Below, one piece after another: positions 1 through 64,000 of a DNA stretch of 64,000 nt. A program made the position numbers and the translations under genes. How positions within the stretch are numbered: position 1 is the first letter of the stretch; every line of letters starts with the position of its first letter. The DNA lies in contig CAJXGD010000002.1 in NCBI GenBank assembly GCA_913053845.1, positions 13,732 to 77,731 of the forward strand, given 5' to 3'. This DNA is from an uncultured bacterium. GTDB taxonomy: Bacteria; Bipolaricaulota; Bipolaricaulia; RBG-16-55-9; DRJF01. The notes beneath the pieces were generated by a model. It worked only from the letters and a program-made list of their open reading frames with translations. It did no database searches and was not told the origin of the DNA.

Positions 1-1407
1 CGCTACCAATGGGACTTCAACGGTGACGGCATCTACGAAGAGAGCAGCGATAAGCCCCAGATCTCGCATAGCTTCGCTACCGGCGGCAGCCGGCGGGTCA
101 CGCTGCAGGTCACAGATAGCAGCGGCCTGCAAGGCCAGAGCTCCCGCACGCTGGAGGTCAGCAGTCTGCGGACCACTGCGACGCGCCGCATCTCTACTCC
201 GGCCGCGGTGCCCGGCTCGACCTTCCGGGTGACGATCGAGCTGACTGTGCTAGCTCCCTCCAACGGGCTGGGTCTGGAAGAGCAGTGGCCTCCCGGCTGG
301 AAGATCGTCGCCGTGCGCAGCGATGGGGCGGCCTTCAAAGAACGCTTGCGCCAATGGGTATTTCCCAGCTTCCTGCCCGCCGGCACCAGCAAGGAGATCA
401 TCTATGACGTAGAGGTGCCCCCGGCCGACCAGCTGCAACTGCGCACCCTCCCGGCGGTGGCCACCGTCTCCGGCAGCCTGACCAGCGTGGCTCCGCGTTA
501 CCGGGTGCCGGTGATGGGGGAGTCCCAAGTCGAGATCAGCTCCTGTCTGGCGGCCTCGGTGGCCGCGGCCCACCTGCGGCTGAGCGATGGCCAGGTGGAC
601 CTGCGCCTGGACAAGCTGATCTCCGCCGAGCAGCTCAAGCGGGTCATCGGGCTATGGCAGAACAACGAGCAACTGCCGCTTAGCTGCGCCGGTGCGCTCA
701 GTCTCAACCCGCTGGTCGAGGTGGTCAGGCGGCAACTGCAAGCCATTCCGGTCGATCGGCCGCTGCCGCTGCCCGCCGCGGACCAGACCAGCCCAGTCCA
801 AGTCAAGCGGGTGATCTTGACCCCGCTGCCCTTCCACCAGCTCTATCCGCTGGTCGAGGGCGGGCGCACCTTCCGCGTAGAGCTGGACGTCAAGGCCGAT
901 CGGGATGTCTATGGCCTGGGCTTGCGCGAGGAGCTGCCCGCAGGCTGGCAACTGCAACTGGTGGCCGCACCGGGGGCAGCCTTCAAGCCCTCGCAGGACG
1001 AATGGCTCTTCCCCGAGGTCATCGCTGCCGGCCAATTCCGTACTCTGGTCTATCAGGTGACCGTGCCGGCCGACCAACCGGTGGGCAGCTCGCTGCTGCG
1101 GGGCATCGCCACCCTCGCCCCTCAAGGGGTGGTGCTCAACCCCATCGGTGGGGACAATCAGGTTGAGCTGGTCACCTGTCTCTCCGTGCCGGTGGCCATC
1201 TCGCACTTGAACACCAAGACGGGCCAGATTGACCTGACGCTGGACAACACCATCCAGATGGACCAGGTGCAGGCGGCGATGAACTTCTGGTTCGATGACG
1301 CCCAGGTGCCGGGCACCTGCGGCACTCAGCTCGATCTGCCCACCTTGCAGCACCTGATTGACCTGGCCGTCTCCGGGGAGCCGATTGACCAACAAAAGAG
1401 CCCCTGA
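1..1407 (+). CDS. PKD-domain surface protein, 3' portion (5' end lies outside window). The PKD domain is followed by two tandem, paralogous ~190-aa repeats.
   Basis: Frame 1 is open from nt 1 with no stops. The first ~60 aa read RYQWDFNGDGIYEESSDKPQISHSFATGGSRRVTLQVTDSSGLQGQSSRTLEV, which is a PKD signature (WDFGDG...Y..TL.V.D..G). Two repeats begin TFRVTIEL.../TFRVELDV... and share GLGL-E-P-GW, VP-ADQ and C-terminal Q-DL-LD blocks. Confidence 0.6.
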   Translation, partial: RYQWDFNGDGIYEESSDKPQISHSFATGGSRRVTLQVTDSSGLQGQSSRTLEVSSLRTTATRRISTPAAVPGSTFRVTIELTVLAPSNGLGLEEQWPPGWKIVAVRSDGAAFKERLRQWVFPSFLPAGTSKEIIYDVEVPPADQLQLRTLPAVATVSGSLTSVAPRYRVPVMGESQVEISSCLAASVAAAHLRLSDGQVDLRLDKLISAEQLKRVIGLWQNNEQLPLSCAGALSLNPLVEVVRRQLQAIPVDRPLPLPAADQTSPVQVKRVILTPLPFHQLYPLVEGGRTFRVELDVKADRDVYGLGLREELPAGWQLQLVAAPGAAFKPSQDEWLFPEVIAAGQFRTLVYQVTVPADQPVGSSLLRGIATLAPQGVVLNPIGGDNQVELVTCLSVPVAISHLNTKTGQIDLTLDNTIQMDQVQAAMNFWFDDAQVPGTCGTQLDLPTLQHLIDLAVSGEPIDQQKSP

Positions 1408-1417
1408 TTAGCGGGAT

Positions 1418-3328
1418 ATGCCGGGCATAGCCACCGAGGGCCTAGCACAGCGCTACGGCGATCGGGTGATCTTCCAGGAGGTCTCCGTGCAACTGGGTGG
1501 GGGCGATCGGGTGGCGCTGGTGGGGGCCAATGGCTGCGGCAAGTCCTCTTTGCTGCGCCTCTTGGTCGGTCTCGATCGCCCCTGGCAGGGTCAAGTGCGC
1601 CAGATTGGTCGGCTGCGCCTGGGCTATCTGCCCCAAGAGCCCAAGCTGCGCAGCCGACTGAGCCTATTTGACGAGATGGCCTCGGTCTTCAGCGAGCTGG
1701 AGCGGCAACAGGCCGAGTTGCAGCAGCTAGAGCGCGAGATGGCCCGGCAGTCTCTCACGCCCGACCCGGAGCTATTGGAGCGTTACGCCCAGTTGCAGAC
1801 ACACTTTGAGCTCTCCGGGGGATATAAGCGCGAGCAGCGCATCGGACAGGTGTTAACCGGCCTGGGCTTCTCGCCGCGCGAGCAACAGCAGCCGGTGGAG
1901 CGCTTGAGCGGGGGACAGTGGGCCCGCGCGGCGCTGGCCCGTCTGTTGCTCTCCGAGCCTGACCTCTTGCTGCTGGATGAGCCGACCAATCATTTGGACA
2001 TCGCGGCGCGTGAGTGGCTGGAAGGCTACCTGGAGAGCCGCCCGGGGGGCTACCTGATCGTCTCGCACGACCGCTATACGCTCGACCGCTTGGCGCAGCG
2101 CATCTGGGCCCTGGAGGGAGGCCGGCTGCGGCAGTATAAGGGCAACTATCACAGCTACGTCCGGCAGCGCTCGTTAGAGCTAGAGCGCCAATGGAAGCTC
2201 TATGAAGAGCAGCAGGCCTTCATCGCCAAGACGCAGGATTTTATTCGGCGCAATCTGGGTAATAAAAAAACCTCCAAGCAGGCCCACGCGCGCGAGAAGG
2301 TCTTGGCGAAGTTGGAGCGGCTCGAGTCGCCGGAGCAGGCGCGCCGGATGCACTTGACCCTGCCCATCAGCCGCAGCAGCGGCGAGGAGGTGCTGCGGGC
2401 GCGCGAGCTGGTGATGGGCTATGGCGACAAGGAGCTGTTTCGCTGTCCGGTCGAGCTGGAGCTGCGCCGGGGCGAGCGGGTGGCACTCATCGGCCCCAAC
2501 GGCGCGGGCAAGACGACCCTGTTAAACGTCCTGCTGGGCCGGCTGCCACCCTTGAGTGGCCAGGTGATCCTGGGCCATCAGGTGGAACCCTGCTACTACC
2601 GCCAAAGCCAATGGGAGGAGGCGGCGCGTGACCAGACCGTTCTGGAGACACTGCTAGCCGAGCGGGAGCAGCCGATCAGCGCCGCGCGGGCCTATTTGGG
2701 CCGGTTTCTATTTTCTGGCGATGCGGTCTACCAGCGCTTGAGACAGCTCTCCGGCGGCGAGCTCAGCCGGCTGGCCTTGGCGCGTTTGGCCCAGTTGGCC
2801 GGTAATCTCCTCCTGCTGGATGAGCCGACCAATCATCTGGACATCGAGTCACGCGAGATCTTGCAGGAGGCCTTGTCCGGCTATCCCGGCACCATCCTGC
2901 TCGTCTCCCATGATCGCTATCTGGTGACCGATCTGGCCACCCAAATTTGGGAGATTCGCTCAGGGCGGCTGCGGGTTTATCAGGGCAATTATGAGTTCTA
3001 CCGCCGCAAGCGCAGCGAGCAGGCCGGTGAGCGGCGGGCTGCGCCGCAGCGCACCGCAAAAGGCGGCTCGCGGGCTGAGGCGCGCGGTCAGGCACGGCGA
3101 CGGCAGCGGGCCCGGGCGCGACTGCAAGCGCGGGAGCAGAAGCTGACCCAGGTCATTGGCGAGCTAGAGGAGAGCATCGCCAAGCTAGAAGAAGCTCTGG
3201 CTCAGGCCAGCCAGGACGGTGACCGGGAGCGTCTGAGCAGGCTCGATCAAGCCTATCAGGCTAAGCGCCAAGAATTAGCGCAGGCTTACGCCGAGTGGGG
3301 CCGCGTGGCCGAAGAATTGAACGCCTAG
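1418..3328 (+). CDS. ABC-F family ATP-binding cassette protein (Uup/EttA-like) with two ABC domains and a basic coiled-coil C-terminal domain
   Basis: Two Walker A motifs (GANGCGKSS and GPNGAGKTT), two ABC signatures (LSGGQ and LSGGE) and two Walker B motifs (LLLLDEPTNHLD twice). No TMD. Arg/Ala-rich linker and C-terminal coiled coil as in Uup. Confidence 0.85.
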   Translation: MPGIATEGLAQRYGDRVIFQEVSVQLGGGDRVALVGANGCGKSSLLRLLVGLDRPWQGQVRQIGRLRLGYLPQEPKLRSRLSLFDEMASVFSELERQQAELQQLEREMARQSLTPDPELLERYAQLQTHFELSGGYKREQRIGQVLTGLGFSPREQQQPVERLSGGQWARAALARLLLSEPDLLLLDEPTNHLDIAAREWLEGYLESRPGGYLIVSHDRYTLDRLAQRIWALEGGRLRQYKGNYHSYVRQRSLELERQWKLYEEQQAFIAKTQDFIRRNLGNKKTSKQAHAREKVLAKLERLESPEQARRMHLTLPISRSSGEEVLRARELVMGYGDKELFRCPVELELRRGERVALIGPNGAGKTTLLNVLLGRLPPLSGQVILGHQVEPCYYRQSQWEEAARDQTVLETLLAEREQPISAARAYLGRFLFSGDAVYQRLRQLSGGELSRLALARLAQLAGNLLLLDEPTNHLDIESREILQEALSGYPGTILLVSHDRYLVTDLATQIWEIRSGRLRVYQGNYEFYRRKRSEQAGERRAAPQRTAKGGSRAEARGQARRRQRARARLQAREQKLTQVIGELEESIAKLEEALAQASQDGDRERLSRLDQAYQAKRQELAQAYAEWGRVAEELNA

Positions 3329-3442
3329 CAAGAGCTGTTTTTCTACGTTATACCTGGTATACACTCTTCCATGAAACCCCCGACAGGCCCGCGTGTAGGT
3401 GTGCTGCATCACCTTCACTGATGCGAAAGAAGGGGGATCAAG

Positions 3443-4294
3443 ATGTTAAATAATTATACCGGCAAAGTATTCAAAGGTCTTCTGATGTTGGCCGTACCTC
3501 TGGCAGCCCTGCTGGCGCTGAGCGCCGTGGAGCTGGGAGGCGCGCGCAGCGGCCTCTCGGCGGACGCCGCCCCGCAGAGCGCTTGTGCCAGCGGCATCCA
3601 AGTGATAGACAGTTTCGCCCTCCCCCGGCTCGATCCTGGCCAAGGCCAGGTGATAGGCTTGGCCGTGGCCCTGCAGGGTGGCGGGACAATCGAAGCGGTC
3701 ACGCCCACGCCCAAGCGGATCATCCCCGGCCAGGGCAACCTACGGACCTATCTCTATAATAGACTGCGCGGCGTCAGCGCGGTGCAGGTTACCAGTTGCG
3801 CTGCTAGCGCCAGCCTACCTGAGGTGCAAAACGCCTACTGGTTGATCGAGCAGGACGGCGAGCGGGTCGCCCAACAAGTGGCCTTGAGCCAGGTGCGCCG
3901 CGAGGTGCGCCAGGGCAACGTGCTCACCTTGCGTCCCAAGCAGACCACCCGCTACGCGGTGCCCTGCGATCTGAGCGATCCTTCCGGCACCGTGCTGGTC
4001 ATCCCCGGCATGGTGGTCACTACCCAGAGCCAGCTCTGCCTCAGCAGCCGCACCGAGTTGACTCGGCTGCAACGCGAGCTGGAGCGGACCAGCCAGGAGC
4101 TCAACTCGCCCTGGGGTCTGCTCTTCAACCGCGAGGGGCTCACCCGGCGTATCGCCCGCTTGAACGGTGAGGTCACTGCGCTCTATCAGCTCTCACCTTA
4201 CAGCGGCACCGTGGCCGGAGTGCAGCGCGATCGGAGTGACGCCCGGCGCTTCTGGGTAGAGATCAACGTGGAAGAGGTACTTAGCATCCCGTAG
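3443..4294 (+). CDS. hypothetical secreted protein (N-terminal signal/TM segment, C-terminal coiled coil)
   Basis: Hydrophobic N-terminus LLMLAVPLAALLALSAV. GGGGGA ribosome-binding site upstream. Followed by a strong hairpin terminator. Confidence 0.5.
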   Translation: MLNNYTGKVFKGLLMLAVPLAALLALSAVELGGARSGLSADAAPQSACASGIQVIDSFALPRLDPGQGQVIGLAVALQGGGTIEAVTPTPKRIIPGQGNLRTYLYNRLRGVSAVQVTSCAASASLPEVQNAYWLIEQDGERVAQQVALSQVRREVRQGNVLTLRPKQTTRYAVPCDLSDPSGTVLVIPGMVVTTQSQLCLSSRTELTRLQRELERTSQELNSPWGLLFNREGLTRRIARLNGEVTALYQLSPYSGTVAGVQRDRSDARRFWVEINVEEVLSIP

Positions 4295-4331
4295 GCAGCG
4301 CCGGCCTAGCCCAAGCGTTGCCTGAGTGAGG

Positions 4332-4372
4332 GGACGGGGACCAGCCCGTCCCCTCGCCGCTTTTCCCCCCGG
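4332..4372 (+). terminator. rho-independent terminator after the 3443-4294 gene
   Basis: Perfect 11-bp stem GAGGGGACGGG-gaccag-CCCGTCCCCTC followed by gccgcTTTTCCCCCC. Confidence 0.6.
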
Positions 4373-4376
4373 TAGG

Positions 4377-4405
4377 CTTGAGCATGAGCGTCCGGCCAAG
4401 TATGA
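4377..4405 (+). promoter_or_regulatory. sigma70-like promoter for the RAM-domain gene
   Basis: TTGAGC, 17-nt spacer, TATGAT. An AAGGAGGAG ribosome-binding site lies 7 nt before the ATG at 4440. Confidence 0.4.
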
Positions 4406-4439
4406 TCTGTTCACCTGATCAATTAAGGAGGAGTTTCCG

Positions 4440-4697
4440 ATGGCGGTCACTGCCTATGTGCTCATCCGTTGCGAGGGCGGAATGCCGGAAGAGGTGGTGC
4501 GCAGGCTGCGCCAGAAAGGGCATGTCAAGCGGGCTAGCACCGTTTTTGGCGACTACGATGCCATCGCCCGGGTGGAGATTGACGAGCTGCCCTCAAGTTT
4601 TTCGGTGCTGACCCTGGAGCGGGTGATATTCGACGAGGTGCAGAGGATCAAAGGGGTGCTCAGCACCAACACCCATATCGTTACCTCATCAGATTAA
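4440..4697 (+). CDS. stand-alone Lrp/AsnC ligand-binding (RAM) domain protein
   Basis: 85 aa. Pattern AYVLIrcEgG..EEVv..L.....V...stVfGDYDaIArVEidEL......l.l.ri..I.GV..T.ThIV matches the C-terminal RAM domain of Lrp/AsnC regulators. Confidence 0.65.
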   Translation: MAVTAYVLIRCEGGMPEEVVRRLRQKGHVKRASTVFGDYDAIARVEIDELPSSFSVLTLERVIFDEVQRIKGVLSTNTHIVTSSD

Positions 4698-4707
4698 ACG
4701 TCCGTAG

Positions 4708-4755
4708 GGGCGAAGCATTCGCCTTAGATTTTTATCCGCGAATGCTTCGCCCTGA
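4708..4755. terminator. bidirectional hairpin terminator between convergent genes
   Basis: GGGCGAAGCATTCG ... CGAATGCTTCGCCC inverted repeat with a T-rich loop (agatttttatcc). Lies between the + gene ending at 4697 and the - gene ending at 4756. Confidence 0.6.
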
Positions 4756-5241
4756 CTAGAAGTAGAAGTAGGCTCCCAGGCCGGCGGTGACGCCGGCCAC
4801 CCCACGGAAGTAGGCTCCCAGCTCGGCGTTGAGCGCCAGGCTGGGCGTCAGCCGGATTTGGATGCCGGTGGCCGCCTGGAAGGGCACCACCAACCCGCCG
4901 TTAAAACCGAAGAAGCTCACCCCGGCGCCGGCATAGAGGTCCACCAGCGGCGTGCGCAGGTACTTGACGAAGGCGCGCAGGGTGAAGCTGGGCGCCCGGT
5001 CCACCACGAAGAAGTCCACCTCAATGCCCAGCAGATCGCTGAGCCAAATCCGAGCGGAGAGCCCCGAAGCCGGGAAGGTGTTGGGCGGACTGGTCGGCGC
5101 GGTGAAGACCAGTCCAACCCCCAGATTACGGCCGGCCGAGGCCGCTGCGCCTGGCGCCGCTTGTGCCGCCCCTATGCCGGCCAGGCCGCCTAAGAGGGCC
5201 AGCGCCAGCAGGATGGCCATTATCGCTTGTCTTGCTCTCAT
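4756..5241 (-). CDS. small outer-membrane beta-barrel-like protein (OmpA/OmpW-like fold prediction) with signal peptide
   Basis: Signal peptide MRARQAIMAILLALALLGGLAGIGAAQA. Alternating hydrophobic/aromatic beta-strand pattern. C-terminal ...GLGAYFYF with terminal Phe, typical of beta-barrel OMP targeting. Confidence 0.5.
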   Translation of the reverse strand: MRARQAIMAILLALALLGGLAGIGAAQAAPGAAASAGRNLGVGLVFTAPTSPPNTFPASGLSARIWLSDLLGIEVDFFVVDRAPSFTLRAFVKYLRTPLVDLYAGAGVSFFGFNGGLVVPFQAATGIQIRLTPSLALNAELGAYFRGVAGVTAGLGAYFYF

Positions 5242-5343
5242 CAGTATGCACTCCTTTCCTCGTCTAGCTGCTGGCTCAGCTTATCCGGCCCGCCGGGCGG
5301 GCGGAAGCACCATCGCCCTTAGAGATGGCCCATTCGGTCAGCT

Positions 5344-7113
5344 ATGGGAGTGATGCTTGTCACATTGCGACCCAGCGTCCCTTGCGCCCTTGGTCGGCGG
5401 CGTGCTATCGTGAGCCGCATCCGGCAGAGGGCGAGAGGAGGAATCATCGGACCGGTCAAGGCTATGTTGGGGGCGGTGGTCGCTTTGGCACTGCTAGGGG
5501 CGCTGGTGGTAGGAGCGCAGCGCGCCGCTTGGGAAGCCGGGACGCGCCACTTGGAGCTGGCCATTGACCTGAGCGATGCCCAGCAACTGGCACTCGAGGC
5601 CAACGAGCCCCTGGAAAGCTTCTTAGCTGCTCTATGGGCGCGCGGGGCCCGCGCCTTGGTCACTGTAGGGACATATCGCGAAGCGCCCCTACTTGGCGCG
5701 CTTGACTTGGCGAAGCTGGCCGAGCTGCGGCAGGCCGGCTGGGCGCTCATCTGGAAGCTGCAACCGCCCGATGGTCGCAACCAGGCTGATTTTATGAGTT
5801 ATCTAGCTCAACTGGCCCGGCTGGCCCCCCAGGCCTATCTGCCCCTGAGCTGGGGGTCTTTTTCTCCGGCCGAGGTGGAGGCGCTGCGCCGCACACTGGA
5901 GCGAACGAATGCCGCTTTGGTCCTGCTGGAGTTTCATGACCAAGCTCCGGCGCGGGCGCTCTACCGGCAGGGCTTCACCCGTTTTGTGCGCGCCCATACG
6001 ATCAGCACGGCCGAGCAGCAGCGATTGGGAGCCCAGGCCAGCTTGGCCCGCTGGCAACGAGCAGTCCGCGAGCGGCGCATTCGGCTGCTCTATCTGCACC
6101 TGCCTGCAGAGCCTCTTACCGCCATATTGGCCCAGCTCGCGGCGCTGAGGCGACAACTGCTGAGCGACGGTTTTCCATTGGGAAGCTTTTCGCCTGACGC
6201 TCCGCCGCAGGTGGCCTGGCCGCTGGTGGCTCTGCTGCTGGCCGGAGCCGGCGCCCTGCTGCTGCTCACGCTGGATGGGCTGCGCAGCCTGCCCCAACCG
6301 GCCCTGATCGGTGGCGGGCTAGGCCTGCTGGGGCTGGGTCTGCTGGGCCTATCTCAGCAAGCTCTGCTGACCCGTCAGGCCGGGGCGTTCATCGCCGCGT
6401 TCAGCGCTCCGCTGGTGAGTTTCATCGCCCTGGACCGACTACTCATCGGGCGTACCGCGGGCGGGCGGGCCGGCCTGCTCTGGGTGGGAGGGCTGGCGCT
6501 GGGCGCGCTGCTGGGCGGCCTGCTCTGCGCCGCCCTCCTCAGTGCGCTGCCCTTCTATCAGGAGCTCTATCTCTTTCGCGGGGTCAAGCTGGCCCTGATC
6601 GGCCCCATGGTGCTCAGCTTGATCTACTACGGGCTGCGCCGCGGTAGGAGCGTAGGACCATACACTTCCAGGCTGCGAGGGCTCTGGCAGCGTCCGGTCC
6701 GCTGGGGCGACTTGATCCTGCTCACCGGCGTTGGCCTGGCGCTGGTCGTCGTCATACTGCGCAGCGGCAATGGCTCTTTCCTGCCGGCCTCCGGTTTGGA
6801 ACAACGGACGCGCGCCCTGCTGGAGTCGCTCTTTTACGCCCGACCGCGCTTCAAGGAGTTCTTGATCGGCTACCCGGCGCTCTTCCTCTGGGCCGCCTGG
6901 GGCGAGCCGCGCTGGGGGTTGGCCGCTTGGCCGCTGCTGGCGCTGGGCCTGCTGGCCCCGGTATCGCTGGTCAATACTTATGAGCATCTGCACGCGCCGC
7001 TGCTGCTCTCACTGGCACGCTCCGGGATCGGCCTGGGCTTGGGGCTGGTCCTGGGTTGGACGCTGTGGCGCGTTGTGCTCCATCTGGAGGCAAGATGGCC
7101 CTTGAGAGAGTAG
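5344..7113 (+). CDS. large polytopic membrane protein, possibly the DUF5693-like partner of CsaB
   Basis: N-terminal anchor plus ~200-aa soluble region, then at least 10 hydrophobic helices (LGLLGLGLLGL, LALGALLGGLLCAALL etc). Translationally overlaps the csaB start. Confidence 0.55.
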   Translation: MGVMLVTLRPSVPCALGRRRAIVSRIRQRARGGIIGPVKAMLGAVVALALLGALVVGAQRAAWEAGTRHLELAIDLSDAQQLALEANEPLESFLAALWARGARALVTVGTYREAPLLGALDLAKLAELRQAGWALIWKLQPPDGRNQADFMSYLAQLARLAPQAYLPLSWGSFSPAEVEALRRTLERTNAALVLLEFHDQAPARALYRQGFTRFVRAHTISTAEQQRLGAQASLARWQRAVRERRIRLLYLHLPAEPLTAILAQLAALRRQLLSDGFPLGSFSPDAPPQVAWPLVALLLAGAGALLLLTLDGLRSLPQPALIGGGLGLLGLGLLGLSQQALLTRQAGAFIAAFSAPLVSFIALDRLLIGRTAGGRAGLLWVGGLALGALLGGLLCAALLSALPFYQELYLFRGVKLALIGPMVLSLIYYGLRRGRSVGPYTSRLRGLWQRPVRWGDLILLTGVGLALVVVILRSGNGSFLPASGLEQRTRALLESLFYARPRFKEFLIGYPALFLWAAWGEPRWGLAAWPLLALGLLAPVSLVNTYEHLHAPLLLSLARSGIGLGLGLVLGWTLWRVVLHLEARWPLRE

Positions 7114-8204
7114 TCATTTCCGGTTACTACGGCTGCGGCAACCTGGGCGATGAGGCCATCTTGACCGCCCTGCTAGCCCGGCTGCGCGCCCGCTGGCCCA
7201 GGCTGGAGCCGCTGGTGCTCTCCGGCGCGCCCCAGGAGACGACCCGCCTGCACGGCGTGCGAGCCATCAATCGCCGCAGCCTGCCGGCGATCGTGCGCGA
7301 ATTGCGCGCAGCTCAGCTATTGATCTCCGGAGGCGGAGGATTGCTGCAGGATCGCACCAGCCGGCGCTCGCCGCTCTACTATCTGGGCATAATCGCTTTG
7401 GCCCAGTGGCTGGACCGGCCGGTCTTCTTTATCGGCCAAGGGGTGGGGCCGCTGCGCCGGCGCTGGTTGCGAACTCTGGCCCAGCGACGGCTCAGGCGGG
7501 TGGCCTACGCCTTGGTGCGCGACGAGGCCAGCTTGCGGCTCTTGCGAAGCTGGGGTTTGCCGCAGGAGCGGCTGGCCCAGGCCGGCGACCTGGCGCTGCT
7601 CTGGCCGAGCGCGAGGGCAGGAGAAACGTTGTCGCCTCTAGTGGAAGCGCCGGGCGAAAAACCGTATGCCATCGCGGCGCTAAAGGGGCCGCTGGCTGAG
7701 CGCCAGGCCGAGCTGATCGCTCCGGAGCTGGACCGGTTGGCCGCCGAGCAGGGGCTACAGATTATCCTGCTGGCTCTGGCAGCGCGAGAGGATTGCCCGG
7801 CCACTGCCCTGGTCGCAGGCCAGATGCAACAGCCTAGCTTGCAGTTGGCCCCGCAACCCGGTGAGCTGGCTGAGACGCTGGAGCTGATTCGGGGAGCGCG
7901 TTGCTTGCTGGGAATGCGCCTGCACTCTTTGATTTTCGCCCTCTTGGCCGGGACACCATTTGCCGCGCTCAGCGAGGATCCCAAGCTGGAGCGCTTCCTG
8001 GCTCAGGTCGAGCGGGCCTCCGGCTTGCAGTTGCCCTGCCGCTCGCCCGGCCAACTGCGTCGTCCGGGGAATCGGCTAGCGGGCAGCTTGGCCCGACTGG
8101 CCTGCGAGCGCGGCGAGATCTCTGCGGCGCTGCAGCGCGGGGCGGCTAAGCTGGCCGCCCGGACCGAAGCGGCCTTGGAGCGTTGCTTTGAGCGCATGAG
8201 CTAG
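7095..8204 (+). CDS. csaB: polysaccharide pyruvyl transferase CsaB
   Basis: VVISGYYGCGNLGDEAIL ... LLISGGGGLLQD motifs characteristic of CsaB/PvgA pyruvyl transferases. GGAGG ribosome-binding site 5 nt before the ATG at 7095. Confidence 0.8.
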   Translation: MALERVVISGYYGCGNLGDEAILTALLARLRARWPRLEPLVLSGAPQETTRLHGVRAINRRSLPAIVRELRAAQLLISGGGGLLQDRTSRRSPLYYLGIIALAQWLDRPVFFIGQGVGPLRRRWLRTLAQRRLRRVAYALVRDEASLRLLRSWGLPQERLAQAGDLALLWPSARAGETLSPLVEAPGEKPYAIAALKGPLAERQAELIAPELDRLAAEQGLQIILLALAAREDCPATALVAGQMQQPSLQLAPQPGELAETLELIRGARCLLGMRLHSLIFALLAGTPFAALSEDPKLERFLAQVERASGLQLPCRSPGQLRRPGNRLAGSLARLACERGEISAALQRGAAKLAARTEAALERCFERMS

Positions 8205-8263
8205 CCAGGAGTCTCAACGAGCCCGTTGCAAAGCCGGGGGTGATTCCCTATGCTCATCTGGCC

Positions 8264-10621
8264 ATGAGCGAAGTTGCCAACGCCAAAACGCTGCGGGACC
8301 TGGAGTTCGAGCGGCTGCGGCAATTGGTCGCCGGCTACGCAGCCTCGCCGCTGGGACGGTCCGCCCTGGTGCGGTTGATGCCCTCGGCAGAACCGACGCG
8401 GGTGCGCGCCGAGCTGCAAGCCGTCCAGGAGATGGGGCAGGCTCTCCAGGAGACGGCGCTGTCGCTGGGTGAGCTGGAAGATCTGGAGCCGGTGCTGCTC
8501 CGCGCCCAAAACCACTTGACGCTGGAGGCCGACGATTTTTTGCAGACGCTGCGGACGCTTCGGGGCGCCCAGCACTGCCGGGTGGAGCTGGCGGAGTTGC
8601 AAGGAGATCATCCGGCCTTGCGCGCCCTGGCCCATCAGATTCAGCCCTTCACCGAGCTGGAGGGTGCCATCGCTCGCACCTTCAACGAAGAAGGCGAGAT
8701 GCTCCCTACCGCCTCGCCGCTGCTGCGCCGGCTCAAAAAGCGCAGGCGGCTGCTCGAAGAGCGTGCCGTAAAGAAGCTGCGCGCCCTGCTCAGCTCGCCC
8801 CAGTACGCCACCCTGATCCAGGAACCGCTGATCACCCGCCGCTCCAACCGGCTGGTCATCCCGATCAAGAGTGCCCTGAAGGGCGGGGTCGAATGTGTGG
8901 TGCATGACAGCTCCGACTCCGGCCAGACCCTCTATGTGGAGCCCACCTCGGTCATCGCCGAGAACAACGAGATTCGCGAGCTGGATTCCCAGATTCGCGA
9001 TGAGCAGTTGCGCATCTTGCAGGAGCTCACCGGGCGGCTCAAGGGCGAGTCGCGCCGGATGCGCGAGACGCTGCGCGCGCTGGCCCGGCTGGATTCGCTC
9101 TACGGGCGCGCCCGCTATGCCCTGGCCCACCAGGCTCATATCCCACAGCTCAACGAGCAAGGTCACCTCAAGCTGGTAAGCGCCCGCCACCCTCTGCTCG
9201 ACCCCGGCCGAGTGGTGCCGATAGATTTCGCGCTGGGAGACGAGCACCAGGGCGCGCTGATCACCGGGCCGAACACCGGGGGCAAGACTGTCTCGCTCAA
9301 GACGGTGGGCTTGCTCACGCTGATGACCCAGGCCGGCATACCCATCCCGGCCGAGCCGGGCAGCGAGATAGCTTGCTTCGAACTGCTCCGCTCCGACATC
9401 GGGGATGAGCAGTCGTTGGAGCAGAATCTGAGCACCTTCTCGGCCCATCTGCGCAATTTGGCCGGCATACTGGCCGAGGTGGGTCCGCGCGCGCTGGTGC
9501 TGATAGACGAGCTGGGCGCGGGGACCGATCCGCAGGAGGGTACAGCACTGGGGATCGCCGTGCTGCGGGCACTGCTGCGCTCCGGGGCCCGGCTGATGGT
9601 GACCACCCACTTCGGCGCGCTGAAGCATTACGCCTACCGGCACGCCGAGCTGAAGACCTATTCGGTGGACTTCGACGTGCGCACGCTCTCGCCGACCTAT
9701 CGGCTGCTCCCGGGAGTGGGTGCATCCAACGCCTTCATCATCGCCGAGCGGCTGGGACTTTCGGCGCAGATCATCGCCGACGCCAGGCATTTCATCGCCG
9801 AGGGGGCAATCCGGGCGGAGGAGATCATCGGCCAACTTCAGGAGGAGCACCGAGCGCTGGCCGAGGAGCGCACCCGGCTGCGTCGCAGTCAAACGCGCAG
9901 CGAGCAGGCCCAGCGCAGCTACGAAGAGCGCCAGCAGCAACTGGAGCGTGAGCAAGGCAAAGCGCTAGGCCAGGAGCTGCGCCGCCTGAGCCAGCAAGTG
10001 AAAAAAGCCCGGCGAGAGCTGGAGACACTGCTGCATCGCGCGCGGCGCGCCAGCGATGCCCAGGAGCTGCAAGCCGAGCTACGCAGGCTGCAAGAGATTT
10101 CCGGAGAGCTGGCTGCCGGTCAGGACCGGCTGGAGCAGGAAGCTGCCGACCGGGCGCTGCCGGCCGGAGAGCTGCGACCGGGCGAGCGGGTCTGGCTGGT
10201 CCCCTTAAACGAAGTGGCCTTGGTGCGGCGAGCTCTGGACAAGGAGCGGGTGCTGGTAGATATTGGCGGGCGGCGCATCCAGGTCAAGCGGAGCGAGCTG
10301 CGCGCTGCTCCGCCCGATGCGCCCCGGCGCAAGCCGAGCGGCTGGTCAGGCAAGTTGATCATAGCCCAGCGGCCGGCCCCGCCGCTGGAGCTGCAACTGC
10401 ACGGACTGTCGGTGAATGAGGCGCTGCCGCTGGTCGAAAGCTATCTCGATCGGCTGCTGCTGGCCGACCGCGGCCAGGGGGTGATCGTGCATGGCAAGGG
10501 CACCGGCACCTTGCGCCGCGCGGTGCGCCATCTGTTGGCTGAGCATCCGTGCGTCAAGAGCTTCTCCGCGGCACCGCTCGATCAAGGGGGCGAGGGGGTC
10601 ACCCTGGTCGAGCTTGACTAG
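8264..10621 (+). CDS. mutS2: endonuclease MutS2 (MutS domain plus C-terminal Smr domain)
   Basis: Walker A ITGPNTGGKTVSLKTVGL. DEL/GAGTDP. C-terminal Smr domain LHGLSVNEALP...VIVHGKGTGTLRRAVRHLL. N-terminal LRDLEFERLRQL matches the MutS2 start. Alternative GTG start at 8240. Confidence 0.9.
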   Translation: MSEVANAKTLRDLEFERLRQLVAGYAASPLGRSALVRLMPSAEPTRVRAELQAVQEMGQALQETALSLGELEDLEPVLLRAQNHLTLEADDFLQTLRTLRGAQHCRVELAELQGDHPALRALAHQIQPFTELEGAIARTFNEEGEMLPTASPLLRRLKKRRRLLEERAVKKLRALLSSPQYATLIQEPLITRRSNRLVIPIKSALKGGVECVVHDSSDSGQTLYVEPTSVIAENNEIRELDSQIRDEQLRILQELTGRLKGESRRMRETLRALARLDSLYGRARYALAHQAHIPQLNEQGHLKLVSARHPLLDPGRVVPIDFALGDEHQGALITGPNTGGKTVSLKTVGLLTLMTQAGIPIPAEPGSEIACFELLRSDIGDEQSLEQNLSTFSAHLRNLAGILAEVGPRALVLIDELGAGTDPQEGTALGIAVLRALLRSGARLMVTTHFGALKHYAYRHAELKTYSVDFDVRTLSPTYRLLPGVGASNAFIIAERLGLSAQIIADARHFIAEGAIRAEEIIGQLQEEHRALAEERTRLRRSQTRSEQAQRSYEERQQQLEREQGKALGQELRRLSQQVKKARRELETLLHRARRASDAQELQAELRRLQEISGELAAGQDRLEQEAADRALPAGELRPGERVWLVPLNEVALVRRALDKERVLVDIGGRRIQVKRSELRAAPPDAPRRKPSGWSGKLIIAQRPAPPLELQLHGLSVNEALPLVESYLDRLLLADRGQGVIVHGKGTGTLRRAVRHLLAEHPCVKSFSAAPLDQGGEGVTLVELD

Positions 10622-10711
10622 GTCGGGCAAGAGAGAAATCTTCCTCCCTTGGTCGGGGGGGTCAACTGGCGTGATCATCCAGGGATTGCCCCTGCGAGAA
10701 ATACGGGTGCG

Positions 10712-10830
10712 TCGGAAAACGCACCGGGGATTAAAATCCCCGGCTACGGTGAGGCACAAAACCCCTAACGGGGTTCTAGGCCGTGAACCCTCGTGAGAGG
10801 GTAGCCGGGGAATACGTTTGCCGGCGGGGA
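10712..10830. repeat. copy 1 of a ~100-nt hairpin-rich intergenic repeat
   Basis: CACCGGGGATTAAAATCCCCGG (hairpin), CACAAAACCCCTAACGGGGTT (hairpin), GAACCCTCGTGAGAGGGT (hairpin), GCCGG...CCGGCGGGG. Closely related copies at 11641 and 12100. Confidence 0.6.
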
Positions 10831-10841
10831 CTTGACTCCGG

Positions 10842-10875
10842 GGTTCAATGGGCTACAATAGCGACAGAACAAACA
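10842..10875 (+). promoter_or_regulatory. near-consensus sigma70 promoter upstream of the toxin-antitoxin operon
   Basis: TTGACT, 16-nt spacer, TACAAT. About 135-nt leader, then an AAGGAG ribosome-binding site before the ATG at 11013. Confidence 0.5.
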
Positions 10876-11012
10876 TCCAAGGGCAGTTGGATTCGCGTCG
10901 AAGGTTCCACGGTAGTTTTGTGTTGTTCCCTGGTAGCCGCGCTCTGGGCAGTCGCAGGCAACCCTTACCTTGAGGCAGGGGGGAGTTCCCCTAAGGTGGA
11001 AGGAGAAACAAG

Positions 11013-11261
11013 ATGCCGTCTTCAACCTTGCAGGAGCTGGAATGGGCCATTCAAGCATTACCTTGGTCAGAGCAACTGAGGCTGCTGGAATACCTGGCCG
11101 GCCAGGTACGCAAAAAGGCCGAAGCAGCCCAACGCTGGGCCGGAGGGGAGCTAGAAGCGCAATTGACAGCAATGGCCCAGGATCCTGCCATCCAACGTGA
11201 AGTAAAGGCCATCGCTCAGGAGTTCGCCCCCACCGAAGCCGACGGGCTCGATCTCCAATGA
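11013..11261 (+). CDS. putative type II antitoxin (partner of the MazF/PemK toxin)
   Basis: 82-aa helical acidic protein. The stop overlaps the toxin start (ATGA). Good ribosome-binding site. Confidence 0.5.
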   Translation: MPSSTLQELEWAIQALPWSEQLRLLEYLAGQVRKKAEAAQRWAGGELEAQLTAMAQDPAIQREVKAIAQEFAPTEADGLDLQ

Positions 11262-11653
11262 GCGTCCGGCGGGGAGAGATCTACTTCGTCAATCTGAATC
11301 CGGTGCGTGGGAGAGAGCAGGCCGGACAGCGGCCTGTGTTGGTGCTCTCCGTGGACACCATCAATAGCTTGCCGCTGGTGGTGACCGTGGTAGTCGGAAC
11401 CAAGGGGAGCAACGTACCCCGTGATTATCCGGCCAATGTTCGGGTATCAGCCCAGGAGAGCGGTTTGCCGATGGAGACTGTGTTTCTCTGTTTTCAGTTG
11501 CGATCGTTGGACCCTGAGCGCTTCTCCGATCAGCCTGCGGGTAGTCTGAGCCGGCCAAGCTACATGAGGTTGAAGCGGCAGTCCGTTACTGTCTGGGATT
11601 GTAACCTTAGCAGCACGAGGGCGGAATTGTTCCTAGCGACCACCGGGGATTAA
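11258..11653 (+). CDS. MazF/PemK family endoribonuclease toxin
   Basis: RGEIYFVNLNPVRGREQAGQRPVLVLS...LPLVVTVVVGTKG...RDYPANV...TVFLCFQLRSLDPERF is the canonical PemK/MazF pattern. Confidence 0.8.
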   Translation: MSVRRGEIYFVNLNPVRGREQAGQRPVLVLSVDTINSLPLVVTVVVGTKGSNVPRDYPANVRVSAQESGLPMETVFLCFQLRSLDPERFSDQPAGSLSRPSYMRLKRQSVTVWDCNLSSTRAELFLATTGD

Positions 11654-11765
11654 AACCCCCGGCTTGCGGTGAAGCACAAAACCACTACGGGGTTGTAGGT
11701 CGTGAACCCTTGTGAGAGGGTTTCCCTGATGTCAGGTAGCCGGGAAATTCATTTCCCGGCGGGGC
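11641..11765. repeat. copy 2 of the hairpin-rich repeat. It abuts the stop of the minus-strand gene and may also act as its terminator.
   Basis: CACCGGGGATTAAAACCCCCGG ... CACAAAACCACTACGGGGTT ... GAACCCTTGTGAGAGGGT ... CCGGGAAATTCATTTCCCGG (perfect 8-bp hairpin) GCGGGG. Confidence 0.6.
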
Positions 11766-12038
11766 TCAGGGCTCCTCCGGACCGCCATAGATGACATAGA
11801 CAGGCGTGCCGGCTAATATCAAATCAACCACTCGCTTGTCCATGGCTTTAGCTATCCGGCGAATCCGCTCCTCATCCGGCCCGTAGAGTTCTAGGAAGAC
11901 TCCTTCGTCATATCGAGTCACAATGCGATAGCCTATCTCAGGATGCTTGCCCTGCATCCGGCGCGCCATCTCTTTGGCTTTAGCGCGAGCGCCTTCGTAA
12001 TCTACCTCGTACTCAAAGACGGTTTCACTCTGGGCCAT
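11766..12038 (-). CDS. hypothetical protein (90 aa)
   Basis: Open frame with a GGAGAGAGG ribosome-binding site. No recognisable family. Flanked on both sides by repeat copies. Confidence 0.45.
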   Translation of the reverse strand: MAQSETVFEYEVDYEGARAKAKEMARRMQGKHPEIGYRIVTRYDEGVFLELYGPDEERIRRIAKAMDKRVVDLILAGTPVYVIYGGPEEP

Positions 12039-12099
12039 CGTGCAACACCTCTCTCCAGGCTACTTGCCAACGGGTAGGGACATAGCATGTTGGAGTTTA

Positions 12100-12200
12100 A
12101 CACCGGGGATTAGAACCCCCGGCTTGCGCTGAGGCACAAAACCCCTAACGGGGTTCCAGGCCCTGAACCCTCCTGAGAGGCTTTCCCGGTGGCCCGGTAT
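12100..12200. repeat. copy 3 of the hairpin-rich repeat
   Basis: CACCGGGGATTAGAACCCCCGG ... CACAAAACCCCTAACGGGGTT ... GAACCCTCCTGAGAGG ... CCCGGTGGCCCGG. Confidence 0.6.
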
Positions 12201-12213
12201 GACCGTTGCAGCC

Positions 12214-12657
12214 TCAAAAGACCTCGTCTGGGGCAACGCTCAAACCGGTCAGGAGCGGCGAGCGCAACGTCTGGCTTTTCTCATAACGCCCGGCCGGTTG
12301 GTAGCCCTGTGGCCCCAGCGCGAGCACTTCGATGGACTTGGAGTCGGGATCAACCAGCCAGTATTCCCGAACCCTGGAGCGGGCGTAGAGGGTGCGCTTG
12401 AAGCTGCGGTCCCGCCCGGCGGTGGCCGGGGAGAGGATCACGTCTAGTGGAGCATCATACACTTTACCTAAGTGATGATCACGGATATACCGGACAAGTG
12501 CAAAGTAAATCTTGCCTGAGATCTCTTGGTGATAGGGAATGGGCACAGGGGCCATTACGATCTCGCCTCCCAACAGCTCGTAGCGCTTGATCTCCGATTC
12601 GGGCAGGTTCCGATAATCTTCCAGCATGAACTTGAGCTTAACTTGAGTCTGGGCCAT
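12214..12657 (-). CDS. Uma2 family endonuclease (DUF820, PD-(D/E)xK-like)
   Basis: YELLGGEIVMAPVPIPYHQEISGKIYFALVRYIRDHHLGKVYDAPLDVIL...YVPDL-type core. Typical Uma2 length of 147 aa. Confidence 0.8.
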   Translation of the reverse strand: MAQTQVKLKFMLEDYRNLPESEIKRYELLGGEIVMAPVPIPYHQEISGKIYFALVRYIRDHHLGKVYDAPLDVILSPATAGRDRSFKRTLYARSRVREYWLVDPDSKSIEVLALGPQGYQPAGRYEKSQTLRSPLLTGLSVAPDEVF

Positions 12658-12804
12658 CGGCGATCACCCCCAGGCATTGTAACCGGTTTCGACCGGGGTC
12701 ATCAAGGCTCTCTTAGGGATGATTAGCTAGACAACGCGCGCCGCCGCACTGCCCATACCAGCAGGCTCATCAGCAACAATCTATCCTACCGGGGAGGAAA
12801 GCGC

Positions 12805-13770
12805 CTAGCTCGAGCGCAAGGCTGGCAGCACCTCATGCAGGAATCTCTCTAACTGCTCCTCCTGCGCGAAGGAGGCGAAGCGGACGATGATCGTCCCCGC
12901 TCCCGCCTGAGCGTACTGCCGGATGCGTGCTATAAGCCCTTCAGCAGGACCATAGGGTCCCCAGAGACCCTGCCAGATGTTCATGCCATAATAGTTGACG
13001 ATGAAGCGATCGGCTTCCTTCTCCGCCCGGTCTTTATCCCGGTTCAGGTTGACCGTCAGGTAACAAGCCGTCTCCATCCGGCCAAAATCTTTACCCAATT
13101 GCTGGGTGTGATGCCGGACTCTGGCGATGATCTGGGCGTAGGCCTCCGGAGTCTCGCTGATCGAAATCAAGCCGTCACCCAGCTCAGCCGCCCGCCGGAA
13201 CTGCGCCTCCTGACCGGCCCGCAAGTGGCAAGCCAAGAGGATTGGCACCCCTCCCCGCCGGATCGGCCGGGGCTCAAGATGGACACTATCAAGCTTGAAG
13301 TGCTGCCCGCGGAAAGAAACCTGCTCTTCAGAGCCCAAGCGTTTCAGGAGATAGACCAGCTCCTCCAGCCGCTGGGCTCGCCGGGAGGGCTCTACCCCCA
13401 CGGCCTGCCATTCGCGCCTCTGGGCTTCGTTAAACGCTCCGCCTACCCCGACGGCCAGCACCAGCCGACCTTGGGAGATCAGATCGAGGGTATGGGCAGC
13501 CTGGGCCAGGAGCAGCGGATGCCGCATGGCAGCCAGTAGCACCGCCGTGCCCAGGCGCACCCGACCGGTGCGCGCGGCCACCGCTGCCAGCACTGTCAGC
13601 GGCTCCAAGCGCGGCTTGGCCAGCAGGCTGTCGCCCACCCAGACCGAATCCAGCCCGGCCTGCTCGGCCCGTTCGGCCAGGCGGAAGATCAAGTCAGCAT
13701 CCGGGTCGCCTCGCAGCAACACCCCACGGGTGGGCAGGAGTAAGCCCAATTTGACTTGATCGGCGCTCAT
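12805..13770 (-). CDS. LLM-class (luciferase-like) oxidoreductase, probably F420-dependent. Last gene of the F420 operon.
   Basis: GLDSVWVGDSLLAKPRLEPLTVLAAVAARTGRVRLGTAVLLAAMRHPLLLAQAAHTLDLISQGRLVLAVGVGG is the LLM TIM-barrel signature. ATGA overlap with the cofC stop. Confidence 0.75.
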   Translation of the reverse strand: MSADQVKLGLLLPTRGVLLRGDPDADLIFRLAERAEQAGLDSVWVGDSLLAKPRLEPLTVLAAVAARTGRVRLGTAVLLAAMRHPLLLAQAAHTLDLISQGRLVLAVGVGGAFNEAQRREWQAVGVEPSRRAQRLEELVYLLKRLGSEEQVSFRGQHFKLDSVHLEPRPIRRGGVPILLACHLRAGQEAQFRRAAELGDGLISISETPEAYAQIIARVRHHTQQLGKDFGRMETACYLTVNLNRDKDRAEKEADRFIVNYYGMNIWQGLWGPYGPAEGLIARIRQYAQAGAGTIIVRFASFAQEEQLERFLHEVLPALRSS

Positions 13771-14396
13771 GTTATAGCTCTCCCTTCTTCGGTCAGCAGT
13801 CTGCTCAGCAGGACTGGGTCCCTGCTCTGGTATGCTTGCAGGTCTTCAGCGGTATCCAGGTCGCAGCTCAGCCCCAGACGCTCGCAGACGGCCACTGGTA
13901 GCCCCAGTTCACCCGCCTGGCTCAGGTGCCTCTGAAAACTGTCCGGCCCCAGAGCGGGCCAAAAGTCCGTTCCCACCGGGGCCAAAATGGCGTTGGTCCC
14001 TCGGCAGTGACGATCGGGTGCGAGGACTATCTTGGCAAAATTACCGGAGGCCACAACCAGCGCCCGGAGGTCACCGGCCGTGATGAAGGGCAGATCACCC
14101 GGCAGATAGAGCGCCGCTCTGCCCCGCTTCCAGGCTCTATCAAAGGCCCACTGCAAAGCGGCATTGAGACCTATGCCCTGCCCCGCCTGCCAGCAGGCTC
14201 CCCGCTCCAGGGCCGGCTGACGCACTCTCTCCCCACCGCCGACTACCCAGACTTCGCCTAGAGAAGCTCCCGCCGTCGCTTGCAGGACGCGTCTCAGCAT
14301 ATTGGCCGCCAGGTTCATCCGGCTCAAGGGGTCCAGCTCGGTGGCCAGGCGCGATTTAGCGCGTGCCAAGGGCTTCATGGGGATCACGGCGATCAT
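13767..14396 (-). CDS. cofC: 2-phospho-L-lactate guanylyltransferase CofC
   Basis: MIAVIPMKPLARAKSRLATELDPLSRMNLAANMLRRVL is the CofC/FbiD N-terminal motif (IP-K-AKSRL). MobA-like NTP-transferase fold. 6 nt downstream of cofD. Confidence 0.75.
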   Translation of the reverse strand: MIAVIPMKPLARAKSRLATELDPLSRMNLAANMLRRVLQATAGASLGEVWVVGGGERVRQPALERGACWQAGQGIGLNAALQWAFDRAWKRGRAALYLPGDLPFITAGDLRALVVASGNFAKIVLAPDRHCRGTNAILAPVGTDFWPALGPDSFQRHLSQAGELGLPVAVCERLGLSCDLDTAEDLQAYQSRDPVLLSRLLTEEGRAIT

Positions 14397-14402
14397 CCGA
14401 GA

Positions 14403-15341
14403 TCACGCCCGCAGCAGACGCAGGAGCAAATTGGCCAGCTCGACTCGGTCTTGATCGCTGCTCATGACCGTCTGAGCGATCTCCACCTGCAAGCCCAGCT
14501 CGCTAATGGCCTGTGCCTGATCAGCATCCTGCTCGTCTATGACGAAGATGTCGCAGAGCCCCAGGTACTGCCGCGCTGCACCCAGGCAGGAGATCTCATA
14601 GCCCAGCTCGCCCAGCAGCTTGCCGGCCGGACCACGCAACGCCTGGCCGTGCACGATGGGGCTTACTGCCAGCCGCGGGCCACGCGAGAAGCTGGCGATC
14701 CGGTCTCTCAGCCCTGCCAGCGCCAGGATCGGCGCAATGGAGAGAAAGGGGTTTGAGGGACAAAAGATCAGCCCGCTAGCCTGCTCCAAGGCCTGGGCAA
14801 ATTCGGGCGCTGGGCGGGCGTCCCCCGCTCCCTCGAAGCGCAAAGAGTGCACTTGGGGTCGGCAGCGGCACGCCACAAAATAGCGTTGAAAAGAGAGCTC
14901 GCCCTCGTCGGTGATCACGACGGTGCGCAGGCGCTCATCGCTCATGGGCACGACCCTATGCTGCACTCCCAAGCTCTGGCAGAGCCTGCGGGTAACCTGA
15001 GAGAGACTCTGACCTGCGCTGAGCAACCGGCTGCGCTGGATGTGAGTGGCCAGGTCGCGATCTCCCAGCTTGAACCAGCTAGGGGCTCCATAGTGAGCCA
15101 TCATATCTAGCACATTGAAACTGTCGCCTTCAATCCCCCAGCCGGTCTGGGGATTGGCCAGGCCGGCTAGGGTGTACATCACCGTGTCCAGGTCGGGCGA
15201 GACGTGCAAATCATAAAATTCCTCATCGTCGCCGGTGTTGACCACGATGAGCAGCTCTTCAGGGGGAAGAACCTGAGCCAGACCCCAGGCCAGCTTAGCC
15301 CCACCCACGCCGCCTGCCAGCGCCAGCAGCGGACAGTTAAT
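14403..15341 (-). CDS. cofD: 2-phospho-L-lactate transferase CofD. The start codon is uncertain: ATT at 15339-15341 is proposed, and the first canonical GTG at 15308 lies inside the conserved Gly-rich motif.
   Basis: The conserved N-terminal motif LALAGGVGGAKLAWGL extends upstream of the GTG at 15308. The rest matches CofD/LPPG:Fo transferase. GGGGGAG Shine-Dalgarno 4 nt before the ATT. Confidence 0.85.
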   Translation of the reverse strand: MNCPLLALAGGVGGAKLAWGLAQVLPPEELLIVVNTGDDEEFYDLHVSPDLDTVMYTLAGLANPQTGWGIEGDSFNVLDMMAHYGAPSWFKLGDRDLATHIQRSRLLSAGQSLSQVTRRLCQSLGVQHRVVPMSDERLRTVVITDEGELSFQRYFVACRCRPQVHSLRFEGAGDARPAPEFAQALEQASGLIFCPSNPFLSIAPILALAGLRDRIASFSRGPRLAVSPIVHGQALRGPAGKLLGELGYEISCLGAARQYLGLCDIFVIDEQDADQAQAISELGLQVEIAQTVMSSDQDRVELANLLLRLLRA

Positions 15342-15342
15342 C

Positions 15343-16650
15343 TTACTCCCCCTGCTCGCCTGAGGCTTGTGCCTGCCGATAACGGAAGCGCTCCATCCGG
15401 ATCAGTTGAGAATAGGAGCCGAAGCGCTCCGCAGTGATCCCATCTATCTGATCCAAGGGTTCAGCAGGATCGTCGGATGGCCGATCGAAGACGCGGCGAA
15501 TCTGGTAGGTGGTAGAACGCTCGGCGGGGATGCGTCCGGCGGCCCGGATCAGTCGCCTAAACTCGGCCGGGCGCATCAGTTGGCCATTCTGCGCTCCGGC
15601 AGAGGTGGAGATGCTCTCATTGATCAGTGTGCCACCCAGGTCGTTGGCTCCGGCTGACAACAGGATCTGTCCCAGACGAGGCCCCTCCTTGACCCAGGCC
15701 ACTTGCAGATTGGGGATCCAATTGCCCAGCATCAGCCGGGCTACGGCGTGGACCCTCAGGATCTCCAGACCAGAGGGACCGGGGCGCACCCCTGCCACCA
15801 GGCCGTGCCGGACCATAGGCGCCTCGGAATGTACAAAACTCAAGGGCACGAACTCGGTAAATCCCCCGGTTGATCGCTGGATATCGCGCAACAGCGCCAG
15901 ATGGCAGGCCACCTGCTCAGGGGTCTCCAAATACCCGTACATCATGGTGCAGGTGGTGGGAATGCCCAGCTCATGCGCCGTAGTGATCACTTCGACCCAG
16001 TGCTCGACGCTGATCCGCCCGCGTGAGACCCGGTCGCGCAGCCCTTGATCGAGTATCTCGGCCGCGGTGCCGGGCAGGGAGCCTACCCCGGCCGCCTGTA
16101 AAGCCTGCAAGTACTCTTTGACCGAGCAGCGCGAGCGCAGAGCGCCGTAGAGAACCTCTTCAGGAGAAAAGCCATGAATGTGAATCTCTGGCACTTCGGC
16201 TTTGACCGCTTCGCAGATGCGAATATATAGATCGCCTTTCATCTGGGGCGGAAGACCGGCCTGGATGCAGACTTCGGTCGCCCCAAACTCCCAGGCCTCT
16301 TTGGCCCGCCGGGCAACCTCACTGAGCGGCAAGAAATAGCTCTCTTCTTCTTGATAGTCGCGGCTGAAGGCGCAGAAGCCACAGCGCTTGATGCAGACGT
16401 TGGTGAAGTTGATATTGCGGTTGACCACGTAGGTCACCCGCTCCCCCACCTGGCGGCGGCGCAGCTCATCGGCAGCGCTGATTAGTGTCAAGAGCTCGCG
16501 CCCGGTGCTGCCCAAGAGCCGGCGGGCCTGCTCGGCGGAGATGTCTTGGCCTTCCAGGGCCCGGCCCAGCGCCCGGGCCAGCGGAAGCTCAAGGCCAGAC
16601 AACAACTGTTCCAGGGGGGCTCCGGCGAACTCATCGTGAGGCGCTGGCAT
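15343..16650 (-). CDS. cofH: FO synthase subunit 2, CofH (radical SAM)
   Basis: NINFTNVCIKRCGFCAF radical-SAM cluster motif, identical in style to the CofH half of FbiC. Alternative upstream start at 16665. Confidence 0.85.
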   Translation of the reverse strand: MPAPHDEFAGAPLEQLLSGLELPLARALGRALEGQDISAEQARRLLGSTGRELLTLISAADELRRRQVGERVTYVVNRNINFTNVCIKRCGFCAFSRDYQEEESYFLPLSEVARRAKEAWEFGATEVCIQAGLPPQMKGDLYIRICEAVKAEVPEIHIHGFSPEEVLYGALRSRCSVKEYLQALQAAGVGSLPGTAAEILDQGLRDRVSRGRISVEHWVEVITTAHELGIPTTCTMMYGYLETPEQVACHLALLRDIQRSTGGFTEFVPLSFVHSEAPMVRHGLVAGVRPGPSGLEILRVHAVARLMLGNWIPNLQVAWVKEGPRLGQILLSAGANDLGGTLINESISTSAGAQNGQLMRPAEFRRLIRAAGRIPAERSTTYQIRRVFDRPSDDPAEPLDQIDGITAERFGSYSQLIRMERFRYRQAQASGEQGE

Positions 16651-17959
16651 ATCGTTCCATCCCACCTTTCAGGTAGCCCGCCGAGTCTGCCAGGGGGCGA
16701 ACGCGCTTCAGCAGCCGAGCGGGCAGGTAATCTCTTTCTTCGATGATATATTCTGGATAGACTGGCAGACGGGCTTTCAGGGTGAAACCCAGCTCTTCCG
16801 TCCGGCAGCGCAGCTCGGTGATCTGGGGCCAGGGGGCCTCCGGGTTGACATAATCTATTGTCAAAGGCGAGATTCCTCCCCAATCGTTGATGCCGGCTCC
16901 TAGATAGAGGGGATAATCGCCGGCGCTCAAATTGGGGGGGGCCTGCAAATTAACTTCGGGCCCCAGGATCAGCCGGGCGGCGGCGATCGTCCAGAGCAAC
17001 TCCTCCAGCGTCGGCTCCGGGACTGCGCTCATGGGTGTATCCGGCTTGGCGCGGAAGTTCTGGATGATCACCTCCTGGATGTGACCGTAGCGACGATGAA
17101 GCTCGCGGATGGCCAGGAGCGATTTCACCCGCTCGGCTCGCGTCTCGCCGATGCCGATCAGCAGGCCAGTTGTAAAGGGAATTCTTAGCTCTCCCGCGAG
17201 CTCGATCGTCAGGTGCCGCACGCGAGGTCGCTTGCTGGGGGCGTGCTGGTGCGGCCCTCCGGGGGCGGCCAGGCGCGGACTAATATTTTCTAGCATCAGA
17301 CCCATCGAGACATTGACATCTTTGAGCGAGCTCATCTCTCGGCGGGAGAGGGTGCCCGGATTGGCATGGGGCAGCAGCGTCGTCTCATTTAAGACCAGCT
17401 CGCATGCAGCTCTGAGATATTCCAGTGTGGTCTGGTAGCCGTGCTGCTGCAGCCATTTTTTCGCCTCCGGATAGCGCAACTCCGGCCGCTCGCCCAAAGT
17501 AAAGAGCGCTTCGGAGCAACCCAGCCGCTGGCCGGCGCGGGCCACTGCCAGCACCTCCTCGAGGCTCAGATACAGGGGTTCAGCCTGAGCGGGCGAGCGC
17601 CGGAAAGCACAGTAGCCGCAGAAGTCGCGGCAGAGCTGGGTGAGCGGGATGAAGACCTTGGGCGAGAAGCTAATCACCCGGCCGCGGCCCTGATCCCGCA
17701 GGATGGAGGCCGCCTGACAGAGGGAAGGCAGCTCTGCATAAGTTGCTTCGGCCAAGAGATAGGACTGCTCCTCGCTAAGCCCCCGGCACTCTAGAGCCGC
17801 GCTTACGGTCTGCTGCAAGCGATCGCTCAGGATCGCGAACCGGTCCGTGTCCCTCCCTCCGGTGAGGACCTTACCCCAGCGGGAGTAACCGGCTAGAACG
17901 CTTTTGTCTCTAGAGAACTTCCCCACTTTGGATTTCAGGTTCATCCATCGACCTCCCAA
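16631..17959 (-). CDS. cofG: FO synthase subunit 1, CofG (radical SAM)
   Basis: LCRDFCGYCAF radical-SAM motif as in the CofG half of FbiC. First gene of the cofGHDC operon. AT-rich promoter region upstream at 17960-18079. Confidence 0.85.
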   Translation of the reverse strand: MGGRWMNLKSKVGKFSRDKSVLAGYSRWGKVLTGGRDTDRFAILSDRLQQTVSAALECRGLSEEQSYLLAEATYAELPSLCQAASILRDQGRGRVISFSPKVFIPLTQLCRDFCGYCAFRRSPAQAEPLYLSLEEVLAVARAGQRLGCSEALFTLGERPELRYPEAKKWLQQHGYQTTLEYLRAACELVLNETTLLPHANPGTLSRREMSSLKDVNVSMGLMLENISPRLAAPGGPHQHAPSKRPRVRHLTIELAGELRIPFTTGLLIGIGETRAERVKSLLAIRELHRRYGHIQEVIIQNFRAKPDTPMSAVPEPTLEELLWTIAAARLILGPEVNLQAPPNLSAGDYPLYLGAGINDWGGISPLTIDYVNPEAPWPQITELRCRTEELGFTLKARLPVYPEYIIEERDYLPARLLKRVRPLADSAGYLKGGMERYASASR

Positions 17960-18079
17960 CAGATCAAGTTATTTTATAAACTTACGCCGCTTACAGCAAA
18001 TAGGGAATCGCTAGAGCGATATCTCACACTCTTATCCTCGTAAGAATCTGTTCGACTGAGCAAACAGAAAGCTAGAGAT

Positions 18080-18988
18080 TCACGAAGAACAACGTAATAA
18101 TGATTTCCCGATCAACATGCTGGTAACGACCTTATCGATGGCCCTGAGGTCATCATTGATGAAGTCCTTATGAACAGTGCTGAGCCACCCCACTGTAGTA
18201 CTTGTAAAAGACCATAATAAATCCCCATACTGCTCATTCTCAAACTGCCCGATGAAGGTTCCATCAACGAGGTCATCATTGATGTTGACCCGCAAGTGCA
18301 ATAATACTGGGGTTCTCCCAAGTGAAAGGAGTTTATTGTGTGCTTCAGCAATACTAATGAGAGTTTTATCTCCCAATAATACCAAACGCCCCCGTAACTG
18401 CTCAATGTGCTTCGCAACCTGTTTTTCTATCTCAATTGAGAGTTTCTGACCAGGGTGATGTAGCAAATCGCATAAAGGAATGGCAGCTTGATCGATCAAG
18501 GCCATAAAGGGCAACACATGCTCCATGGCAATGCCATTCAACTCGAACGCGGGTAGTGGGCCATGTTCTAACTGTAGTTCAAAGAGCTCCAAGCTGATCG
18601 CAGTGGCCAACCAAGCTGGGTAACGGACTGTCATCGGAAAGGTGTCTGGGATGATCTGTTCAACAGACATACTTTTCAATGCTCCTTTGAGCTGATTGGC
18701 CAAGTTTATCCGCTGTGCGAGCGAGTCTTGCGACACGGGCCGAGGCTGAACTTGCAATTCCGGTAGACACAAGAGAGCACATCGTAGCAAAGGGTTTGTT
18801 GAATCGCCCATACAATTTGACATGCATTGAATATAGATATCCAGTTTGCTTACATCCTCTGGAGTGTTTGTTGCAGCCATGGAGGTAAAGGGTAGCAGCA
18901 ACCCAGTAGCCAACCCAGCACCTCCCAACTTCAACAATGTCCTACGGGTCACCGTGTCCTGTTCAAGGTGCCGTCGTGGTTCATGCAT
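18080..18988 (-). CDS. Tat-exported hypothetical protein, helical with 4 Cys (C-x3-C ... C-x3-C)
   Basis: Twin-arginine signal TRRTLLKLGGAGLATGLLLPFTSMAA. Very low GC (~47%). No family recognised. Start placed at MHEPRR to avoid overlap with the upstream gene. Confidence 0.5.
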   Translation of the reverse strand: MHEPRRHLEQDTVTRRTLLKLGGAGLATGLLLPFTSMAATNTPEDVSKLDIYIQCMSNCMGDSTNPLLRCALLCLPELQVQPRPVSQDSLAQRINLANQLKGALKSMSVEQIIPDTFPMTVRYPAWLATAISLELFELQLEHGPLPAFELNGIAMEHVLPFMALIDQAAIPLCDLLHHPGQKLSIEIEKQVAKHIEQLRGRLVLLGDKTLISIAEAHNKLLSLGRTPVLLHLRVNINDDLVDGTFIGQFENEQYGDLLWSFTSTTVGWLSTVHKDFINDDLRAIDKVVTSMLIGKSLLRCSS

Positions 18989-20204
18989 TGAGTATCCTCC
19001 CATCGGTAACGTATTTTTGATGCTCTTCATGTATTTTAACTATCCAATCGGGGTTTTCCCATAGATAGGTCGTTGCCACCGCAAGGACTTCGGCCGTTTC
19101 TCTCATAACTTGATTTGCAGTTTCACTGGTGAATTCCTTGGCCTCTCCAAGGGAGTGGAATTTCCATCCTCCCTTACGGCCTATGCCGATCAACGCACTG
19201 GGGAGACGCTGCGCAATGTTGCCGAAGTCCGTAGCGAAAGGCAAAGGAAGCGGATCGAATAGTACCTCAAGTCCCACTGCTTCCATCGCATCATGCACGA
19301 CCGTCGCCAAGCGGGCATTAGGTCGTATCCCCATATACAGCGGGCCGATGCGCTCCAGCACGATAGGTATTTCAGCCGATCGACTGATGGAGTTAACAGC
19401 CTCAGTTAAGGCAATGCTGCGCGTTTCGACTTCATCTTGACTCAGCCCGAACACGAGGATCTGTAGTTGAGCGCTCAGGGGGCAACTCGCTTCCACATCT
19501 CCGTTGATCCATGCCCTTTTGACCATCACGAATTCCTGGGTGTGGTTACTTTCCAGAGTGCGAATCGCACCAAGGAGTTCATGAACGGCCCAAACAACGG
19601 ATGCTTGAAGCTCCCCTCGTTGATCAAGCTGACGGGCATGGGTCATATTGACCTGATACCGCGCCATCCAACGGGAGGCCCGCGAGACGGTATTATAGAA
19701 CTCAGGATGAGCATAGAGCACAGCATCCAAGTCATCCCAGACACCTTCTACAGCGGTTACCGCTTTGGACCCTCCCCGACACATGACCTGTGGCGCGCCG
19801 ATCTCATCCCCGGGCAAGCCCATGACAACGAGATCTCCCCTGCGGATCGCCTGTTGAGCTAAGGCAGCAACGGCTCCGATGACTGCCGCTGAGATGACGT
19901 TATGTCCACAAGAATGGTTGGGATGATAAGTCCCATCGGATTGAACCGTTGGGACCGCATCATACAACATAACCAGTCCCACACGGGGCCCACCGGCTTC
20001 TCCTGGTAGCGTGGCGCGAAAGGCCGTCTCGATTCCTGCGATGGGGCGTTCGACCTCAAAGCCCAATTCTCTCAAGCTTTCAGTGAGATAATCGGCACAC
20101 TGTATTTCCTCATAACCCAGCTCTGGATGGTTGTAAACAAACTCGTTGACTGTGGTCATCAACTTCGCCTGGGATTGAACCTGTTCCTGCAGAGCAGATG
20201 TCAT
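18981..20204 (-). CDS. M20 family amidohydrolase/metallopeptidase (AbgB or hippurate-hydrolase-like)
   Basis: HPELGYEE...GLVMLYDAVP...HSCGHNV metal-binding motifs of the M20D amidohydrolases. Confidence 0.8.
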   Translation of the reverse strand: MTSALQEQVQSQAKLMTTVNEFVYNHPELGYEEIQCADYLTESLRELGFEVERPIAGIETAFRATLPGEAGGPRVGLVMLYDAVPTVQSDGTYHPNHSCGHNVISAAVIGAVAALAQQAIRRGDLVVMGLPGDEIGAPQVMCRGGSKAVTAVEGVWDDLDAVLYAHPEFYNTVSRASRWMARYQVNMTHARQLDQRGELQASVVWAVHELLGAIRTLESNHTQEFVMVKRAWINGDVEASCPLSAQLQILVFGLSQDEVETRSIALTEAVNSISRSAEIPIVLERIGPLYMGIRPNARLATVVHDAMEAVGLEVLFDPLPLPFATDFGNIAQRLPSALIGIGRKGGWKFHSLGEAKEFTSETANQVMRETAEVLAVATTYLWENPDWIVKIHEEHQKYVTDGRILNA

Positions 20205-20220
20205 GAGGTGTTCTCTCTCC

Positions 20221-20742
20221 TTAAGGGCGTTCTTGTCTAAGTCGCCTGGATGCTATCTGAATCGAATCGAGAATCGTCCGGTAACCCGTACAACGGCACA
20301 AGTTTCCTTTCATATACCCCTTGATGTCATCGATGCTGGGATCCGGATTTTCGGCCAAGAGCGCCTTGGTAGCCAGGATCATCCCCGGGGTGCAGAAGCC
20401 ACATTGAAACCCCCGACCCTCGATAAACGCCTCCTGAATGGGATGGAGCTCTTCCCCTTGAGCGAGGCCCTCGATGGTGAGCACCTCTCGACCTCTGGCT
20501 TCATAAGCGAGAACGGTACAGGCACTGACCGGCATCCCATCTAACAGCACGGTACACACACCGCATACCTGGACGTCACACGAGAGCTTCGTTCCCATCA
20601 ACCCCAGGCGATTTCGTAGCACCTCGAGCAACGTTTCCCGTGGTTCAATCACAAGCGCATGTCGCACACCGTTGACCTCAAAATTGATGCTCACCGTTGG
20701 ATTGGACTCAGCCGTTTTGACCTTCTCATCGGTTAATGCCAT
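20221..20742 (-). CDS. molybdenum hydroxylase small subunit, (2Fe-2S)-binding (CoxS/XdhC-type)
   Basis: CDVQVCGVCTV ... QCGFCTPGMI ... NLCRCTGY: two [2Fe-2S] binding motifs of the xanthine dehydrogenase family. Confidence 0.85.
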   Translation of the reverse strand: MALTDEKVKTAESNPTVSINFEVNGVRHALVIEPRETLLEVLRNRLGLMGTKLSCDVQVCGVCTVLLDGMPVSACTVLAYEARGREVLTIEGLAQGEELHPIQEAFIEGRGFQCGFCTPGMILATKALLAENPDPSIDDIKGYMKGNLCRCTGYRTILDSIQIASRRLRQERP

Positions 20743-20771
20743 AAGTTCACCTCACACGGTACGTTTAGCTT

Positions 20772-21641
20772 TCAATCAAACCGGGTATAGGCCTGAAGGA
20801 ATGCCCGTTGAACCAAGATAGCAACTAGCTGCTTTTTGTACGCGCTCGATCCGTTGAGGTCATCACTGGGATCGGCCATCTCGGCCGCTGCTTTCCCGGC
20901 TTTATCCGATGCGATCTGAGCCTCCTCCACGCTTTTACCCCCGAGCAGAGCTTCGGCCTCGGTTGCGCGAAAAGGCTTCGAATTCACGCAGCCTACTGTC
21001 ACGATGACCTCTTTGATTCCCTCATGAGCATCATCCAAGGTTAACAAGACCGCAACGCTGACCGTAGGGCGCTCGTGGAATTGGAACCGCTGGTATCCAC
21101 CATGAGTGCTCGCTCCAGGCAGTGGAACGCGGATTTCTGTCAGCAACTCGTCAGGCTGCAATGCAGGCTCATAAGCGTCCACGAGAAACTCATCGACCGA
21201 GAGGGTCCGCTCCATGGTGGCGCTTGCCAGCTTGAACTGTGCCCCAAGCGCCAGGAACAGCGTAGCCGGGTCCGAGTGAGGTTCGGCAAAACACATGTTT
21301 CCACCAATTGTCCCCACGTTGCGAACACGAACGTTGGCAATCTCCCGCTCAACCTGAGCCAGCAACGGTAACCACCTTTGCACCACTTCAGATCGTTCCA
21401 GTTGGCGATGGGTGGTCAACGCTCCAATCTTTAGCTCGTGATCAGCTTCGCCATACTGAATCGCGTTTAGCCCCGGAACTGTTTTGATGTTGATCAAGTG
21501 ATCATAATGTAAGATACCTGACTTCATCACCAATAGCAGCTCGGTTCCTCCCGCATACAACCTGGCATTATCGCCATATTCGCTTAACAGATTCGAGGCA
21601 TCCTGGACCGAGGGCACATCATGGATCTCAAACGGCTGCAA
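20772..21641 (-). CDS. molybdenum hydroxylase medium subunit, FAD-binding (CoxM-type)
   Basis: YAGGTELLLVMK ... TIGGNMCFAEPHSDP motifs of the FAD-binding molybdopterin dehydrogenase subunit. Confidence 0.85.
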   Translation of the reverse strand: MQPFEIHDVPSVQDASNLLSEYGDNARLYAGGTELLLVMKSGILHYDHLINIKTVPGLNAIQYGEADHELKIGALTTHRQLERSEVVQRWLPLLAQVEREIANVRVRNVGTIGGNMCFAEPHSDPATLFLALGAQFKLASATMERTLSVDEFLVDAYEPALQPDELLTEIRVPLPGASTHGGYQRFQFHERPTVSVAVLLTLDDAHEGIKEVIVTVGCVNSKPFRATEAEALLGGKSVEEAQIASDKAGKAAAEMADPSDDLNGSSAYKKQLVAILVQRAFLQAYTRFD

Positions 21642-22101
21642 GGTGCTCTCCTTCTTCTAGGTGTTGTTTGATGGTGCGAGCGAACTGTGCGATGACCTCC
21701 TTGGCCTTGCGCTGGATAAGCCCATGACCCAGTGTGGCCAGTTTGCCCAAAATGTTCATCCGCGTGGTGAACGTCATTTCGGTCCCTTCAGACCCTCGGT
21801 CAGTTAGATGAAGCTCGAGCTCGATGGTGACGTTGGTACTCACCCGGTTGTCCCGACCAGATGCCACTACCACCAAGTGCTGGGGAGCTTTTCGTTCCTT
21901 GATGATGATTTCCAGGGGTAGCTTGAGCGTAAAGGGGCCGACTTTCTGCCCCACAACCGCTTTGTAGCGCTTCCCGATCTCTACCACCTGGGCAGTCTCA
22001 CATCCGGGGATGCAGGTGATCATCTGCTCAATGTCCCATAGGAAATCCCATACCCTTTGTGAAGGGGCCAGAATGGTGACTACCTCATGAAACTCCATCA
22101 C
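21628..22101 (-). CDS. CoxG-like SRPBCC family protein
   Basis: 157 aa. The MEFHEVVTILAPSQRVWDFLWDIEQMITCIPGCE pattern matches carbon monoxide dehydrogenase subunit G-like proteins. Confidence 0.7.
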   Translation of the reverse strand: MMEFHEVVTILAPSQRVWDFLWDIEQMITCIPGCETAQVVEIGKRYKAVVGQKVGPFTLKLPLEIIIKERKAPQHLVVVASGRDNRVSTNVTIELELHLTDRGSEGTEMTFTTRMNILGKLATLGHGLIQRKAKEVIAQFARTIKQHLEEGEHLAAV

Positions 22102-22127
22102 GTCTTCTCCTCAACCACGCTTGCCCT

Positions 22128-23078
22128 TCAGACATCGGCTTTCATAAGCTCTTGTCGCAACTTGAGCAAGGTGGCCACACGTGCTCGCATCAACTCGGGG
22201 ATTTCACCGGGAGCGTAATCAAACAGGCCCTTACCTGTCTTAAAACCCAAATTCTTCTGGGTTACCTTCTCCTCCACAAGCCGGCTGATGCCCGTATCTG
22301 AACATAATTCTTGGTTCAGGTAAGAGGCCACGCTATGATAGATATCCAATCCCGCGACGTCCAGAAGTGCCAAGGGGCCGATCACAGCCAGTTTCATGCC
22401 GATGCCCCAGCGTATTGTAGCGTCGATGTCTTCCATCGAAGCCACACCGGTTTCGGCCAAGTGGAGAGCCTCGCGCATGATCGCGTAAAGGATGCGGTTT
22501 TCCACGAAGCCAGGGATCTCGTGCTCGACGACGGGTACCTGGTTCATCGCTAGGGCGTAGTTCCGGGTGGTTTCTACCGTCTGATCCGCAGTGTGATCCC
22601 CTCGGATGATCTCGATCACCGGGATGATATGTGGTGGGTTGGACCAGTGCATTCCCACGATGCGTTCAGGACGGCTGCGCCCTTCCTGGAGTTTGGAAAT
22701 GGGGATGCCTGACGTGTTGCTCGACAGGATGGTGTCCGATGAGACCAACGCCTCCATCTCCGAAAAAACCTTTTGCTTGAGCTCCAGTTTTTCGGGAACC
22801 GCTTCGGATATGAAGTCCGCACTCTTCACCGCTTCAGACAGCGAAGTGGTAAAGTGAATCCGTCCCAGCGCCTGGTGGGCCGATGCTTCAGTGAGTTCTC
22901 CTGAGCTCTTCAGAACGTTACTCGCCATCTGTACGCCCTCACGTGCGCGTTGAAGGGCCTTCTCATCTATGTCCATCAGATAGACCGCCGAGCCTGAGCG
23001 AGCCATCATTAATGCTATGCCGGGGCCCATTGTACCTGAGCCGATGACCGCACTGGTGTTTGGAACTTGGTTAGGCAT
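22128..23078 (-). CDS. 3-hydroxyacyl-CoA dehydrogenase family protein (NAD-binding)
   Basis: IGSGTMGPGIALMMARSG Rossmann motif plus a C-terminal 3HCDH domain pattern. Confidence 0.8.
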   Translation of the reverse strand: MPNQVPNTSAVIGSGTMGPGIALMMARSGSAVYLMDIDEKALQRAREGVQMASNVLKSSGELTEASAHQALGRIHFTTSLSEAVKSADFISEAVPEKLELKQKVFSEMEALVSSDTILSSNTSGIPISKLQEGRSRPERIVGMHWSNPPHIIPVIEIIRGDHTADQTVETTRNYALAMNQVPVVEHEIPGFVENRILYAIMREALHLAETGVASMEDIDATIRWGIGMKLAVIGPLALLDVAGLDIYHSVASYLNQELCSDTGISRLVEEKVTQKNLGFKTGKGLFDYAPGEIPELMRARVATLLKLRQELMKADV

Positions 23079-23129
23079 GAATCCTCCTTCGATAGCTTGT
23101 ATTCGATGTATCTTCGTTCTTCCTGGGAT

Positions 23130-23957
23130 TTAGACGTAGTAATCCGGCGCTTTTTTATAGTGATGGTAATCTTCGAGATCGTGTGGATACAGCAGCGTCG
23201 GCTTGCGTACGGCGATAAGTTGTTTTAAACGCTGAAACGAACACAACATCGCCAGTGGATCATGATGCAGGCCCATTAGATGATCATGCTCCAAATTCTC
23301 ACGACACCACGCTGCGTCCGCCGTATATAGCACTGGCCCGGAATCCAACTCGACCAACAGGGAGTAATGCCCTACGGTGTGTCCTGGGGTGAAGATCAAC
23401 TGGATACCTGGTAGGACTTCATAGTCCCCTTCGATCAAGTGGTAATCGCGATCGGGGAAATCGAACAACCCTCGGTTGTAACCCAGTCGCTCAAAGGTTT
23501 CTGGGGAGAATGCCTCCCGCAGCTCTTGTTTATGGACGATGTTTTCGGCCTGAGAGAACAGATGATTTGCGCCACAGTGGTCAAAGTGCAGGTGACTGTT
23601 CACCAGTATGTCAATGTCTCCAGGCTTAACGCCGATTTTGCCCAATTGGACAGGAATCGTTTGCTCCGAGCTCTGCTCCGGTTCTTCAAATGGCAAGTCC
23701 TTACGAGCTTGTTCCAGATCAAAGCCGGTGTCAAACAGGACTTTGCCATCTGGGTGGTCGATGAACACCGAGAAAACCGGGATACGTTTGGTGCTCCCCA
23801 TCCCGTGGTTCCAGGTGATCAGCGACTGATCCATCAGCAGGTCGCCGCCATCGAGCAGGTACACTTTGATTGACATAGAGCTCCTTTCAGATGCAGGGTT
23901 AATGCATACTGATGCCACCACCAATGTTGATGGCAGCTCCATTGATGAATTCGGCAT
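23130..23957 (-). CDS. MBL-fold metallo-hydrolase (lactonase-like)
   Basis: HLHFDHCGAN ... HTVGH ... D motifs of metallo-beta-lactamase-fold hydrolases. Confidence 0.75.
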   Translation of the reverse strand: MPNSSMELPSTLVVASVCINPASERSSMSIKVYLLDGGDLLMDQSLITWNHGMGSTKRIPVFSVFIDHPDGKVLFDTGFDLEQARKDLPFEEPEQSSEQTIPVQLGKIGVKPGDIDILVNSHLHFDHCGANHLFSQAENIVHKQELREAFSPETFERLGYNRGLFDFPDRDYHLIEGDYEVLPGIQLIFTPGHTVGHYSLLVELDSGPVLYTADAAWCRENLEHDHLMGLHHDPLAMLCSFQRLKQLIAVRKPTLLYPHDLEDYHHYKKAPDYYV

Positions 23958-24642
23958 CCTTCGAGCACAGGAATGTCACTAACCCTGTGACATCATCCGG
24001 CTTTTCAAACTTGCCTATCGGCGTGTGATTCAGGATGTAATCGAAGGTCTCTTCGGTGAACGCTTGACGTGTGCCCGGCGTGTCCAACAAGGTGGGAGAG
24101 ATCCAAGCAGTCTTGATGCCTAATGGGCCAAGCTCTGTCGCTAAGGCGCGAGTTAGTCCTAGCAAACCTGCTTTACTCGTCAGGTAGTGGGCCAAGCCAG
24201 GGGTGCCCATCCATACCGTGTCCGAACCGACGTTGATGATACGTCCGTCCTGTTGAGTTTTCATCGCGGGCAATACCGCCTTGATACACAAAAATGCCCC
24301 ATCGAGGTTCACGCGCATCCGCTGTTGCCAATCTTCCAATGTGATCTCTTCGAAGGGTTTCCCGGTGTAAATCCCAGCGTTATTGATCAATACATCGATG
24401 CGACCGAATGCCTGCCGGGTATCTTCGGCCATGCGGCAGGTATCCGCCTCCTGAGTAACGTCCGTTTTGACATACTTGGCCACGCCAATTTGGTTTAGTT
24501 CAGATTCAAGCGCCGTCCCATCTCGCACATCGGCCAAGACCACCTTGGCTCCTTCTACAACCAACCGTCGGGCCATAGCGGAGCCCAACTCACCTACACC
24601 ACCGGTCACGATGATCACACGATCTTTCACGCTGATAGGCAT
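23899..24642 (-). CDS. SDR family oxidoreductase
   Basis: TGGVGELGSAMARRL cofactor motif, NNAG, and a YxxxK catalytic tetrad region. Confidence 0.85.
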   Translation of the reverse strand: MPISVKDRVIIVTGGVGELGSAMARRLVVEGAKVVLADVRDGTALESELNQIGVAKYVKTDVTQEADTCRMAEDTRQAFGRIDVLINNAGIYTGKPFEEITLEDWQQRMRVNLDGAFLCIKAVLPAMKTQQDGRIINVGSDTVWMGTPGLAHYLTSKAGLLGLTRALATELGPLGIKTAWISPTLLDTPGTRQAFTEETFDYILNHTPIGKFEKPDDVTGLVTFLCSKDAEFINGAAINIGGGISMH

Positions 24643-24653
24643 GGTACTCCTTT

Positions 24654-25838
24654 CTAAGACCGAGAGTTAACGAACTCTTGCCAATCTTTCAAATCCGCCA
24701 TGGCTGCACCTACACCTGCGCCAAACTCCACCGGCCAGCCCAAATCGGCCAAGCTACGTTCGAGTACGCCCAACTGCGCAGCCAAGTAAGTGGGATGAGC
24801 GACCTTCCCCATGTGTCCTAATCGGAACAGTCGCCCGGCTAATTCACCATAGCCACCGGAGATCATCACGCCATAACAGGCTCTCAGATGGCCGCGTAAC
24901 TGTTCGTCCGTGATCCCCTCAGGGACTGTGACCGCTGTGACTGCTGTGCCGTTGATCTCCTCTCGGGCAGCCCACAGCTTCAGACCCAAGGCTTTGACCC
25001 CTTCTCGACATGCGTGGGAGATTTGTTGATGTCGAGCCACATAATTTTCTAGCCCCTCCTCCAGAACTTGAGACAGCACTGATTCTAAAGCGTAAATCTC
25101 ACCCACTGAAGGGGTATAGGGGAACCGATGGTTTTCAATCCACGCGTCCTTCCAATCGAGAATCGATAGATACGATCCACGCAGTGGATTTTTGCGCGTT
25201 TCCATCGCTTTCCAAGCCTCGGGGCTGACCGCCATGAGGGCCAACCCAGGCGTGCCTCCTAGACATTTTTGGGGGCCCGCTACCGCCACGTCAATAGCCC
25301 ATTCTTCTGGGCTGAATACTGCTCCACCTAACCCTGAAACCGTGTCCATCACGGTGATCACACCGAACTCTTTTGCGATATTCCCGATGTCTTTGACAGG
25401 GTTGATCGTGCCTGAGGGGGTCTCTGAATGAACTACGGAGAGCAACTTGATGGAGGGATCTTGCTGCAATGCTGACCGGACGTCCTCAGGGTCGATCGCC
25501 TCATTATAGGGGACGGCAAGCTCGACGGCCACACCACCATATTTTTCGATAAACAGTTCGTACCATTTGCCAAAAACCCCAGAGACCAGGTTCAAAACTT
25601 TGTCTCCCGGAGAGATCAATGAGGCCGCGGTAGCTTCGAGACCTAAAATGGCCTCTCCCTGCATAATGACGACGTCATACTGGGTGCGGTAAACCTGTTT
25701 GAGAAGCGCCAAAGTCTGTTCAAAGAATTCGATAAAAGCAGGATCATAGTGGTAAAGCATCGGGCGAGCCAGGTCACGTAACGTGCGCTCGCTGACCGCT
25801 ACAGGTCCTGCAGCAAAATTGACGATCGGCCAATCCAT
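24654..25838 (-). CDS. class V aminotransferase (alanine-glyoxylate/serine-pyruvate aminotransferase-like)
   Basis: AGXT-family fold pattern including SGLGG...PQKCLGGTPG (Lys-PLP region). Confidence 0.8.
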   Translation of the reverse strand: MDWPIVNFAAGPVAVSERTLRDLARPMLYHYDPAFIEFFEQTLALLKQVYRTQYDVVIMQGEAILGLEATAASLISPGDKVLNLVSGVFGKWYELFIEKYGGVAVELAVPYNEAIDPEDVRSALQQDPSIKLLSVVHSETPSGTINPVKDIGNIAKEFGVITVMDTVSGLGGAVFSPEEWAIDVAVAGPQKCLGGTPGLALMAVSPEAWKAMETRKNPLRGSYLSILDWKDAWIENHRFPYTPSVGEIYALESVLSQVLEEGLENYVARHQQISHACREGVKALGLKLWAAREEINGTAVTAVTVPEGITDEQLRGHLRACYGVMISGGYGELAGRLFRLGHMGKVAHPTYLAAQLGVLERSLADLGWPVEFGAGVGAAMADLKDWQEFVNSRS

Positions 25839-25869
25839 GTTACCTCCTTACTTAAAAGAGAGATTGCCC

Positions 25870-25912
25870 TGTTCCTCTGGGAGGGCATGTGCTCCTCCCA
25901 GAGGAACAGGCT
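25870..25912 (-). terminator. strong hairpin, probable terminator of the ABC-transporter operon
   Basis: Perfect 17-bp inverted repeat CCTGTTCCTCTGGGAGG-gcatgtgct-CCTCCCAGAGGAACAGG followed on the minus strand by TCTCTTTT. Confidence 0.6.
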
Positions 25913-25921
25913 GATTCCGTC

Positions 25922-26998
25922 TTAGAACGAACCTGGGAACAGTTTTTTGAGTAGCTTGTGCATCTGCCCAGGATCGGAGATGGCCGGCACCTGCAACTTA
26001 TTTGAGAGGATGTTCGCCTTAGCTTGAGCAACCGCTGCGCGGACCTTGGCGGGCACGCTGCCGGGGAAGTCCAGCAGACGCATTCCTCCATTCGCCATGT
26101 CTAGTGTGTACACTTTACCAAAATCCCCGTTGCGAATGTCCTGAATCATCGGGGTGAAGACCTTGGTAAAATCGAAGAGCACCGAGGTGAGCAAGACCCC
26201 TTCTGTGTCGAGGCTCCGCTTGTCCCCGATCACATCGATGAACCATACCTGCTTACCGCTATTCTTCTTCTTTTCGGAGATCGCTTGCATCATCCCGAAG
26301 GATGCGCCATCTCCCTGTCCCAAGATGACGTCCGCACCTGCGGCTAATTCTGCCGCGGTGTCCCGTTTAGCATCGGCAACATCTTCATAAGCGGCTGCGC
26401 CGATGAGGGTGTAGAGCAAGTGAGCATTCGGGTTAACCGAATGGAGACCCTCGGCAAACCCTGTGGTGATGAAGTTCCAGGTAGGCGGTTCTCCAGAGAC
26501 GACGATGCCCACAATGTTGGTCTTGGTCATCAGACCTGCAGCCACACCTGCCAGATAAGCCACGTCCTGGGCTTGCGACTCGTAATCGGAAACCAAGCCT
26601 TTGGCCACAGCATGAGGATTCTCGACGACGGCCGTCTTGACACCGGTCTGTTTAGCTAATTCAGGGCAAATGGTCTGGTAGCCACTGGCATGGCAGATCA
26701 CCAAATCGAAACCCCTTTTAGCGAAGTCCAAGAAGATAGGACTAATATCACCGTATCCGGCTTGCTCTGCGATTTCCACCTTGATATTCAACGGACCCTC
26801 AAGGGCTAGTAACGAATCGGCCGCTTGTTCGTTCCACCCGTGGTCTGTCTTGCTCGCAGGAACGATGAGCCCCACCTTTAGGGTATTTGAGTTTTGGGAC
26901 ATCGCCACGTGCCCTCCAGGCCCTAAGCTCATCACCAATCCGAGCAGCACTCCCACGAGGATTACTAAGCTGAATCTCAAACCCGTCTGTTTCAACAT
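25922..26998 (-). CDS. BMP-family (PnrA/Med-like) ABC transporter substrate-binding lipoprotein, nucleoside-type
   Basis: Signal/anchor sequence. LKVGLIVPASKTDHGWNEQA ... DLVICHASGY pattern of basic-membrane-protein family binding proteins. Confidence 0.8.
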   Translation of the reverse strand: MLKQTGLRFSLVILVGVLLGLVMSLGPGGHVAMSQNSNTLKVGLIVPASKTDHGWNEQAADSLLALEGPLNIKVEIAEQAGYGDISPIFLDFAKRGFDLVICHASGYQTICPELAKQTGVKTAVVENPHAVAKGLVSDYESQAQDVAYLAGVAAGLMTKTNIVGIVVSGEPPTWNFITTGFAEGLHSVNPNAHLLYTLIGAAAYEDVADAKRDTAAELAAGADVILGQGDGASFGMMQAISEKKKNSGKQVWFIDVIGDKRSLDTEGVLLTSVLFDFTKVFTPMIQDIRNGDFGKVYTLDMANGGMRLLDFPGSVPAKVRAAVAQAKANILSNKLQVPAISDPGQMHKLLKKLFPGSF

Positions 26999-27130
26999 GA
27001 CAACTCCTTCCTATTTTTTTGCTTCCCTATTGCTCTCAACCATATTCGCTTGTTGCACGCCCACATCAGCCTGGTGCATCGCTTGATGATCACCTCCTCT
27101 TGGGGCTCTATTTGCGCCATTGTACAGCCT

Positions 27131-27146
27131 TAGATTGTCGACAGTA
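27131..27146. promoter_or_regulatory. candidate GntR-type operator upstream of the substrate-binding-protein gene
   Basis: The 15-mer CTTAGATTGTCGACA (core palindrome TGTCGACA) recurs exactly at 37013-37028 upstream of the gntR start. Next to it is a GTATAT-T-ATATAC palindrome. Confidence 0.4.
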
Positions 27147-27284
27147 TATTATATACGCAATGGGTCTCAATGTCAAGTGCCAGAAATTCCTGGCACCTAC
27201 CAAGCCTACAGACGAAAACCTCTTGAGCCTCTGATGAAAGCAAAGCACGGTACCCTCACTTGGCATGATACGTCAACCCGAACG

Positions 27285-28214
27285 TTACCGTTCCCCTCGC
27301 TCATAAGGCAGCATCAGCTTTGCAGGCAACCGCGCATTCCGTGCGAGGAATACCATGGCAACGATAACACCAACGTAAGGCAGCATCAGAATGAACTCGG
27401 GTTGCACCGGGACCGCGATGATTTGAAGGCCTACTGCCAGTGACTCCACCATTCCGAAAAGCCAAGCACCGATAAAAACCCTGTAAGGAGACCATTTCCC
27501 CAACATCGCCATGGCGATGGCGATGTAGCCTATCCCTTGGGTTTCACCTGGCACGAAAAGGGAAAGGTTGCCAAGTGACAAAAACGCACCACCCAATCCG
27601 GCCATAGCTCCCGCGAACACAGCGACCAGGTAACGAATCTGGGCCACATTGACCCCGGCAGCATCCGCAGCCCCAGGGGTTTCTCCTACAGCTCTGATAT
27701 TGAGGCCGAAGGTGGTATGGAATAGGATCCAGTGTAAGAGCGGTATCAGCAGCAAAGTGAGGTAGACGACCACGTGTTGATCGAACAACACCGGACCAAT
27801 CACAGGGATTTTGCTGAGGAACGGGATTGCAAGGGTCTTCTTGCTCACTCCGAGCGTAGGGAAGTTACGGCCGTAAAAATAGCGGTATAGGAAGCCTGTC
27901 AACCCCACCATGAGGATCGTAAAACCGATGCCGGTGATGATCTGGTCGAGCTTGAGAGTGACCGAAAGATAAGCGAAAATCAGACCGGAGATTGCGCCGA
28001 CGGCTACTCCAGTCATGAAACCCAAGAACACGCTTCCCGTGATTAAGGCGACGGCAAACCCGCTAAAGGCTCCCCCCAACATCATGCCCTCGATGCCTAA
28101 GTTGAGTATGCCCCCCTTTTCGTTGTACGCCTCACCCAGCGCAGCCAAAAGCATGGGGATCGAAGCACGAAGGCTGGCGCTGAGCAACACCGTGATAAAG
28201 GCTTCCACTTCCAC
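27285..28214 (-). CDS. ABC transporter permease (BMP/nucleoside-type)
   Basis: 8-10 predicted TM helices. Position and homology pattern of simple-sugar/nucleoside ABC permeases. Confidence 0.8.
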   Translation of the reverse strand: MEVEAFITVLLSASLRASIPMLLAALGEAYNEKGGILNLGIEGMMLGGAFSGFAVALITGSVFLGFMTGVAVGAISGLIFAYLSVTLKLDQIITGIGFTILMVGLTGFLYRYFYGRNFPTLGVSKKTLAIPFLSKIPVIGPVLFDQHVVVYLTLLLIPLLHWILFHTTFGLNIRAVGETPGAADAAGVNVAQIRYLVAVFAGAMAGLGGAFLSLGNLSLFVPGETQGIGYIAIAMAMLGKWSPYRVFIGAWLFGMVESLAVGLQIIAVPVQPEFILMLPYVGVIVAMVFLARNARLPAKLMLPYERGER

Positions 28215-29255
28215 TTAGGATCGTCTCCTCTCCAGGACATGTTGAAACAGGTACTCGTTGACGACGAAGAAGATGAGCATCAACCCTTCCAAGATCGTGA
28301 CGAAGAATACGGGGGTGCCGAGGCGAAGGGACATCATCTGCCCCCCCAGCAGGAGAAACGAGAAAAAATAGGCCAGGAAAATCACGGTGCCCCCCTTGAA
28401 ACGAGCCATATACACGAGGGCAAAAGCCGTGAAGCCGTAAGCAGGGTTCCAGTCGCCCTGGAACAGGCCTTTGACTCCCAAGACGCCGTTGGCACCTGCT
28501 AAACCTGCAAAGCCGGCGCTTAATAAAAAGGCCATCATTGAGAGGCGAGCTACAGGAATGCCTGTATGAACAGCAGTTTTGATGCTCTTCCCAACAACCA
28601 ATATCTTCCACCCGATCGTGCTGTTACGCATTAGAAAGTGCACTCCTAAGACCGCAACGACACCAATAATCAATCCGATGTGGACCCCACCCCAGATCTG
28701 AGGGATTCGCCGGACCAAAGGGATCACGGGCGTCTGAGGTGGGATCACTGAAGGGTCTCTGAACGGGCCTTTGACCAGCCAGCTGGTCAGATAGATGGCT
28801 AGGTAATCCGTCATGATCGTAGTGATGATCTCGTTGAGCCCATACCAAATCCTGAGCACTGCCGGGATAATCGCCCAAGCCGCGCCCCCTAAGAAACCTA
28901 TCATCCCCAAGATCAACAGCGCCGGGATCTTGGGCAAGTAAGCGTTAATTATAGGAGCCGCCACGCCGACTAAGATCGCACCGATAAGGAACTGACCGTC
29001 TTCACCGAGGTTCCAAATCCCGGCGGATAGGACGATCATCAGACCAGCGCTGATCATGAGCAGAGGGGTCATCTTAATGAGGGTTTGAGTGATCCCTAAC
29101 TTGCCTAACCCTGCTTCGAAGAGCACTTGATAGGCTCTGAGCGGATTGATGCCCAGGATCCAGAGTAAGAACGCACCTACCGTAAAGGAGGCTATAATAG
29201 CGAACATTAGACTGATGTAGGGTCTTAGTCGCTCTGTCCAACCCATTTCGTTCAT
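28215..29255 (-). CDS. ABC transporter permease (BMP/nucleoside-type)
   Basis: Polytopic membrane protein contiguous with the second permease and the ATPase. Confidence 0.8.
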   Translation of the reverse strand: MNEMGWTERLRPYISLMFAIIASFTVGAFLLWILGINPLRAYQVLFEAGLGKLGITQTLIKMTPLLMISAGLMIVLSAGIWNLGEDGQFLIGAILVGVAAPIINAYLPKIPALLILGMIGFLGGAAWAIIPAVLRIWYGLNEIITTIMTDYLAIYLTSWLVKGPFRDPSVIPPQTPVIPLVRRIPQIWGGVHIGLIIGVVAVLGVHFLMRNSTIGWKILVVGKSIKTAVHTGIPVARLSMMAFLLSAGFAGLAGANGVLGVKGLFQGDWNPAYGFTAFALVYMARFKGGTVIFLAYFFSFLLLGGQMMSLRLGTPVFFVTILEGLMLIFFVVNEYLFQHVLERRRS

Positions 29256-30886
29256 GAACGTTCCCCTAACATCAACCGACCGACCGTCTCTCGATCCGCT
29301 GCTTCGATAGACAACACCTCAAGCAGCTCGCCGTTATACATTACTCCAACGCGATTACTGAGCTTGAGCAACTCGTCCAAATCCGAAGAGATCAACAGAA
29401 TGGCCGCCCCCATGCTGGCTTGCTCCCGCAGCGTTTTCCACACGAACTGAGCGGTCTTAACATCCAACCCATGAGTAGGCTGGTTGCACATGAGCACTGT
29501 GGGATCGGCGGATAGCTCACGGGCTAACAAAAGCTTTTGGATGTTGCCTCCTGAGAGCGTACCGGCGAGGATCTGGGGTGAAGGGACCTTGATGTCGAAC
29601 GCCCCGATTAAACTGTTCGCAAAGTCGAAGATCGCTTGCCACCTCAATAACATCCACCGAGACATGGGACGCTTGTCTATCCTGCGAATGACTGAATTCT
29701 CCGCCACACTGAGGTCGGTGATGATGCCTTCCCCGATGCGGTCATCTGTGATGTAGGCAATGCCCATCTTCATCGCGAATGGAACACCCTTGTTAGTGAG
29801 GTCTATTTCACCTAAGCGTTCACCTAAGCGGATATTGCCTTGGGCGACGGGGAGTTGACCGGCGATGGCCTCCAAAAGCTCTTTCTGTCCACTTCCACCC
29901 ACTCCCGCGATTCCCAGGATCTCTCCCGCCCGCAGTTCGAGCGAAAGGTTTCGCACAGCAGCCACACCCTGGGAATCAAGGATCGTTATACCCTCTAAGG
30001 TCAAAACGATCTCCTCACTCACCCTGGGAGCATAAGTCCCTTCAGTTTCCTCCTCGGGAACCCCACCGAACATCAGTTGAACGATGTGGTTCGAGATTTC
30101 CTCATGGGTTTGATTTGCCAATTCCTCCGGAGTTACGGCCCCGATCCGCTGGCCATTGCGCAAGATCGTGATCCGATCGCTGAGTTCAAGCACTTCATGC
30201 AACTTGTGGGTGATGAATACTACCCCTACCCCCTCTGCTCTCAATTGTTTGACCATGCGGAATAGCTCCCCGACCTCACTTGGGGTCAACACCGAAGTGG
30301 GTTCGTCAAGCAACAGGATCTTAGGTTTCCTGAAGAGCACTTTAACGATCTCCACCCGCTGCTGTTGCCCCAAGGAGAGGTACTGAACCTGGAGATGAGG
30401 ATCAATGGTCAGCCCAAACTTTTCCATCGTCCGTTGAATACGGCGTTCAGCACCTTTCAGATCGAGAATCCACGCGGTATTCAGCCCCAAGATCACGTTT
30501 TCAGCCACGGAAAGGTTTGGTACCAGGGCGAAGTGCTGATAGACAGTGCCTATACCATGTTCGAGCGCATCGTGTGGGGATTTGAAGTGCACAACTTCGT
30601 TGCGAACGCTGATCGTCCCCTCGTCCGGTTGGTGTATACCGGACAGGATGTTCAATAGTGTGGTCTTCCCCGCCCCATTTTCACCCAGCAGAGAGTGAAT
30701 TTCTCCGGGATATAGGTCAAGATCGATCCCATCGTTGGCCACTACCCCAGGGAAGCGCTTGGTGATACCACGCATCTGGACCAATGCTTCTTGGTTAGAG
30801 GGGCTTCCCGTCCCCTCACCCTTTAAATCCGGTTGATTTATCCGTAGCTGCGTCTTCACAGTCGTCCTTTCTGCAGCGCTTCCCAC
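29252..30886 (-). CDS. ABC transporter ATP-binding protein with duplicated ABC domains
   Basis: GENGAGKTT and LSGGNIQK/LSLGQQQRVEI signatures, LLLDEPTSVL. Two nucleotide-binding domains as in sugar/nucleoside importers. Confidence 0.85.
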   Translation of the reverse strand: MGSAAERTTVKTQLRINQPDLKGEGTGSPSNQEALVQMRGITKRFPGVVANDGIDLDLYPGEIHSLLGENGAGKTTLLNILSGIHQPDEGTISVRNEVVHFKSPHDALEHGIGTVYQHFALVPNLSVAENVILGLNTAWILDLKGAERRIQRTMEKFGLTIDPHLQVQYLSLGQQQRVEIVKVLFRKPKILLLDEPTSVLTPSEVGELFRMVKQLRAEGVGVVFITHKLHEVLELSDRITILRNGQRIGAVTPEELANQTHEEISNHIVQLMFGGVPEEETEGTYAPRVSEEIVLTLEGITILDSQGVAAVRNLSLELRAGEILGIAGVGGSGQKELLEAIAGQLPVAQGNIRLGERLGEIDLTNKGVPFAMKMGIAYITDDRIGEGIITDLSVAENSVIRRIDKRPMSRWMLLRWQAIFDFANSLIGAFDIKVPSPQILAGTLSGGNIQKLLLARELSADPTVLMCNQPTHGLDVKTAQFVWKTLREQASMGAAILLISSDLDELLKLSNRVGVMYNGELLEVLSIEAADRETVGRLMLGERS

Positions 30887-33120
30887 ACCGTCGACGGCGT
30901 AAGCGGCAATCTGTTGGCAGGGACATTCAGATCGGCGACTGCACCGACAATGGCACCTAGCGTTCCGGCTAACGAACCCTCCCCAGCACCTTTGGCTCCA
31001 TAAGGGCCAGGCCCATCGTTGTTTTCTACCAGAACAGAATCAAAATGCTCTGGAAGGTCTTCCCAGCCCGGCACCCGATAGTCCAACAGGGTGGGGTTCA
31101 ACAATTGTCCGTTGTCAAAGACCATCTCCTCGATGAGAGCGTTGCCCAGCCCTTGGATGCTCCCCCCCAGCTCCTGGCCTTCGATCAGTTTTTTGTTCAT
31201 GGCTCGTCCCACATCGGCCACGGTGACCAGCTTGTTCACTGTCAGCTGCCCCGTGTTAGGATCGAGTTGGACCTCTGCTGCGCCTACACAGACCTCCCAA
31301 AACACCGGACCTTTAGCGAAAGAGCCATCATCACCCTGGCGCGGCCGGACCTCGCCAAAACCGACGACCTGCCCCCCAACCATACCGAAGTGACGTTCAA
31401 TGACCTTGGCGTAAGGGATGACGGTGGCACCAAAACAGATGGCCCCCTCTTTGACCTGTGCTGCGGAAGCAGGTTGGTCATACAGTTCAGCAGCCATTCG
31501 GATCAAGCGATTTCTCAAATCAATCGCGGCATTCTGTAAGGCTTTACCCGCAACGGTCGTCGATCGGCTGGCTCCTGTTGAGCGATCAAAAGGTGAGAAT
31601 TCGGTATCTGGATTGACAACGCGCACACGCGATGGTGAGACGGCCAGCTCGGCAGCCACGATTTGGGTCATCACGGTTTGGGCTCCTTGACCGACTTCGG
31701 TGGTGCTCACCAAGGCCAAGACGCTCCCATCGGCCAACATGTGAACCAAGGCGGTCGACACCGGTTGCGACCCAGCGGCCAGCAACCCCACGCTCACAGC
31801 TCGACCCACGTTTGACACTTTAGGCTTATCCCATCCTATAACCTCTGCAGCTTTGCTCACATCTCCAATTAGGTCTGCGTCTAAGGGTTTTGCACCTGGC
31901 CTGACCTCTCCTCCTCGCCTCAACAAGTTCTTTCGCCGGATCTCCAGGGGATTGAGCCCTATTGTGCGAGCGAGAGTGTCAATCTGGGTTTCTCCTACCC
32001 ATTGCAGATGAGTAGCCCCAAACGCGCGATATGATCCGGCAGGTGAGGTATTGGTGTAGACCGCCGCAGCTTCAACCGCGACGGCCTTCCAACGGTATGG
32101 TCCCGGAGCAGCATCTCCTGCGGTGGCCGCCACTCGTGGGCCGTTATCGGCGTAAGCCCCGGTATCCAACCAAACTCGGCATTGCCGAGCCAACAGCCTG
32201 CCCCCTTTGTCAGCGGCGGTTTTCATCCAACATTTCATCCCATGGCGACGTGAGGTCGCCATAGCTTCTTCCACAGAGTTAGCGATGAGTACAGGACGTC
32301 CTGCCTGTTTTGACAAAGCTACCGCAAGTGGTTCCAAGCGTGTATAGGATTTGCTCCCGAATCCACCCCCGATATATTGAACGATCACGCGAACTTCGGA
32401 TAACGGCAAGGAGAAGATATCGGAGATCTCTGCTCGGATAATATGAGGGTGTTGACAGTTGGCCCAGATCGTAACTTTCCCCTCGGTATAGTGCCCAATG
32501 GCAGCATGAGGTTCCATCGCGTACTGGTAGATGGCAGGGAAGGTGTATTCCCCTTCAACCACGTGAGCTGCATGGTCAAAAATCTCCTCCACCCCACCTT
32601 TCGAGAAACGGTAGCGGTAGCAGATGTTCCCCTCTAGCTGACCTAGATCTCCTAACCCGTGAAACAGGCCCAGCCGGCGCGGAGTCTTCTCATGAATGAT
32701 GAAGGCCTCAGGTTCCATAGCCGCGTCAACCGTCCCCACCGTAGGCAAGGGGTCGTACTCAACCTGGATGGCGTCGAGCGCAGCCTCAGCAAGTGCTTCG
32801 CTTTCCGCAGCAACGGCCGCCACGGGTTCCCCCACAAAACGGACCCGTTCCAATGCCACAATCGGGCGGTCTTTGATCGCGTGTCCATAGTAGGGATCGA
32901 TGTCATTGAGATCTTGACCGATTAGGATTGCGACCACGCCAGGCATCCTCAAGGCCTTGCTCCTGTCAATGTGCACGATCTGAGCATGAGGATAAGGGCT
33001 ACGCAACACCTTGCCATACAGCATATCGTGAACCCGCAAATCTGCTGTGTACACCGCGCGTCCCGTCACTTTGTCGAAACCATCAACCCGTGGTAGGTTC
33101 TCACCAATGAGCGGATTCAC
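30856..33120 (-). CDS. molybdenum hydroxylase large subunit, molybdopterin-binding (xanthine dehydrogenase/CoxL family)
   Basis: N-terminal a/b-hammerhead domain (VDGFDKVTGRAVYTADL). Long MoCo-binding domains with GGGFG motif. Confidence 0.85.
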   Translation of the reverse strand: MNPLIGENLPRVDGFDKVTGRAVYTADLRVHDMLYGKVLRSPYPHAQIVHIDRSKALRMPGVVAILIGQDLNDIDPYYGHAIKDRPIVALERVRFVGEPVAAVAAESEALAEAALDAIQVEYDPLPTVGTVDAAMEPEAFIIHEKTPRRLGLFHGLGDLGQLEGNICYRYRFSKGGVEEIFDHAAHVVEGEYTFPAIYQYAMEPHAAIGHYTEGKVTIWANCQHPHIIRAEISDIFSLPLSEVRVIVQYIGGGFGSKSYTRLEPLAVALSKQAGRPVLIANSVEEAMATSRRHGMKCWMKTAADKGGRLLARQCRVWLDTGAYADNGPRVAATAGDAAPGPYRWKAVAVEAAAVYTNTSPAGSYRAFGATHLQWVGETQIDTLARTIGLNPLEIRRKNLLRRGGEVRPGAKPLDADLIGDVSKAAEVIGWDKPKVSNVGRAVSVGLLAAGSQPVSTALVHMLADGSVLALVSTTEVGQGAQTVMTQIVAAELAVSPSRVRVVNPDTEFSPFDRSTGASRSTTVAGKALQNAAIDLRNRLIRMAAELYDQPASAAQVKEGAICFGATVIPYAKVIERHFGMVGGQVVGFGEVRPRQGDDGSFAKGPVFWEVCVGAAEVQLDPNTGQLTVNKLVTVADVGRAMNKKLIEGQELGGSIQGLGNALIEEMVFDNGQLLNPTLLDYRVPGWEDLPEHFDSVLVENNDGPGPYGAKGAGEGSLAGTLGAIVGAVADLNVPANRLPLTPSTVWEALQKGRL

Positions 33121-33169
33121 CGCATCCTCCTTTGAACACTCGGGGCCACGCTGAACTCATGCACGAGGT

Positions 33170-33880
33170 TCAAGTTACATCGCTCCCGGCACGACGTGCG
33201 CGTCGGACGAGATAATTCCAGTAGTCGTCAATAAAGGCATCCTGGAATTTTTGAAGATGCAAGATTTGAGCTTCTTTAGCGCTAATTTCGTTAGGAACAT
33301 CCCCTAACCTTTCTGATAGCAATTGCAGCTTTATCACGTGTTCCAGCGTGAGAGCGGTGAGAACTGCCCAAGGCACATCTTTACCCACAACCAGAATCCC
33401 ATGGTGGCGCAATAAGATCGCCAGCGAGTTTCCCAGTGCTTGTGCCACCACATGACCTTGATGTGCCGTCGTGATCAGACCCGAGATGTCGGTGAACCGA
33501 GGAATTCCCTCGTAGAATAGAGTTGAGTCGTGATGGAGCATTTTTAATGGTTCTGAGGACAAACCCCAGGCAATGCTATGGAGGGGATGCGTGTGAATGA
33601 CTGCACCCACCTCTGGTTTCAACCTGTACACCTCTGTGTGCAAGGGAAATTCCAAGTGAACACTTCCTGCACCACTGATTAGCTGCCCATCAAGATCAAT
33701 AGAAATGACGTCTTTAGCCATGACCTCATCCAAGCCGAGCCCCAGCCGCTTGATATACACAGTTTGACCATCTGCAGCTCGCGCGCTGACATGTCCCAGC
33801 GTCAAATCGTTATGGCCCTCCATCGCCAGGATGCGACAGGCCCAAGCAACCTCAAGTCGGAGCTGTCGATCGGATTTCAT
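33170..33880 (-). CDS. class II aldolase/adducin family protein
   Basis: GHVSAR ... VIHTHPLH ... metal-binding His motifs of class II aldolases. Start placed at MKSDRQ adjacent to the cupin stop. Confidence 0.8.
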   Translation of the reverse strand: MKSDRQLRLEVAWACRILAMEGHNDLTLGHVSARAADGQTVYIKRLGLGLDEVMAKDVISIDLDGQLISGAGSVHLEFPLHTEVYRLKPEVGAVIHTHPLHSIAWGLSSEPLKMLHHDSTLFYEGIPRFTDISGLITTAHQGHVVAQALGNSLAILLRHHGILVVGKDVPWAVLTALTLEHVIKLQLLSERLGDVPNEISAKEAQILHLQKFQDAFIDDYWNYLVRRARRAGSDVT

Positions 33881-34263
33881 TTGGACGCTCGGCTCTCCGT
33901 CGGCGGGTAATCGGGGTATGGAAAGCCAAACACCATGATCACATCTTCGCTCCCGTCGTTGATCACCGCATGCCACACCCCAGCAGGGATGAACAAGGCA
34001 TCCCCAGTTTTATAAGTAATCGCTCGCTCGTCGAGCTGCAACTTGCCGGTGCCTTGCAGAATCATCGCCACTTCTTCCACATTGTGCTTGACAGGTAACA
34101 GCGCCGTCCCTGGTTTGAACACGGAATATCCTAAGGAGCTTCGGTTGCCCAAGACCTGTTTGCTTGAAATGACCATGGAACTCCAACTTCCTCTCGGGAG
34201 TTGCACCCGCTCCACCCTCGCCAGGTGCGTCACTTGCACCTCGCCCGCTTTTAGAGCAACCAT
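33877..34263 (-). CDS. cupin domain protein
   Basis: G-x5-H-x-H ... conserved cupin motif region (HNVEEVAMILQGTG ... PAGVWHAVIN). Confidence 0.7.
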   Translation of the reverse strand: MVALKAGEVQVTHLARVERVQLPRGSWSSMVISSKQVLGNRSSLGYSVFKPGTALLPVKHNVEEVAMILQGTGKLQLDERAITYKTGDALFIPAGVWHAVINDGSEDVIMVFGFPYPDYPPTESRASK

Positions 34264-35270
34264 TGACCGTCCTTGAGGATGTATTGACCGGTATCTAGCA
34301 CCTGAAGCGTCACATCGCGGACTACCCCATCGAGATGTAGAGTGCTGCGGTTTCTCCCTCCGGGGTAACAGTTCTGGTTGTCGCCCAAGGCGAAGTGGGC
34401 CGTGCCCAGTCGACCTTGCTCGGATGGGTCTCCAACAGGAGATATGACACTGGTGCCAAAGGCAAATTCCCCTATAACCGCCGCTCCAGCTACTCCTTCG
34501 ATGGTCTTTCTAAGGCGCTTGGCCTCCTCACCCCCCTCGATGGAAACGACTTGCCCCTGTTCGACCTTCCAGGTAATAGGGGTCTTCACCGCTCCGGAAA
34601 CACCAATCCCCACCATCGACCCGTCTATCACAATACGACCTTGCGTTTGATCTTCCACTGCGCCGAAAGCCACTTCGGACCACAATGGCAGCGGTCCCAT
34701 CATCTCCCCAGGCTTCTTGATGGGGATCACTTCCAGAGGTGGGCGATCCTCAATGGATACCTCCACGTCTGTGCCCCGCTTTGAGGTGACCCACACTCGT
34801 TTTGCATGTCTTAACAATTCTGCAGCTTGATGTGTACGATCGACGGATGCCTGAATCTCCTCTTTGCTAATGTCCCATGTGCCCATGCCTTCTTCCACTG
34901 AGGCGATCTTGGCATTGTTCGCACAAGAGACCTTCACCGCACTCACGTGAGCAAAGCGATGGGCCCACTCCAGGTTGGTCACGATCAAGATGGTCGTAGA
35001 GTTAACCACGGCCTCATAGAGGTTTTTGGGTGGGGCCACGGGAAAGTGCGTATCTTGGAGGCTTCGAACGACTTGCGCTTCGTTGTTACAGATCACTGGG
35101 AAGGCACCCCGTTCTACCGACACCTGCGCCAACGCAGCTGCCTGTTTGAGGTGAGCATCATCGGTGATAATGGTCACCACTTCGTCATTACCAATGGACA
35201 TACACATATCCACAACCAACTCCGCTTCCCTACGCAAGGCTCCTGCAGTAGGCATGAGAACTCCTTTCAC
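34251..35270 (-). CDS. M29 (aminopeptidase T)-family protein. The same family as NicX 2,5-dihydroxypyridine dioxygenase.
   Basis: C-terminal GTAHFALGDN...GGRNRSTLHLDGVV...G.Y.L.DGQW aligns with the HIAFG...GGNES.VHVDWMI...G.W motifs of the AmpT/M29 family. Confidence 0.55.
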   Translation of the reverse strand: MKGVLMPTAGALRREAELVVDMCMSIGNDEVVTIITDDAHLKQAAALAQVSVERGAFPVICNNEAQVVRSLQDTHFPVAPPKNLYEAVVNSTTILIVTNLEWAHRFAHVSAVKVSCANNAKIASVEEGMGTWDISKEEIQASVDRTHQAAELLRHAKRVWVTSKRGTDVEVSIEDRPPLEVIPIKKPGEMMGPLPLWSEVAFGAVEDQTQGRIVIDGSMVGIGVSGAVKTPITWKVEQGQVVSIEGGEEAKRLRKTIEGVAGAAVIGEFAFGTSVISPVGDPSEQGRLGTAHFALGDNQNCYPGGRNRSTLHLDGVVRDVTLQVLDTGQYILKDGQWLL

Positions 35271-35271
35271 T

Positions 35272-36291
35272 TCAACTTACCAAGGGAAGGATTTCCCTGG
35301 CAAAACGTTCGACTTGGCCGAATTGATCCAACGAGCCGAAGCGGCAGATGAAGTAGTTGACTCCCGCAGCCTTGAAGTCCTGAATCCACTGGGCGATCTG
35401 CTCGGGCGTGCCCACTGGCCCCCACTCTCCTAGATCCATCGCTTGACTCAGTTCCGGATAGTAAGTGTGAATGTACTTTTCAAGTCCACGCTGCGCTTCG
35501 TCCTGGCTATCTGCCACGTTCATCGTGACCTGATATGCCATGGTGTAGTCAGAAAGATCACGTCCTTCTTCGCTCACTGCCTCAGCGATCCGTTCACGTT
35601 GGGCGCTGAACTCCTCTGGATGACGCGCTCGACAGCAGGTCATCCAACCATTCCCGTAGCGAGCAATACGCCGTGAAGCCCTATCGATCACGCGCCGAAC
35701 GCTTTCTTCAGTCACCTTGCTGGGGATCAACCGTGGATTGCTGACCACCCAGGTGGACGGGGGTTGCTGAATCGGCATGATAGGGCCCATTTCCGTCCCC
35801 GAATAGAACGAGATATCATCGTACTGGAAATATCTACCGTGGAAGTCGACTTTGCCCGTAGTCCACAGGTCGCGTAGCACGACCAAGCCTTCCTCAAAGA
35901 TGTCAGCTCTTTTGGAGAAATCGAGCTGGAGGGCTTGGTACTCCCTGCGCACCCCTTCTTCAGGGCTGCCCATGCACGCACCTAAGATCGTGCGACCGTT
36001 GGAAAGCACATCTAACGTAGCCCACTCCAATGCTAGATAGAGCGGGTTTCGCGTGGCGGTGACCAGGCAACCTGTGCCCAAACGAACTCTTGAGGTTCGC
36101 TGGGAGAGCGCGGCCAACAACTGTAAGGGTTCGTAACGCGGCTTGGAAAACAAGCTGTCCCCAACCCAAACGGAGTCAAACCCCTTCTCTTCCACGACCA
36201 CAGAAAGATCAAGTAAGTCGTTCAAGGTATAGACCTCTGCAAGGAGGGGTTCACGATTGTTGACATTGACGCCGAATTTAACCATAATCAC
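35272..36291 (-). CDS. LLM-class flavin/F420-dependent oxidoreductase
   Basis: GFDSVWVGDSLFSKPRYEPLQLLAALSQRTSRVRLGTGCLVTATRNPLYLA, the same signature as the F420-operon LLM at 12805. Confidence 0.75.
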   Translation of the reverse strand: MIMVKFGVNVNNREPLLAEVYTLNDLLDLSVVVEEKGFDSVWVGDSLFSKPRYEPLQLLAALSQRTSRVRLGTGCLVTATRNPLYLALEWATLDVLSNGRTILGACMGSPEEGVRREYQALQLDFSKRADIFEEGLVVLRDLWTTGKVDFHGRYFQYDDISFYSGTEMGPIMPIQQPPSTWVVSNPRLIPSKVTEESVRRVIDRASRRIARYGNGWMTCCRARHPEEFSAQRERIAEAVSEEGRDLSDYTMAYQVTMNVADSQDEAQRGLEKYIHTYYPELSQAMDLGEWGPVGTPEQIAQWIQDFKAAGVNYFICRFGSLDQFGQVERFAREILPLVS

Positions 36292-36301
36292 CTCGTTATA
36301 G

Positions 36302-36997
36302 TCATTTGGATTGGGTCAGAGTCCCATGATTGTGAGAGGTCCATGCATCGATGGGCTGTTCGATAGCTTCCCTCTCGATAGCTTCCCTCGGCACTCGAAT
36401 GTGCTCCGCCATCAAGTGTGCGGCCTCATCGGGCTCCGAGCGCTTCACCGCGTTCAAGATCGCCTCGTGCTCACTCTTAGAGTTGTCAATTCCACGGCGC
36501 AGCATGAGAGATTTCAACCGGTATCGTTTCAAGTGGTCCATCAACTGGGCATACATATCTTGGAGGAATTGGTTCCCCGACCGCTCGACGAATAAAGCGT
36601 GGAACTGAGCGTTCAACCGGAAATATTCATCGATGTTTTCGTTCTGTCCTTCAACTCCCATACGCTTTTGCAAACGGTGGAGCGTTTCCAAATCATCCTG
36701 GGAGATCTGCGGTACAGCAAGTCTCACTGCTAACGCTTCTAACGCTTCACGCACTTGAACGAACTCTAGAAACTCTTCCGGGCTAAGCACCGCGACGATG
36801 GCACCGCGACGAGGATAAATAGTCACTAGCCCTTCCACAGCAAGCGCTTGGAGCGCTTCGCGAATAGGTGCTCTGCTAATGTGCAAACGTTCCGCCAGGC
36901 TGACTTCACGCAGACGCTCCCCCGGGGTGAGCCGATGGGATAAGATTTCTTCCTTCAGGTGCTCGTATACCTGTTTGCTTAATGTACGTTTCTCCAT
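36302..36997 (-). CDS. GntR family transcriptional regulator (FadR/FCD subfamily)
   Basis: N-terminal wHTH (LSKQVYEHLKEEILSHRLTPGERL.E..LAERLHISRAPIREAL) plus a C-terminal FCD domain. Start chosen at MEKRTLSK. Confidence 0.8.
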   Translation of the reverse strand: MEKRTLSKQVYEHLKEEILSHRLTPGERLREVSLAERLHISRAPIREALQALAVEGLVTIYPRRGAIVAVLSPEEFLEFVQVREALEALAVRLAVPQISQDDLETLHRLQKRMGVEGQNENIDEYFRLNAQFHALFVERSGNQFLQDMYAQLMDHLKRYRLKSLMLRRGIDNSKSEHEAILNAVKRSEPDEAAHLMAEHIRVPREAIEREAIEQPIDAWTSHNHGTLTQSK

Positions 36998-37012
36998 GGT
37001 ATTGAGTTCTTC

Positions 37013-37028
37013 CCTTAGATTGTCGACA
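37013..37028. promoter_or_regulatory. candidate autoregulatory GntR operator
   Basis: CTTAGATTGTCGACA lies 16-31 nt upstream of the gntR start and is identical to the motif at 27131. Confidence 0.4.
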
Positions 37029-37271
37029 ACATGCAGTATACCAAAACGTCCTCCCAATGTCAAGGGCGAGAGTTGGTGCGCCAAGAGATCAGCTACAGTC
37101 GCAGACAGCTCCCTGGGGAACTGTGGCATCGGGAGTTGGTCGCGGCTTATTAGCCTGGGTCTGCTCTCTGCTCCTCGTCAAGCTCCTTGCCCGCTAGAAG
37201 CCGCGCTTACCGCTGTGATAGGGGCCATACGCCCCTACAGTCGGAGGCGACATGAGGAATAAGATTTAGCA

Positions 37272-38753
37272 TTAGAACTTTCTCGTCCATTCTTTGGGCC
37301 AGCGCTCGATGACCACTTTGCTTTGGGTGAAGAACTCCACGGCGTCGCGACCTTGCCCGTGCAAGACACCGAAGAAACTCTCCTTCCAGCCGCTGAAGGG
37401 GAAAAAGGCCATCGGGGCCGCCACGCCGATGTTGATGCCGATGTTCCCCGCTTGCGCCTCGTAACGGAATTTGCGCGCCGCTGCACCGCTATTAGTGAAT
37501 AAGCAGGCCATGTTGCCATACTTCGCGTTGTTGACGAAAGCGATCGCGTCGTCCACGCTCTTCACGTGCATGATACCCAAGACCGGGCCGAAGAGCTCAG
37601 TGCTGGCAATCTTGCCCTCGGGTGGGATGCCATCTAAGACGGTGGGGCGGATAAAGTTGCCTTGTTCGTAGCCACGAATGGATGCCTTTCTCCCATCCAC
37701 GACCACTTTGCCACCTTCGTCTACTCCCTGTTGGATCAGCCCCTCGATGCGGGCTTTGCTCTGTGGGGTGATCACCGGCCCCATCTCGACGCCGTCATCG
37801 AGGCCATAGCCTACCACGCGATCCCTGGCTGCATCTGCAAGGGCTGCACTGAACCACTCGCGGGCCTCACCCACGGTGATGGCCAGCGAGCCGGCCAAAC
37901 AGCGCTGCCCAGCGTTCCCGAAGAAGCTGTCAGCGGCGATGCGGGTGGTCATCTCCATCTCCGCATCCGGTAAGATGATCAGCGGGTTCTTGGCTCCTCC
38001 ATTCGCCACGACACGCTTTCCATTGGCCGCCGCACGGCTGTAAATATGCTTGGCCACAACCGTGGAGCCGACGAAGCTGATCACCTGAATCAGGGGATGA
38101 TCGAGGATGGCATTGACGGTGTCGGGACCACCGTTCACCAGATTCACTACGCCACTCGGGAAACCAACCTCTTCTTCGAGCAGTTGGAAAATCCTTTGCA
38201 TCGTCATGGGAGTTCGCTCGGAAGGTTTAACGAGGTAGGTGTTCCCGGTCGCCAGCGCATAAGGCATATACCAGAAAGGAACCAAAACGGGGAAATTAAA
38301 GGGTACGATGGTGGTCGCCACGCCCACCGGCTGTCGAATCATGAATTCGTCAATGCCACGGGCGATGTCCTCCGAGTTGTATCCCTGCATCAAGATGGGG
38401 ATGCCACAAGCTACCTCGACGTTCTCAATTGCCCGACGCATCTCTCCTCGCGATTCATCCAGGGTCTTGCCATTTTCCATCGTGATGAGACGCGAGAGTT
38501 CCTCGAAGTGTTCCTCGAGTAAGTTCTTCAACTTGAAGAGATACTGGACGCGCTCAACGGCCGGGGTATGTCGCCAGTCGTCGAAGGCGGCCGCGGCAGT
38601 CTGCGCGGCCTGGTCCACCTCCGCTGCCGGGGAGAGTGGCACTCGCGTCAGCAACTCTCCGGTGGCGGGGTTGTTCACCTTCAGGGACTCCTGAGCAGTC
38701 GAACGCTGCCACTGGCCATTGATGTAGTTAAGCAGTTGTTCGTCGTTTACCAT
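37272..38753 (-). CDS. mmsA: CoA-acylating methylmalonate/malonate-semialdehyde dehydrogenase
   Basis: [34 protein letters not shown] matches the MmsA hallmark (ITPFNFPAMIPLWMFP...KPSE). Catalytic Cys region GQRC. AAAGGAGGA ribosome-binding site before the ATG at 38753. Confidence 0.85.
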
Positions 38754-38793
38754 CGGTCCTCCTTTAAGGCTATCTGACACGACATACTATCAC

Positions 38794-39795
38794 CTAAGAA
38801 CTGAACTCAGGGATGATGCTCCTCCCGTACTCCTCCACGATGTGCTCCTCCTCGCCACACATCAGATAGATGTTAAACTGCGACACCCCGATCTCTGCCA
38901 ATTCCTTGAGCCTGGCGATGTGAGCGTCCACCGGGCCATTGAGGCCAAAGGAATCAATGATCTCATCGGAGATGAAGCCCAGATGGCCGGCGTCCTTGTC
39001 GGCATGTCGTAGGTAGTCATATCCCTTTCGACCTTCGATGGAGTCGGCCAGGTGTTTGGGAATAACCTCCCCTGACTTACCATATTTCTCTACCAGGTCG
39101 GCCACATGGTTGCCTACCATGGCCGGGAACCAGCGAATCTGCGCCCGCCCTTCGTCCAGATCATCGGAGAGCCATACCGGCGCTGCGGACATCACGCTTA
39201 GCTTGTTAGGATCTTTCCCAGTTGCTTTGGCAGCCTCCTTCGCCTGACCTGAGAACCATTTGACCAACCAGGGGTCGGCCAACTGGATGATCAAACCGTC
39301 GCCATGTTCCCCGGCGACCCGAAGCGCCTTGGGGCCATAAGCGGCAATCCAGATGGGCACATTCTCCGCAGCCCAGGGGAACTTTACCTCCACGCCATCG
39401 AGTTTGACGACTTTGCCCTGCGTCAGCGTGCGCACCGTCTCCACGCATTCGGCCAGGTGCTGCAACGTCATCGGTTTACGATGGAGCACGCGCCGCGAAC
39501 TGTCCCCTCGCCCGATGCCCATGGTCACCCGTCCACCGCTCAGTCGGCTCATCGCGGCGAACAGGCTGGCCGTGACCGTCCAATCGCGCACGCCGGGGTT
39601 GGTCACACAGGTGCCAAACCGTAGCTTCTCCGTGTGAGCTATGCAGTAGGACATCGTGGCATAGCATTCTTGCCAGAGCACGTGGCTGTCGAAGAACCAA
39701 GCATGCTTGAACCCCGCCGCCTCCGCCTGCCGGCACAGCGCCACCGTCCGCTGGGGTTCCATGTCACCTTTGAAGGTAATCGCAAATTCCATAAA
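38794..39795 (-). CDS. LLM-class flavin/F420-dependent oxidoreductase
   Basis: TIM-barrel LLM pattern (GFKHAWFFDSH ... GGRVTMGIGRGD). Start chosen at MEFAITFKG. Confidence 0.7.
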   Translation of the reverse strand, partial: FMEFAITFKGDMEPQRTVALCRQAEAAGFKHAWFFDSHVLWQECYATMSYCIAHTEKLRFGTCVTNPGVRDWTVTASLFAAMSRLSGGRVTMGIGRGDSSRRVLHRKPMTLQHLAECVETVRTLTQGKVVKLDGVEVKFPWAAENVPIWIAAYGPKALRVAGEHGDGLIIQLADPWLVKWFSGQAKEAAKATGKDPNKLSVMSAAPVWLSDDLDEGRAQIRWFPAMVGNHVADLVEKYGKSGEVIPKHLADSIEGRKGYDYLRHADKDAGHLGFISDEIIDSFGLNGPVDAHIARLKELAEIGVSQFNIYLMCGEEEHIVEEYGRSIIPEFSS

Positions 39796-39823
39796 TCCCC
39801 CCCTTAATGACTTAAATATTTCT

Positions 39824-41131
39824 TTAATCCACCAACGTATCCACCCAGCTGAGCGCCTGATCCAAGCCGCGCAGGCCCTCGTCAATCTGCGCCTCGCTGA
39901 TGATCAGCGGCGGGGCGATGATCAAGGTATTGATCATGCCGACCATGTAGACGCCGCCGGCCAAGGCCTTGCCTGTGGCCTGCGCCAGCACGCTGGGGCC
40001 ACCCTTGACCTTGACGCCGTACTCGTCGAACGGTTCCTTGGTTTTGCGATCCTTGACCAGCTCCACGCCGCAGAACAGGCCTACGCCGCGCACCTCACCC
40101 ACACAGGGATGTCGCGCCTGGAGCTGGCGTAGCTTGTCGAGTAGATAGTTGCCCTTCCGCTTGGCCGCCGGGATCAGCTGCTCATCTTCGTAGATCTGGA
40201 TCGTCTCCAGCGCCGCGGCCACGGTCATGGGGTGGCCGGAGTAGGTGTGCCCGAGATTAAAGAAATTATCATTGAAGTGCGCTGCGATCTCCTCATTGAC
40301 AATCGTGCCTGCCAGCGGCAAATAGGCCGCAGTGATGCCCTTCGCCACGGCCATGATGTCGGGCACCACCTCCCATAGGTCGCAGGCGAACCACTCGCCG
40401 CAGCGTCCGAAGCCGCTCATCACCTCATCGGCGATGAGCAAGGCGCCATGCTTGTGGCAGATCCTAAGCAATTCGGGCAGGTACTCCGGCGGTGGGACCA
40501 GGATGCCGTTCGAGCCCACCACCGGCTCGACGATCACCGCGGCCACGGTGTCGCCTTCGAGGGTGAGCATCTCGTCAATGTAGTCCAACGTCTTCATCAC
40601 GCTGCCGAAGACGGTGCGATACTCATAGGGATCGGGAGCTTTGAGGATGCCAGGGATGGCCGGTTCGGTGGCCCAGCGCCGCGGGTCGCCGGTGAGCGCG
40701 ATCGAGCCGCAGGTCGAACCATGGTAGGAGCGATAGCGTGAGATGATCTTCTGCTTCCCGGTGAACCAGCGTGCGATCATCAGTGCTGCCTCGATGGCCT
40801 CAGTTCCACCGGGGGAGAAGAACGTTTTACACAGGTCACCCGGCGTGATCTCGGCCAGCTTCTTGCCCAACTTGGCGCGGGCTTCGCAGGTAAAGCCGGG
40901 CGCGATATAGGCAAACTTGCTTGCTTGCGCTTGAATCGCGCGGTTGAGGCGTTCGTTTTTATGACCCAACTGCGAGCACATCAATTGGGAAGAGAAGTCC
41001 AGATAGCGCCGGCCCTCGGCGTCGGTGAAGTACACCCCTTCGGCAGCGACAATTTGCTTGGGATGAACGTTCTTCTGGAACGACCAGGTGCCAAACACGT
41101 ACTGTTGGTCCATCTGCTCGATCTCGTTCAC
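39824..41131 (-). CDS. class III (omega) aminotransferase, beta-alanine/pyruvate-type
   Basis: Aspartate aminotransferase family fold III. DEVMSGFGRCGEWFA PLP-lysine region. Confidence 0.85.
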   Translation of the reverse strand: MNEIEQMDQQYVFGTWSFQKNVHPKQIVAAEGVYFTDAEGRRYLDFSSQLMCSQLGHKNERLNRAIQAQASKFAYIAPGFTCEARAKLGKKLAEITPGDLCKTFFSPGGTEAIEAALMIARWFTGKQKIISRYRSYHGSTCGSIALTGDPRRWATEPAIPGILKAPDPYEYRTVFGSVMKTLDYIDEMLTLEGDTVAAVIVEPVVGSNGILVPPPEYLPELLRICHKHGALLIADEVMSGFGRCGEWFACDLWEVVPDIMAVAKGITAAYLPLAGTIVNEEIAAHFNDNFFNLGHTYSGHPMTVAAALETIQIYEDEQLIPAAKRKGNYLLDKLRQLQARHPCVGEVRGVGLFCGVELVKDRKTKEPFDEYGVKVKGGPSVLAQATGKALAGGVYMVGMINTLIIAPPLIISEAQIDEGLRGLDQALSWVDTLVD

Positions 41132-42531
41132 GCCAGCCCTCCTTGGGGTGCGGCATTGAGCAGTTCGCTCGAGATGGTCCGCTCGACGAATTTGCCGCGG
41201 CCACGCTCAGCCTTCAGTTCCCCCTCTTCCACGATGACCTCGCCGCGCGAGATGGTGATCACCGGCCAGCCGGTCAGCTCCCGCCCCTCGTAGAGGCTGT
41301 AGTCCGAGTTGCTGTGCATGGCTTCAGCCGTGACCGTCCTCTTGAGCTGGGGATCGACGATCACGATGTCGGCATCCTTGCCCACCTCGAGCGAGCCCTT
41401 GTGCTGCAAGCCGTGAATCTTGGCGGTGTTTTCGCTGAGCAGTTGCGCCAGACGGCTCAGCGAGATGCGGCCTTGGTTGACCCCTTCGCTGAACATATAG
41501 GGCAGCAGCGTCTCCACACCCATGCCGCCGTTGGGCACCTTGGAGAACAGCTCCCGGCCCAGCAGCTTCTGCTCGGTGCTGAAGGGGCAGTGGTCCGTGC
41601 CCATACAGGGAATGTCCCCCCTCTCGATACCGCTCCACAGCGCCTCGTTGTCCTTCTTGAGACGCATTGGTGGAGTCATGATGTAGTTCAGGCCGTCCTC
41701 TTGCGCGTAAACGTCTTTGGTGAATTCTAGATATTGCGGACAGGTCTCCATCATGATCGGATAGCCCTGGTGCTGAGCCTGACGCAGATGATTCAAGCCT
41801 TCTTCGGTGCTCAGATGCACCACGTAGAGCGCTGAGCCGGCCGCCTTGGCCAGCTCAATCGAGGTGGCAATCGAAGTGCCTTCCACGAAGTTGGGCCGGC
41901 TGTCGTAATGCTGCATCCAGGAGACCTTGCCCCGGGCCTCCTGCTCTTGCATCAGCTGCTCCACCACATCAGCGTTCTCAGCATGAATCAACACCAGGCC
42001 GTTGTGCCGGTGCGTCTCCTGCAGCATCTTGAACAAGAAGCCGTCGCCCACGTGAAAACCCTCGCGCTTGTAGGGCAAAAAGAGCTTGAAGGTCGGCATG
42101 CCCAGCTCGATTAGCTTTTGGACGTAATCCAAGTTCTGTTGAGTCTCAGTAGTAAAGCTGGGATGAAAGCTGTAATCCACCACCACTTTTGGCTCAGCCA
42201 GCTCGCGGCGCGCCTGGATGTGATCCAGAATGTCTACGTCCTTACCATGAATGGCAAAGTCAATAACTGAAGTGACCCCGCCGAAGGCAGCAGCCACCGT
42301 GCCTTGGTAGAAGTCATCGGCCGAGATGGTGCCCTGAAACGGCAGCTCCAGGTGCACGTGAGGGTCAATCGCGCCCGGCAGCACCACTTTACCGGTCGCA
42401 TCGATGGTGCGTTTGCCTTCAAGCTTGTCCTCACTAAGGATAGCAATCTCTTCGCCACGCACGCCTAGCGAGCAGTTCCGTACCCTACCGGGCGTGACCA
42501 CCTTCCCGTTCGCAATCACCAGATCGTACAT
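41128..42531 (-). CDS. dihydropyrimidinase/D-hydantoinase (cyclic amidohydrolase)
   Basis: GAIDPHVHLELPF ... carboxylated-Lys region ... amidohydrolase-superfamily metal ligands. 467 aa, typical of the family. Confidence 0.85.
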   Translation of the reverse strand: MYDLVIANGKVVTPGRVRNCSLGVRGEEIAILSEDKLEGKRTIDATGKVVLPGAIDPHVHLELPFQGTISADDFYQGTVAAAFGGVTSVIDFAIHGKDVDILDHIQARRELAEPKVVVDYSFHPSFTTETQQNLDYVQKLIELGMPTFKLFLPYKREGFHVGDGFLFKMLQETHRHNGLVLIHAENADVVEQLMQEQEARGKVSWMQHYDSRPNFVEGTSIATSIELAKAAGSALYVVHLSTEEGLNHLRQAQHQGYPIMMETCPQYLEFTKDVYAQEDGLNYIMTPPMRLKKDNEALWSGIERGDIPCMGTDHCPFSTEQKLLGRELFSKVPNGGMGVETLLPYMFSEGVNQGRISLSRLAQLLSENTAKIHGLQHKGSLEVGKDADIVIVDPQLKRTVTAEAMHSNSDYSLYEGRELTGWPVITISRGEVIVEEGELKAERGRGKFVERTISSELLNAAPQGGLA

Positions 42532-42555
42532 GAGCCTCTCCTTTCTTCTTTTGTC

Positions 42556-43425
42556 CTACAGTTCGACGAGCTGGCTGTAGAGGTCCGGGCGGCGGTCACG
42601 GAAGAACTGCCACACCTTACGCACCTCTGCGATTTGATCCAGATCCAGATCTGCTACCAATACCTCGTCTTCGTCCTCACCGGCTTGGGCGACGATCTGG
42701 CCGCGAGGATCACAGAAATAACTGGAACCGTACCACTTGCCGATGTCCCATGGTTGTTCATGACCCACCCGATTGATCGCGCCCACGAAGTACTGGTTGG
42801 CCACAGCGTCTGCGGGTTGTTCCAACTTCCAGAGGTATTGGCTCAAGCCAGCCACGGTAGCCGAAGGATTAAACACGATCTCTGCTCCACCCAGGCCCAG
42901 AGCACGCGCGCCTTCGGGGAAATGGCGATCGTAGCAGATATAAACTCCCACTTTACCGAACTGGGTTTGGAATACGGGATAGCCCAGATTCCCAGGCCGA
43001 AAGTAGAACTTTTCCCAAAACCCTGGCTTGCAGTGAGGGATATGGGTCTTGCGGTACTTACCGAGGTAGGTGCCATCCGCATCTATCACCGCAGCGGTGT
43101 TGTAGTAGACGCCCGTCATGTCTTCCTCATAGACCGGAACGATCATTACCATTCCATGTTTCTTGGCCACTTCTTGCATAAGCCGAGTGGTTTCCCCCTC
43201 AGGGACCTTCTCGGTAAGGTCGTACCAGCGGGTACTCTGCTCCGCGCAGAAGTATGGTCCGTAGAACAATTCCTGCAAGCACAGCATCTGGACGCCCTGT
43301 TGCGCAGCCTGCTCGATGAGCTTGAGGTGCTTCTCGATCATGTTGCGCTTGATAACCTCGTTGGATTCGGTTACCGGTGTGTTGAGAGAGGCTTGGATGA
43401 GCCCTCCCTTGACAACTCTGGCCAT
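42556..43425 (-). CDS. carbon-nitrogen hydrolase (nitrilase superfamily): N-carbamoyl amidohydrolase/beta-ureidopropionase-like
   Basis: Catalytic triad context E(LQELF)...GKYRKTHIP...VYICYDRHFPE. Resembles D-carbamoylase and beta-alanine synthase. Confidence 0.8.
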   Translation of the reverse strand: MARVVKGGLIQASLNTPVTESNEVIKRNMIEKHLKLIEQAAQQGVQMLCLQELFYGPYFCAEQSTRWYDLTEKVPEGETTRLMQEVAKKHGMVMIVPVYEEDMTGVYYNTAAVIDADGTYLGKYRKTHIPHCKPGFWEKFYFRPGNLGYPVFQTQFGKVGVYICYDRHFPEGARALGLGGAEIVFNPSATVAGLSQYLWKLEQPADAVANQYFVGAINRVGHEQPWDIGKWYGSSYFCDPRGQIVAQAGEDEDEVLVADLDLDQIAEVRKVWQFFRDRRPDLYSQLVEL

Positions 43426-43670
43426 AATGCCTCCTTGCTATAGCCCTTAGCGGTCAACATGCGCTTTTCGCTTGGGCTTTCTCAGCTATGGGGTTAGCGC
43501 AGTATACAACTAAATTTTTCCTGGAGTCAAGGGCAGGTTGTGCTGGCACCTCTCCAGTTTGAGGATCATAGCCTTCTTCCCAGCTTAGCGGTTACCCTAT
43601 TGATCTTGCCGGGCAAACGTGCTAGACTAAACCTGTGCCAGGTAAGCGGTAGCAACGGGGGTGATCGGCC

Positions 43671-44789
43671 GTGAACTGTGATGACCGGGGTAGACCCAAG
43701 CAACTCAGGGTGGCTCTGGCGATAGCTATGTTATTAGTGCTCGCAGCGTTTGTCGGAAATGCGGCTCCGGCGGGCACATCTACCTCTTTAAGCTGCCTGG
43801 TTGCCCCCAGCTTCTCCCTGGCCAAACTGGCCGACGGCCCGAGCTGGCCAGGAGGAGGCAGATTACTGGCTTTGTCAAGCTCGAAACGTCTCCAAGGAGC
43901 TAAACTAGGGTGCCTGGCCCAGACGCATCCAGCGCGGTCAAAGCCGTCGGCCACTCACTCCCCCACGGTCACCCAGACGCCGGCCCAGCAGGTGACGCTT
44001 TGGCGCAGCTCGGAATCACTACTGACTTTGCTGCGCTTGCAGGATCCGGTCTACCAACAGCTCTCCGGCGATCAGTCAAGGGCCACGCGAGATTATTTCC
44101 TGGCCATCGGCAATTTGGCCTCACTGGCCACCAGAATCAACTGGGTCAGCCGGCTGGTCAAGCCGCTGCTCACCGAGGATGCCCCCGATGCCGAACTGCA
44201 GTTGCAGTTCGGTCAGGCCTCCTTGAAGGCTAAACTGGATTTCATGGCCGGGCTGTTGCAATATGTGGTGGAGAGCTTGCGCTCCTCCTCGGCACCGCTG
44301 CCCTCCGGCGAGGGCGTCACGCTGGTCTTCAACTTCAACGGGGTCATCGTAGATGTGTCCACCGCCTTGAAAGGCGCGCCGGCCAATAGCCCCAAAGGGG
44401 GAAAGCGCATCGGCCTGGATCACATCACCGTGACCATCAGCCGCGGTGGCTTCAGCAGCGCTGCCGAGCTGAACCCCGCTGACTTCACCATCACCCGTGG
44501 TCACCTGCAACTGCGGTTCCATCTCGGCCTCGACTCGATCACCTCCACTACCAACTTCACCAAGGAGGAAGGGCTGACCAAAGAGGTGCTGGAGGTCAGC
44601 GCTCGATGGGGCGGCATAGATTGGGTGGGACAGGCGACCTTCGCTCCAGGCTTGCAGGAGTATAAGTTGCGCGCTTCGCTCAACCCCAACCTGGCGATCT
44701 CCACCAGCTCGCTCTGGACGCCGGAAGGGTTTGTGCCCGGCTTCGGTTTCAGCTTGAACTTCTGCGTGGTCGGCTGCGGCAGCCCGTGA
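43671..44789 (+). CDS. hypothetical secreted protein
   Basis: N-terminal hydrophobic signal/anchor (LRVALAIAMLLVLAAFVGNAAPA). Stop overlaps the coaBC GTG start (GTGA). Confidence 0.5.
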   Translation: MNCDDRGRPKQLRVALAIAMLLVLAAFVGNAAPAGTSTSLSCLVAPSFSLAKLADGPSWPGGGRLLALSSSKRLQGAKLGCLAQTHPARSKPSATHSPTVTQTPAQQVTLWRSSESLLTLLRLQDPVYQQLSGDQSRATRDYFLAIGNLASLATRINWVSRLVKPLLTEDAPDAELQLQFGQASLKAKLDFMAGLLQYVVESLRSSSAPLPSGEGVTLVFNFNGVIVDVSTALKGAPANSPKGGKRIGLDHITVTISRGGFSSAAELNPADFTITRGHLQLRFHLGLDSITSTTNFTKEEGLTKEVLEVSARWGGIDWVGQATFAPGLQEYKLRASLNPNLAISTSSLWTPEGFVPGFGFSLNFCVVGCGSP

Positions 44790-45994
44790 AGCACTCCTCC
44801 CAATTCGCCGGGCGTACGATCATAGTCGGCATCGCAGGTGGCATTGCCGCCTACAAGGCCGCAGCGCTGGTCAGCCGTCTGCGCCAGGAAGAAGCTCAGG
44901 TTCAGGTGATCATGACCCGCGCCGCGCGGCGCTTCGTCTCCCCACTGACCTTCGCGGCCCTCTCCCATCGTCCGGTGCTGAGCGACCTTTTCCGCGATGA
45001 GCCCTTGGGTCACGTGAACCTGGCCCACCGGGCGGAGCTGATCGTGGTGGCCCCGGCAACCTATGATCTGATCGGCAAAGTGGCCCACGGCCTGGCCGAT
45101 GACTACCTGACGACGACCATCGCAGCCTCTCGGGCTCCAGTGCTCTTCCTGCCGGCGATGGAGTCGCAGATGTATGAGAATCCCATCCTCCAAGCTAACA
45201 AGCGCGCACTAGAAGAGTTGGGTTATCGCTTTTTGGCGCCGGAGCGCGGCCGGCTGGCCAGCGGGCGAGAGGGGCTAGGACGCTTCCCGGAGCGGGAAAC
45301 GATCCTGAAGGCCATCGCAGCGATCTTGCAGGAGAGTGCGCTCTTGACCGGTTGGCAGATCTTGGTGACCGCCGGGCCGACGCGTGAGCGACTCGACCCG
45401 ATGCGTTGCCTGAGCAATCGCTCCTCGGGCCGGATGGGCTATGCGCTGGCGCGGGCGGCTCGGGAGTGGGGGGCAGAAATCCTCTTGATCTCTGGTCCGA
45501 CCACGCTGCAGCCCCCGCCGGGAGTGAGCTTCATTGGGGTGGAAAGTGCTGAAGAGATGAAAGATGCCGTGCTGAAGAATGCTCCAGCCCAAGATGCGAT
45601 CCTCATGGCCGCCGCGGTAGCCGACTGGCGGCCGGCTCGTAGAGAAGCAAAAAAAATCTCCAAATCCGGTCAAGATAAGCTGGTCCTGACCCTGGAGCGC
45701 ACCCCGGATATCTTGCAAGCGCTGGGAGAGAATAAACACCCTGGCCAGTTATTGATCGGCTTCGCCGCCGAGACCGATGAACTGGCGGCCAAGGCACGTG
45801 CCAAGCTGACCGCCAAGCATCTGGACCTCATCGTGGCCAACGAGCTGACCCGTGGGGATGCCGGACCGGAAGCTGAGACGAATATTGCCACCCTGATCTA
45901 CCCGGATGGCAAAGAGGAGAACCTGCCGCTGCAGAGCAAACTGGCGTTGTCACGGGAGATACTGCGGCGGATGCTGGGTCTGCGCTCTGCCTAG
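44786..45994 (+). CDS. coaBC: bifunctional phosphopantothenoylcysteine decarboxylase/phosphopantothenate-cysteine ligase
   Basis: N-terminal flavoprotein domain (IIVGIAGGIAAYKA ... PAMESQMYENP) plus a C-terminal CoaB domain. Confidence 0.9.
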   Translation: MKHSSQFAGRTIIVGIAGGIAAYKAAALVSRLRQEEAQVQVIMTRAARRFVSPLTFAALSHRPVLSDLFRDEPLGHVNLAHRAELIVVAPATYDLIGKVAHGLADDYLTTTIAASRAPVLFLPAMESQMYENPILQANKRALEELGYRFLAPERGRLASGREGLGRFPERETILKAIAAILQESALLTGWQILVTAGPTRERLDPMRCLSNRSSGRMGYALARAAREWGAEILLISGPTTLQPPPGVSFIGVESAEEMKDAVLKNAPAQDAILMAAAVADWRPARREAKKISKSGQDKLVLTLERTPDILQALGENKHPGQLLIGFAAETDELAAKARAKLTAKHLDLIVANELTRGDAGPEAETNIATLIYPDGKEENLPLQSKLALSREILRRMLGLRSA

Positions 45995-46632
45995 ACCAGG
46001 AACGGCAGCAAGAAGAAAAGCAGGATGAACTGCAACAGCAAGAACAAGAACCCTCTGGCCGGCAGAGGCGAGTTGTTTTGAGGCGGCTGCGCGGCGGGTG
46101 CCTCGCTGAGCGAAAAAGTGGTGCTGAAGCTGCCGTCATAGGTGATTTGCCAGGGTTGGGAGATGTCAATGGCTGAGGGCAAGAGTATCACCCCGGCACG
46201 GACCGTGTTGGCCTCGAAGAAACCCGCTTCAAACTTGTCGGCCACTGGGTGAACGCTGTCGGCAGCGATCAGATAACTGAGCGCTCCCTGCTGGAAGGAG
46301 AGCTTGAGAGGGGAGAAGAAGGAGCGCCTGGTGGGCACTACCAAGGTGAGCAGTGCCTTCTGTCCCACGAAGGGGGCGATGGCCGTCTTGAGCTCTGGCT
46401 TCAGTTTGCTCTGCATGACGGCCTGGTTGATATAGACGAAGGCCAGCACGAACTGATCTTGATCTTTGGTCACGAAAAGGGTAGCGATCAGGTTGGGGTT
46501 GATGCCGGTCTTTTGGCTGATCTGTTGCTTGGCTAATTGCTCAAGCGCGTTCTGCGCCGAGCCGTTGAAGCTGACAAGACCCAGTGACAACACCAACGAT
46601 AGAACTATTGCCAACGGTGCTATCCGTCGCAT
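45991..46632 (-). CDS. hypothetical secreted protein with C-terminal hydrophobic anchor
   Basis: Signal peptide MRRIAPLAIVLSLVLSLGLVSF. C-terminal FLFLLLQFILLFFLLPFLV. AGGAGGG ribosome-binding site. Confidence 0.5.
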   Translation of the reverse strand: MRRIAPLAIVLSLVLSLGLVSFNGSAQNALEQLAKQQISQKTGINPNLIATLFVTKDQDQFVLAFVYINQAVMQSKLKPELKTAIAPFVGQKALLTLVVPTRRSFFSPLKLSFQQGALSYLIAADSVHPVADKFEAGFFEANTVRAGVILLPSAIDISQPWQITYDGSFSTTFSLSEAPAAQPPQNNSPLPARGFLFLLLQFILLFFLLPFLV

Positions 46633-46678
46633 CAGATAACCCTCCTTCTCACGGTGCCATTTCTGCCAGTTGCTTGGC

Positions 46679-46771
46679 CTACACCGTACCGCTGCCAGCC
46701 AAGAAGAAGATCAAAGCGCCCAAGAAGACCAACCAAAAGAGGAAAGCGAGCGTCAAGGGACCGATGACCAT
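46679..46771 (-). CDS. small hydrophobic membrane peptide (30 aa), not in the ORF track
   Basis: ATG preceded by a perfect AAGGAGGTG Shine-Dalgarno. MVIGPLTLAFLFWLVFLGALIFFLAGSGTV. Lies 46 nt upstream of the 213-aa secreted protein gene on the same strand. Confidence 0.4.
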   Translation of the reverse strand: MVIGPLTLAFLFWLVFLGALIFFLAGSGTV

Positions 46772-46885
46772 TTAGAGCACCTCCTTTTCCACTTAGAGCT
46801 AGACTATACTATAGCATATTTTCGAGCGAACGACAAGAGCCAGAGTTGTCCAATACGAGATGAGCCTGAAGGCCACCCCTGTTTC

Positions 46886-47911
46886 TCAGGCAAGACGAAC
46901 CTGGGCAGCGGGAGCGCTGGAGGCGGCCCGCAGGGCGCGCGCTGCCTCCTCCGGGGGGACCGGATTAACGTAGAGACCGCTGCTCCATTCCAGGCCGGCC
47001 AGCTTGGTCAGACGGGGCAGCAGCTCCAGGTGCCAATGATAGCTTGCCTCAAGAGCCTGTGGCAGCTCGCCAGGCTCAGCGGGGAGAGGTGCCGTGTGCA
47101 AATAAAAATTATAGGCCCAGCGCCCGGCCCCTAAGAATCCTCGCAATCGGGCCAGGGTGCATTGCAATATTCGGGCAAAGGAGCTGATCTCTGTGCTAGA
47201 GAGCTGGCAGAAATCGTGCCGGTGGACCAGAGGCAGAATCCAGCATTCATAAGGGAGCCGCGCAGCATACGGGGACCAAACCAAAAAATGTTCATCTGAT
47301 TCGATGACGCGCTCCCCTGAGCCGAGCTCCCGCTCGATAGTCTGGCAATAGAGACAGCGACCGCCTTCGGCATAGGACCGTTGAGCGATCTCTGTCTCAG
47401 CTTCGATCAGCGGGGGCAACCAAGGCAGGCCGATCAGTTGGGCGTGCGCATGGGCTCGTGAGGCTCCCGCGGCCCGGCCCTGGTTCTTGAAGAGTGACAG
47501 GTAGCGCAGGGTCTTGTGCTGTGCCAAGGCCCTCATCCGTTGCTGATAGGTAAAGATCACTTGCTCCGCCTGCTGCGGCGGCAGATCGGGGAGGTCGAAC
47601 CGGTGCTGAGGCGTCTCGATGATCAGCTCGTGAGGTTCGACTATGGGGTATTTGTTGGGGATGACCCGTATTTGCCAGCCGGGACTGTCCGGCGCTCCCG
47701 CCCGCAGGGCCCATAATTCCGCCGGGGTCTCCGCTTCGTGACCTGGGCAGAAGGGGCAGGCAGCCTCATCCTGCGGCGTGGCTACCTGCGGCCAATCTGA
47801 GGGTCTTTGCGCCCTTCCGGCCACGAACAGGACGCGACGCCCGCTGAAGATGTCGGTTTTTACTTCGGTCATGCTCCTCCTTGGGGGGTAAGGCCTGTCT
47901 TGGGCAGCCAC
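46886..47911 (-). CDS. galactose-1-phosphate uridylyltransferase family protein (GalT-like, HIT superfamily)
   Basis: CPFCPGHE zinc motif and the histidine active-site region HAHAQL of GalT-type nucleotidyl transferases. Confidence 0.75.
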   Translation of the reverse strand: MAAQDRPYPPRRSMTEVKTDIFSGRRVLFVAGRAQRPSDWPQVATPQDEAACPFCPGHEAETPAELWALRAGAPDSPGWQIRVIPNKYPIVEPHELIIETPQHRFDLPDLPPQQAEQVIFTYQQRMRALAQHKTLRYLSLFKNQGRAAGASRAHAHAQLIGLPWLPPLIEAETEIAQRSYAEGGRCLYCQTIERELGSGERVIESDEHFLVWSPYAARLPYECWILPLVHRHDFCQLSSTEISSFARILQCTLARLRGFLGAGRWAYNFYLHTAPLPAEPGELPQALEASYHWHLELLPRLTKLAGLEWSSGLYVNPVPPEEAARALRAASSAPAAQVRLA

Positions 47912-47923
47912 AGAGGGCTGCCC

Positions 47924-48565
47924 CTACTTGACTCGCAACTCGACGCTGCCGAAGTCAGCCGGGATCACCAGATCGGCCAGCTCTAGGTGCCGGGAGATAA
48001 TCCGATGTTCTCGCTCCAGGACCTCTTGGAGGAAGGAATCAAAGCGATCCCGGGCGCGACGCCGGCGGTCGGCCTGGGTCTGGCGATAGTCACGGGCGAT
48101 GAAGATGTGAAAGTCGGCAAATTGCAGCCGGGTAGTATAGGTCCCCTCAGCGATGAGCACCTGCCAACTGTGGGTGTCCAGCTCCTCGGTGGTGATCCGG
48201 TCTTCGTCGTAGATCACCAGCGGCTTGAATATCGGGTTCTCATCGCGCTTGAAGGAGCGCAGATTGGCATCCAGAAAATCCAGTTTGACCTCGTAGGTGC
48301 CGACCTGCTCCAGATTTCTACGACGCATCTCATGATTGGTCTGGGGGGGAAAGACGAAATAATCGTCCTGTTGCACTATGCCCGTCTGCGCTCCCGCTGC
48401 GAAGAGCAATCGGGCGAGCTCGGCGGCCAGCTCGGACTTGCCCGAGCCGGATTCGCCTCCTACGGTGATGACGTATTTGTCCTGAAGACGGCTGGTCAAC
48501 AGCCGGCAGATCTCAGCGGCGCGCGCGGTATGATAAGGCTCGATCAACAGCTTATCCCCGATCAT
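47924..48565 (-). CDS. P-loop kinase of the uridine kinase/phosphoribulokinase/glycerate-3-kinase family
   Basis: VITVGGESGSGKSELAAELARLL Walker A motif. ~210 aa. Substrate cannot be assigned from sequence. Confidence 0.6.
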   Translation of the reverse strand: MIGDKLLIEPYHTARAAEICRLLTSRLQDKYVITVGGESGSGKSELAAELARLLFAAGAQTGIVQQDDYFVFPPQTNHEMRRRNLEQVGTYEVKLDFLDANLRSFKRDENPIFKPLVIYDEDRITTEELDTHSWQVLIAEGTYTTRLQFADFHIFIARDYRQTQADRRRRARDRFDSFLQEVLEREHRIISRHLELADLVIPADFGSVELRVK

Positions 48566-50106
48566 CTGCTCCTCCGGTCTGGTATAGTTTCATATGAGTC
48601 ATCCGGGCCGAAGTACAACGCCGCCAACTCCTCCAGCGCGATATCATTGTCCGGGGTAGGCTGGGTGAAATAATCTGGAATCGGCAGCCCCCCAGGCGCC
48701 GCAGGCGACTGGGGGGCGCGCAGCTCCGTGAGCAGGCTCATATACCCCTTGGCGGTGCTCTCCCAAGTATAGCGGTTGGCTACCCGCTCGATCCCGGCTT
48801 GGCGATAGCGCTGCCATTTCGCCGGAGAGCTGAGCAGCACGAGCAGGGCGCGGGCTATCTCCGAGGGATCGGTCGGGTCCACCAGCAGGCCATACTCGCC
48901 TCCGGTCCGCCGGTCAGAGAGGCTCTCTGCCGGACCTCCGTTGCGGGTGACCACCGCGGGCAGGCCACAGCTCATCGCCTCGAGTGGAGCCAGGCCAAAG
49001 GGCTCATAGAGCGCGGTCAAGGCGAAGACCGAGCGCCGGCGGGCGGCCAGACGATAGGCCGCAGCCAGCTCGGCCTGGTCATTCAACGGGAAGGAGGTGA
49101 CCACCGGCCACAGAGCGTGTTCGTCCAACAGGGCGGCGATCTCAGCTAAGATAACACCTGCCTCACCCTCGAACTGGGATCGCTCTCTTAGAGGGTTCTC
49201 CGCACCCCGCACGGCGACCGCCAAGTTGGCCGTGGCCCGCAGCTTCTCGTTCTGGGCAAACGCTTTGACCAACCCCAGATGATTCTTCTTGCGGTCCAGC
49301 CGACTGGAGCAGATCACCCAGGGCAGCTCCCGTCGCTCCGGTGCCAAATCGCGCGTCAGCGCCGCTTCGATGCGCCGCCGGAGCAGCGCATCCAGTTCGT
49401 GGGGTTCAGTGGAAAAGACCCGGCGATTGACGCCGGGAGGGATGACCGCCCAGCGCGGGCCACTCCGGCTCCGCGAGCGCAGCGCCCCGTGATAGGCCCG
49501 ATGGCCATACTGATCCTGCTGCTCTTGGTGGGTGCTGGTGATCAGGCCGGCCGCGTGGCTCATGGCCACCCGCTCGGCCATCAGGCGACGGGCGAAGTGA
49601 AAGCGTTGGTCCATAGCAGCCAGGTTCTCCCGGTTGACCTGAAGTTTGTCCATCTTCTGCGCTCCCAGCGAATGGGCGGTCCAGGTGAAGGGGAGGCCCG
49701 TCTCTCGCTGCAGCAGGGCCGCAGTCAGTCCGCCGTCGGCGTAGTGGGCTGTGACCACGTCCGGGGAACTGCCCCCCTGCTGATAGAAATCCAGGATGCC
49801 CCTTAGCCAATCGGTTCCTAGATAGGGCCAAAGCGCTTCCTTGGGCAAGAACCCCGGTGGACCGCAGGGGATGCGCACGATCCGCACCCGCGGATGGCCC
49901 GGATAGGCATCCAGTGGAGCAGAGAATTCCGGCCAAGCGGGATCACTAATCTGGCGGGTGACGATGTCAACCCGATGGCCCAGCTCCGCCAACGCCAACG
50001 CCGTCTCCTTCACGTAAACCAACTGGCCGCCAAAGTCGGGATGCTCGGTCCAATAGCTATCCTGAGGGTCGAAATTCCCTTGAGGATTGAGGAAGATAAT
50101 CTGCAT
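48562..50106 (-). CDS. GT4 glycosyltransferase, sucrose-phosphate-synthase-like (glycosyltransferase domain only)
   Basis: N-terminal IIFLNPQGNF...HPDFGGQLVYVKETALALAELGHRVDIVTR is characteristic of SPS/sucrose synthase GT-B enzymes. No phosphatase domain. Confidence 0.75.
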   Translation of the reverse strand: MQIIFLNPQGNFDPQDSYWTEHPDFGGQLVYVKETALALAELGHRVDIVTRQISDPAWPEFSAPLDAYPGHPRVRIVRIPCGPPGFLPKEALWPYLGTDWLRGILDFYQQGGSSPDVVTAHYADGGLTAALLQRETGLPFTWTAHSLGAQKMDKLQVNRENLAAMDQRFHFARRLMAERVAMSHAAGLITSTHQEQQDQYGHRAYHGALRSRSRSGPRWAVIPPGVNRRVFSTEPHELDALLRRRIEAALTRDLAPERRELPWVICSSRLDRKKNHLGLVKAFAQNEKLRATANLAVAVRGAENPLRERSQFEGEAGVILAEIAALLDEHALWPVVTSFPLNDQAELAAAYRLAARRRSVFALTALYEPFGLAPLEAMSCGLPAVVTRNGGPAESLSDRRTGGEYGLLVDPTDPSEIARALLVLLSSPAKWQRYRQAGIERVANRYTWESTAKGYMSLLTELRAPQSPAAPGGLPIPDYFTQPTPDNDIALEELAALYFGPDDSYETIPDRRSR

Positions 50107-50112
50107 GGCCCG

Positions 50113-50973
50113 CTACCCCTTGATTGACCCGGCCAAGATGCCGCGCACGAAGTAGCGCTGTAACGATAAGAAGACGATCAGCGGCACGATCATGGAGATG
50201 AAGGCTGCAGCGGTAAGCAATTGCCAGTCCTCGCCGTAGGAGCCGATGAGGTTGGAGATGGTCAAGGTGAGCGGGGCCACCCGTGGACTTCCTCCGACGT
50301 AGATGAGGGCCACGATCAAGTCATTCCAGACCCACAAAAACTGGAAGATGGTCATCGCGGCGATGGCCGGCACCGATAGGGGCAGCACCAAGCGGGTGAA
50401 GGCGGCGAAGTGAGAGGCCCCATCGAGGAAGGCTGACTCGAAGAGCTCCTGGGGCAATCCCCCCATAAAATTCCTCAGCATGTAGATGAGCAAGGGCAGC
50501 CCGTAACCTGTGTGGGCCAGCCACAGTCCCCAATAGGTCCCACTGAAGTGCAATTTAGCGTAGATCTGGAGCACCGGAATGAAGGTCATCTGGAGCGGGA
50601 CGACGATCAGGCCGACCACGAGCAAGAAGAGTAGATTACGACCGCGAAACTTCATCCAGGCGAAGGCATAGGCGGCAAAAGAGGCGAGTATAACGGGAAT
50701 GATCGTGGCCGGGATGGTGATCTTCAGGCTATTCAAGAAGGACCGCCATATCCCAGTGTTGATCAATACTTTCTGATAGTTCTCGATCGTGTACTGGGTG
50801 AGGTTGAAGGGGTGTGCAAAGACGGTCCACCAACCGGAGTGGATGATATTTGCCTCAGGGCGAAAGGAGCTGATTAAGAGCCCCACCGTAGGCAGTAGCC
50901 ACAAGAAGCCGATGAGGATGATCACGAGGTGCAGAGGACCCCTCTCTAAGGTTCGCAGCAGTTTGGCAATCAT
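50113..50973 (-). CDS. carbohydrate ABC transporter permease (MalG-like)
   Basis: 6 TM helices with the EAA-like loop (ESAFLDGAS...) of binding-protein-dependent permeases. Confidence 0.85.
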   Translation of the reverse strand: MIAKLLRTLERGPLHLVIILIGFLWLLPTVGLLISSFRPEANIIHSGWWTVFAHPFNLTQYTIENYQKVLINTGIWRSFLNSLKITIPATIIPVILASFAAYAFAWMKFRGRNLLFLLVVGLIVVPLQMTFIPVLQIYAKLHFSGTYWGLWLAHTGYGLPLLIYMLRNFMGGLPQELFESAFLDGASHFAAFTRLVLPLSVPAIAAMTIFQFLWVWNDLIVALIYVGGSPRVAPLTLTISNLIGSYGEDWQLLTAAAFISMIVPLIVFLSLQRYFVRGILAGSIKG

Positions 50974-52244
50974 CGGACCGCCTCCTGTGCACGCAGTTGG
51001 CGGATGTTAATCACAATGAAGGGTATGATCAAGAGCAGCAAGATGACTGCAATGGCGCTGGCTCTGCCGAAATCGAAGAACTGGTACATCGTTTTGACCA
51101 TGAGGTTGGCAATCACCTCGGTGTCATAATTGCCGTTGGTCATCACATAGACGATGTCGAAGATCTTCAGGACGAAGATGATGATCGTGGTGGTCACCAC
51201 CGCGATGGTGGGTTTCATAAACGGGATGGTGATACTCCAGAAGACCTGCCATTCATTAGCCCCATCGATGCGCGCGGCGTCCAAGAGCTCACGAGGAATC
51301 CCCTTATAGGCGGCAGAGAGGAGGACCATGCAAAAGCCGGTCCAAACCCAGATGCCGGTGACGATCAGGGCCAGATTGTTGGCCCAAGGCCGATTGATCA
51401 GCCAAGCTTCCGGCTGGAAGCCCGCCTGACTCAGGATAAAGCGGAGCAACAAGGCGATGAGCAAGACCGGCAGCAACGGTGGCCCCCAGAGGTGATCGCG
51501 CAGGGCCACCAGCAGGAGTAACCCTCCACCAAGACCAACCAGTAACTGCCAAGGGGCAAAAGGAATAAACAGGTACGTCCAACTACCCGGCTTCGCTGCC
51601 CCGATGCCTTGGGCGAGATAGGCCGCGGCCAGCAGGGCCAAGCCGGCCACGATGCTCACCCCCACGAAGTCTAGGCGATGTCCCTCATGCCAGCCGCGAA
51701 TGGCCTCCCAACTGCCGCGCGTCAGACCGATCAGGAAGAGGAGCAAGCCCACGGCGGCCAGCAGGGCCAGCAGCACCTGGAGCGGACGCTGCACCGGCGG
51801 CTGAGCGACGAACCGGCCCATATTGACCAACAAGGCGTTCAGCAGGCCAATTTGGGGGAATCCTGGCGGGCGATAGGCGTAGACAAACCTCCAGATGACC
51901 GAGGCAGCGGTGTAGGAGATGGCCATGGGCAGGAAGATGACCGATTTGGCCGTCGCCTCATAGCGCACCCGGTCGAACAACACTGCCAGCAGCAACCCGA
52001 AGCCGACCGCAACCGAGGTCATGAGGACGATCCATAAGAGGTTATTGCGCAGGGCGATGAGCACGGACTGGTCGTTGAATGCCCTATTGTAGTTGAGGAA
52101 CCCGACGAAGTTTTTGGGATAGATCCCCGAGAAACTAAAGAAACTTTGGTAAATCGTGACCAGTGTAGGATAGATGAGAAAGAAAGTCACTATGATCAAA
52201 GCAGGTGCTAGATATAGCCACTGTTCCCCACCTCGATGCTTCAT
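50970..52244 (-). CDS. carbohydrate ABC transporter permease (MalF-like, extended)
   Basis: Polytopic. EAA loop (DAARIDGANEWQVFWSITIP). Confidence 0.85.
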   Translation of the reverse strand: MKHRGGEQWLYLAPALIIVTFFLIYPTLVTIYQSFFSFSGIYPKNFVGFLNYNRAFNDQSVLIALRNNLLWIVLMTSVAVGFGLLLAVLFDRVRYEATAKSVIFLPMAISYTAASVIWRFVYAYRPPGFPQIGLLNALLVNMGRFVAQPPVQRPLQVLLALLAAVGLLLFLIGLTRGSWEAIRGWHEGHRLDFVGVSIVAGLALLAAAYLAQGIGAAKPGSWTYLFIPFAPWQLLVGLGGGLLLLVALRDHLWGPPLLPVLLIALLLRFILSQAGFQPEAWLINRPWANNLALIVTGIWVWTGFCMVLLSAAYKGIPRELLDAARIDGANEWQVFWSITIPFMKPTIAVVTTTIIIFVLKIFDIVYVMTNGNYDTEVIANLMVKTMYQFFDFGRASAIAVILLLLIIPFIVINIRQLRAQEAVR

Positions 52245-52323
52245 GACTCAATCCTGCTTTGCTGTCCCAAAGTTAAGAATAGAGAGGGGCGAGGCCCGAT
52301 GACGACCTCGCCCCCGGCGTATC

Positions 52324-53670
52324 TTACTTACAGTTGCCTACCGGTCCGGTCGCTGCCCCCGACTTGTAGGCGCTATCGGCGGACGCCTCCAAGTTACAGA
52401 GGATGGTCGTTAGTGGTTTGCTGCCCTGGACGAAGTCGAGCACCGCGCTCCAGAAGGATCCGGAACCGACGGCGGCCGGCATCAGATCAGAGCCGTCGAA
52501 GCGGAAGACCTCAGCACTGGAGAGGATTTTCGCGGCCTTAGCAGTGACAGGATCGGGATAGGCGCTGGCAGGGACGTCCTTATTGACCGCCAGCCGACCG
52601 GGGTTCACCTTGGCCCACAGTTCTTGGGCTTCGACCGAGGCGAAGTATTCGATCAGTTGGTGCATCTCAGGCGAGTCCTTGAAAGCGACGAACACGTCTC
52701 CGCCTCCCTCCAGGGGCGCTGGGCCGCTATTAAAAGAAGGGAAGGGGAAGATATTGAAGTCCTTACCGGCCACCAGCTTGGGGTGTGCTTTCAGGATGAA
52801 GCTCAAGATGAAGGTGGCCTGGCGGTGCATCATGCACTCCGGTGGGGTGGTGTTCAGACCGGCCACCGAGTCACCAAAGTTGGTAGACAAGATGCCCTTG
52901 CGACCACCGAAGGCCATGCCATCGTTGGCAAAGAGGCCGAAGAGTTGGAAGACCTCCCGCACGCGAGGGTCGGTCCAGGGGATGTCGTGGGCTACCCATT
53001 GATCGTACACCTTAGGCCCTGCCGAGCGGAGCATGAAGTCTTCCATCCAGTCGGTGCCCGGCCAACCGCTGGCCGCACCGCTTTCCAGACCGATGCACCA
53101 AGGCGTGTTGCCGTCTTTGACCATTTGGTCTTGCAGTTGCAGCAGCTCACCAAAGGTTGAGGGGATTGTATACCCAAACTTAGCAAACTCCTTTGGGTCA
53201 TACCAGACCAGGCTCTTGAGGCTGGCGACGGGGAAGATCCCGTAGAGCGTGCCATTCAAGGTGCCCAGATCGATGAAGGCCTTGGGCTGCTCTTTGAAGA
53301 CAGCGGTCTGTTTGAACCAATCTAGGGAGACGAGGTTGCCCGCCTGGGCAAACGTATCCAACAGGCCTGGGTTGGGCAGGTTGGCCAGGTCCGGCGGGTT
53401 GCCTGAGGCCACGCGAGCGCCCAGCACGGTAGCCATGTTGCGGCTGACCGGCTCGACGTTGACCTTTATGCCGGTCTTCTGCGTGAAGGCATCCACGACT
53501 TTCTGAAACGCAGTGAGTTCTTGACCCGCAAAGCTGGTCACGAAGTCTAAGGTGCGCCCCTGGGCAGCCATGGCTGTAGCGGCCGTAGCTGCATTGGACG
53601 AGGTCAAGGTGAACATCGCCACCAGGGCGAACCCGGTGATGAGCAGTAGCGTCAAGCTTCGCTTCAACAT
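52324..53670 (-). CDS. extracellular solute-binding protein (family 1) for a sugar ABC importer
   Basis: Signal/anchor plus the SBP-1 fold pattern. First gene of the operon, downstream of the LacI regulator. Confidence 0.85.
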   Translation of the reverse strand: MLKRSLTLLLITGFALVAMFTLTSSNAATAATAMAAQGRTLDFVTSFAGQELTAFQKVVDAFTQKTGIKVNVEPVSRNMATVLGARVASGNPPDLANLPNPGLLDTFAQAGNLVSLDWFKQTAVFKEQPKAFIDLGTLNGTLYGIFPVASLKSLVWYDPKEFAKFGYTIPSTFGELLQLQDQMVKDGNTPWCIGLESGAASGWPGTDWMEDFMLRSAGPKVYDQWVAHDIPWTDPRVREVFQLFGLFANDGMAFGGRKGILSTNFGDSVAGLNTTPPECMMHRQATFILSFILKAHPKLVAGKDFNIFPFPSFNSGPAPLEGGGDVFVAFKDSPEMHQLIEYFASVEAQELWAKVNPGRLAVNKDVPASAYPDPVTAKAAKILSSAEVFRFDGSDLMPAAVGSGSFWSAVLDFVQGSKPLTTILCNLEASADSAYKSGAATGPVGNCK

Positions 53671-53820
53671 GAGAATATCCCTCCTACGAGATCTGTTTTA
53701 CGGGTGTACAGCCGGCCTTAGCAGACCGTGAGCGCTGTGATTTCATCTCCCACCCCCCTTGATGGTTGCCTCGTTGTGGGGCAACGACTGCGCTTCGCGC
53801 CGCGCTGGGCGCCAAACGGG

Positions 53821-54846
53821 TCATTTGCTTCCCAGCTTCAGAGTTCCACAGGATTCTCGCACGATGAGCTGGGTAGAGAATTTGATTTGCAGGGCCGGTT
53901 GGTCCGGCTCCTCGATGCGCCGGAGCAACCTCCGAGCGGCTACCCGACCCATCTCCTCCCGAAACACCCGCATCGTAGTCAGGCGGGGATCGGTATGTCG
54001 AGCGATGAAGCTATCATCGAAGCCCACAATAGCGACGTCTTCAGGAACTCGGAGGCCGGCTTTCCTAATGACTCGCATCGCCCCGGCGGCCGCCGTGTCA
54101 TTGGCGGCGAATACCGCTGTGGGGACGGTTCTCGCCAGCAAGCGCTGCATGGCGATCTGGCCATAGGTGGTGATATCTTTTTGTCGGTCGCTGGGGTCCC
54201 TCAAGCCTTGGGCCACCAATGCTTGGCTCCAGTCTAGGCCATAGGCTTTCAGGGCCCGCCGGTAGCCCTCAAACCGTTCGGAGAAGCTCAGGTCATCCAG
54301 CCGCTCGGCGATAAACCCGATGGCCCTGTGTCCCAACTCCGCCAGGTGGGCGACCGCTTCGTAAGCGCTGTTAACGTTGTCAATGGTGACGCTGTCCACC
54401 TTGTCGAGGTCGAGGTGATTGTCCACCAAAACCAGGGGAACCCCTTGGCGCTTGAGCGACAGAATGGAGCTCTGCTTGAGATCACAGCCGGCCAGGATGA
54501 GGCCGTCCACTCGCTTAGCCTTGGGGAGCGCCTCAGTGTCGTTGGTGGAAAAGACCAACTGATAGCCCTGTTGCTGGCTGACCGTTTCTACTCCCTCTAG
54601 AATCTCGAGATAGAAGGCATCCGGCCTGAGCAGTTGTTGAGGGTTAACCAGAAAGCCGAGGCTTTCTGTTCGGTTGCGCGCCAAGCCGCGGGCGGTGGCA
54701 TTGGGAATATAACCCAGGCGTTTGACAGTTGCTAGAATAGCGCTACGGGTACGCTCGCTGACCCCATCCTTGCTGTTGAGCGCCCGGGAGACGGTCGAAG
54801 GGTCAACTCCCACCTGTGCGGCGACGTCCTTCAGGGTAATGTCCAT
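53821..54846 (-). CDS. LacI family transcriptional regulator
   Basis: N-terminal HTH ITLKDVAAQVGVDPSTVSRALN plus a periplasmic-binding-protein-like sugar-binding domain. Confidence 0.85.
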   Translation of the reverse strand: MDITLKDVAAQVGVDPSTVSRALNSKDGVSERTRSAILATVKRLGYIPNATARGLARNRTESLGFLVNPQQLLRPDAFYLEILEGVETVSQQQGYQLVFSTNDTEALPKAKRVDGLILAGCDLKQSSILSLKRQGVPLVLVDNHLDLDKVDSVTIDNVNSAYEAVAHLAELGHRAIGFIAERLDDLSFSERFEGYRRALKAYGLDWSQALVAQGLRDPSDRQKDITTYGQIAMQRLLARTVPTAVFAANDTAAAGAMRVIRKAGLRVPEDVAIVGFDDSFIARHTDPRLTTMRVFREEMGRVAARRLLRRIEEPDQPALQIKFSTQLIVRESCGTLKLGSK

Positions 54847-63890: not shown

Positions 63891-64000
63891 CTAGCCGCGC
63901 TCCAGATGCGCCCGCAGATCCGGAGGAAGCTCAACTGTCTTGAAGCTTGCCTTGTCAACCGTGACGTGGGTGATCTGCGCCTCGGCGCAGAGGTCGCGCC
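63891..64000 (-). CDS. 3' end of a minus-strand gene continuing beyond the window (product unknown)
   Basis: Open frame running off the window end. C-terminus ...RDLCAEAQITHVTVDKASFKTVELPPDLRAHLERG, stop at 63891. Confidence 0.3.
   Translation of the reverse strand, partial: RDLCAEAQITHVTVDKASFKTVELPPDLRAHLERG

Follow-up and report, generated by a model that had tools for sequence, protein, structure and literature searches.

Likely REP/REPIN elements clustered in toxin-antitoxin-rich DNA of a Candidatus Fraserbacteria genome, and a candidate Y1 transposase partner

A toxin-antitoxin islet with three repeat copies

The window, by which we mean the whole 64-kb stretch of DNA analysed, carries three copies of a hairpin-rich repeat, all within one 1.5-kb islet of toxin-antitoxin and Uma2 genes that begins downstream of mutS2. 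All three were located on the plus strand, in the same orientation, by repeat finding and by a covariance model. A sequence-only reading had already recognised the three copies, and all are present, although its first start, 10712, is 10 nt early and the model begins that copy at 10722. The features of the islet are as follows.

10722-10829, plus strand: copy A (107.8 bits, E 3.6e-26 by covariance model), with hairpin 4 (16 nt) deleted internally
10724-10743: left-module hairpin of copy A, followed by CTAC at 10744-10747
10758-10775 and 10786-10802: inner hairpins 2 and 3 of copy A
10801-10804: right-module GTAG of copy A, followed by its hairpin at 10805-10824, with one G/G mismatch
11013-11261, plus strand: 82-aa gene, upstream of and overlapping mazF, presumed antitoxin
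11258-11653, plus strand: MazF/PemK toxin gene, with a reading frame that extends into copy B
11641-11764, plus strand: copy B (124.5 bits, E 2e-30), the sole full-length unit in the window (121 model positions)
11643-11662: left-module hairpin of copy B, with the tag decayed to CTTGC at 11663-11667 (GCAAG when inverted)
11678-11694, 11705-11722 and 11725-11736: inner hairpins 2, 3 and 4 of copy B
11736-11739: right-module GTAG of copy B, followed by its hairpin at 11740-11759
11766-12038, minus strand: 90-aa gene
12101 to about 12199, plus strand: copy C (79.8 bits), 3'-truncated, right GTAG module absent
12103-12122: left-module hairpin of copy C, followed by CTTGC
12138-12155 and 12166-12183: inner hairpins 2 and 3 of copy C, the latter with one pair broken
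12214-12657, minus strand: Uma2 (DUF820) gene

The 82-aa gene has no Pfam or NCBIfam match. The canonical MazF C-terminus (LHEVEAAVRYCLGL, then a stop) is found in a different frame from that of the annotated gene and ends at 11604. In a related organism, an 86%-identical homologue of the 90-aa gene is the overlapping downstream partner of a HEPN gene; that HEPN partner is missing from the window, and copy C takes its side. The Uma2 gene has a 111-nt internal deletion relative to 184-aa homologues at two other loci (L089 and L097), both of which adjoin repeats of the same family as those of the window.

Three occurrences of the 20-nt core CCGGGGATTARAAYCCCCGG compare with 0.02 expected by chance, and the remainder of the 64-kb window holds no further copy of the core or of the unit. 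The three copies differ in extent: only copy B is complete, copy A being without hairpin 4 and copy C without its right module. Copies B and C share two derived characters, a loop-closing T>C and a TA>TTG change in the tag, and the left GTAG tag is degenerate in both. The hairpins themselves are real: whether modelled as RNA or as DNA, and on either strand, copies A and B fold much more stably than shuffled sequences (z about -3 to -5), while copy C folds well on the minus strand only.

All three copies are intergenic, with A between mutS2 and mazE, B between mazF and the 90-aa gene, and C between the 90-aa gene and Uma2. Copy A has the same sense as the genes beside it, copy C is antisense to its neighbours, and the genes on either side of copy B converge on it. 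The sequences flanking the copies are mutually unrelated, and the copies are therefore not duplications of flanking DNA. No tRNA or tmRNA was found in the window. GC skew flips sign across the window, and a replication direction was not obtained.

Comparison with relatives tells little about an unoccupied site. The three contigs that share the window locus come from strains 99.8-99.96% identical and are uninformative on this point. At the closest MutS2 homologues (65-67% identity; L120-L122), the DNA downstream of mutS2 is not syntenic with the window and carries no units.

Unit anatomy, family and covariation

About 30 additional copies were found on metagenome contigs (VAOU01, ORDP01). They yield a 121-nt consensus with sharp ends. 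In a full unit, two 26-nt end modules in inverted orientation enclose three inner short hairpins, making five hairpins in total, and each end module consists of a GTAG tag, an 8-bp stem and a 4-nt loop. The module sequences are GTAG followed by CCGGGGATTTTAATCCCCGG and GTAG followed by CCGGGAAATTCATTTCCCGG, and when the 26-nt ends of the consensus are compared in inverted orientation, 21 of 26 positions match. GTAG is the most frequent 4-mer preceding perfect hairpins in the family loci (33 of 162).

A GTAG tag adjoining a palindrome defines the REP superfamily (Di Nocera, 2013; PMC3733652). The short imperfect palindrome (20-40 nt) ending in a GT[AG]G tag that is expected of a REP is what we find here: the consensus carries both tags, copy A has CTAC after its left hairpin and GTAG before its right one, and copy B keeps the right GTAG. 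The consensus likewise has the two inverted REPs per unit that characterise a REPIN, copy C being without its right REP. Elsewhere in the family, units form tandem arrays joined by a conserved 19-nt linker, and truncated and chimeric units occur.

Within each contig the orientation of units is uniform regardless of gene direction, an arrangement with a chance probability of ~3e-5 for roughly 15 independent choices. No consistent direct repeat indicative of a target-site duplication was present at the borders of any of the 18 units tested, 17 of them full length. Nor is there a consistent target tetranucleotide at the unit borders, TTAA preceding six and GAC four of 17 aligned copies. Units coincide with gene breakpoints: in L101 a HEPN gene stops at a unit, as does an integron-integrase-like gene in L079. 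A literature search with the hairpin sequence returned nothing relevant.

The sequence-only reading had pointed to pair-preserving substitutions among the three copies and had argued from them for selection on structure. This argument fails, as no such substitutions are present in helices 1-4, where all differences are one-sided (G-C to G-T), in a loop or pair-breaking. Three two-sided changes counted in helix 5 are an artefact of fitting copy C to the model despite its truncation. Within the subfamily as a whole, a two-sided change is seen at one stem pair only, and support for covariation arises only on comparing related families from other genomes. Across these families, 7 of the 8 stem pairs of the GTAG module are altered on both sides, and the observed score was reached by none of 500 shuffles. 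In the module alignment 95.5% of cells are paired, a percentage that is partly circular because the set was chosen with a hairpin finder.

A Y1 transposase gene flanked by the units

The 64-kb window holds no transposase gene. On metagenome locus L106, a gene at 343-756 encodes a small, 137-aa transposase that matches Pfam Y1_Tnp (7.5e-22, 78.2 bits against a cut-off of 23) and NCBIfam transpos_IS200 (71 bits against a cut-off of 55). Its HUH motif (DHIHLLV) and catalytic Tyr (YVNRQ) align to ISDra2 TnpA, and its closest solved structures are the TnpA proteins of ISDra2 and IS608. The protein does not score as a canonical RAYT, reaching 24.5 bits against a cut-off of 80 with NCBIfam NF047646 (REP_Tyr_transpos), and E. 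coli TnpA-REP is not among its PDB hits at E<=1.

Tandem pairs of units lie on both flanks of the L106 transposase gene. Two further metagenomes each supplied a homologue, one 91% and the other 75% identical, and both genes lie between repeats of this family, again in the same relative orientation. A Y1 gene between its own repeats, the arrangement termed a REPtron, is thus seen in three independent metagenomes (L106, L123/L124 and L125/L126), on contigs that are 0.7-1 kb fragments from samples other than that of the window. In one Desulfobacteraceae and one Nitrospirales genome, transposase homologues adjoin the same 20-nt hairpin.

More distant relatives indicate how the gene is inherited. 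Four homologues (about 54-61% identity), from four genomes, share one site, between a DUF348/G5 gene and a Wzy_C gene. Among these syntenic relatives, identities are 73-78% for TnpA, 80-83% for G5 and 73-74% for Wzy, so that TnpA has diverged as far as its neighbours, as expected of a low-copy, vertically inherited gene. Their tnpA genes are flanked by tandem units of ~210 nt with the same architecture and different, covarying stems. Each transposase cluster is found on 1-4 contigs, and the homologues examined keep a single syntenic site, without the several contexts or multiple copies of an autonomous insertion sequence.

Origin of the repeats and known systems

We conclude that the repeats belong to a known class, REP/REPIN, and are neither a new kind of RNA nor a new recombination system. 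The best explanation, in which we have considerable confidence, is that the three copies are dispersed non-autonomous REP/REPIN (BIME-like) elements that cluster in the toxin-antitoxin-rich DNA of a Candidatus Fraserbacteria genome. The small IS200-type single-strand DNA transposase is probably the enzyme that mobilises the units. It would act through single-stranded DNA, and we infer that the genome of the window encodes it.

In other bacteria, REP, REPIN and BIME elements are organised with their RAYT (TnpA-REP) transposases as REPtrons (Bertels & Rainey, 2011, PMC3116915; Di Nocera, 2013, PMC3733652; Bertels, 2017, PMC5581495). The units described here resemble these elements in having a GTAG tag beside an imperfect palindrome of ~20 nt and in pairing two such palindromes in inverted orientation with the tags inward, which is the 'TT dimer' of PMC3733652. 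They are also alike in their extragenic placement between co-directional or convergent genes and in their clusters, tandem arrays and conserved linkers. A further likeness is the Y1/HUH gene flanked by its own repeats, which in relatives is syntenic and low-copy, and whose repeat stems co-vary with the transposase lineage as they do for domesticated RAYTs. The differences are that the transposase clears the cut-off for IS200 but not the one for the NCBIfam RAYT family, that the 70-nt spacer between the palindromes is conserved and carries three more hairpins, and that the window copies, 3 in 64 kb and all in one toxin-antitoxin islet, are few and bunched by the standard of a classical REP family. 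Further work on REP elements and RAYT (TnpA-REP) transposases is that of Nunvar (2010) and Ton-Hoang (2012).

If the REP/REPIN explanation is correct, the modules would form hairpins in single-stranded DNA, and a cognate small IS200-type Y1 (HUH) transposase, itself lying in unit arrays as a REPtron, would recognise the modules and cut or join them. Units would thereby spread into intergenic DNA strand-specifically and without target-site duplications. Later recombination or imprecise events at units may then truncate both the units and adjacent genes. From such truncating events it would follow that copies accumulate in dispensable toxin-antitoxin/Uma2 DNA and mark its breakpoints.

Among the alternatives, the one that survives best, though we think it unlikely, is that an ordinary IS200/IS605 insertion sequence, still mobile, has the units as its ends or as fusions of its ends. 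They would then be PATE- or MITE-like deletion derivatives of an active IS rather than the REPINs of a domesticated, single-copy transposase. By score the enzyme is an IS200 equivalog, with ISDra2 and IS608 TnpA as its nearest structures; it belongs to the same transposase sequence family as IS200, IS608 and ISDra2 and has the same HUH motif and catalytic Tyr. The repeat-tnpA-repeat segment of L106 is ~690 nt, the size of an IS200, and its flanking units are in direct orientation, like the left- and right-end hairpins of the IS200/IS605 family. Shared with the family, too, are strand-specific, co-oriented behaviour, end hairpins that would be read as single-stranded DNA, and the lack of target-site duplications. 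However, tnpA is flanked on both sides by identical whole 121-nt units, often as tandem pairs, and distinct left and right ends were not seen. The unit borders show no conserved target sequence of 4-5 nt. The tnpA homologues stay at one syntenic site although the neighbouring proteins have diverged by 17-27%, each transposase cluster occupies few contigs, and the GTAG-tagged inverted modules within each unit are a REP signature.

A second alternative, which we judge improbable, is that co-oriented pairs of units serve as IS200-like left and right ends, between which the Y1 transposase moves the intervening genes as single-stranded cassettes. Toxin-antitoxin, Uma2 and HEPN genes may then be shuffled much as in an integron, by an HUH enzyme and not a tyrosine recombinase. 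Such movement would explain the co-oriented, one-gene spacing of units, the toxin-antitoxin-rich content between them, and why homologues of Uma2 and of the HEPN/90-aa genes have different neighbours in related genomes. No gene was found with identical junctions in two contexts, the shared part being the Uma2 coding region only.

We consider it very unlikely that the units are a structured RNA family (small RNAs, attenuators or mRNA-stabilising 3' elements) under selection for an RNA fold. Both strands fold stably, the cross-family stem covariation would fit RNA equally well, and units lying downstream of mutS2, mazF, the 90-aa gene and Uma2 would fall in 3' UTRs; REPs do stabilise mRNA in other bacteria (PMC3733652). 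However, Rfam 15 gave no match at the gathering score across the whole window and none at E<=10 across 10600-12300, and the orientation of units tracks the contig and not the adjacent genes. A DNA element is indicated by the tandem arrays, by the truncated copies, by the insertion into genes and by the link to a transposase, and the small RNA or attenuator proposed from the sequence is accordingly not supported. Any role as RNA would be secondary and would leave the origin of the units unexplained.

It is scarcely credible that the units are attC-like sites of an integron-type cassette array (CALIN), with the toxin-antitoxin, Uma2 and 90-aa genes as cassettes of a tyrosine recombinase. The resemblance lies in ~100-nt co-oriented structured repeats that would act as folded single-stranded DNA. 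In the window, L089 and L101 the units stand 0.5-1 kb apart with a single small gene or operon in each interval, and the between-unit content is rich in toxin-antitoxin genes as in chromosomal integrons. In L079 a unit adjoins an N-terminal fragment that resembles an integron integrase, and GTTTAAC in some left flanks is compatible with the R'' consensus. However, the right end has no GTTRRRY and the unit interior no RYYYAAC, so that the R' and R'' boxes are missing; the flanks vary between copies, and the units begin with CACCGGGG and end with CCCGGYG. Each unit has five separate hairpins in series instead of the single long imperfect hairpin with extrahelical bases of an attC site. IntI homologues are absent from the 64 kb and from the other family loci, the L079 fragment being truncated by the unit. 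Head-to-tail arrays of units with 19-nt linkers contain no intervening gene, genes between units face either direction, and the gene that is consistently flanked by units encodes a Y1/HUH transposase. Of the earlier suggestion of recombination sites in an addiction islet, the clustering with toxin-antitoxin genes and the gene breakpoints hold, but the sites are not attC-like and the window has no integrase. The same reading's MITE-like mobile repeat is right as to mobility, which is of REP/REPIN type and linked to a Y1/HUH enzyme, but a classical DDE-derived MITE, with terminal inverted repeats and target-site duplications, is rejected as the duplications are absent.

No report of REPs in the host candidate phylum, Candidatus Fraseribacteriota, was found in the literature, and the present units would extend the partnership of REP/REPIN elements and Y1 transposases to it and to related uncultured lineages. 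Thermomicrobium roseum (Chloroflexota) has GTAG-23 repeats, GTAG-tagged palindromes found in blocks at few loci (PMC3733652). By description only, these are similar in belonging to a deep-branching, non-proteobacterial, GC-rich host and in being clustered instead of evenly spread. As the partner enzyme here is still IS200-type by sequence, the system should be useful for tracing the domestication of IS200 transposases. Units at the breakpoints of toxin-antitoxin operons may help explain the scrambling of such islets and their orphan toxin and antitoxin genes. Annotators can confuse the units with RNA genes or cassette sites. The units also break metagenome assemblies, the REPtron contigs all being about 1 kb.

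Repeat copies in the mutS2-cofC islet

Three co-oriented copies of the repeat, designated A, B and C, lie between mutS2 and cofC, and all three are intergenic (3/3).

Repeat copies and adjoining genes in the window
10722-10829: copy A, flanked by mutS2 and an 82-aa gene overlapping the MazF/PemK gene
11258-11653 (+): MazF/PemK gene, 131 aa, whose frame enters copy B and stops inside the repeat
11641-11764: copy B, between the converging mazF and 90-aa genes
11766-12038 (-): 90-aa "orphan" gene, with no Pfam match and few homologues (6 clusters)
12101 to ~12199: copy C, between the 90-aa gene and the Uma2 gene
12214-12657 (-): Uma2 gene, 147 aa

Three occurrences of the 20-nt core CCGGGGATTARAAYCCCCGG compare with 0.02 expected by chance, and no part of the repeat, core included, was found outside copies A-C in the 64 kb searched. 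Of the islet's four intergenic gaps the unit occupies three; it is absent from all 15 other gaps of at least 60 nt in the window. The DNA flanking the copies is unrelated from one copy to the next. The sequence-only reading was correct that three such copies are present. That reading had also claimed differences between copies that preserve pairing, but helices 1-4 show only one-sided, loop or disruptive differences, and the two-sided "changes" among A-C arise solely from fitting truncated copy C to the last helix. Against shuffled controls, folding is far better for copies A and B on either strand, whether taken as RNA or DNA, and for copy C on the minus strand only. Relative to the 121-nt unit described below, copy B is full length, copy A lacks the 16-nt hairpin 4, and copy C lacks the right end. 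Copies B and C have two derived changes in common and are therefore each other's closest relatives. A good match to a sigma-70-like promoter (TTGACT, 16 nt, TACAAT) at 10832-10859 (+) begins 3 nt past copy A, about 150 nt upstream of the mazE-like gene.

Anatomy and family of the 121-nt unit

Metagenome contigs were scanned with the central repeat segment, and true relatives were found on VAOU01 and ORDP01 contigs. These define a 121-nt unit with sharp ends, CACCGGGGATTAAAATCCCCGGCTACGGTGAGGCACAAAACCCCTAACGGGGTTCCAGGTCGTGAACCCTCGTGAGAGGGTTTCCCTGACGTCAGGTAGCCGGGAAATTCATTTCCCGGYG, and a covariance model (R1) recovered ~30 further copies on the same contigs. The 26-nt ends of the unit are mutual inverted copies (21/26 positions matching), each forming a hairpin that reads, from inside, as a GTAG tag and then a stem of 8 bp with a 4-nt loop; these end modules enclose three more hairpins. 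Orientation is uniform within every contig (~3e-5 chance for about 15 independent choices) and independent of the direction of neighbouring genes. In head-to-tail arrays a conserved 19-nt linker (GGGCATCTATCTCCACACC) connects the units; its consensus between tandem units on four contigs (L106, L101, L085, L089) is G[GA]G[CG]ATC[CT]ATCTCCA[CA][GA][AC]C. Across the linker, pairing is possible between the end of a unit and the start of the one after it (CCCGGTGGG / CCCACCGGG), giving a junction hairpin. No target-site duplications were found at unit borders. Several units are truncated at differing points, or have the right end swapped for another GTAG palindrome.

Units with a replaced right-hand module
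L101, 215-333 in repeat orientation (3535-3653 in locus coordinates): right module replaced
L087, 232-349: right module replaced

A second palindrome family, GTAGGGGC...GCCCCTAC, replaces the right-hand module in some units; it co-occurs with 121-nt units at L085, L098, L101 and L103, and also at L016, L023, L045 and L071. The window itself has a possible relative, GTAGGGGCAGCCCTCTGTGGCTGCCC, in the gap between two divergent genes (47902-47927, minus strand). In two contigs (L089 2734-2898; L087 1-110) the first hairpin of the unit is interrupted by an element with end sequence TAGTCCTAAACGGATAAGG, an arrangement reminiscent of insertion sequences targeting REP hairpins. In a genome scan (L001-L072), exact matches to the hairpin CCGGGGATTAAAATCCCCGG with CTA after it recur in MAGs of Chloroflexota (Thermomicrobiales, Anaerolineae), Thermoanaerobaculia, Planctomycetota, Nitrospirales and others, where the hairpin usually makes up the left end of a multi-hairpin unit of 100-130 nt; the right end of these units consists of AGCC and a covarying TTCA-loop hairpin. 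This hairpin is widely shared while the other hairpins vary.

A transposase flanked by units, and the nature of the repeats

The sole gene (343-756) of the 1-kb contig L106 sits between two tandem unit pairs and encodes a 137-aa Y1/HUH transposase (Pfam Y1_Tnp, 7.5e-22). It scores 71 bits with NCBIfam transpos_IS200 (cut-off 55) but only 24.5 bits with the model for REP-associated tyrosine transposases (RAYT; cut-off 80). The closest solved structures are the TnpA proteins of ISDra2 and IS608, with which the HUH motif and catalytic tyrosine align. Two unrelated metagenomes yielded homologues (91% and 75% identity); units of this family flank these genes too, with the relative orientation unchanged. 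A homologous transposase gene also lies within about 160 nt of the 20-nt hairpin at two of the 72 genome loci sharing that hairpin, in a Desulfobacteraceae and a Nitrospirales genome. Genes for a DUF348/G5 protein and a Wzy_C protein enclose each of four more distant homologues (54-61% identity), which have on both sides tandem ~210-nt units of the same plan with different stems (e.g., AGCGCGGGACTGAAGTCCCGCGCTAC ... GTAGCGTGGGATTTCAATCCCACGC). Across all families, seven of the eight GTAG-module stem pairs change on both sides; 95.5% of cells are paired, a figure that is uninformative because the modules were picked by a hairpin finder, and the informative part of the comparison is that geometry and tag stay constant as the stems change.

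REP, REPIN and BIME elements likewise comprise GTAG-tagged palindromes, inverted pairs forming one unit, extragenic sites, clusters and tandem arrays; REPtrons are Y1 transposase genes embedded in their own repeats, and in REP/REPIN systems a low-copy transposase occupies a fixed chromosomal site while the repeats co-vary with its lineage (PMC3116915, PMC3733652, PMC5581495, PMC6006769). From these likenesses in sequence and arrangement, we conclude that the repeats are very probably a mobile or ex-mobile DNA hairpin family of REP/REPIN type with an IS200-clade cognate transposase. The 64-kb window contains no transposase gene, and the REPtron is known from metagenome contigs unassigned to the window's genome. 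Of the options raised by the sequence-only reading, the mobile repeat is upheld as a mobile or ex-mobile DNA element, its type being revised to REP/REPIN on the basis of the GTAG palindromes and the transposase flanked by units.

The main alternative is an ordinary mobile IS200 element with miniature derivatives. Against this, transposase synteny is conserved in relatives, with divergence at the DUF348/G5-Wzy_C site equal to that of the neighbours (TnpA 73-78%, G5 80-83%, Wzy 73-74%), and identical whole units are used on both sides of the transposase gene. A structured RNA, another option of that reading, is not supported, failing on the Rfam search, orientation and DNA-type behaviour; an RNA role is possible as a secondary effect, as in other REPs. 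Recombination sites of the attC/integron kind fail on boxes, fold, integrase and gene orientation alike. For the REP/REPIN-type family, the Y1 transposase would most likely recognise and cleave or join unit hairpins in single-stranded DNA, by analogy with IS200/IS605 TnpA and E. coli TnpA-REP; such a mechanism would explain why orientation is consistent by strand and why target-site duplications are lacking.

Neighbouring genes and the wider window

Toxin-antitoxin genes and similar small accessory genes make up the overwhelming majority of those adjoining or between units on family contigs; among them are MazF, two PIN, AbrB/MazE-type, HEPN, HepT with nucleotidyltransferase, DUF433, TumE and Uma2. 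Genes are also broken at units. At L101 a HEPN gene is cut, losing its last ~24 codons, and at L079 an integron-integrase-like gene (10697-10984, minus strand), matching the first 66 profile positions of TIGR02249, ends exactly at a unit after ~80 residues. Two genes beyond the latter unit may be, judging by sequence, a nucleotidyltransferase-based defence pair. A 5'-end fragment of Uma2 lies at L101 2892-2982.

In the window, the typical MazF C-terminus (LHEVEAAVRYCLGL*) sits in another frame, ending at 11604, and this points to a 1-nt frameshift near 11550. Two of the three near-identical strains (L074, L075) have the identical 131-aa call, so the frame is probably not a one-sample assembly error. 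The window Uma2 lacks about 111 nt (37 aa) present in 184-aa homologues adjoining the same repeats (L089, L097); since the absent stretch (...DEDVVQPDILF...PDLVIEIL...) looks like the nuclease core, the window protein is probably inactive. The 90-aa gene is probably the antitoxin-like partner of a HEPN toxin-antitoxin pair, because its 86% identical homologue in a related organism (L127 62-713) is a downstream partner overlapping the end of a HEPN gene. No HEPN gene is present in the window, and truncated copy C lies on the corresponding side of the 90-aa gene. We read the islet pattern as dispensable DNA into which units have inserted and which has been rearranged; the units might also shuffle cassettes, but this is unsupported.

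The 90-aa protein carries an NCBI source label of Candidatus Fraserbacteria (a MAG). The closest named homologues of MutS2 (~50-53% identity) are from Fraserbacteria and Bipolaricaulota/Acetothermia. Contigs sharing the islet locus come from near-identical strains only, and the nearest other relatives have no synteny with it. G+C, at 63-65% in 1-16 kb, falls to 54-55% in 16-40 kb, and the minus strand carries nearly all genes in 16001-40000. In this low-G+C stretch two intergenic regions, 27128-27156 and 37013-37041, have in common CCTTAGATTGTCGACA ... CAATGTCAAG, which may be a shared operator or promoter.

Follow-up and report, generated by a model that had tools for sequence, protein, structure and literature searches.

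The locus lies in a window of 64,000 nucleotides (the whole stretch of DNA analyzed) from an uncultured bacterium, carried at NCBI under the label Candidatus Fraserbacteria, and raises the question of where its GC-poor run of catabolic genes begins and ends, whether these genes were acquired horizontally, and which compound they serve. The first-pass annotation had described an island of 25 kb, in which GC fell from 65% in the flanks and then graded back up to 43.4 kb. The GC drop itself was real, but it was confined to ~17.96-37.27 kb (17,960-37,271), i.e. a block of ~19.3 kb and 19 genes. GC was ~53.5% in the block (0.468-0.564 per kb window; 0.534 versus 0.640 in the left flank), and the right flank had 59%, not 65%. 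Both edges of the block were steps within intergenic DNA. On the left, the change point was located at position 17,893, where GC went from 0.622 to 0.527 within ~17.9-18.0 kb; the left junction (17,960-18,079) is AT-rich and separates cofG from the last block gene. On the right, the change point was located at 37,063, and GC went back up stepwise within ~37.06-37.27 kb, around the junction (37,130-37,271) between a GntR-family regulator gene and the gene for MmsA.

Codon usage set the block apart as well. GC3 was 0.51-0.66 in the block versus 0.68-0.84 in 31 of the 33 other genes (Mann-Whitney p = 2.9e-8); low GC3 was also seen in two host genes outside the block. The codon-usage distance to host genes was 0.141 for the block and 0.087-0.095 for the other gene groups. 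GC1, GC2, and GC3 of the block were 59.9, 40.7, and 59.7%. The Lawrence-Ochman regression gives 59.7, 41.1, and 58.1% for a genome of 53.4% GC. The codon positions of the block fit the equilibrium of a ~53% GC genome and not that of the 59-64% GC host. The dinucleotide distance delta* was 114 between block and left flank and 55 between the two flanks; it was 66 between block and right flank, so that di- and tetranucleotide separation was only moderate on this side, where the flank is itself heterogeneous in composition. TETRA correlations with the block were 0.43-0.55, compared with 0.70 for flank versus flank.

All genes between 18,080 and 43,425 are located on the minus strand, as had been stated before. 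The five F420 biosynthesis genes outside the block (12,805-17,959; cofG-cofH-cofD-cofC plus a gene for a luciferase-like (LLM) oxidoreductase) have the same orientation, and the strand run therefore does not delimit the block. Because transcription runs from right to left, the block is situated upstream of cofG and not, as had been proposed, downstream of the F420 operon. The latter was assigned by matches to TIGR03550, TIGR03551, TIGR01819, and TIGR03552 above cutoffs, and its five-gene order is common to many Dehalococcoidia MAGs (41-73% identity).

The region from 37,272 to 43,425, also minus strand, turned out to be a separate reductive pyrimidine operon with host-type codon usage. It encodes a beta-ureidopropionase-like CN-hydrolase (42,556-43,425; beta-ureidopropionase was the top PDB match), a dihydropyrimidinase (41,128-42,531; TIGR02033 above cutoff), a class-III aminotransferase (39,824-41,131), an F420-type LLM protein (38,794-39,885; TIGR03842 above cutoff, F420-dependent Mer as the top PDB match), and MmsA (37,272-38,780; TIGR01722 above cutoff). 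Dihydropyrimidinase, CN-hydrolase, class-III aminotransferase, and MmsA recall reductive pyrimidine catabolism (PydA-PydB-PydC, beta-alanine aminotransferase, and MmsA), but the operon lacks dihydropyrimidine dehydrogenase and contains the Mer-like LLM gene instead. Its GC is 0.58, as in the right flank, and GC3 (0.68-0.81; pooled, 0.74) did not differ from that of right-flank genes (Mann-Whitney p = 0.82) but did differ from that of the block (p = 5e-5). With a codon-usage distance of 0.095, it resembled host genes. The operon is thus of native composition and separate from the block, and the supposed gradient up to 43.4 kb dissolves. For the same reasons, i.e. the match of 37.2-43.4 kb with the right flank in GC, GC3, and codon usage, the extent of the anomaly is ~19.3 and not 25 kb. 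The gene list on which a single coherent set had been based mixed two unrelated modules, its hydantoinase, carbamoylase, class-III aminotransferase, and MmsA genes being those of the pyrimidine operon. One acquired unit spanning 18.0-43.4 kb, with these genes included and the right end partly ameliorated, would agree with contiguous genes on one strand, with a GC of 0.58 that is below the 0.64 of the left flank, and with a small delta* of 42 between 37.3-43.4 kb and the block. The host-like codon usage, the stepwise change at 37.06-37.27 kb, and the finding that pyrimidine genes accompanied the cassette at none of ~85 other loci make this very improbable.

Neither tRNA genes nor Rfam matches were found, and no ORF contained an integrase or transposase domain. 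The only repeat at the junctions was the 12-mer AGCCGCGCTTAC, present at 17,795, inside cofG, and at 37,199. The chance expectation for such matches is ~0.045. It is not a convincing flanking direct repeat, and the initial report that integrase, tRNA, and repeats are missing was borne out. The block shares sharp boundaries, atypical GC and codon usage, an accessory catabolic operon, and a patchy distribution with classical genomic islands. It differs from them in having no integrase, tRNA, or flanking repeats and in being placed between two same-strand operons. It looks less like an integrative element than like an operon inserted long ago or by recombination.

The data stem from metagenomes, and three other assemblies all break within the aldolase gene of the block at ~33.6-33.7 kb, as might be the case if a foreign low-GC fragment had been joined into the contig during assembly or binning. 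This breakpoint, however, is internal to the block and not at a junction. Moreover, three conspecific assemblies contain the left junction, which is also found on a 31.6-kb contig from another sample that represents a sister lineage with 95% identity, and the right junction recurred in three other assemblies. A chimera is therefore hardly credible.

To which compound is the block directed? Vitamin B6 degradation pathway I, known from Mesorhizobium loti MAFF303099 and Pseudomonas sp. MA-1, proceeds via pyridoxamine-pyruvate aminotransferase (PPAT), pyridoxal 4-dehydrogenase, 4-pyridoxolactonase, and 4-pyridoxate dehydrogenase in its upper part. In the lower part, 5-formyl-3-hydroxy-2-methylpyridine-4-carboxylate 5-dehydrogenase (FHMPC dehydrogenase), HMPDC decarboxylase, MHPC oxygenase, and AAMS hydrolase follow. 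Three predicted block proteins were closest to the M. loti enzymes. The class-V aminotransferase (24,654-25,838) is PPAT-like: it scored 435 bits with NF046070 (cutoff, 600; runner-up family, 232) and 335 bits with M. loti PPAT (PDB 2z9u) versus 185 with PucG, and its homologues carry the JGI label pyridoxamine--pyruvate transaminase. The metallo-beta-lactamase-fold lactonase (23,130-23,957) matched NF047925 with 302 bits (cutoff, 325) and had 4-pyridoxolactonase (3aj3) as the top PDB entry (222 bits versus 138 for AiiA). The FHMPC dehydrogenase-like protein (22,128-23,078) reached 379.7 bits with NF042925 (cutoff, 500; runner-up family, 233) and 295 bits with the M. loti enzyme (4om8; runner-up, 169). 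All scores for the B6 equivalog models were thus under the curated NCBI cutoffs. The SDR protein (23,899-24,642) is a weak candidate for pyridoxal 4-dehydrogenase, as its 206 bits with NF047923 (cutoff, 325) were hardly above the 200 bits for FabG. It occupies the family slot of this enzyme, as does the class II aldolase-fold protein that of HMPDC decarboxylase.

The four components of an ABC importer (25,922-30,886), assigned by Pfam domains and NCBIfam, comprise a Bmp-family binding protein (25,922-26,998), two permeases (27,285-28,214 and 28,215-29,255), and a double ATPase (29,252-30,886). The top NCBIfam models for all four were those of the "putative B6 ABC transporter" set NF047927-30, with 324, 289, 305, and 572 bits against cutoffs of 400, 465, 400, and 670. 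A nucleoside-type importer within a generic catabolic set, as first suggested, gives way to B6-type matches in importer and enzymes alike; a generic Mo-hydroxylase/nucleoside island is not supported, the best matches being to M. loti B6 enzymes and B6 transporter models. The first cassette gene encodes a regulator with GntR and FCD domains (36,302-37,129); a promoter-like TTGACA-17-TATACT site was noted at 37,063-37,035 (minus strand). At the level of homology, the matches of regulator, importer, PPAT, lactonase, and FHMPC dehydrogenase suggest a cassette for regulated uptake and catabolism of B6 vitamers. At the other end, the block gene with the lowest GC (0.468; 18,080-19,030) codes for a protein whose signal peptide, RRTLLKLGGAGLA, is of the Tat type. 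Gene callers place its start at ~18,988 (302 aa). It matched no Pfam or NCBIfam family, was not found at other cassette loci, and had only 11 cluster representatives among 1.84 billion proteins, all with RRxFLK-type N termini.

The canonical GMC-type 4-pyridoxate dehydrogenase, FAD-dependent MHPC oxygenase, and alpha/beta-fold AAMS hydrolase are absent from the cassette, as is pyridoxine 4-oxidase. Instead, it encodes an F420-type LLM protein, a Mo-hydroxylase of three subunits along with CoxG, a protein of NicX fold, a cupin, and an M20 hydrolase. Genes for the small (20,221-20,742; Fer2_2 and Fer2, 2Fe-2S, with XDH-family small subunits as top NCBIfam models) and medium subunits (20,772-21,641; FAD_binding_5 and CO_deh_flav_C) of the Mo-hydroxylase precede that for a CoxG/SRPBCC accessory protein (21,628-22,101; PF06240, 4e-20) on the map. 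The large molybdopterin subunit (30,856-33,120; Ald_Xan_dh_C, MoCoBD_1, MoCoBD_2) is encoded nine genes away from its partners. Its top PDB matches were 4-hydroxybenzoyl-CoA reductase (301 bits) and 6-hydroxypseudooxynicotine dehydrogenase (248), followed by quinoline 2-oxidoreductase (245), nicotinate dehydrogenase (220), and aldehyde oxidoreductases (≤177 bits). The aldolase-fold protein (33,170-33,880; PF00596), which may be an aromatic carboxylate decarboxylase akin to HMPDC decarboxylase, matched aldolase and 3,4-dihydroxyphthalate decarboxylase models in NCBIfam. In the PDB, unnamed "aldolases" (96 bits) and Mlr6791 (70 bits) were found, and the known HMPDC decarboxylase was not the closest entry. 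A Cupin_2 protein of 128 aa (33,877-34,263; PF07883, 4e-17) had remained under the 150-aa limit of the ORF list. The LLM protein (35,272-36,291; PF00296) is probably F420-dependent, as judged from subthreshold similarity: F420 LLM families were best (TIGR03619, 128 bits; cutoff, 167), and F420-dependent glucose-6-phosphate dehydrogenase (62 bits) and hydroxymycolate dehydrogenase were the best PDB matches. It is a candidate 4-pyridoxate (alcohol) dehydrogenase. The M20-family amidohydrolase (18,981-20,204; PF01546, 2e-10; TIGR01891, 90 bits, under cutoff) may act as a deacylase or amidase on the product of ring cleavage.

Aerobic nicotinate degradation in Pseudomonas putida KT2440 employs the NicAB hydroxylase, NicC, the 2,5-dihydroxypyridine dioxygenase NicX, NicD, NicF, and NicE. 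Similarly, the cassette pairs a Mo-dependent ring hydroxylase with a NicX-fold protein, but the hydroxylase is of the three-subunit CoxSML type, not NicAB, and homologues of NicC, NicD, NicF, and NicE are missing. The NicX-fold protein (34,251-35,270; precomputed assignment, PF26233) is a candidate Fe(II) ring-cleaving dioxygenase. Its AF2 model (pLDDT 91) retrieved NicX (7cup/7cn3) as the top Foldseek matches, with TM scores of 0.77 and 0.75 (E = 8e-20) and M29 peptidases at lower rank, and when the PDB was searched with a profile of the NicX-like family, NicX came out on top (E = 9e-5). The family keeps the HxD metal motif (H312-x-D314, invariant), with a Glu close to Glu177 of NicX (PMC7910607). 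On the other hand, identity with NicX is 15-16%, His189 is not conserved, and the equivalent of His265 is probably Glu; in the family, a Glu apparently lies near this position as in M29 peptidases (PMC7910607), so that the protein may alternatively be a hydrolase.

The following route is proposed. Pyridoxamine would be converted to pyridoxal by the PPAT-like protein, pyridoxal to 4-pyridoxolactone by the SDR protein, and the lactone to 4-pyridoxate by the lactonase. The F420-type LLM protein, acting as an alcohol dehydrogenase, could substitute for the missing GMC enzyme and form FHMPC, from which the FHMPC dehydrogenase would generate the 4,5-dicarboxylate. For the lower part, we infer that the aldolase-fold enzyme, possibly together with the cupin, takes off the carboxyl groups and that the Mo-hydroxylase hydroxylates the free C6, giving an intermediate of the 6-methyl-2,5-dihydroxypyridine type. 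The NicX-fold protein would then open the ring, and the M20 hydrolase would deacylate the product.

The same gene set was present at more than 80 metagenome loci with GC of 0.47-0.72. The NicX-like gene was followed by the cupin gene in 67 of 70 cases and had the LLM gene immediately upstream in 55 of 56; it was associated with the aldolase gene at 42 of 49 and with the Mo large subunit gene at 18 of 18 loci. PPAT, FHMPC dehydrogenase, or lactonase genes co-occurred with this NicX-like/LLM/Mo core at 19 of the 23 loci that span 10 kb or more. Such linkage, the best matches of four enzymes and four transporter components to B6-specific models or structures, and margins of 80-200 bits for PPAT, lactonase, and FHMPC dehydrogenase render it rather unlikely that the acquired cassette serves another N-heterocycle (a nicotinate- or picolinate-like pyridine, a purine, or a nucleoside) and that its B6-like enzymes are paralogues. 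Scores under every B6 equivalog cutoff, three missing canonical B6 enzymes, and Bmp-family proteins that mostly bind nucleosides would fit this alternative. So would Mo-hydroxylase, NicX fold, and cupin as hallmarks of pyridine and nicotinate pathways; B6 intermediates, however, are substituted nicotinates, and both signals are expected together.

The distribution of the cassette also bears on its origin. A MAG labeled "Bipolaricaulia" had the same gene order (59-82% amino acid identity; GC 0.58), with IS200/IS605 tnpA and tnpB abutting the cassette. Further copies resided on a 49% GC contig (73-79% identity) and on a 296-kb contig of 59% GC. Recurring on unrelated contigs of 47-72% GC, the cassette is mobile over evolutionary time. 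We assign a probability of roughly 0.7 to the reading that the ~19-kb single-strand cassette, placed between two native operons, came by horizontal transfer from a donor of ~53% GC and serves uptake and catabolism of B6 vitamers. Acquisition, claimed earlier for the whole 25 kb, best explains 17.96-37.27 kb and not 37.3-43.4 kb. Good support comes from the unameliorated composition, the patchy distribution, and the IS elements beside one copy, but acquisition is not proven, since an empty site (MmsA directly beside cofG) was found in none of the relatives.

A native, vertically inherited block, whose low GC would reflect local selection or mutation (e.g. expression level or amino acid content), is decidedly unlikely. 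All three codon positions are shifted jointly onto the 53% GC line, the edges are stepwise in intergenic DNA, and the cassette elsewhere has the GC of each respective genome. Furthermore, cof or pyrimidine genes were beside none of the other cassette loci, and none of 80 cofG-selected relatives had block genes within 10 kb. The heterogeneous right flank, the missing mobility genes, tRNA, and repeats, and the MAG mentioned above, possibly of the same broad clade, speak for vertical inheritance, as does the block at the same site in the sole close relative found, the sister lineage (cofG 95% identical), whose 31.6-kb contig unites cofG, PPAT, and the NicX-like gene. The next relatives (~72%) shared no synteny. 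A further point on the side of mobility is synonymous divergence from the sister lineage, which was 0.087 for the block and 0.169 for the F420 genes; the higher value was partly due to cofD and cofH, and cofG alone was block-like with 0.115.

The compositional anomaly reported in the first-pass annotation proved real and sharply bounded, both in the 1-kb GC profile and in per-gene codon-position GC, but it extends over 19 kb and not 25 kb. Change points of binary GC were located at 17,893 (0.622 to 0.527) and 37,063 (0.538 to 0.587), mapping to the intergenic DNA at 17,960-18,079 on the cofG-proximal side and at 37,130-37,271 between the MmsA and GntR genes. The 19 genes enclosed had a pooled GC of 0.535 and GC3 values of 0.51-0.66. 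GC3 of the remaining 33 genes of the window was mostly 0.68-0.84, with only two of them inside the range of the block (Mann-Whitney p = 2.9e-8), and codon usage lay at a mean distance of 0.141 from the host reference for genes of the block versus 0.087-0.095 for every other gene group. The stretch at 37,272-43,425, which had been described as grading back to the flanks, behaves as host DNA. Its GC3 values (0.68-0.81, pooled 0.74) could not be told apart from those of right-flank genes (p = 0.82) but differed from those of the block (p = 5e-5), its codon-usage distance was 0.095, and its total GC of 0.58 simply matches that of the right flank as a whole (0.59). A value of 65% GC, assigned to both flanks, fits only the left one (0.64). 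Dinucleotide and tetranucleotide signatures separated the block from the left flank with delta* 114 (flank-flank 55) and TETRA r 0.43 (flank-flank 0.70), and only moderately from the right flank (delta* 66, TETRA r 0.55). As stated earlier, every gene of the block lies on the minus strand, but the same holds for all genes from 12,805 to 43,425; because this run takes in the F420 biosynthesis operon (12,805-17,959), strand does not delimit the block. Along the direction of transcription the block is located upstream of cofG and not downstream of the F420 operon. The right flank is compositionally patchy. Two more genes with low GC3 were seen there, encoding an MtrA-like/pterin-binding DUF4346 protein (59749-60873 (+), 0.58) and a dCTP deaminase (54994-55635 (+), 0.64).

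Pfam reproduced the domain inventory of the first-pass annotation. Comparison with NCBIfam and PDB split what had been taken for a single coherent catabolic set into two unrelated modules. The block itself, read before as a nucleoside/hydantoin island, is apparently a vitamin B6 utilization cassette (18,080-37,129) of widespread and apparently uncharacterized architecture, as judged from its sequence relationships. Its class-V aminotransferase scored 435 bits with the model for pyridoxamine-pyruvate aminotransferase (PPAT; NF046070, cutoff 600, next family 232), and its best PDB match was 2z9u (335 bits, next 185). A metallo-beta-lactamase-fold protein matched 4-pyridoxolactonase (NF047925, 302 bits, cutoff 325) and, in the PDB, 3aj3 (222 bits, AiiA 138). 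A protein with 3-hydroxyacyl-CoA dehydrogenase fold matched 5-formyl-3-hydroxy-2-methylpyridine-4-carboxylate (FHMPC) 5-dehydrogenase (NF042925) with 380 bits (cutoff 500; next family 233, a margin of 147) and was closest to 4om8 in the PDB (295 bits, next 169). The SDR scored 206 bits with SDR-type pyridoxal 4-dehydrogenase (NF047923, cutoff 325), a margin of only about 7 bits over FabG (about 200). All four components of the ABC importer had models named "putative B6 ABC transporter" as their best NCBIfam match. Since none of the B6 scores reaches its curated equivalog cutoff, the proteins are relatives and not certified orthologues of the named enzymes.

The block further encodes a GntR/FCD regulator, an M20 amidohydrolase, a cupin of 128 aa that was overlooked at an ORF threshold of 150 aa, and a class II aldolase-fold protein. 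In fold, the latter corresponds to HMPDC decarboxylase and 3,4-dihydroxyphthalate decarboxylase; in the PDB, the HMPDC 4-decarboxylase Mlr6791 (2z7b) was its sixth match with 70 bits, the top match having 96. The luciferase-like oxidoreductase (LLM) of the block has its closest relatives in F420-dependent families and among F420-dependent alcohol or hemiacetal dehydrogenases. The Mo-hydroxylase is of the CoxSML type with CoxG, and its large, FAD, and 2Fe-2S subunits belong to the XDH family. A Tat-signal protein (18080-19030 (-)) with a Cys-rich N-terminal stretch belongs to a rarely encountered family, for which 1.84 billion proteins contain 11 representatives, and was not found in the other cassette loci examined; its gene has the lowest GC in the block.

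Three of the eight textbook B6 enzymes of M. loti pathway I have no counterpart in the block: the GMC-type 4-pyridoxate dehydrogenase, the FAD-dependent MHPC oxygenase, and the alpha/beta-fold AAMS hydrolase. A GMC oxidoreductase domain, as in the membrane-bound flavoprotein 4-pyridoxate dehydrogenase, was absent from all ORFs of the window, and neither FAD_binding_3 (MHPC oxygenase) nor alpha/beta-hydrolase (AAMS hydrolase) domains were found in the block. The nic pathway of P. putida provides a second comparison. A predicted counterpart of its Mo-dependent ring hydroxylase is present, with hydroxylases of N-heterocycles and aromatic compounds as PDB neighbors, whereas domains of the NicC monooxygenase, NicD deformylase, NicF amidase, and NicE isomerase were not found in the block, which carries the M20 hydrolase, the cupin, and the LLM instead. 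The system is a variant of the known B6 pathway and does not constitute a new type. Its gene set occurs frequently and with tight conservation in environmental metagenomes yet lacks three of eight textbook enzymes, which points to an undescribed lower pathway. No description of a B6 pathway variant with NicX or a Mo-hydroxylase was found in the searchable literature.

One protein of the block falls into Pfam family PF26233 (NicX). A phmmer search of the PDB gave no match for it, so that a profile of the family and a structure prediction had to be used. The first PDB match of the profile was NicX (E 9e-5). An AlphaFold model was built with 32 homologues in the input (mean pLDDT 91), and Foldseek placed three NicX chains on top (TM 0.76-0.77 over the query and 0.74-0.75 over the target, E about 1e-19, 15-16% identity), followed by longer M29 aminopeptidases with TM values of 0.54-0.61 over the target. 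In NicX, Fe(II) is bound by His265, Ser302, His318, and Asp320, and the substrate is held by His105, Glu177, and His189 (PMC7910607). The invariant H312-x-D314 motif of the NicX-like family corresponds to H318-x-D320 of NicX, and an invariant Glu180 lies one position off Glu177. Near His265 the family has an apparently invariant Glu268, as in M29 peptidases; a Leu is aligned to His189, and the equivalent of Ser302 could not be placed in the alignment. In fold and family the protein is accordingly NicX-like. Dioxygenase chemistry is a plausible prediction for it. Alternatively, the protein might act as an M29-type amidase.

The same combination of genes was found elsewhere. In a MAG labeled Ca. 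Bipolaricaulia (L090/L091), 13 of the genes occur with their order retained and with 59-82% identity. On a contig of 296 kb (L099) the order is GntR-LLM-NicX-cupin-aldolase-FAD-FeS-MoL-ABC-Bmp, MoL being the Mo-hydroxylase large subunit and Bmp an ABC binding protein; the M20 and no-Pfam neighbors on this contig were not homologous to the M20 and unknown genes of the block at a tblastn E of 1e-5. A contig with 49% GC (L098) has MoL-ABC-Bmp-PPAT-SDR with 73-79% identity. Scanning metagenomes with the NicX-like profile yielded 80 further loci, for which associations were counted only where the flank suffices. The LLM gene was directly upstream of the NicX-like gene in 55/56 loci and the cupin gene downstream of it in 67/70; an aldolase-fold gene was present in 42/49 and the Mo large subunit in 18/18. 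Of the 23 loci that span 10 kb or more, 19 also encode PPAT, FHMPC dehydrogenase, or lactonase. The cassette loci stem from soil, marine, and subsurface metagenomes and have GC contents of 47-72%. Judged by this gene neighborhood, the block is predicted to be one functional unit. The association of "B6 upper-pathway" genes with those for LLM, NicX-like protein, cupin, decarboxylase, and Mo-hydroxylase across organisms is the main argument for a common substrate family. In Anaerolineae the version found is reduced to ABC importer, Bmp, and PPAT. At positions 1-711 of L090, IS200/IS605 tnpA (Y1 transposase) and tnpB are located immediately upstream of the NicX-like gene, the place of GntR and LLM in the window.

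Homology shows a regulated importer and relatives of PPAT, lactonase, and FHMPC dehydrogenase; the following route is proposed. Pyridoxamine would be converted to pyridoxal by PPAT, pyridoxal to 4-pyridoxolactone by the SDR, and the latter to 4-pyridoxate by the lactonase. If the LLM is an alcohol dehydrogenase that reduces F420, it could then form FHMPC from 4-pyridoxate and so take over the step for which the GMC enzyme is missing; an alternative function for the LLM would be that of a RutA-like ring-opening oxygenase. With the LLM as dehydrogenase, FHMPC would be oxidized to the 4,5-dicarboxylate by FHMPC dehydrogenase and decarboxylated next by the aldolase-fold enzyme. From chemistry only, the product should be a substituted nicotinate with C6 as the sole free alpha-carbon, and hydroxylation of C6 by the Mo enzyme together with loss of the remaining carboxylate, possibly by the cupin, should yield 2-methyl-3,6-dihydroxypyridine. 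This compound would be a methylated 2,5-dihydroxypyridine and thus of the NicX substrate type. Ring opening might then provide an N-acetyl-maleamate-type product for the M20 hydrolase.

A different role for the Mo enzyme ranks second, that of an aldehyde oxidase forming 4-pyridoxate from pyridoxal. Aldehyde oxidase performs this conversion in mammals, and an anaerobe-type cluster has tungsten-containing aldehyde:ferredoxin oxidoreductases (AFOR) in the place of the Mo enzyme. However, the step is already covered by SDR and lactonase, and the nearest PDB neighbors of the large subunit are ring hydroxylases (4-hydroxybenzoyl-CoA reductase, 6-hydroxypseudooxynicotine dehydrogenase, quinoline oxidoreductase, and nicotinate dehydrogenase) and not aldehyde oxidases. 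We therefore prefer ring hydroxylation as the predicted function. In the anaerobe-style cluster itself (L096/L097, GCA_027400015.1), a B6-type ABC importer, PPAT, lactonase, and an FHMPC dehydrogenase-like gene occur together, and two AFORs, ferredoxins, and a cupin replace the Mo-hydroxylase and the NicX-like gene.

The second module, the pyrimidine operon (37272-43425 (-)), encodes a dihydropyrimidinase (TIGR02033) and MmsA (TIGR01722), both above cutoff, a class-III aminotransferase, and a CN-hydrolase with beta-ureidopropionases (2vhh, 6ftq) as its best matches among solved structures. Dihydropyrimidine dehydrogenase is missing from the operon, and an LLM of family TIGR03842 (38794-39885 (-); 448 bits, cutoff 295) is present instead, with F420-dependent Mer as its closest solved relatives. 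This LLM is a candidate F420H2-dependent uracil/thymine reductase; nothing relevant on an F420-dependent pyrimidine reductase was found in the searchable literature. CofG, CofH, CofD, and CofC of the F420 operon all scored above the NCBIfam cutoffs. If the block were removed, the pyrimidine operon would directly abut cofG and the F420 operon.

Jointly, these observations may reflect a very widespread, experimentally undescribed route of B6 mineralization (more than 80 metagenome loci, 47-72% GC), in which an F420-dependent LLM would stand in for 4-pyridoxate dehydrogenase, Mo-hydroxylase and decarboxylases would lead to a methyl-2,5-dihydroxypyridine, and a distant NicX-type dioxygenase would open the ring, the cassette being placed between an F420 operon and a pyrimidine operon with a seeming Mer-like F420 enzyme for dihydropyrimidine dehydrogenase. 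We consider this reading tentative and assign it a probability of roughly one in three. If true, about 30 kb of this genome would be devoted to F420-linked catabolism of N-heterocycles. The B6 cluster as such already indicates that an organism of a candidate phylum represented only by metagenomes is able to scavenge, and probably to mineralize, a vitamin. Of the three LLM genes in the 30-kb stretch, two occupy exactly the places of absent canonical flavoproteins, 4-pyridoxate dehydrogenase and dihydropyrimidine dehydrogenase. These positions provide concrete substrate hypotheses for the large, mostly uncharacterized F420-dependent LLM families.

Horizontal acquisition, proposed in the first-pass annotation for the longer block, is supported for the 19 kb but not clinched. 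Besides the step in composition, codon positions speak for it: GC1/GC2/GC3 of the block are 59.9/40.7/59.7%. The Lawrence-Ochman equilibrium predicts 59.7/41.1/58.1% for a genome of 53.4% GC and 63-66/43-44/68-76% for genomes of 59-64% GC. The block thus sits on the equilibrium of a 53.4% GC genome and off the 59-64% line, implying essentially no amelioration. Elsewhere the GC of the cassette is that of its carrier (0.47-0.72). Cof or pyrimidine genes were never found beside the cassette in the other loci examined, and in L090 an IS200/IS605 tnpA-tnpB pair abuts it, which was counted in favor of transfer. Among the matches listed, none of 80 loci selected by cofG, mostly Dehalococcoidia MAGs with the order cofG-H-D-C-LLM, had genes of the block (at least 40% identity) within 10 kb upstream of cofG. 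The only close relative found, a sister lineage (L088) with a 95% identical cofG, has the block at the same place. Synonymous divergence between the window and this relative, which stems from a different sample, was 0.087 for 10 genes of the block versus 0.169 for four F420 genes, among which it was uneven (cofG 0.115, cofD 0.36). The lower value is compatible with later spread of the block by recombination. Three observations limit the case for transfer: this relative carries the block at the same place, so that no empty site was seen; mobility genes and att-like repeats are absent; and the dinucleotide and tetranucleotide separation from the right flank is only moderate. Relatives retrieved by a CofG scan of genome contigs reached at most 73% identity among the matches listed, and the species of the window was not among them. 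A word-index protein search for an empty site gave the one relative with 95% identity, which contains the block, and a next best match of 72% without synteny. Possibly the F420 operon, too, goes back to an older transfer.

Atypical composition with sharp boundaries is a feature of classical integrative islands that the block shares; it differs from them in that an integrase or recombinase, insertion at a tRNA or tmRNA gene, and flanking direct repeats were not found. This agrees with the earlier annotation: no ORF of the window has an integrase or transposase domain, and tRNA genes and Rfam elements are absent from the entire window. The sole repeat at the junctions, a 12-bp direct repeat (17,795 and 37,199), was not accepted as an att-like site, since chance alone should give about 0.045 matches of this kind and the left copy sits 155 nt into cofG, in DNA of host composition. 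A seeming duplication of the cofG 5' end in L088 (9819-9973), considered as an insertion scar, turned out to be a scaffolding artifact with 100% identical copies around an N run. Viewed purely as a transfer event, the case would be an ordinary one, in which a genome received an accessory catabolic operon.

An assembly chimera is unlikely, because both junctions recur in GCA_006240775.1, GCA_011052375.1, and the Logan assembly of SRR7787810, the left junction is also present in L088, and a 31.6-kb contig of the sister lineage holds cofG, PPAT, and the NicX-like gene together. Within the low-GC block, at about 33.6-33.7 kb (33625-33725, in the aldolase-fold gene), contigs of three same-species assemblies (VAOU01, DRJF01, and Logan SRR7787810) end or start with an overlap of about 100 nt. 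The 91-kb contig of the window and the contig of the sister lineage continue through this site. The recurrent break points to a site that varies between strains or to a branch in the assembly graph.

Genes of the flanks are otherwise ordinary (MutS2, an ABC-F protein, CoaBC, SecDF, a sugar ABC system, and glycosyltransferases). A small antitoxin-like ORF with a PemK/MazF toxin gene and a Uma2-family endonuclease-like gene (11013-11653 (+) and 12214-12657 (-)) were noted in the DNA that separates MutS2 from the F420 operon, which has 57-58% GC and no longer ORFs. The order cofG-cofH-cofD-cofC-LLM of the window (12805-17959 (-)) recurs in many Dehalococcoidia MAGs (L002-L055) with 41-73% identity among the matches listed, while the host is labeled Fraserbacteria; in NCBI, identical proteins bear the name "Candidatus Fraserbacteria bacterium" (HED04273.1).

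What the first reader, a model, noticed from the sequence alone, without database searches (positions are those of the whole stretch)
35272..43425. Pyrimidine or hydantoin-type reductive catabolic module lacking a dihydropyrimidine dehydrogenase, but with two LLM-class (F420-type) oxidoreductases
The hydantoinase/dihydropyrimidinase, the nitrilase-type N-carbamoyl amidohydrolase, the omega-aminotransferase and the CoA-acylating MmsA together form the last four steps of reductive uracil/thymine degradation. The first step, a PydA/PreAT-type FeS flavoprotein, is absent from the window. Instead, two luciferase-like (LLM) oxidoreductases sit inside the module at 35272-36291 and 38794-39795. They carry the same signature as the LLM gene that terminates the adjacent cofGHDC F420 operon. 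This could mean that an F420H2-dependent reductase performs the ring reduction. Alternatively, the LLMs could act as RutA-like pyrimidine oxygenases. Either would be a non-canonical entry into the pathway.
Basis: inference. Interest (0 to 1): 0.7.

Follow-up and report, generated by a model that had tools for sequence, protein, structure and literature searches.

The report
F420-type reductase replacing dihydropyrimidine dehydrogenase
A five-gene operon for breaking down uracil and thymine lacks the usual first enzyme and carries in its place a coenzyme-F420-type reductase of unknown function, and this pairing recurs in dozens of unrelated bacteria, which points to an undescribed way of starting pyrimidine breakdown.

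Summary
One operon on the minus strand (43425-37272) encodes a beta-ureidopropionase-like CN hydrolase, a dihydropyrimidinase, a class-III aminotransferase, an LLM oxidoreductase (LLM2, 39792-38794) and CoA-acylating MmsA. LLM2 belongs to NCBIfam TIGR03842, an F420-dependent LLM family with no assigned function. Its nearest solved relative is Mer.

No PydA/PreAT homolog occurs in the 64 kb window or in 80 related loci. In those loci, TIGR03842 genes have a dihydropyrimidinase within 10 kb in 43 of 80 and as the immediate same-strand neighbour in 26. The CN hydrolase, MmsA, the aminotransferase and pyrimidine or nucleoside transporters are often nearby. The linkage also holds in Actinomycetota. 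The best reading is an F420H2-dependent uracil/thymine reductase that replaces PydA. This rests on gene context and is untested.

The second LLM (35272-36291) is not part of the module. It belongs to a separate conserved operon (GntR, LLM, NicX-like, cupin, aldolase II, Mo-hydroxylase) with its own promoter-like site. The RutA-like reading is rejected. I found no publication describing an F420-dependent dihydropyrimidine dehydrogenase.

The parts
43501..43530 (-). Promoter-like site (TTGACT-18-TATACT) about 75 nt upstream of the first gene of the operon
   Evidence: The total number of promoter-like sites in the region is no higher than in shuffled sequence, so only the position is suggestive.
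42556..43425 (-). Nitrilase-superfamily N-carbamoyl-beta-amino-acid amidohydrolase (beta-ureidopropionase-like, PydC role)
   Evidence: PF00795, 223 bits. Best solved relatives are Drosophila beta-alanine synthase 2vhh (213 bits) and human beta-ureidopropionase (202 bits); N-carbamoyl-D-amino-acid hydrolases score only about 98 bits. Orthologs (56-62% identical) lie within about 1 kb upstream of TIGR03842 genes in 16 of 80 loci and are the immediate same-strand neighbour in 15. No NCBIfam model is passed; aguB scores 260 bits against a cutoff of 410.
41128..42531 (-). Dihydropyrimidinase / D-hydantoinase (PydB role)
   Evidence: TIGR02033, 444 bits against a cutoff of 393. Best solved relative is D-hydantoinase 1yny, 353 bits. 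Its stop overlaps the aminotransferase start by 4 nt.
39824..41131 (-). Class-III (omega) aminotransferase, inferred beta-alanine / beta-aminoisobutyrate aminotransferase
   Evidence: PF00202, 330 bits; NF004718, 481 bits against a cutoff of 472. Best solved relative is taurine:2-oxoglutarate aminotransferase 6jix, 312 bits. The substrate is inferred from context only.
38794..39792 (-). LLM2: TIGR03842-family, F420-class luciferase-like oxidoreductase; proposed F420H2-dependent uracil/thymine reductase (PydA role)
   Evidence: TIGR03842, 448 bits against a cutoff of 295. All solved relatives with E<=1e-5 are F420 enzymes; best is Mer 1z69. The AF2 model (pLDDT 85.8) superposes on Mer-F420 with TM 0.82. 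The start ATG at 39792 is preceded by AAGGGGGG.
37272..38780 (-). CoA-acylating malonate/methylmalonate-semialdehyde dehydrogenase (MmsA); the likely start is near 38753
   Evidence: TIGR01722, 519 bits against a cutoff of 448. A 493-aa product was called in independent assemblies. Orthologs lie near TIGR03842 genes in 21 of 80 loci and directly downstream of one in L090 (69% identical).
12805..17959 (-). cofG-cofH-cofD-cofC plus a third LLM: F420 biosynthesis genes that supply the cofactor (they support the proposal but are not part of the operon)
   Evidence: Pfam Radical_SAM/CofH_C, CofD, CofC, Bac_luciferase. cofE and fno were not found in the window.

Best explanation
The operon at 43425-37272 (minus strand) is a complete reductive pyrimidine (Pyd) catabolic pathway. 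The canonical Fe-S flavoprotein dihydropyrimidine dehydrogenase (PydA / PreAT) is replaced by a non-homologous TIGR03842 luciferase-like enzyme that uses reduced coenzyme F420.

Proposed steps:
1. LLM2 transfers a hydride from C5 of F420H2 to C6 of uracil or thymine, with protonation at C5. The product is 5,6-dihydrouracil or dihydrothymine. This step is inferred.
2. The dihydropyrimidinase opens the ring. This assignment is by family membership.
3. The nitrilase-type amidohydrolase releases beta-alanine or beta-aminoisobutyrate plus NH3 and CO2. This is inferred from similarity to beta-ureidopropionases.
4. The class-III aminotransferase produces malonate or methylmalonate semialdehyde. This is inferred.
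5. MmsA produces acetyl-CoA or propionyl-CoA. This assignment is by family membership.

F420 would be supplied by the cofGHDC genes of the window. It would be re-reduced by an Fno- or FGD-type enzyme encoded elsewhere in the genome.

The neighbouring LLM at 35272-36291 is unrelated to this pathway.
For: 1. Every step except the first has a candidate enzyme in one tightly packed operon, with gene spacings from a 4-nt overlap to about 40 nt.
2. No PydA, PreA or PreT homolog occurs in the 64 kb window, in the 80 species-level loci carrying a TIGR03842 gene, or in the three plasmid loci searched (L082-L084). The only hit was a 60-aa ferredoxin-like fragment in one locus. The further loci L085-L099, which include L090 and L094-L096, also lack one.
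3. In the 80 loci (59-77% identical LLM), a dihydropyrimidinase (TIGR02033, 542 bits) lies within 10 kb in 43, is the immediate same-strand neighbour in 26, and lies within two genes in 38. The CN hydrolase is the immediate same-strand neighbour in 15. MmsA is present in 21 and the aminotransferase in 22. At least one of these four genes is present in 51 of 80.
4. Gene order differs between lineages while the linkage is kept. The window has CNhyd-DHPase-AT-LLM-MmsA. Anaerolineae have MmsA-c5-CNhyd-LLM-DHPase. Actinoallomurus has CNhyd-DHPase-LLM-NCS1 permease-PucR. Streptomyces sp. BHT-5-2 has CNhyd-AT-...-DHPase-LLM. Two dihydropyrimidinase lineages, only about 35% identical to each other, are both linked to the LLM.
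5. In L090 the LLM (75% identical) lies between fno/cofE/cofGHDC on one side and MmsA, a cytidine deaminase, a PNP_UDP_1 nucleoside phosphorylase and a Bmp nucleoside ABC transporter on the other.
6. F420 dependence is supported in several ways. LLM2 passes the TIGR03842 cutoff. Only F420 enzymes appear among its solved relatives by sequence, and they fill the top 26 structural matches. The family is the last gene of cofGHDCE-npdG operons on Paracoccus and Leisingera plasmids.
7. LLM2 is not a Mer. The catalytic Glu6 of Mer (E6Q retains 0.4% of kcat, PMC11094777) aligns with Thr, Val or Cys in TIGR03842. Asp96, which contacts the pyrimidine ring of the pterin in Mer, is the invariant D of the GRGDS motif.
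8. There is a chemical precedent. A putative F420/FMN oxidoreductase (SSGG-03002/NpsU) is genetically required for C5-C6 reduction of the uracil ring in mureidomycins (PMC10714638). Separately, a putative F420 LLM was proposed to replace the PydA-like reductase in uric-acid catabolic clusters of Chloroflexota (PMC12507026).
Against: - No biochemical or genetic data exist for any TIGR03842 member. The assignment rests on gene context and elimination.
- 29 of 80 loci show none of the four Pyd genes within 10 kb.
- Of the five closest homologs examined (71-77% identical), four (L001, L002, L091, L092) sit next to dihydropteroate synthase instead; the fifth, L090 (75%), sits in the nucleoside/F420 context of point 5 above.
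- S. venezuelae and the alphaproteobacterial copies have no Pyd genes nearby.
- Many of the 80 loci come from one class (Anaerolineae), so the counts are not independent events.
- A canonical PydA could be encoded elsewhere in the genome; I could not test this.
- Known F420-dependent LLMs mostly act on alcohols/carbonyls or on imines, not on C=C bonds of heteroaromatic rings (this rests on my own knowledge of the family).
- No candidate C5 proton donor has been identified.
Confidence: 0.62

Rival explanations
1. LLM2 acts on a different ring of similar shape rather than on free uracil or thymine. Candidates are another unsaturated cyclic ureide or imide, such as a 5-substituted uracil, a purine-derived intermediate like the 'yanthine' of the reductive uric-acid pathway, or an alkylidene-hydantoin. 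The hydantoinase and carbamoylase would then process the reduced ring.
For: D-hydantoinases/dihydropyrimidinases accept many substrates, and the best solved relatives of the window enzyme are named D-hydantoinases. A putative F420 LLM has been proposed for yanthine reduction in Chloroflexota. The CN hydrolase passes no equivalog model.
Against: The CN hydrolase is much closer to beta-ureidopropionases than to D-carbamoylases. The aminotransferase and MmsA match the fate of beta-alanine and beta-aminoisobutyrate. Contexts that include a cytidine deaminase, a PNP_UDP_1 nucleoside phosphorylase and an NCS1 permease with PucR point to pyrimidines. None of the uric-acid-pathway domain families named in PMC12507026 (PF00185 for YgeW, PF00291 for YgeX, or an SsnA-type amidohydrolase) appeared in the Pfam results for the window ORFs or for the cluster representatives I annotated; most other conserved neighbour clusters were not annotated.
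Confidence: 0.13
2. LLM2 is an F420-dependent carbonyl reductase for a late step, for example malonate semialdehyde to 3-hydroxypropionate in the manner of PydE, RutE or YdfG. The true first enzyme would be encoded elsewhere.
For: Characterized F420 LLMs (Adf, FGD, hydroxymycolate dehydrogenase) are alcohol/carbonyl oxidoreductases, and they appear among the relatives of LLM2. LLM2 lies directly next to MmsA in the window and in L090.
Against: The tightest and most frequent partner is the dihydropyrimidinase (43 loci), not the aminotransferase (22) or MmsA (21). Many loci keep only the LLM-dihydropyrimidinase pair. Where MmsA is present, a semialdehyde reductase would be redundant. No PydA is linked to any of these clusters.
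Confidence: 0.1
3. LLM2 is a Mer-like methylene-tetrahydropterin (folate or H4MPT) reductase. Its presence in Pyd clusters would then be incidental.
For: Mer is the closest characterized relative (114 bits with the single sequence, 159 bits with the family profile; TM 0.82). Four of the five closest homologs lie next to dihydropteroate synthase. An MtrA-like pterin-binding gene lies at 59749-60873.
Against: LLM2 falls below both Mer model cutoffs (130 bits against 349, and 143 against 276). The catalytic Glu6 of Mer is replaced by Thr, Val or Cys. A pterin role gives no reason for a dihydropyrimidinase to lie within 10 kb in 43 of 80 loci. In L091, L092 and probably L002 the gap to DHPS is about 300 nt, which suggests separate transcription.
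Confidence: 0.05
4. The LLMs are RutA-like FMN-dependent pyrimidine oxygenases.
For: They belong to the same superfamily, PF00296.
Against: RutA (TIGR03612, cutoff 498) is not among the 25 matches listed for LLM2 and scores 42 bits for LLM1. No RutB-F-type genes are in the window. FMN-dependent LLMs rank below all F420 enzymes in the structural search. A Rut-type ring cleavage would leave the dihydropyrimidinase and the carbamoyl amidohydrolase without a substrate.
Confidence: 0.01

Closest known systems
Reductive pyrimidine degradation (Pyd) pathway: PydA (dihydropyrimidine dehydrogenase; NAD(P)H-dependent PreAT/DPD, or ferredoxin-dependent PydAc, PMC7332683), PydB and PydC, followed by an aminotransferase and a semialdehyde dehydrogenase
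   Same: PydB is present by family membership, and the nitrilase-type hydrolase most resembles eukaryotic-type beta-ureidopropionases. The downstream aminotransferase and MmsA are also present. All are clustered in one operon, as in canonical Pyd clusters.
   Different: There is no DHO_dh-like FMN / 4Fe-4S PydA. An unrelated TIM-barrel LLM that would use a diffusible deazaflavin hydride carrier stands in its place. If this is correct, F420H2 would be a third type of electron donor for this step, after NAD(P)H and ferredoxin.
Mer, the F420-dependent 5,10-methylene-H4MPT reductase (PDB 1z69, 8qpl)
   Same: Mer is the closest characterized homolog, about 25-28% identical. It shares the LLM TIM barrel, the conserved VTNP region, and the Asp (the D of GRGDS) that contacts the pyrimidinone ring of the pterin in Mer. 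It is also a reductase that uses F420H2.
   Different: The catalytic Glu6 is absent (Thr, Val or Cys instead). LLM2 falls below the Mer model cutoffs. It has a family-specific insertion (RKGYDYxHH) that Mer lacks. Its genomic context is pyrimidine catabolism, not C1 metabolism.
The putative F420-dependent LLM 'yanthine reductase' noted in uric-acid catabolic clusters of Chloroflexota (PMC12507026, 2025; bioinformatic only)
   Same: The idea is the same: an F420 LLM (PF00296) replaces a PydA-like reductase for the reductive dearomatization of a uracil-type ring, and Chloroflexota are the main carriers.
   Different: That is a different pathway (purine/uric acid, with SsnA, XdhD, YgeW/X/Y). No sequences were given there, so I could not test whether the LLM subfamily is the same.
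SSGG-03002 / NpsU, a putative F420/FMN oxidoreductase of mureidomycin and napsamycin biosynthesis (PMC10714638)
   Same: It is genetically required for reduction of the C5-C6 double bond of a uracil ring.
   Different: It is biosynthetic tailoring of a uridyl peptide, not catabolism. In vitro activity was not obtained, and I did not test its fold class or its relation to TIGR03842.

Membership tests
TIGR03842 (LLM class F420-dependent oxidoreductase, CPS_4043 family; function unassigned) | Whole-protein score above the NCBIfam curated cutoff | tested here: met
   448.3 bits against a cutoff of 295.45, full-length match 1-329/329.
TIGR03842 (LLM class F420-dependent oxidoreductase, CPS_4043 family; function unassigned) | Luciferase-like (beta/alpha)8 barrel closest to F420-binding members | tested here: met
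   AF2 model with pLDDT 85.8 and pTM 0.87. The top 26 Foldseek PDB matches are all F420-dependent LLMs; the best is Mer-F420 1z69 with TM 0.82.
TIGR03842 (LLM class F420-dependent oxidoreductase, CPS_4043 family; function unassigned) | The host can make F420, and the enzyme binds F420 rather than FMN | tested here: inconclusive
   cofG, cofH, cofD and cofC are in the window, but cofE and fno were not seen. Relatives lie beside or inside cof/fno operons. Actual cofactor binding cannot be tested with these tools.
Mer (5,10-methylenetetrahydromethanopterin reductase) | Score above the equivalog cutoffs (TIGR03555, NF002619) | tested here: not met
   129.6 bits against 348.7, and 143.2 against 276.
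Mer (5,10-methylenetetrahydromethanopterin reductase) | Catalytic glutamate at the end of beta-1 (Glu6 in jMer) | tested here: not met
   It aligns with Thr in the window protein, Val in Streptomyces and Cys in alphaproteobacteria. E6Q retains 0.4% of kcat in jMer (PMC11094777).
PydA / PreA-PreT dihydropyrimidine dehydrogenase | DHO_dh-like FMN domain with 4Fe-4S clusters (plus the GltD-like FAD/NAD(P)H subunit or domain) | tested here: not met
   tblastn with E. coli PreA and PreT found no homolog in the window, the 80 loci or plasmid loci L082-L084, nor in L085-L099, which include L090 and L094-L096. LLM2 has only PF00296. LLM2 may work like PydA, but it is not a member of that family.
Reductive Pyd gene cluster | PydB dihydropyrimidinase | tested here: met
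   TIGR02033, 444 bits against a cutoff of 393.
Reductive Pyd gene cluster | PydC beta-ureidopropionase | tested here: inconclusive
   No NCBIfam equivalog is passed. The best solved relatives are beta-alanine synthase/beta-ureidopropionase (202-213 bits), about level with N-carbamoylputrescine amidase (204 bits). D-carbamoylases score about 98 bits.
Reductive Pyd gene cluster | Downstream beta-alanine aminotransferase and malonate/methylmalonate-semialdehyde dehydrogenase | tested here: inconclusive
   MmsA is met (TIGR01722, 519 bits against 448). The aminotransferase is assigned to its class only, and its substrate is inferred.
RutA pyrimidine oxygenase (Rut pathway) | TIGR03612 score above the cutoff, and presence of rutB-G partner genes | tested here: not met
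   RutA is not among the 25 matches listed for LLM2. It scores 41.8 bits for LLM1 and 58.6 bits for LLM3 against a cutoff of 498.3. No Rut partner domains are in the window.

The most novel reading that the evidence does not exclude
TIGR03842 proteins are the first F420H2-dependent dihydropyrimidine dehydrogenases. They would be a non-homologous replacement of PydA that is widespread in Chloroflexota, Actinomycetota and candidate phyla. The same family is the only F420 client gene built into the mobile cofGHDCE-fno operons of Alphaproteobacteria. Pyrimidine-ring reduction may therefore be the reason those bacteria acquired F420.
Probability: 0.5. Interest if true: 0.72.

Novelty: new variant of a known kind. 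Interest (0 to 1): 0.6.

Why it matters
- It would give a function to a large, highly conserved family. NCBIfam release 20 (June 2026) still lists the family as a hypothetical equivalog with no assigned function.
- It would add nucleobase catabolism to the few known physiological roles of F420 in non-methanogenic bacteria.
- It would be a third electron-donor solution for the first step of pyrimidine breakdown, after NAD(P)H and ferredoxin.
- Metabolic reconstructions that call the Pyd pathway absent or incomplete when pydA is missing would need revising for Chloroflexota, Actinomycetota and several candidate phyla.
- The hypothesis can be tested directly with one purified enzyme and F420H2.

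Tried and rejected
1. RutA-like oxygenase: rejected on model scores, absence of partner genes and the F420-type relatives.
2. Both LLMs as one module: rejected. Homologs of LLM1 (68-81% identical) sit in GntR-LLM-NicX-cupin-aldolase II-Mo-hydroxylase clusters with no Pyd genes. A strong promoter-like site precedes the GntR gene.
3. The neighbouring cluster (18-37 kb) as the Chloroflexota variant of the reductive uric-acid pathway (PMC12507026): considered because it has an XdhA-like Mo enzyme, an FAD subunit, an M20 peptidase and an LLM. It lacks SsnA, YgeW and YgeX, so I did not file it there.
4. Hydantoin/D-amino-acid production: less likely, because the CN hydrolase is beta-ureidopropionase-like.
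5. Mer-like pterin reductase: weakened by the missing catalytic Glu.
6. Literature: ten full-text searches. Nine of them (F420 combined with dihydropyrimidine, uracil, dihydrouracil, PydA, TIGR03842, CPS_4043 or hydantoinase) looked for an F420-dependent PydA and found none. The tenth, for the Mer E6Q mutant, returned only irrelevant hits. The Selengut and Haft 2010 paper that defined these families is not held in the library.
7. The metagenome scan with the window's dihydropyrimidinase returned only 5 loci. Two were useful (L095, L096).

Full report
What is in the sequence. Every gene from 43425 down to 12805 lies on the minus strand. Family scans give the following assignments:
- 42556-43425: a carbon-nitrogen hydrolase (PF00795, 223 bits).
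- 41128-42531: a dihydropyrimidinase (TIGR02033, 444 bits against a cutoff of 393).
- 39824-41131: a class-III aminotransferase (NF004718, 481 bits against 472).
- 38794-39795: a luciferase-like (LLM) protein that passes the TIGR03842 'LLM class F420-dependent oxidoreductase' model (448 bits against 295).
- 37272-38780: CoA-acylating methylmalonate-semialdehyde dehydrogenase (TIGR01722, 519 bits against 448).
- 35272-36291: a second LLM, whose best model is TIGR03619 at 128 bits, below its cutoff of 167.

The five genes from the CN hydrolase to MmsA are packed tightly. The dihydropyrimidinase stop overlaps the aminotransferase start by 4 nt. The LLM2 start is an ATG at 39792, 8 nt after AAGGGGGG and 31 nt after the aminotransferase stop codon. 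A promoter-like site lies at 43530-43501. The same gene order appears in two independent assemblies from other samples, so it is not an assembly artefact.

No canonical first enzyme. tblastn with E. coli PreA and PreT (taken from NC_000913.3) found nothing in the 64 kb window. Pfam scans of every ORF of at least 180 aa showed no DHO_dh-type or GltD-type protein. The rest of the genome could not be searched.

The two LLMs are different, and only one belongs to the operon. LLM1 (35272-36291) and the LLM that ends the cofGHDC operon (12805-13770) are 33% identical. LLM2 matches either of them only weakly, at 21-28% identity over partial alignments. LLM1 is 100% identical to a protein of a 'Candidatus Fraserbacteria' MAG and has many homologs at 68-81% identity. 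In three unrelated genomes those homologs sit in the same arrangement as in the window: GntR/FCD, LLM, NicX-like (PF26233), Cupin_2, class II aldolase, and the Mo-hydroxylase subunits. None of these loci has pyrimidine genes nearby. The window has the matching cupin at 33877-34263. The GntR gene most likely starts at 36997. It is preceded by TTGACA-17-TATACT at 37063-37035, inside the 275-nt gap after MmsA. Independent gene calls give the matching 231-aa product. LLM1 is therefore the second gene of a separate, conserved operon of unknown function.

What LLM2 is. All eleven solved proteins that match it at E<=1e-5 are F420-dependent LLMs: Mer, hydroxymycolate dehydrogenase, Adf and FGD. Mer is the best at 114 bits. 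An AlphaFold2 model (pLDDT 85.8, pTM 0.87) superposes on Mer-F420 (1z69) with TM 0.82. The first 26 structural matches are all F420 enzymes, and FMN-dependent LLMs follow them. LLM2 is nevertheless not a Mer:
- It falls well below both Mer model cutoffs.
- The Mer catalytic glutamate is not conserved. Glu6 of jMer, whose E6Q variant retains 0.4% of kcat (PMC11094777), aligns with Thr in the window protein, Val in Streptomyces and Cys in alphaproteobacterial members.
- Asp96 of jMer, which contacts the pyrimidine ring of the pterin, corresponds to the invariant Asp of GRGDS. Phe233 corresponds to the invariant Met of WFPAMVGNH.
- The family has an extra conserved segment (RKGYDYxHH) that Mer lacks.

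Comparative context. A scan of one genome per GTDB species found at least 597 loci encoding a relative. The best 80 (59-77% identical) were fetched with 10 kb flanks. They come mostly from Anaerolineae and other Chloroflexota, plus Eremiobacterota-type and Fraserbacteria MAGs. I used tblastn with the window proteins and de novo clustering of neighbouring ORFs:
- A dihydropyrimidinase (TIGR02033, 542 bits) lies within 10 kb in 43 of 80 loci. It is the immediate same-strand neighbour in 26 and lies within two genes in 38.
- An ortholog of the window's CN hydrolase (56-62% identical) lies within about 1 kb upstream in 16 loci and is the immediate same-strand neighbour in 15.
- MmsA is present in 21 loci and the aminotransferase in 22.
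- An NMT1/NitT-TauT-type ABC transporter is present in 21.
- 51 of 80 loci have at least one of the four core genes.

The commonest layout is aminotransferase (opposite strand), then MmsA, a 120-aa unknown ORF, the CN hydrolase, the LLM and the dihydropyrimidinase. None of the 80 loci holds a PreA or PreT homolog.

The linkage extends to Actinomycetota. Streptomyces sp. BHT-5-2 has CN hydrolase, aminotransferase, further genes, dihydropyrimidinase and LLM (44% identical). Actinoallomurus has CN hydrolase, dihydropyrimidinase, LLM, an NCS1 (cytosine/purine/uracil-type) permease and PucR. In L090 the LLM (75% identical) lies between fno, cofE and cofGHDC on one side and MmsA (69%), a cytidine deaminase, a PNP_UDP_1 nucleoside phosphorylase and a Bmp nucleoside transporter on the other. 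Gene order differs between lineages. Two dihydropyrimidinase lineages that are only about 35% identical are both linked to the LLM. That argues for selection on the linkage rather than inheritance of a single arrangement.

Close relatives of the window's own dihydropyrimidinase (L095, L096) carry CN hydrolase, dihydropyrimidinase, aminotransferase and an aldehyde dehydrogenase, with no reductase of any kind nearby. L096 comes from the same metagenome as L091, where a 71%-identical LLM2 homolog lies elsewhere. In that organism the reductase may simply be unlinked from the rest of the pathway.

Counter-evidence:
- 29 of 80 loci show no Pyd gene within 10 kb.
- Of the five closest homologs examined (71-77% identical), four sit next to dihydropteroate synthase (L001, L002, L091, L092). 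The fifth, L090 (75%), sits in the nucleoside/F420 context described above.
- The S. venezuelae copy stands alone.
- On Paracoccus and Leisingera plasmids the gene is the last member of a cofG-cofH-cofD-cofC-cofE-npdG operon. In Paracoccus it is followed by a NitT/TauT-type ABC transporter that is only distantly related to the one in the Chloroflexota clusters.
- The 80 loci are phylogenetically clustered, so the counts overstate the number of independent events.

Interpretation. Every step of the reductive pathway except the first has an enzyme in the operon. The only unassigned gene is a redox enzyme that would use a low-potential hydride carrier. Its tightest partner across three phyla is the enzyme of the second step, and canonical PydA is absent from all these neighbourhoods. 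The most economical reading is that TIGR03842 enzymes reduce uracil or thymine to the 5,6-dihydro form with F420H2, as a non-orthologous displacement of PydA (confidence about 0.6). Two precedents make this plausible:
- Chemistry: a putative F420/FMN oxidoreductase is genetically required for reduction of the uracil C5-C6 bond in mureidomycins (PMC10714638).
- Concept: a 2025 paper noted that uric-acid catabolic clusters in Chloroflexota carry a putative F420 LLM where other bacteria have a PydA-like reductase (PMC12507026).

F420 and NAD(P)H have similar redox potentials (established knowledge), so F420H2 can serve as the hydride donor.

The rivals, in order of likelihood, are a related heterocycle as the true substrate, a late-step carbonyl reductase, a Mer-like pterin enzyme, and a RutA-like oxygenase. 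They are scored in the rival-explanations section. The last two are contradicted by tests made here.

Novelty. Nine full-text searches aimed at an F420-dependent dihydropyrimidine dehydrogenase found no such paper and no function for TIGR03842. A tenth search, on the Mer E6Q mutant, returned nothing relevant. NCBIfam release 20 (June 2026) still classes the family as 'hypoth_equivalog', and current RefSeq names carry no function. A paper on M. smegmatis remarks that not all genes of its reductive uracil pathway have been identified (PMC4617892). I did not test whether M. smegmatis has a TIGR03842 member. I classify the finding as a new variant of a known kind of pathway, supported by context only. 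The module boundaries, the role of the second LLM and the RutA alternative do not.

Noticed in passing
window 18080-36997 (minus strand): A separate conserved cluster: GntR/FCD, LLM1, NicX-like (PF26233/M29), Cupin_2 (33877-34263), class II aldolase, Mo-hydroxylase large subunit (30856-33120), a Bmp-type ABC transporter (25922-30886), Aminotran_5, SDR, MBL, 3HCDH, FAD_binding_5 subunit, M20 peptidase and an unknown ORF. The core GntR-LLM-NicX-cupin-aldolase-Mo-hydroxylase is syntenic in Bipolaricaulia and Chloroflexota genomes (L085, L087, L088). The function is unknown; it is possibly catabolism of a pyridine-type or other N-heterocycle.
   Followed up: partly
window 18000-38000: G+C drops to 0.50-0.55, against 0.60-0.68 in the first 18 kb and 0.55-0.63 beyond 44 kb. 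Homologous LLM1 clusters elsewhere are flanked by transposases (L085, L087). This suggests the cluster arrived by horizontal transfer.
   Followed up: no
window 12805-17959: A cofG-cofH-cofD-cofC operon ending in a third LLM (best model TIGR03619, 151 bits, below the cutoff of 167), which is 33% identical to LLM1. cofE and fno were not found in the window.
   Followed up: partly
L082 4587-11002 and L083 4510-11002 (Paracoccus alcaliphilus and Leisingera plasmids): TIGR03842 is the terminal gene of a cofG-cofH-cofD-cofC-cofE-npdG operon on alphaproteobacterial plasmids. It is therefore the only F420-using enzyme built into a mobile F420 biosynthesis cassette. No Pyd genes lie within 10 kb.
   Followed up: partly
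L001 1578-2411; L002 11067-12086; L091 9306-10091; L092 9298-10083: Four of the five closest LLM2 homologs examined (71-77% identical) are followed by dihydropteroate synthase rather than by Pyd genes. This is either a lineage-specific coincidence or a hint of a pterin link. It remains unexplained.
   Followed up: partly
L004 7493-7855 and 17 other loci: A conserved ORF of about 120 aa with no Pfam or NCBIfam match lies between MmsA and the CN hydrolase in 18 of the 80 related loci. It is absent from the window.
   Followed up: no
L009 2017-2406 and 6 other loci: A '23S rRNA intervening sequence protein' (PF05635) gene is inserted between the TIGR03842 gene and the dihydropyrimidinase in 7 loci.
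   Followed up: no
L068 8107-9897 and 6 other loci: A 596-aa protein with a cyanophycinase-like region (105 bits, below the cutoff of 127) lies directly upstream of the TIGR03842 gene in 7 loci.
   Followed up: no
window 59749-60873 (+): A gene combining an MtrA-like domain (tetrahydromethanopterin S-methyltransferase subunit A, PF04208) with PterinBD-DUF4346. This is unusual in a non-methanogen.
   Followed up: no
window 43671-44789 (+): A 372-aa ORF with no family match lies between the Pyd operon and coaBC. An independent assembly also calls a gene of similar length in the equivalent position (L100 2075-3136).
   Followed up: no
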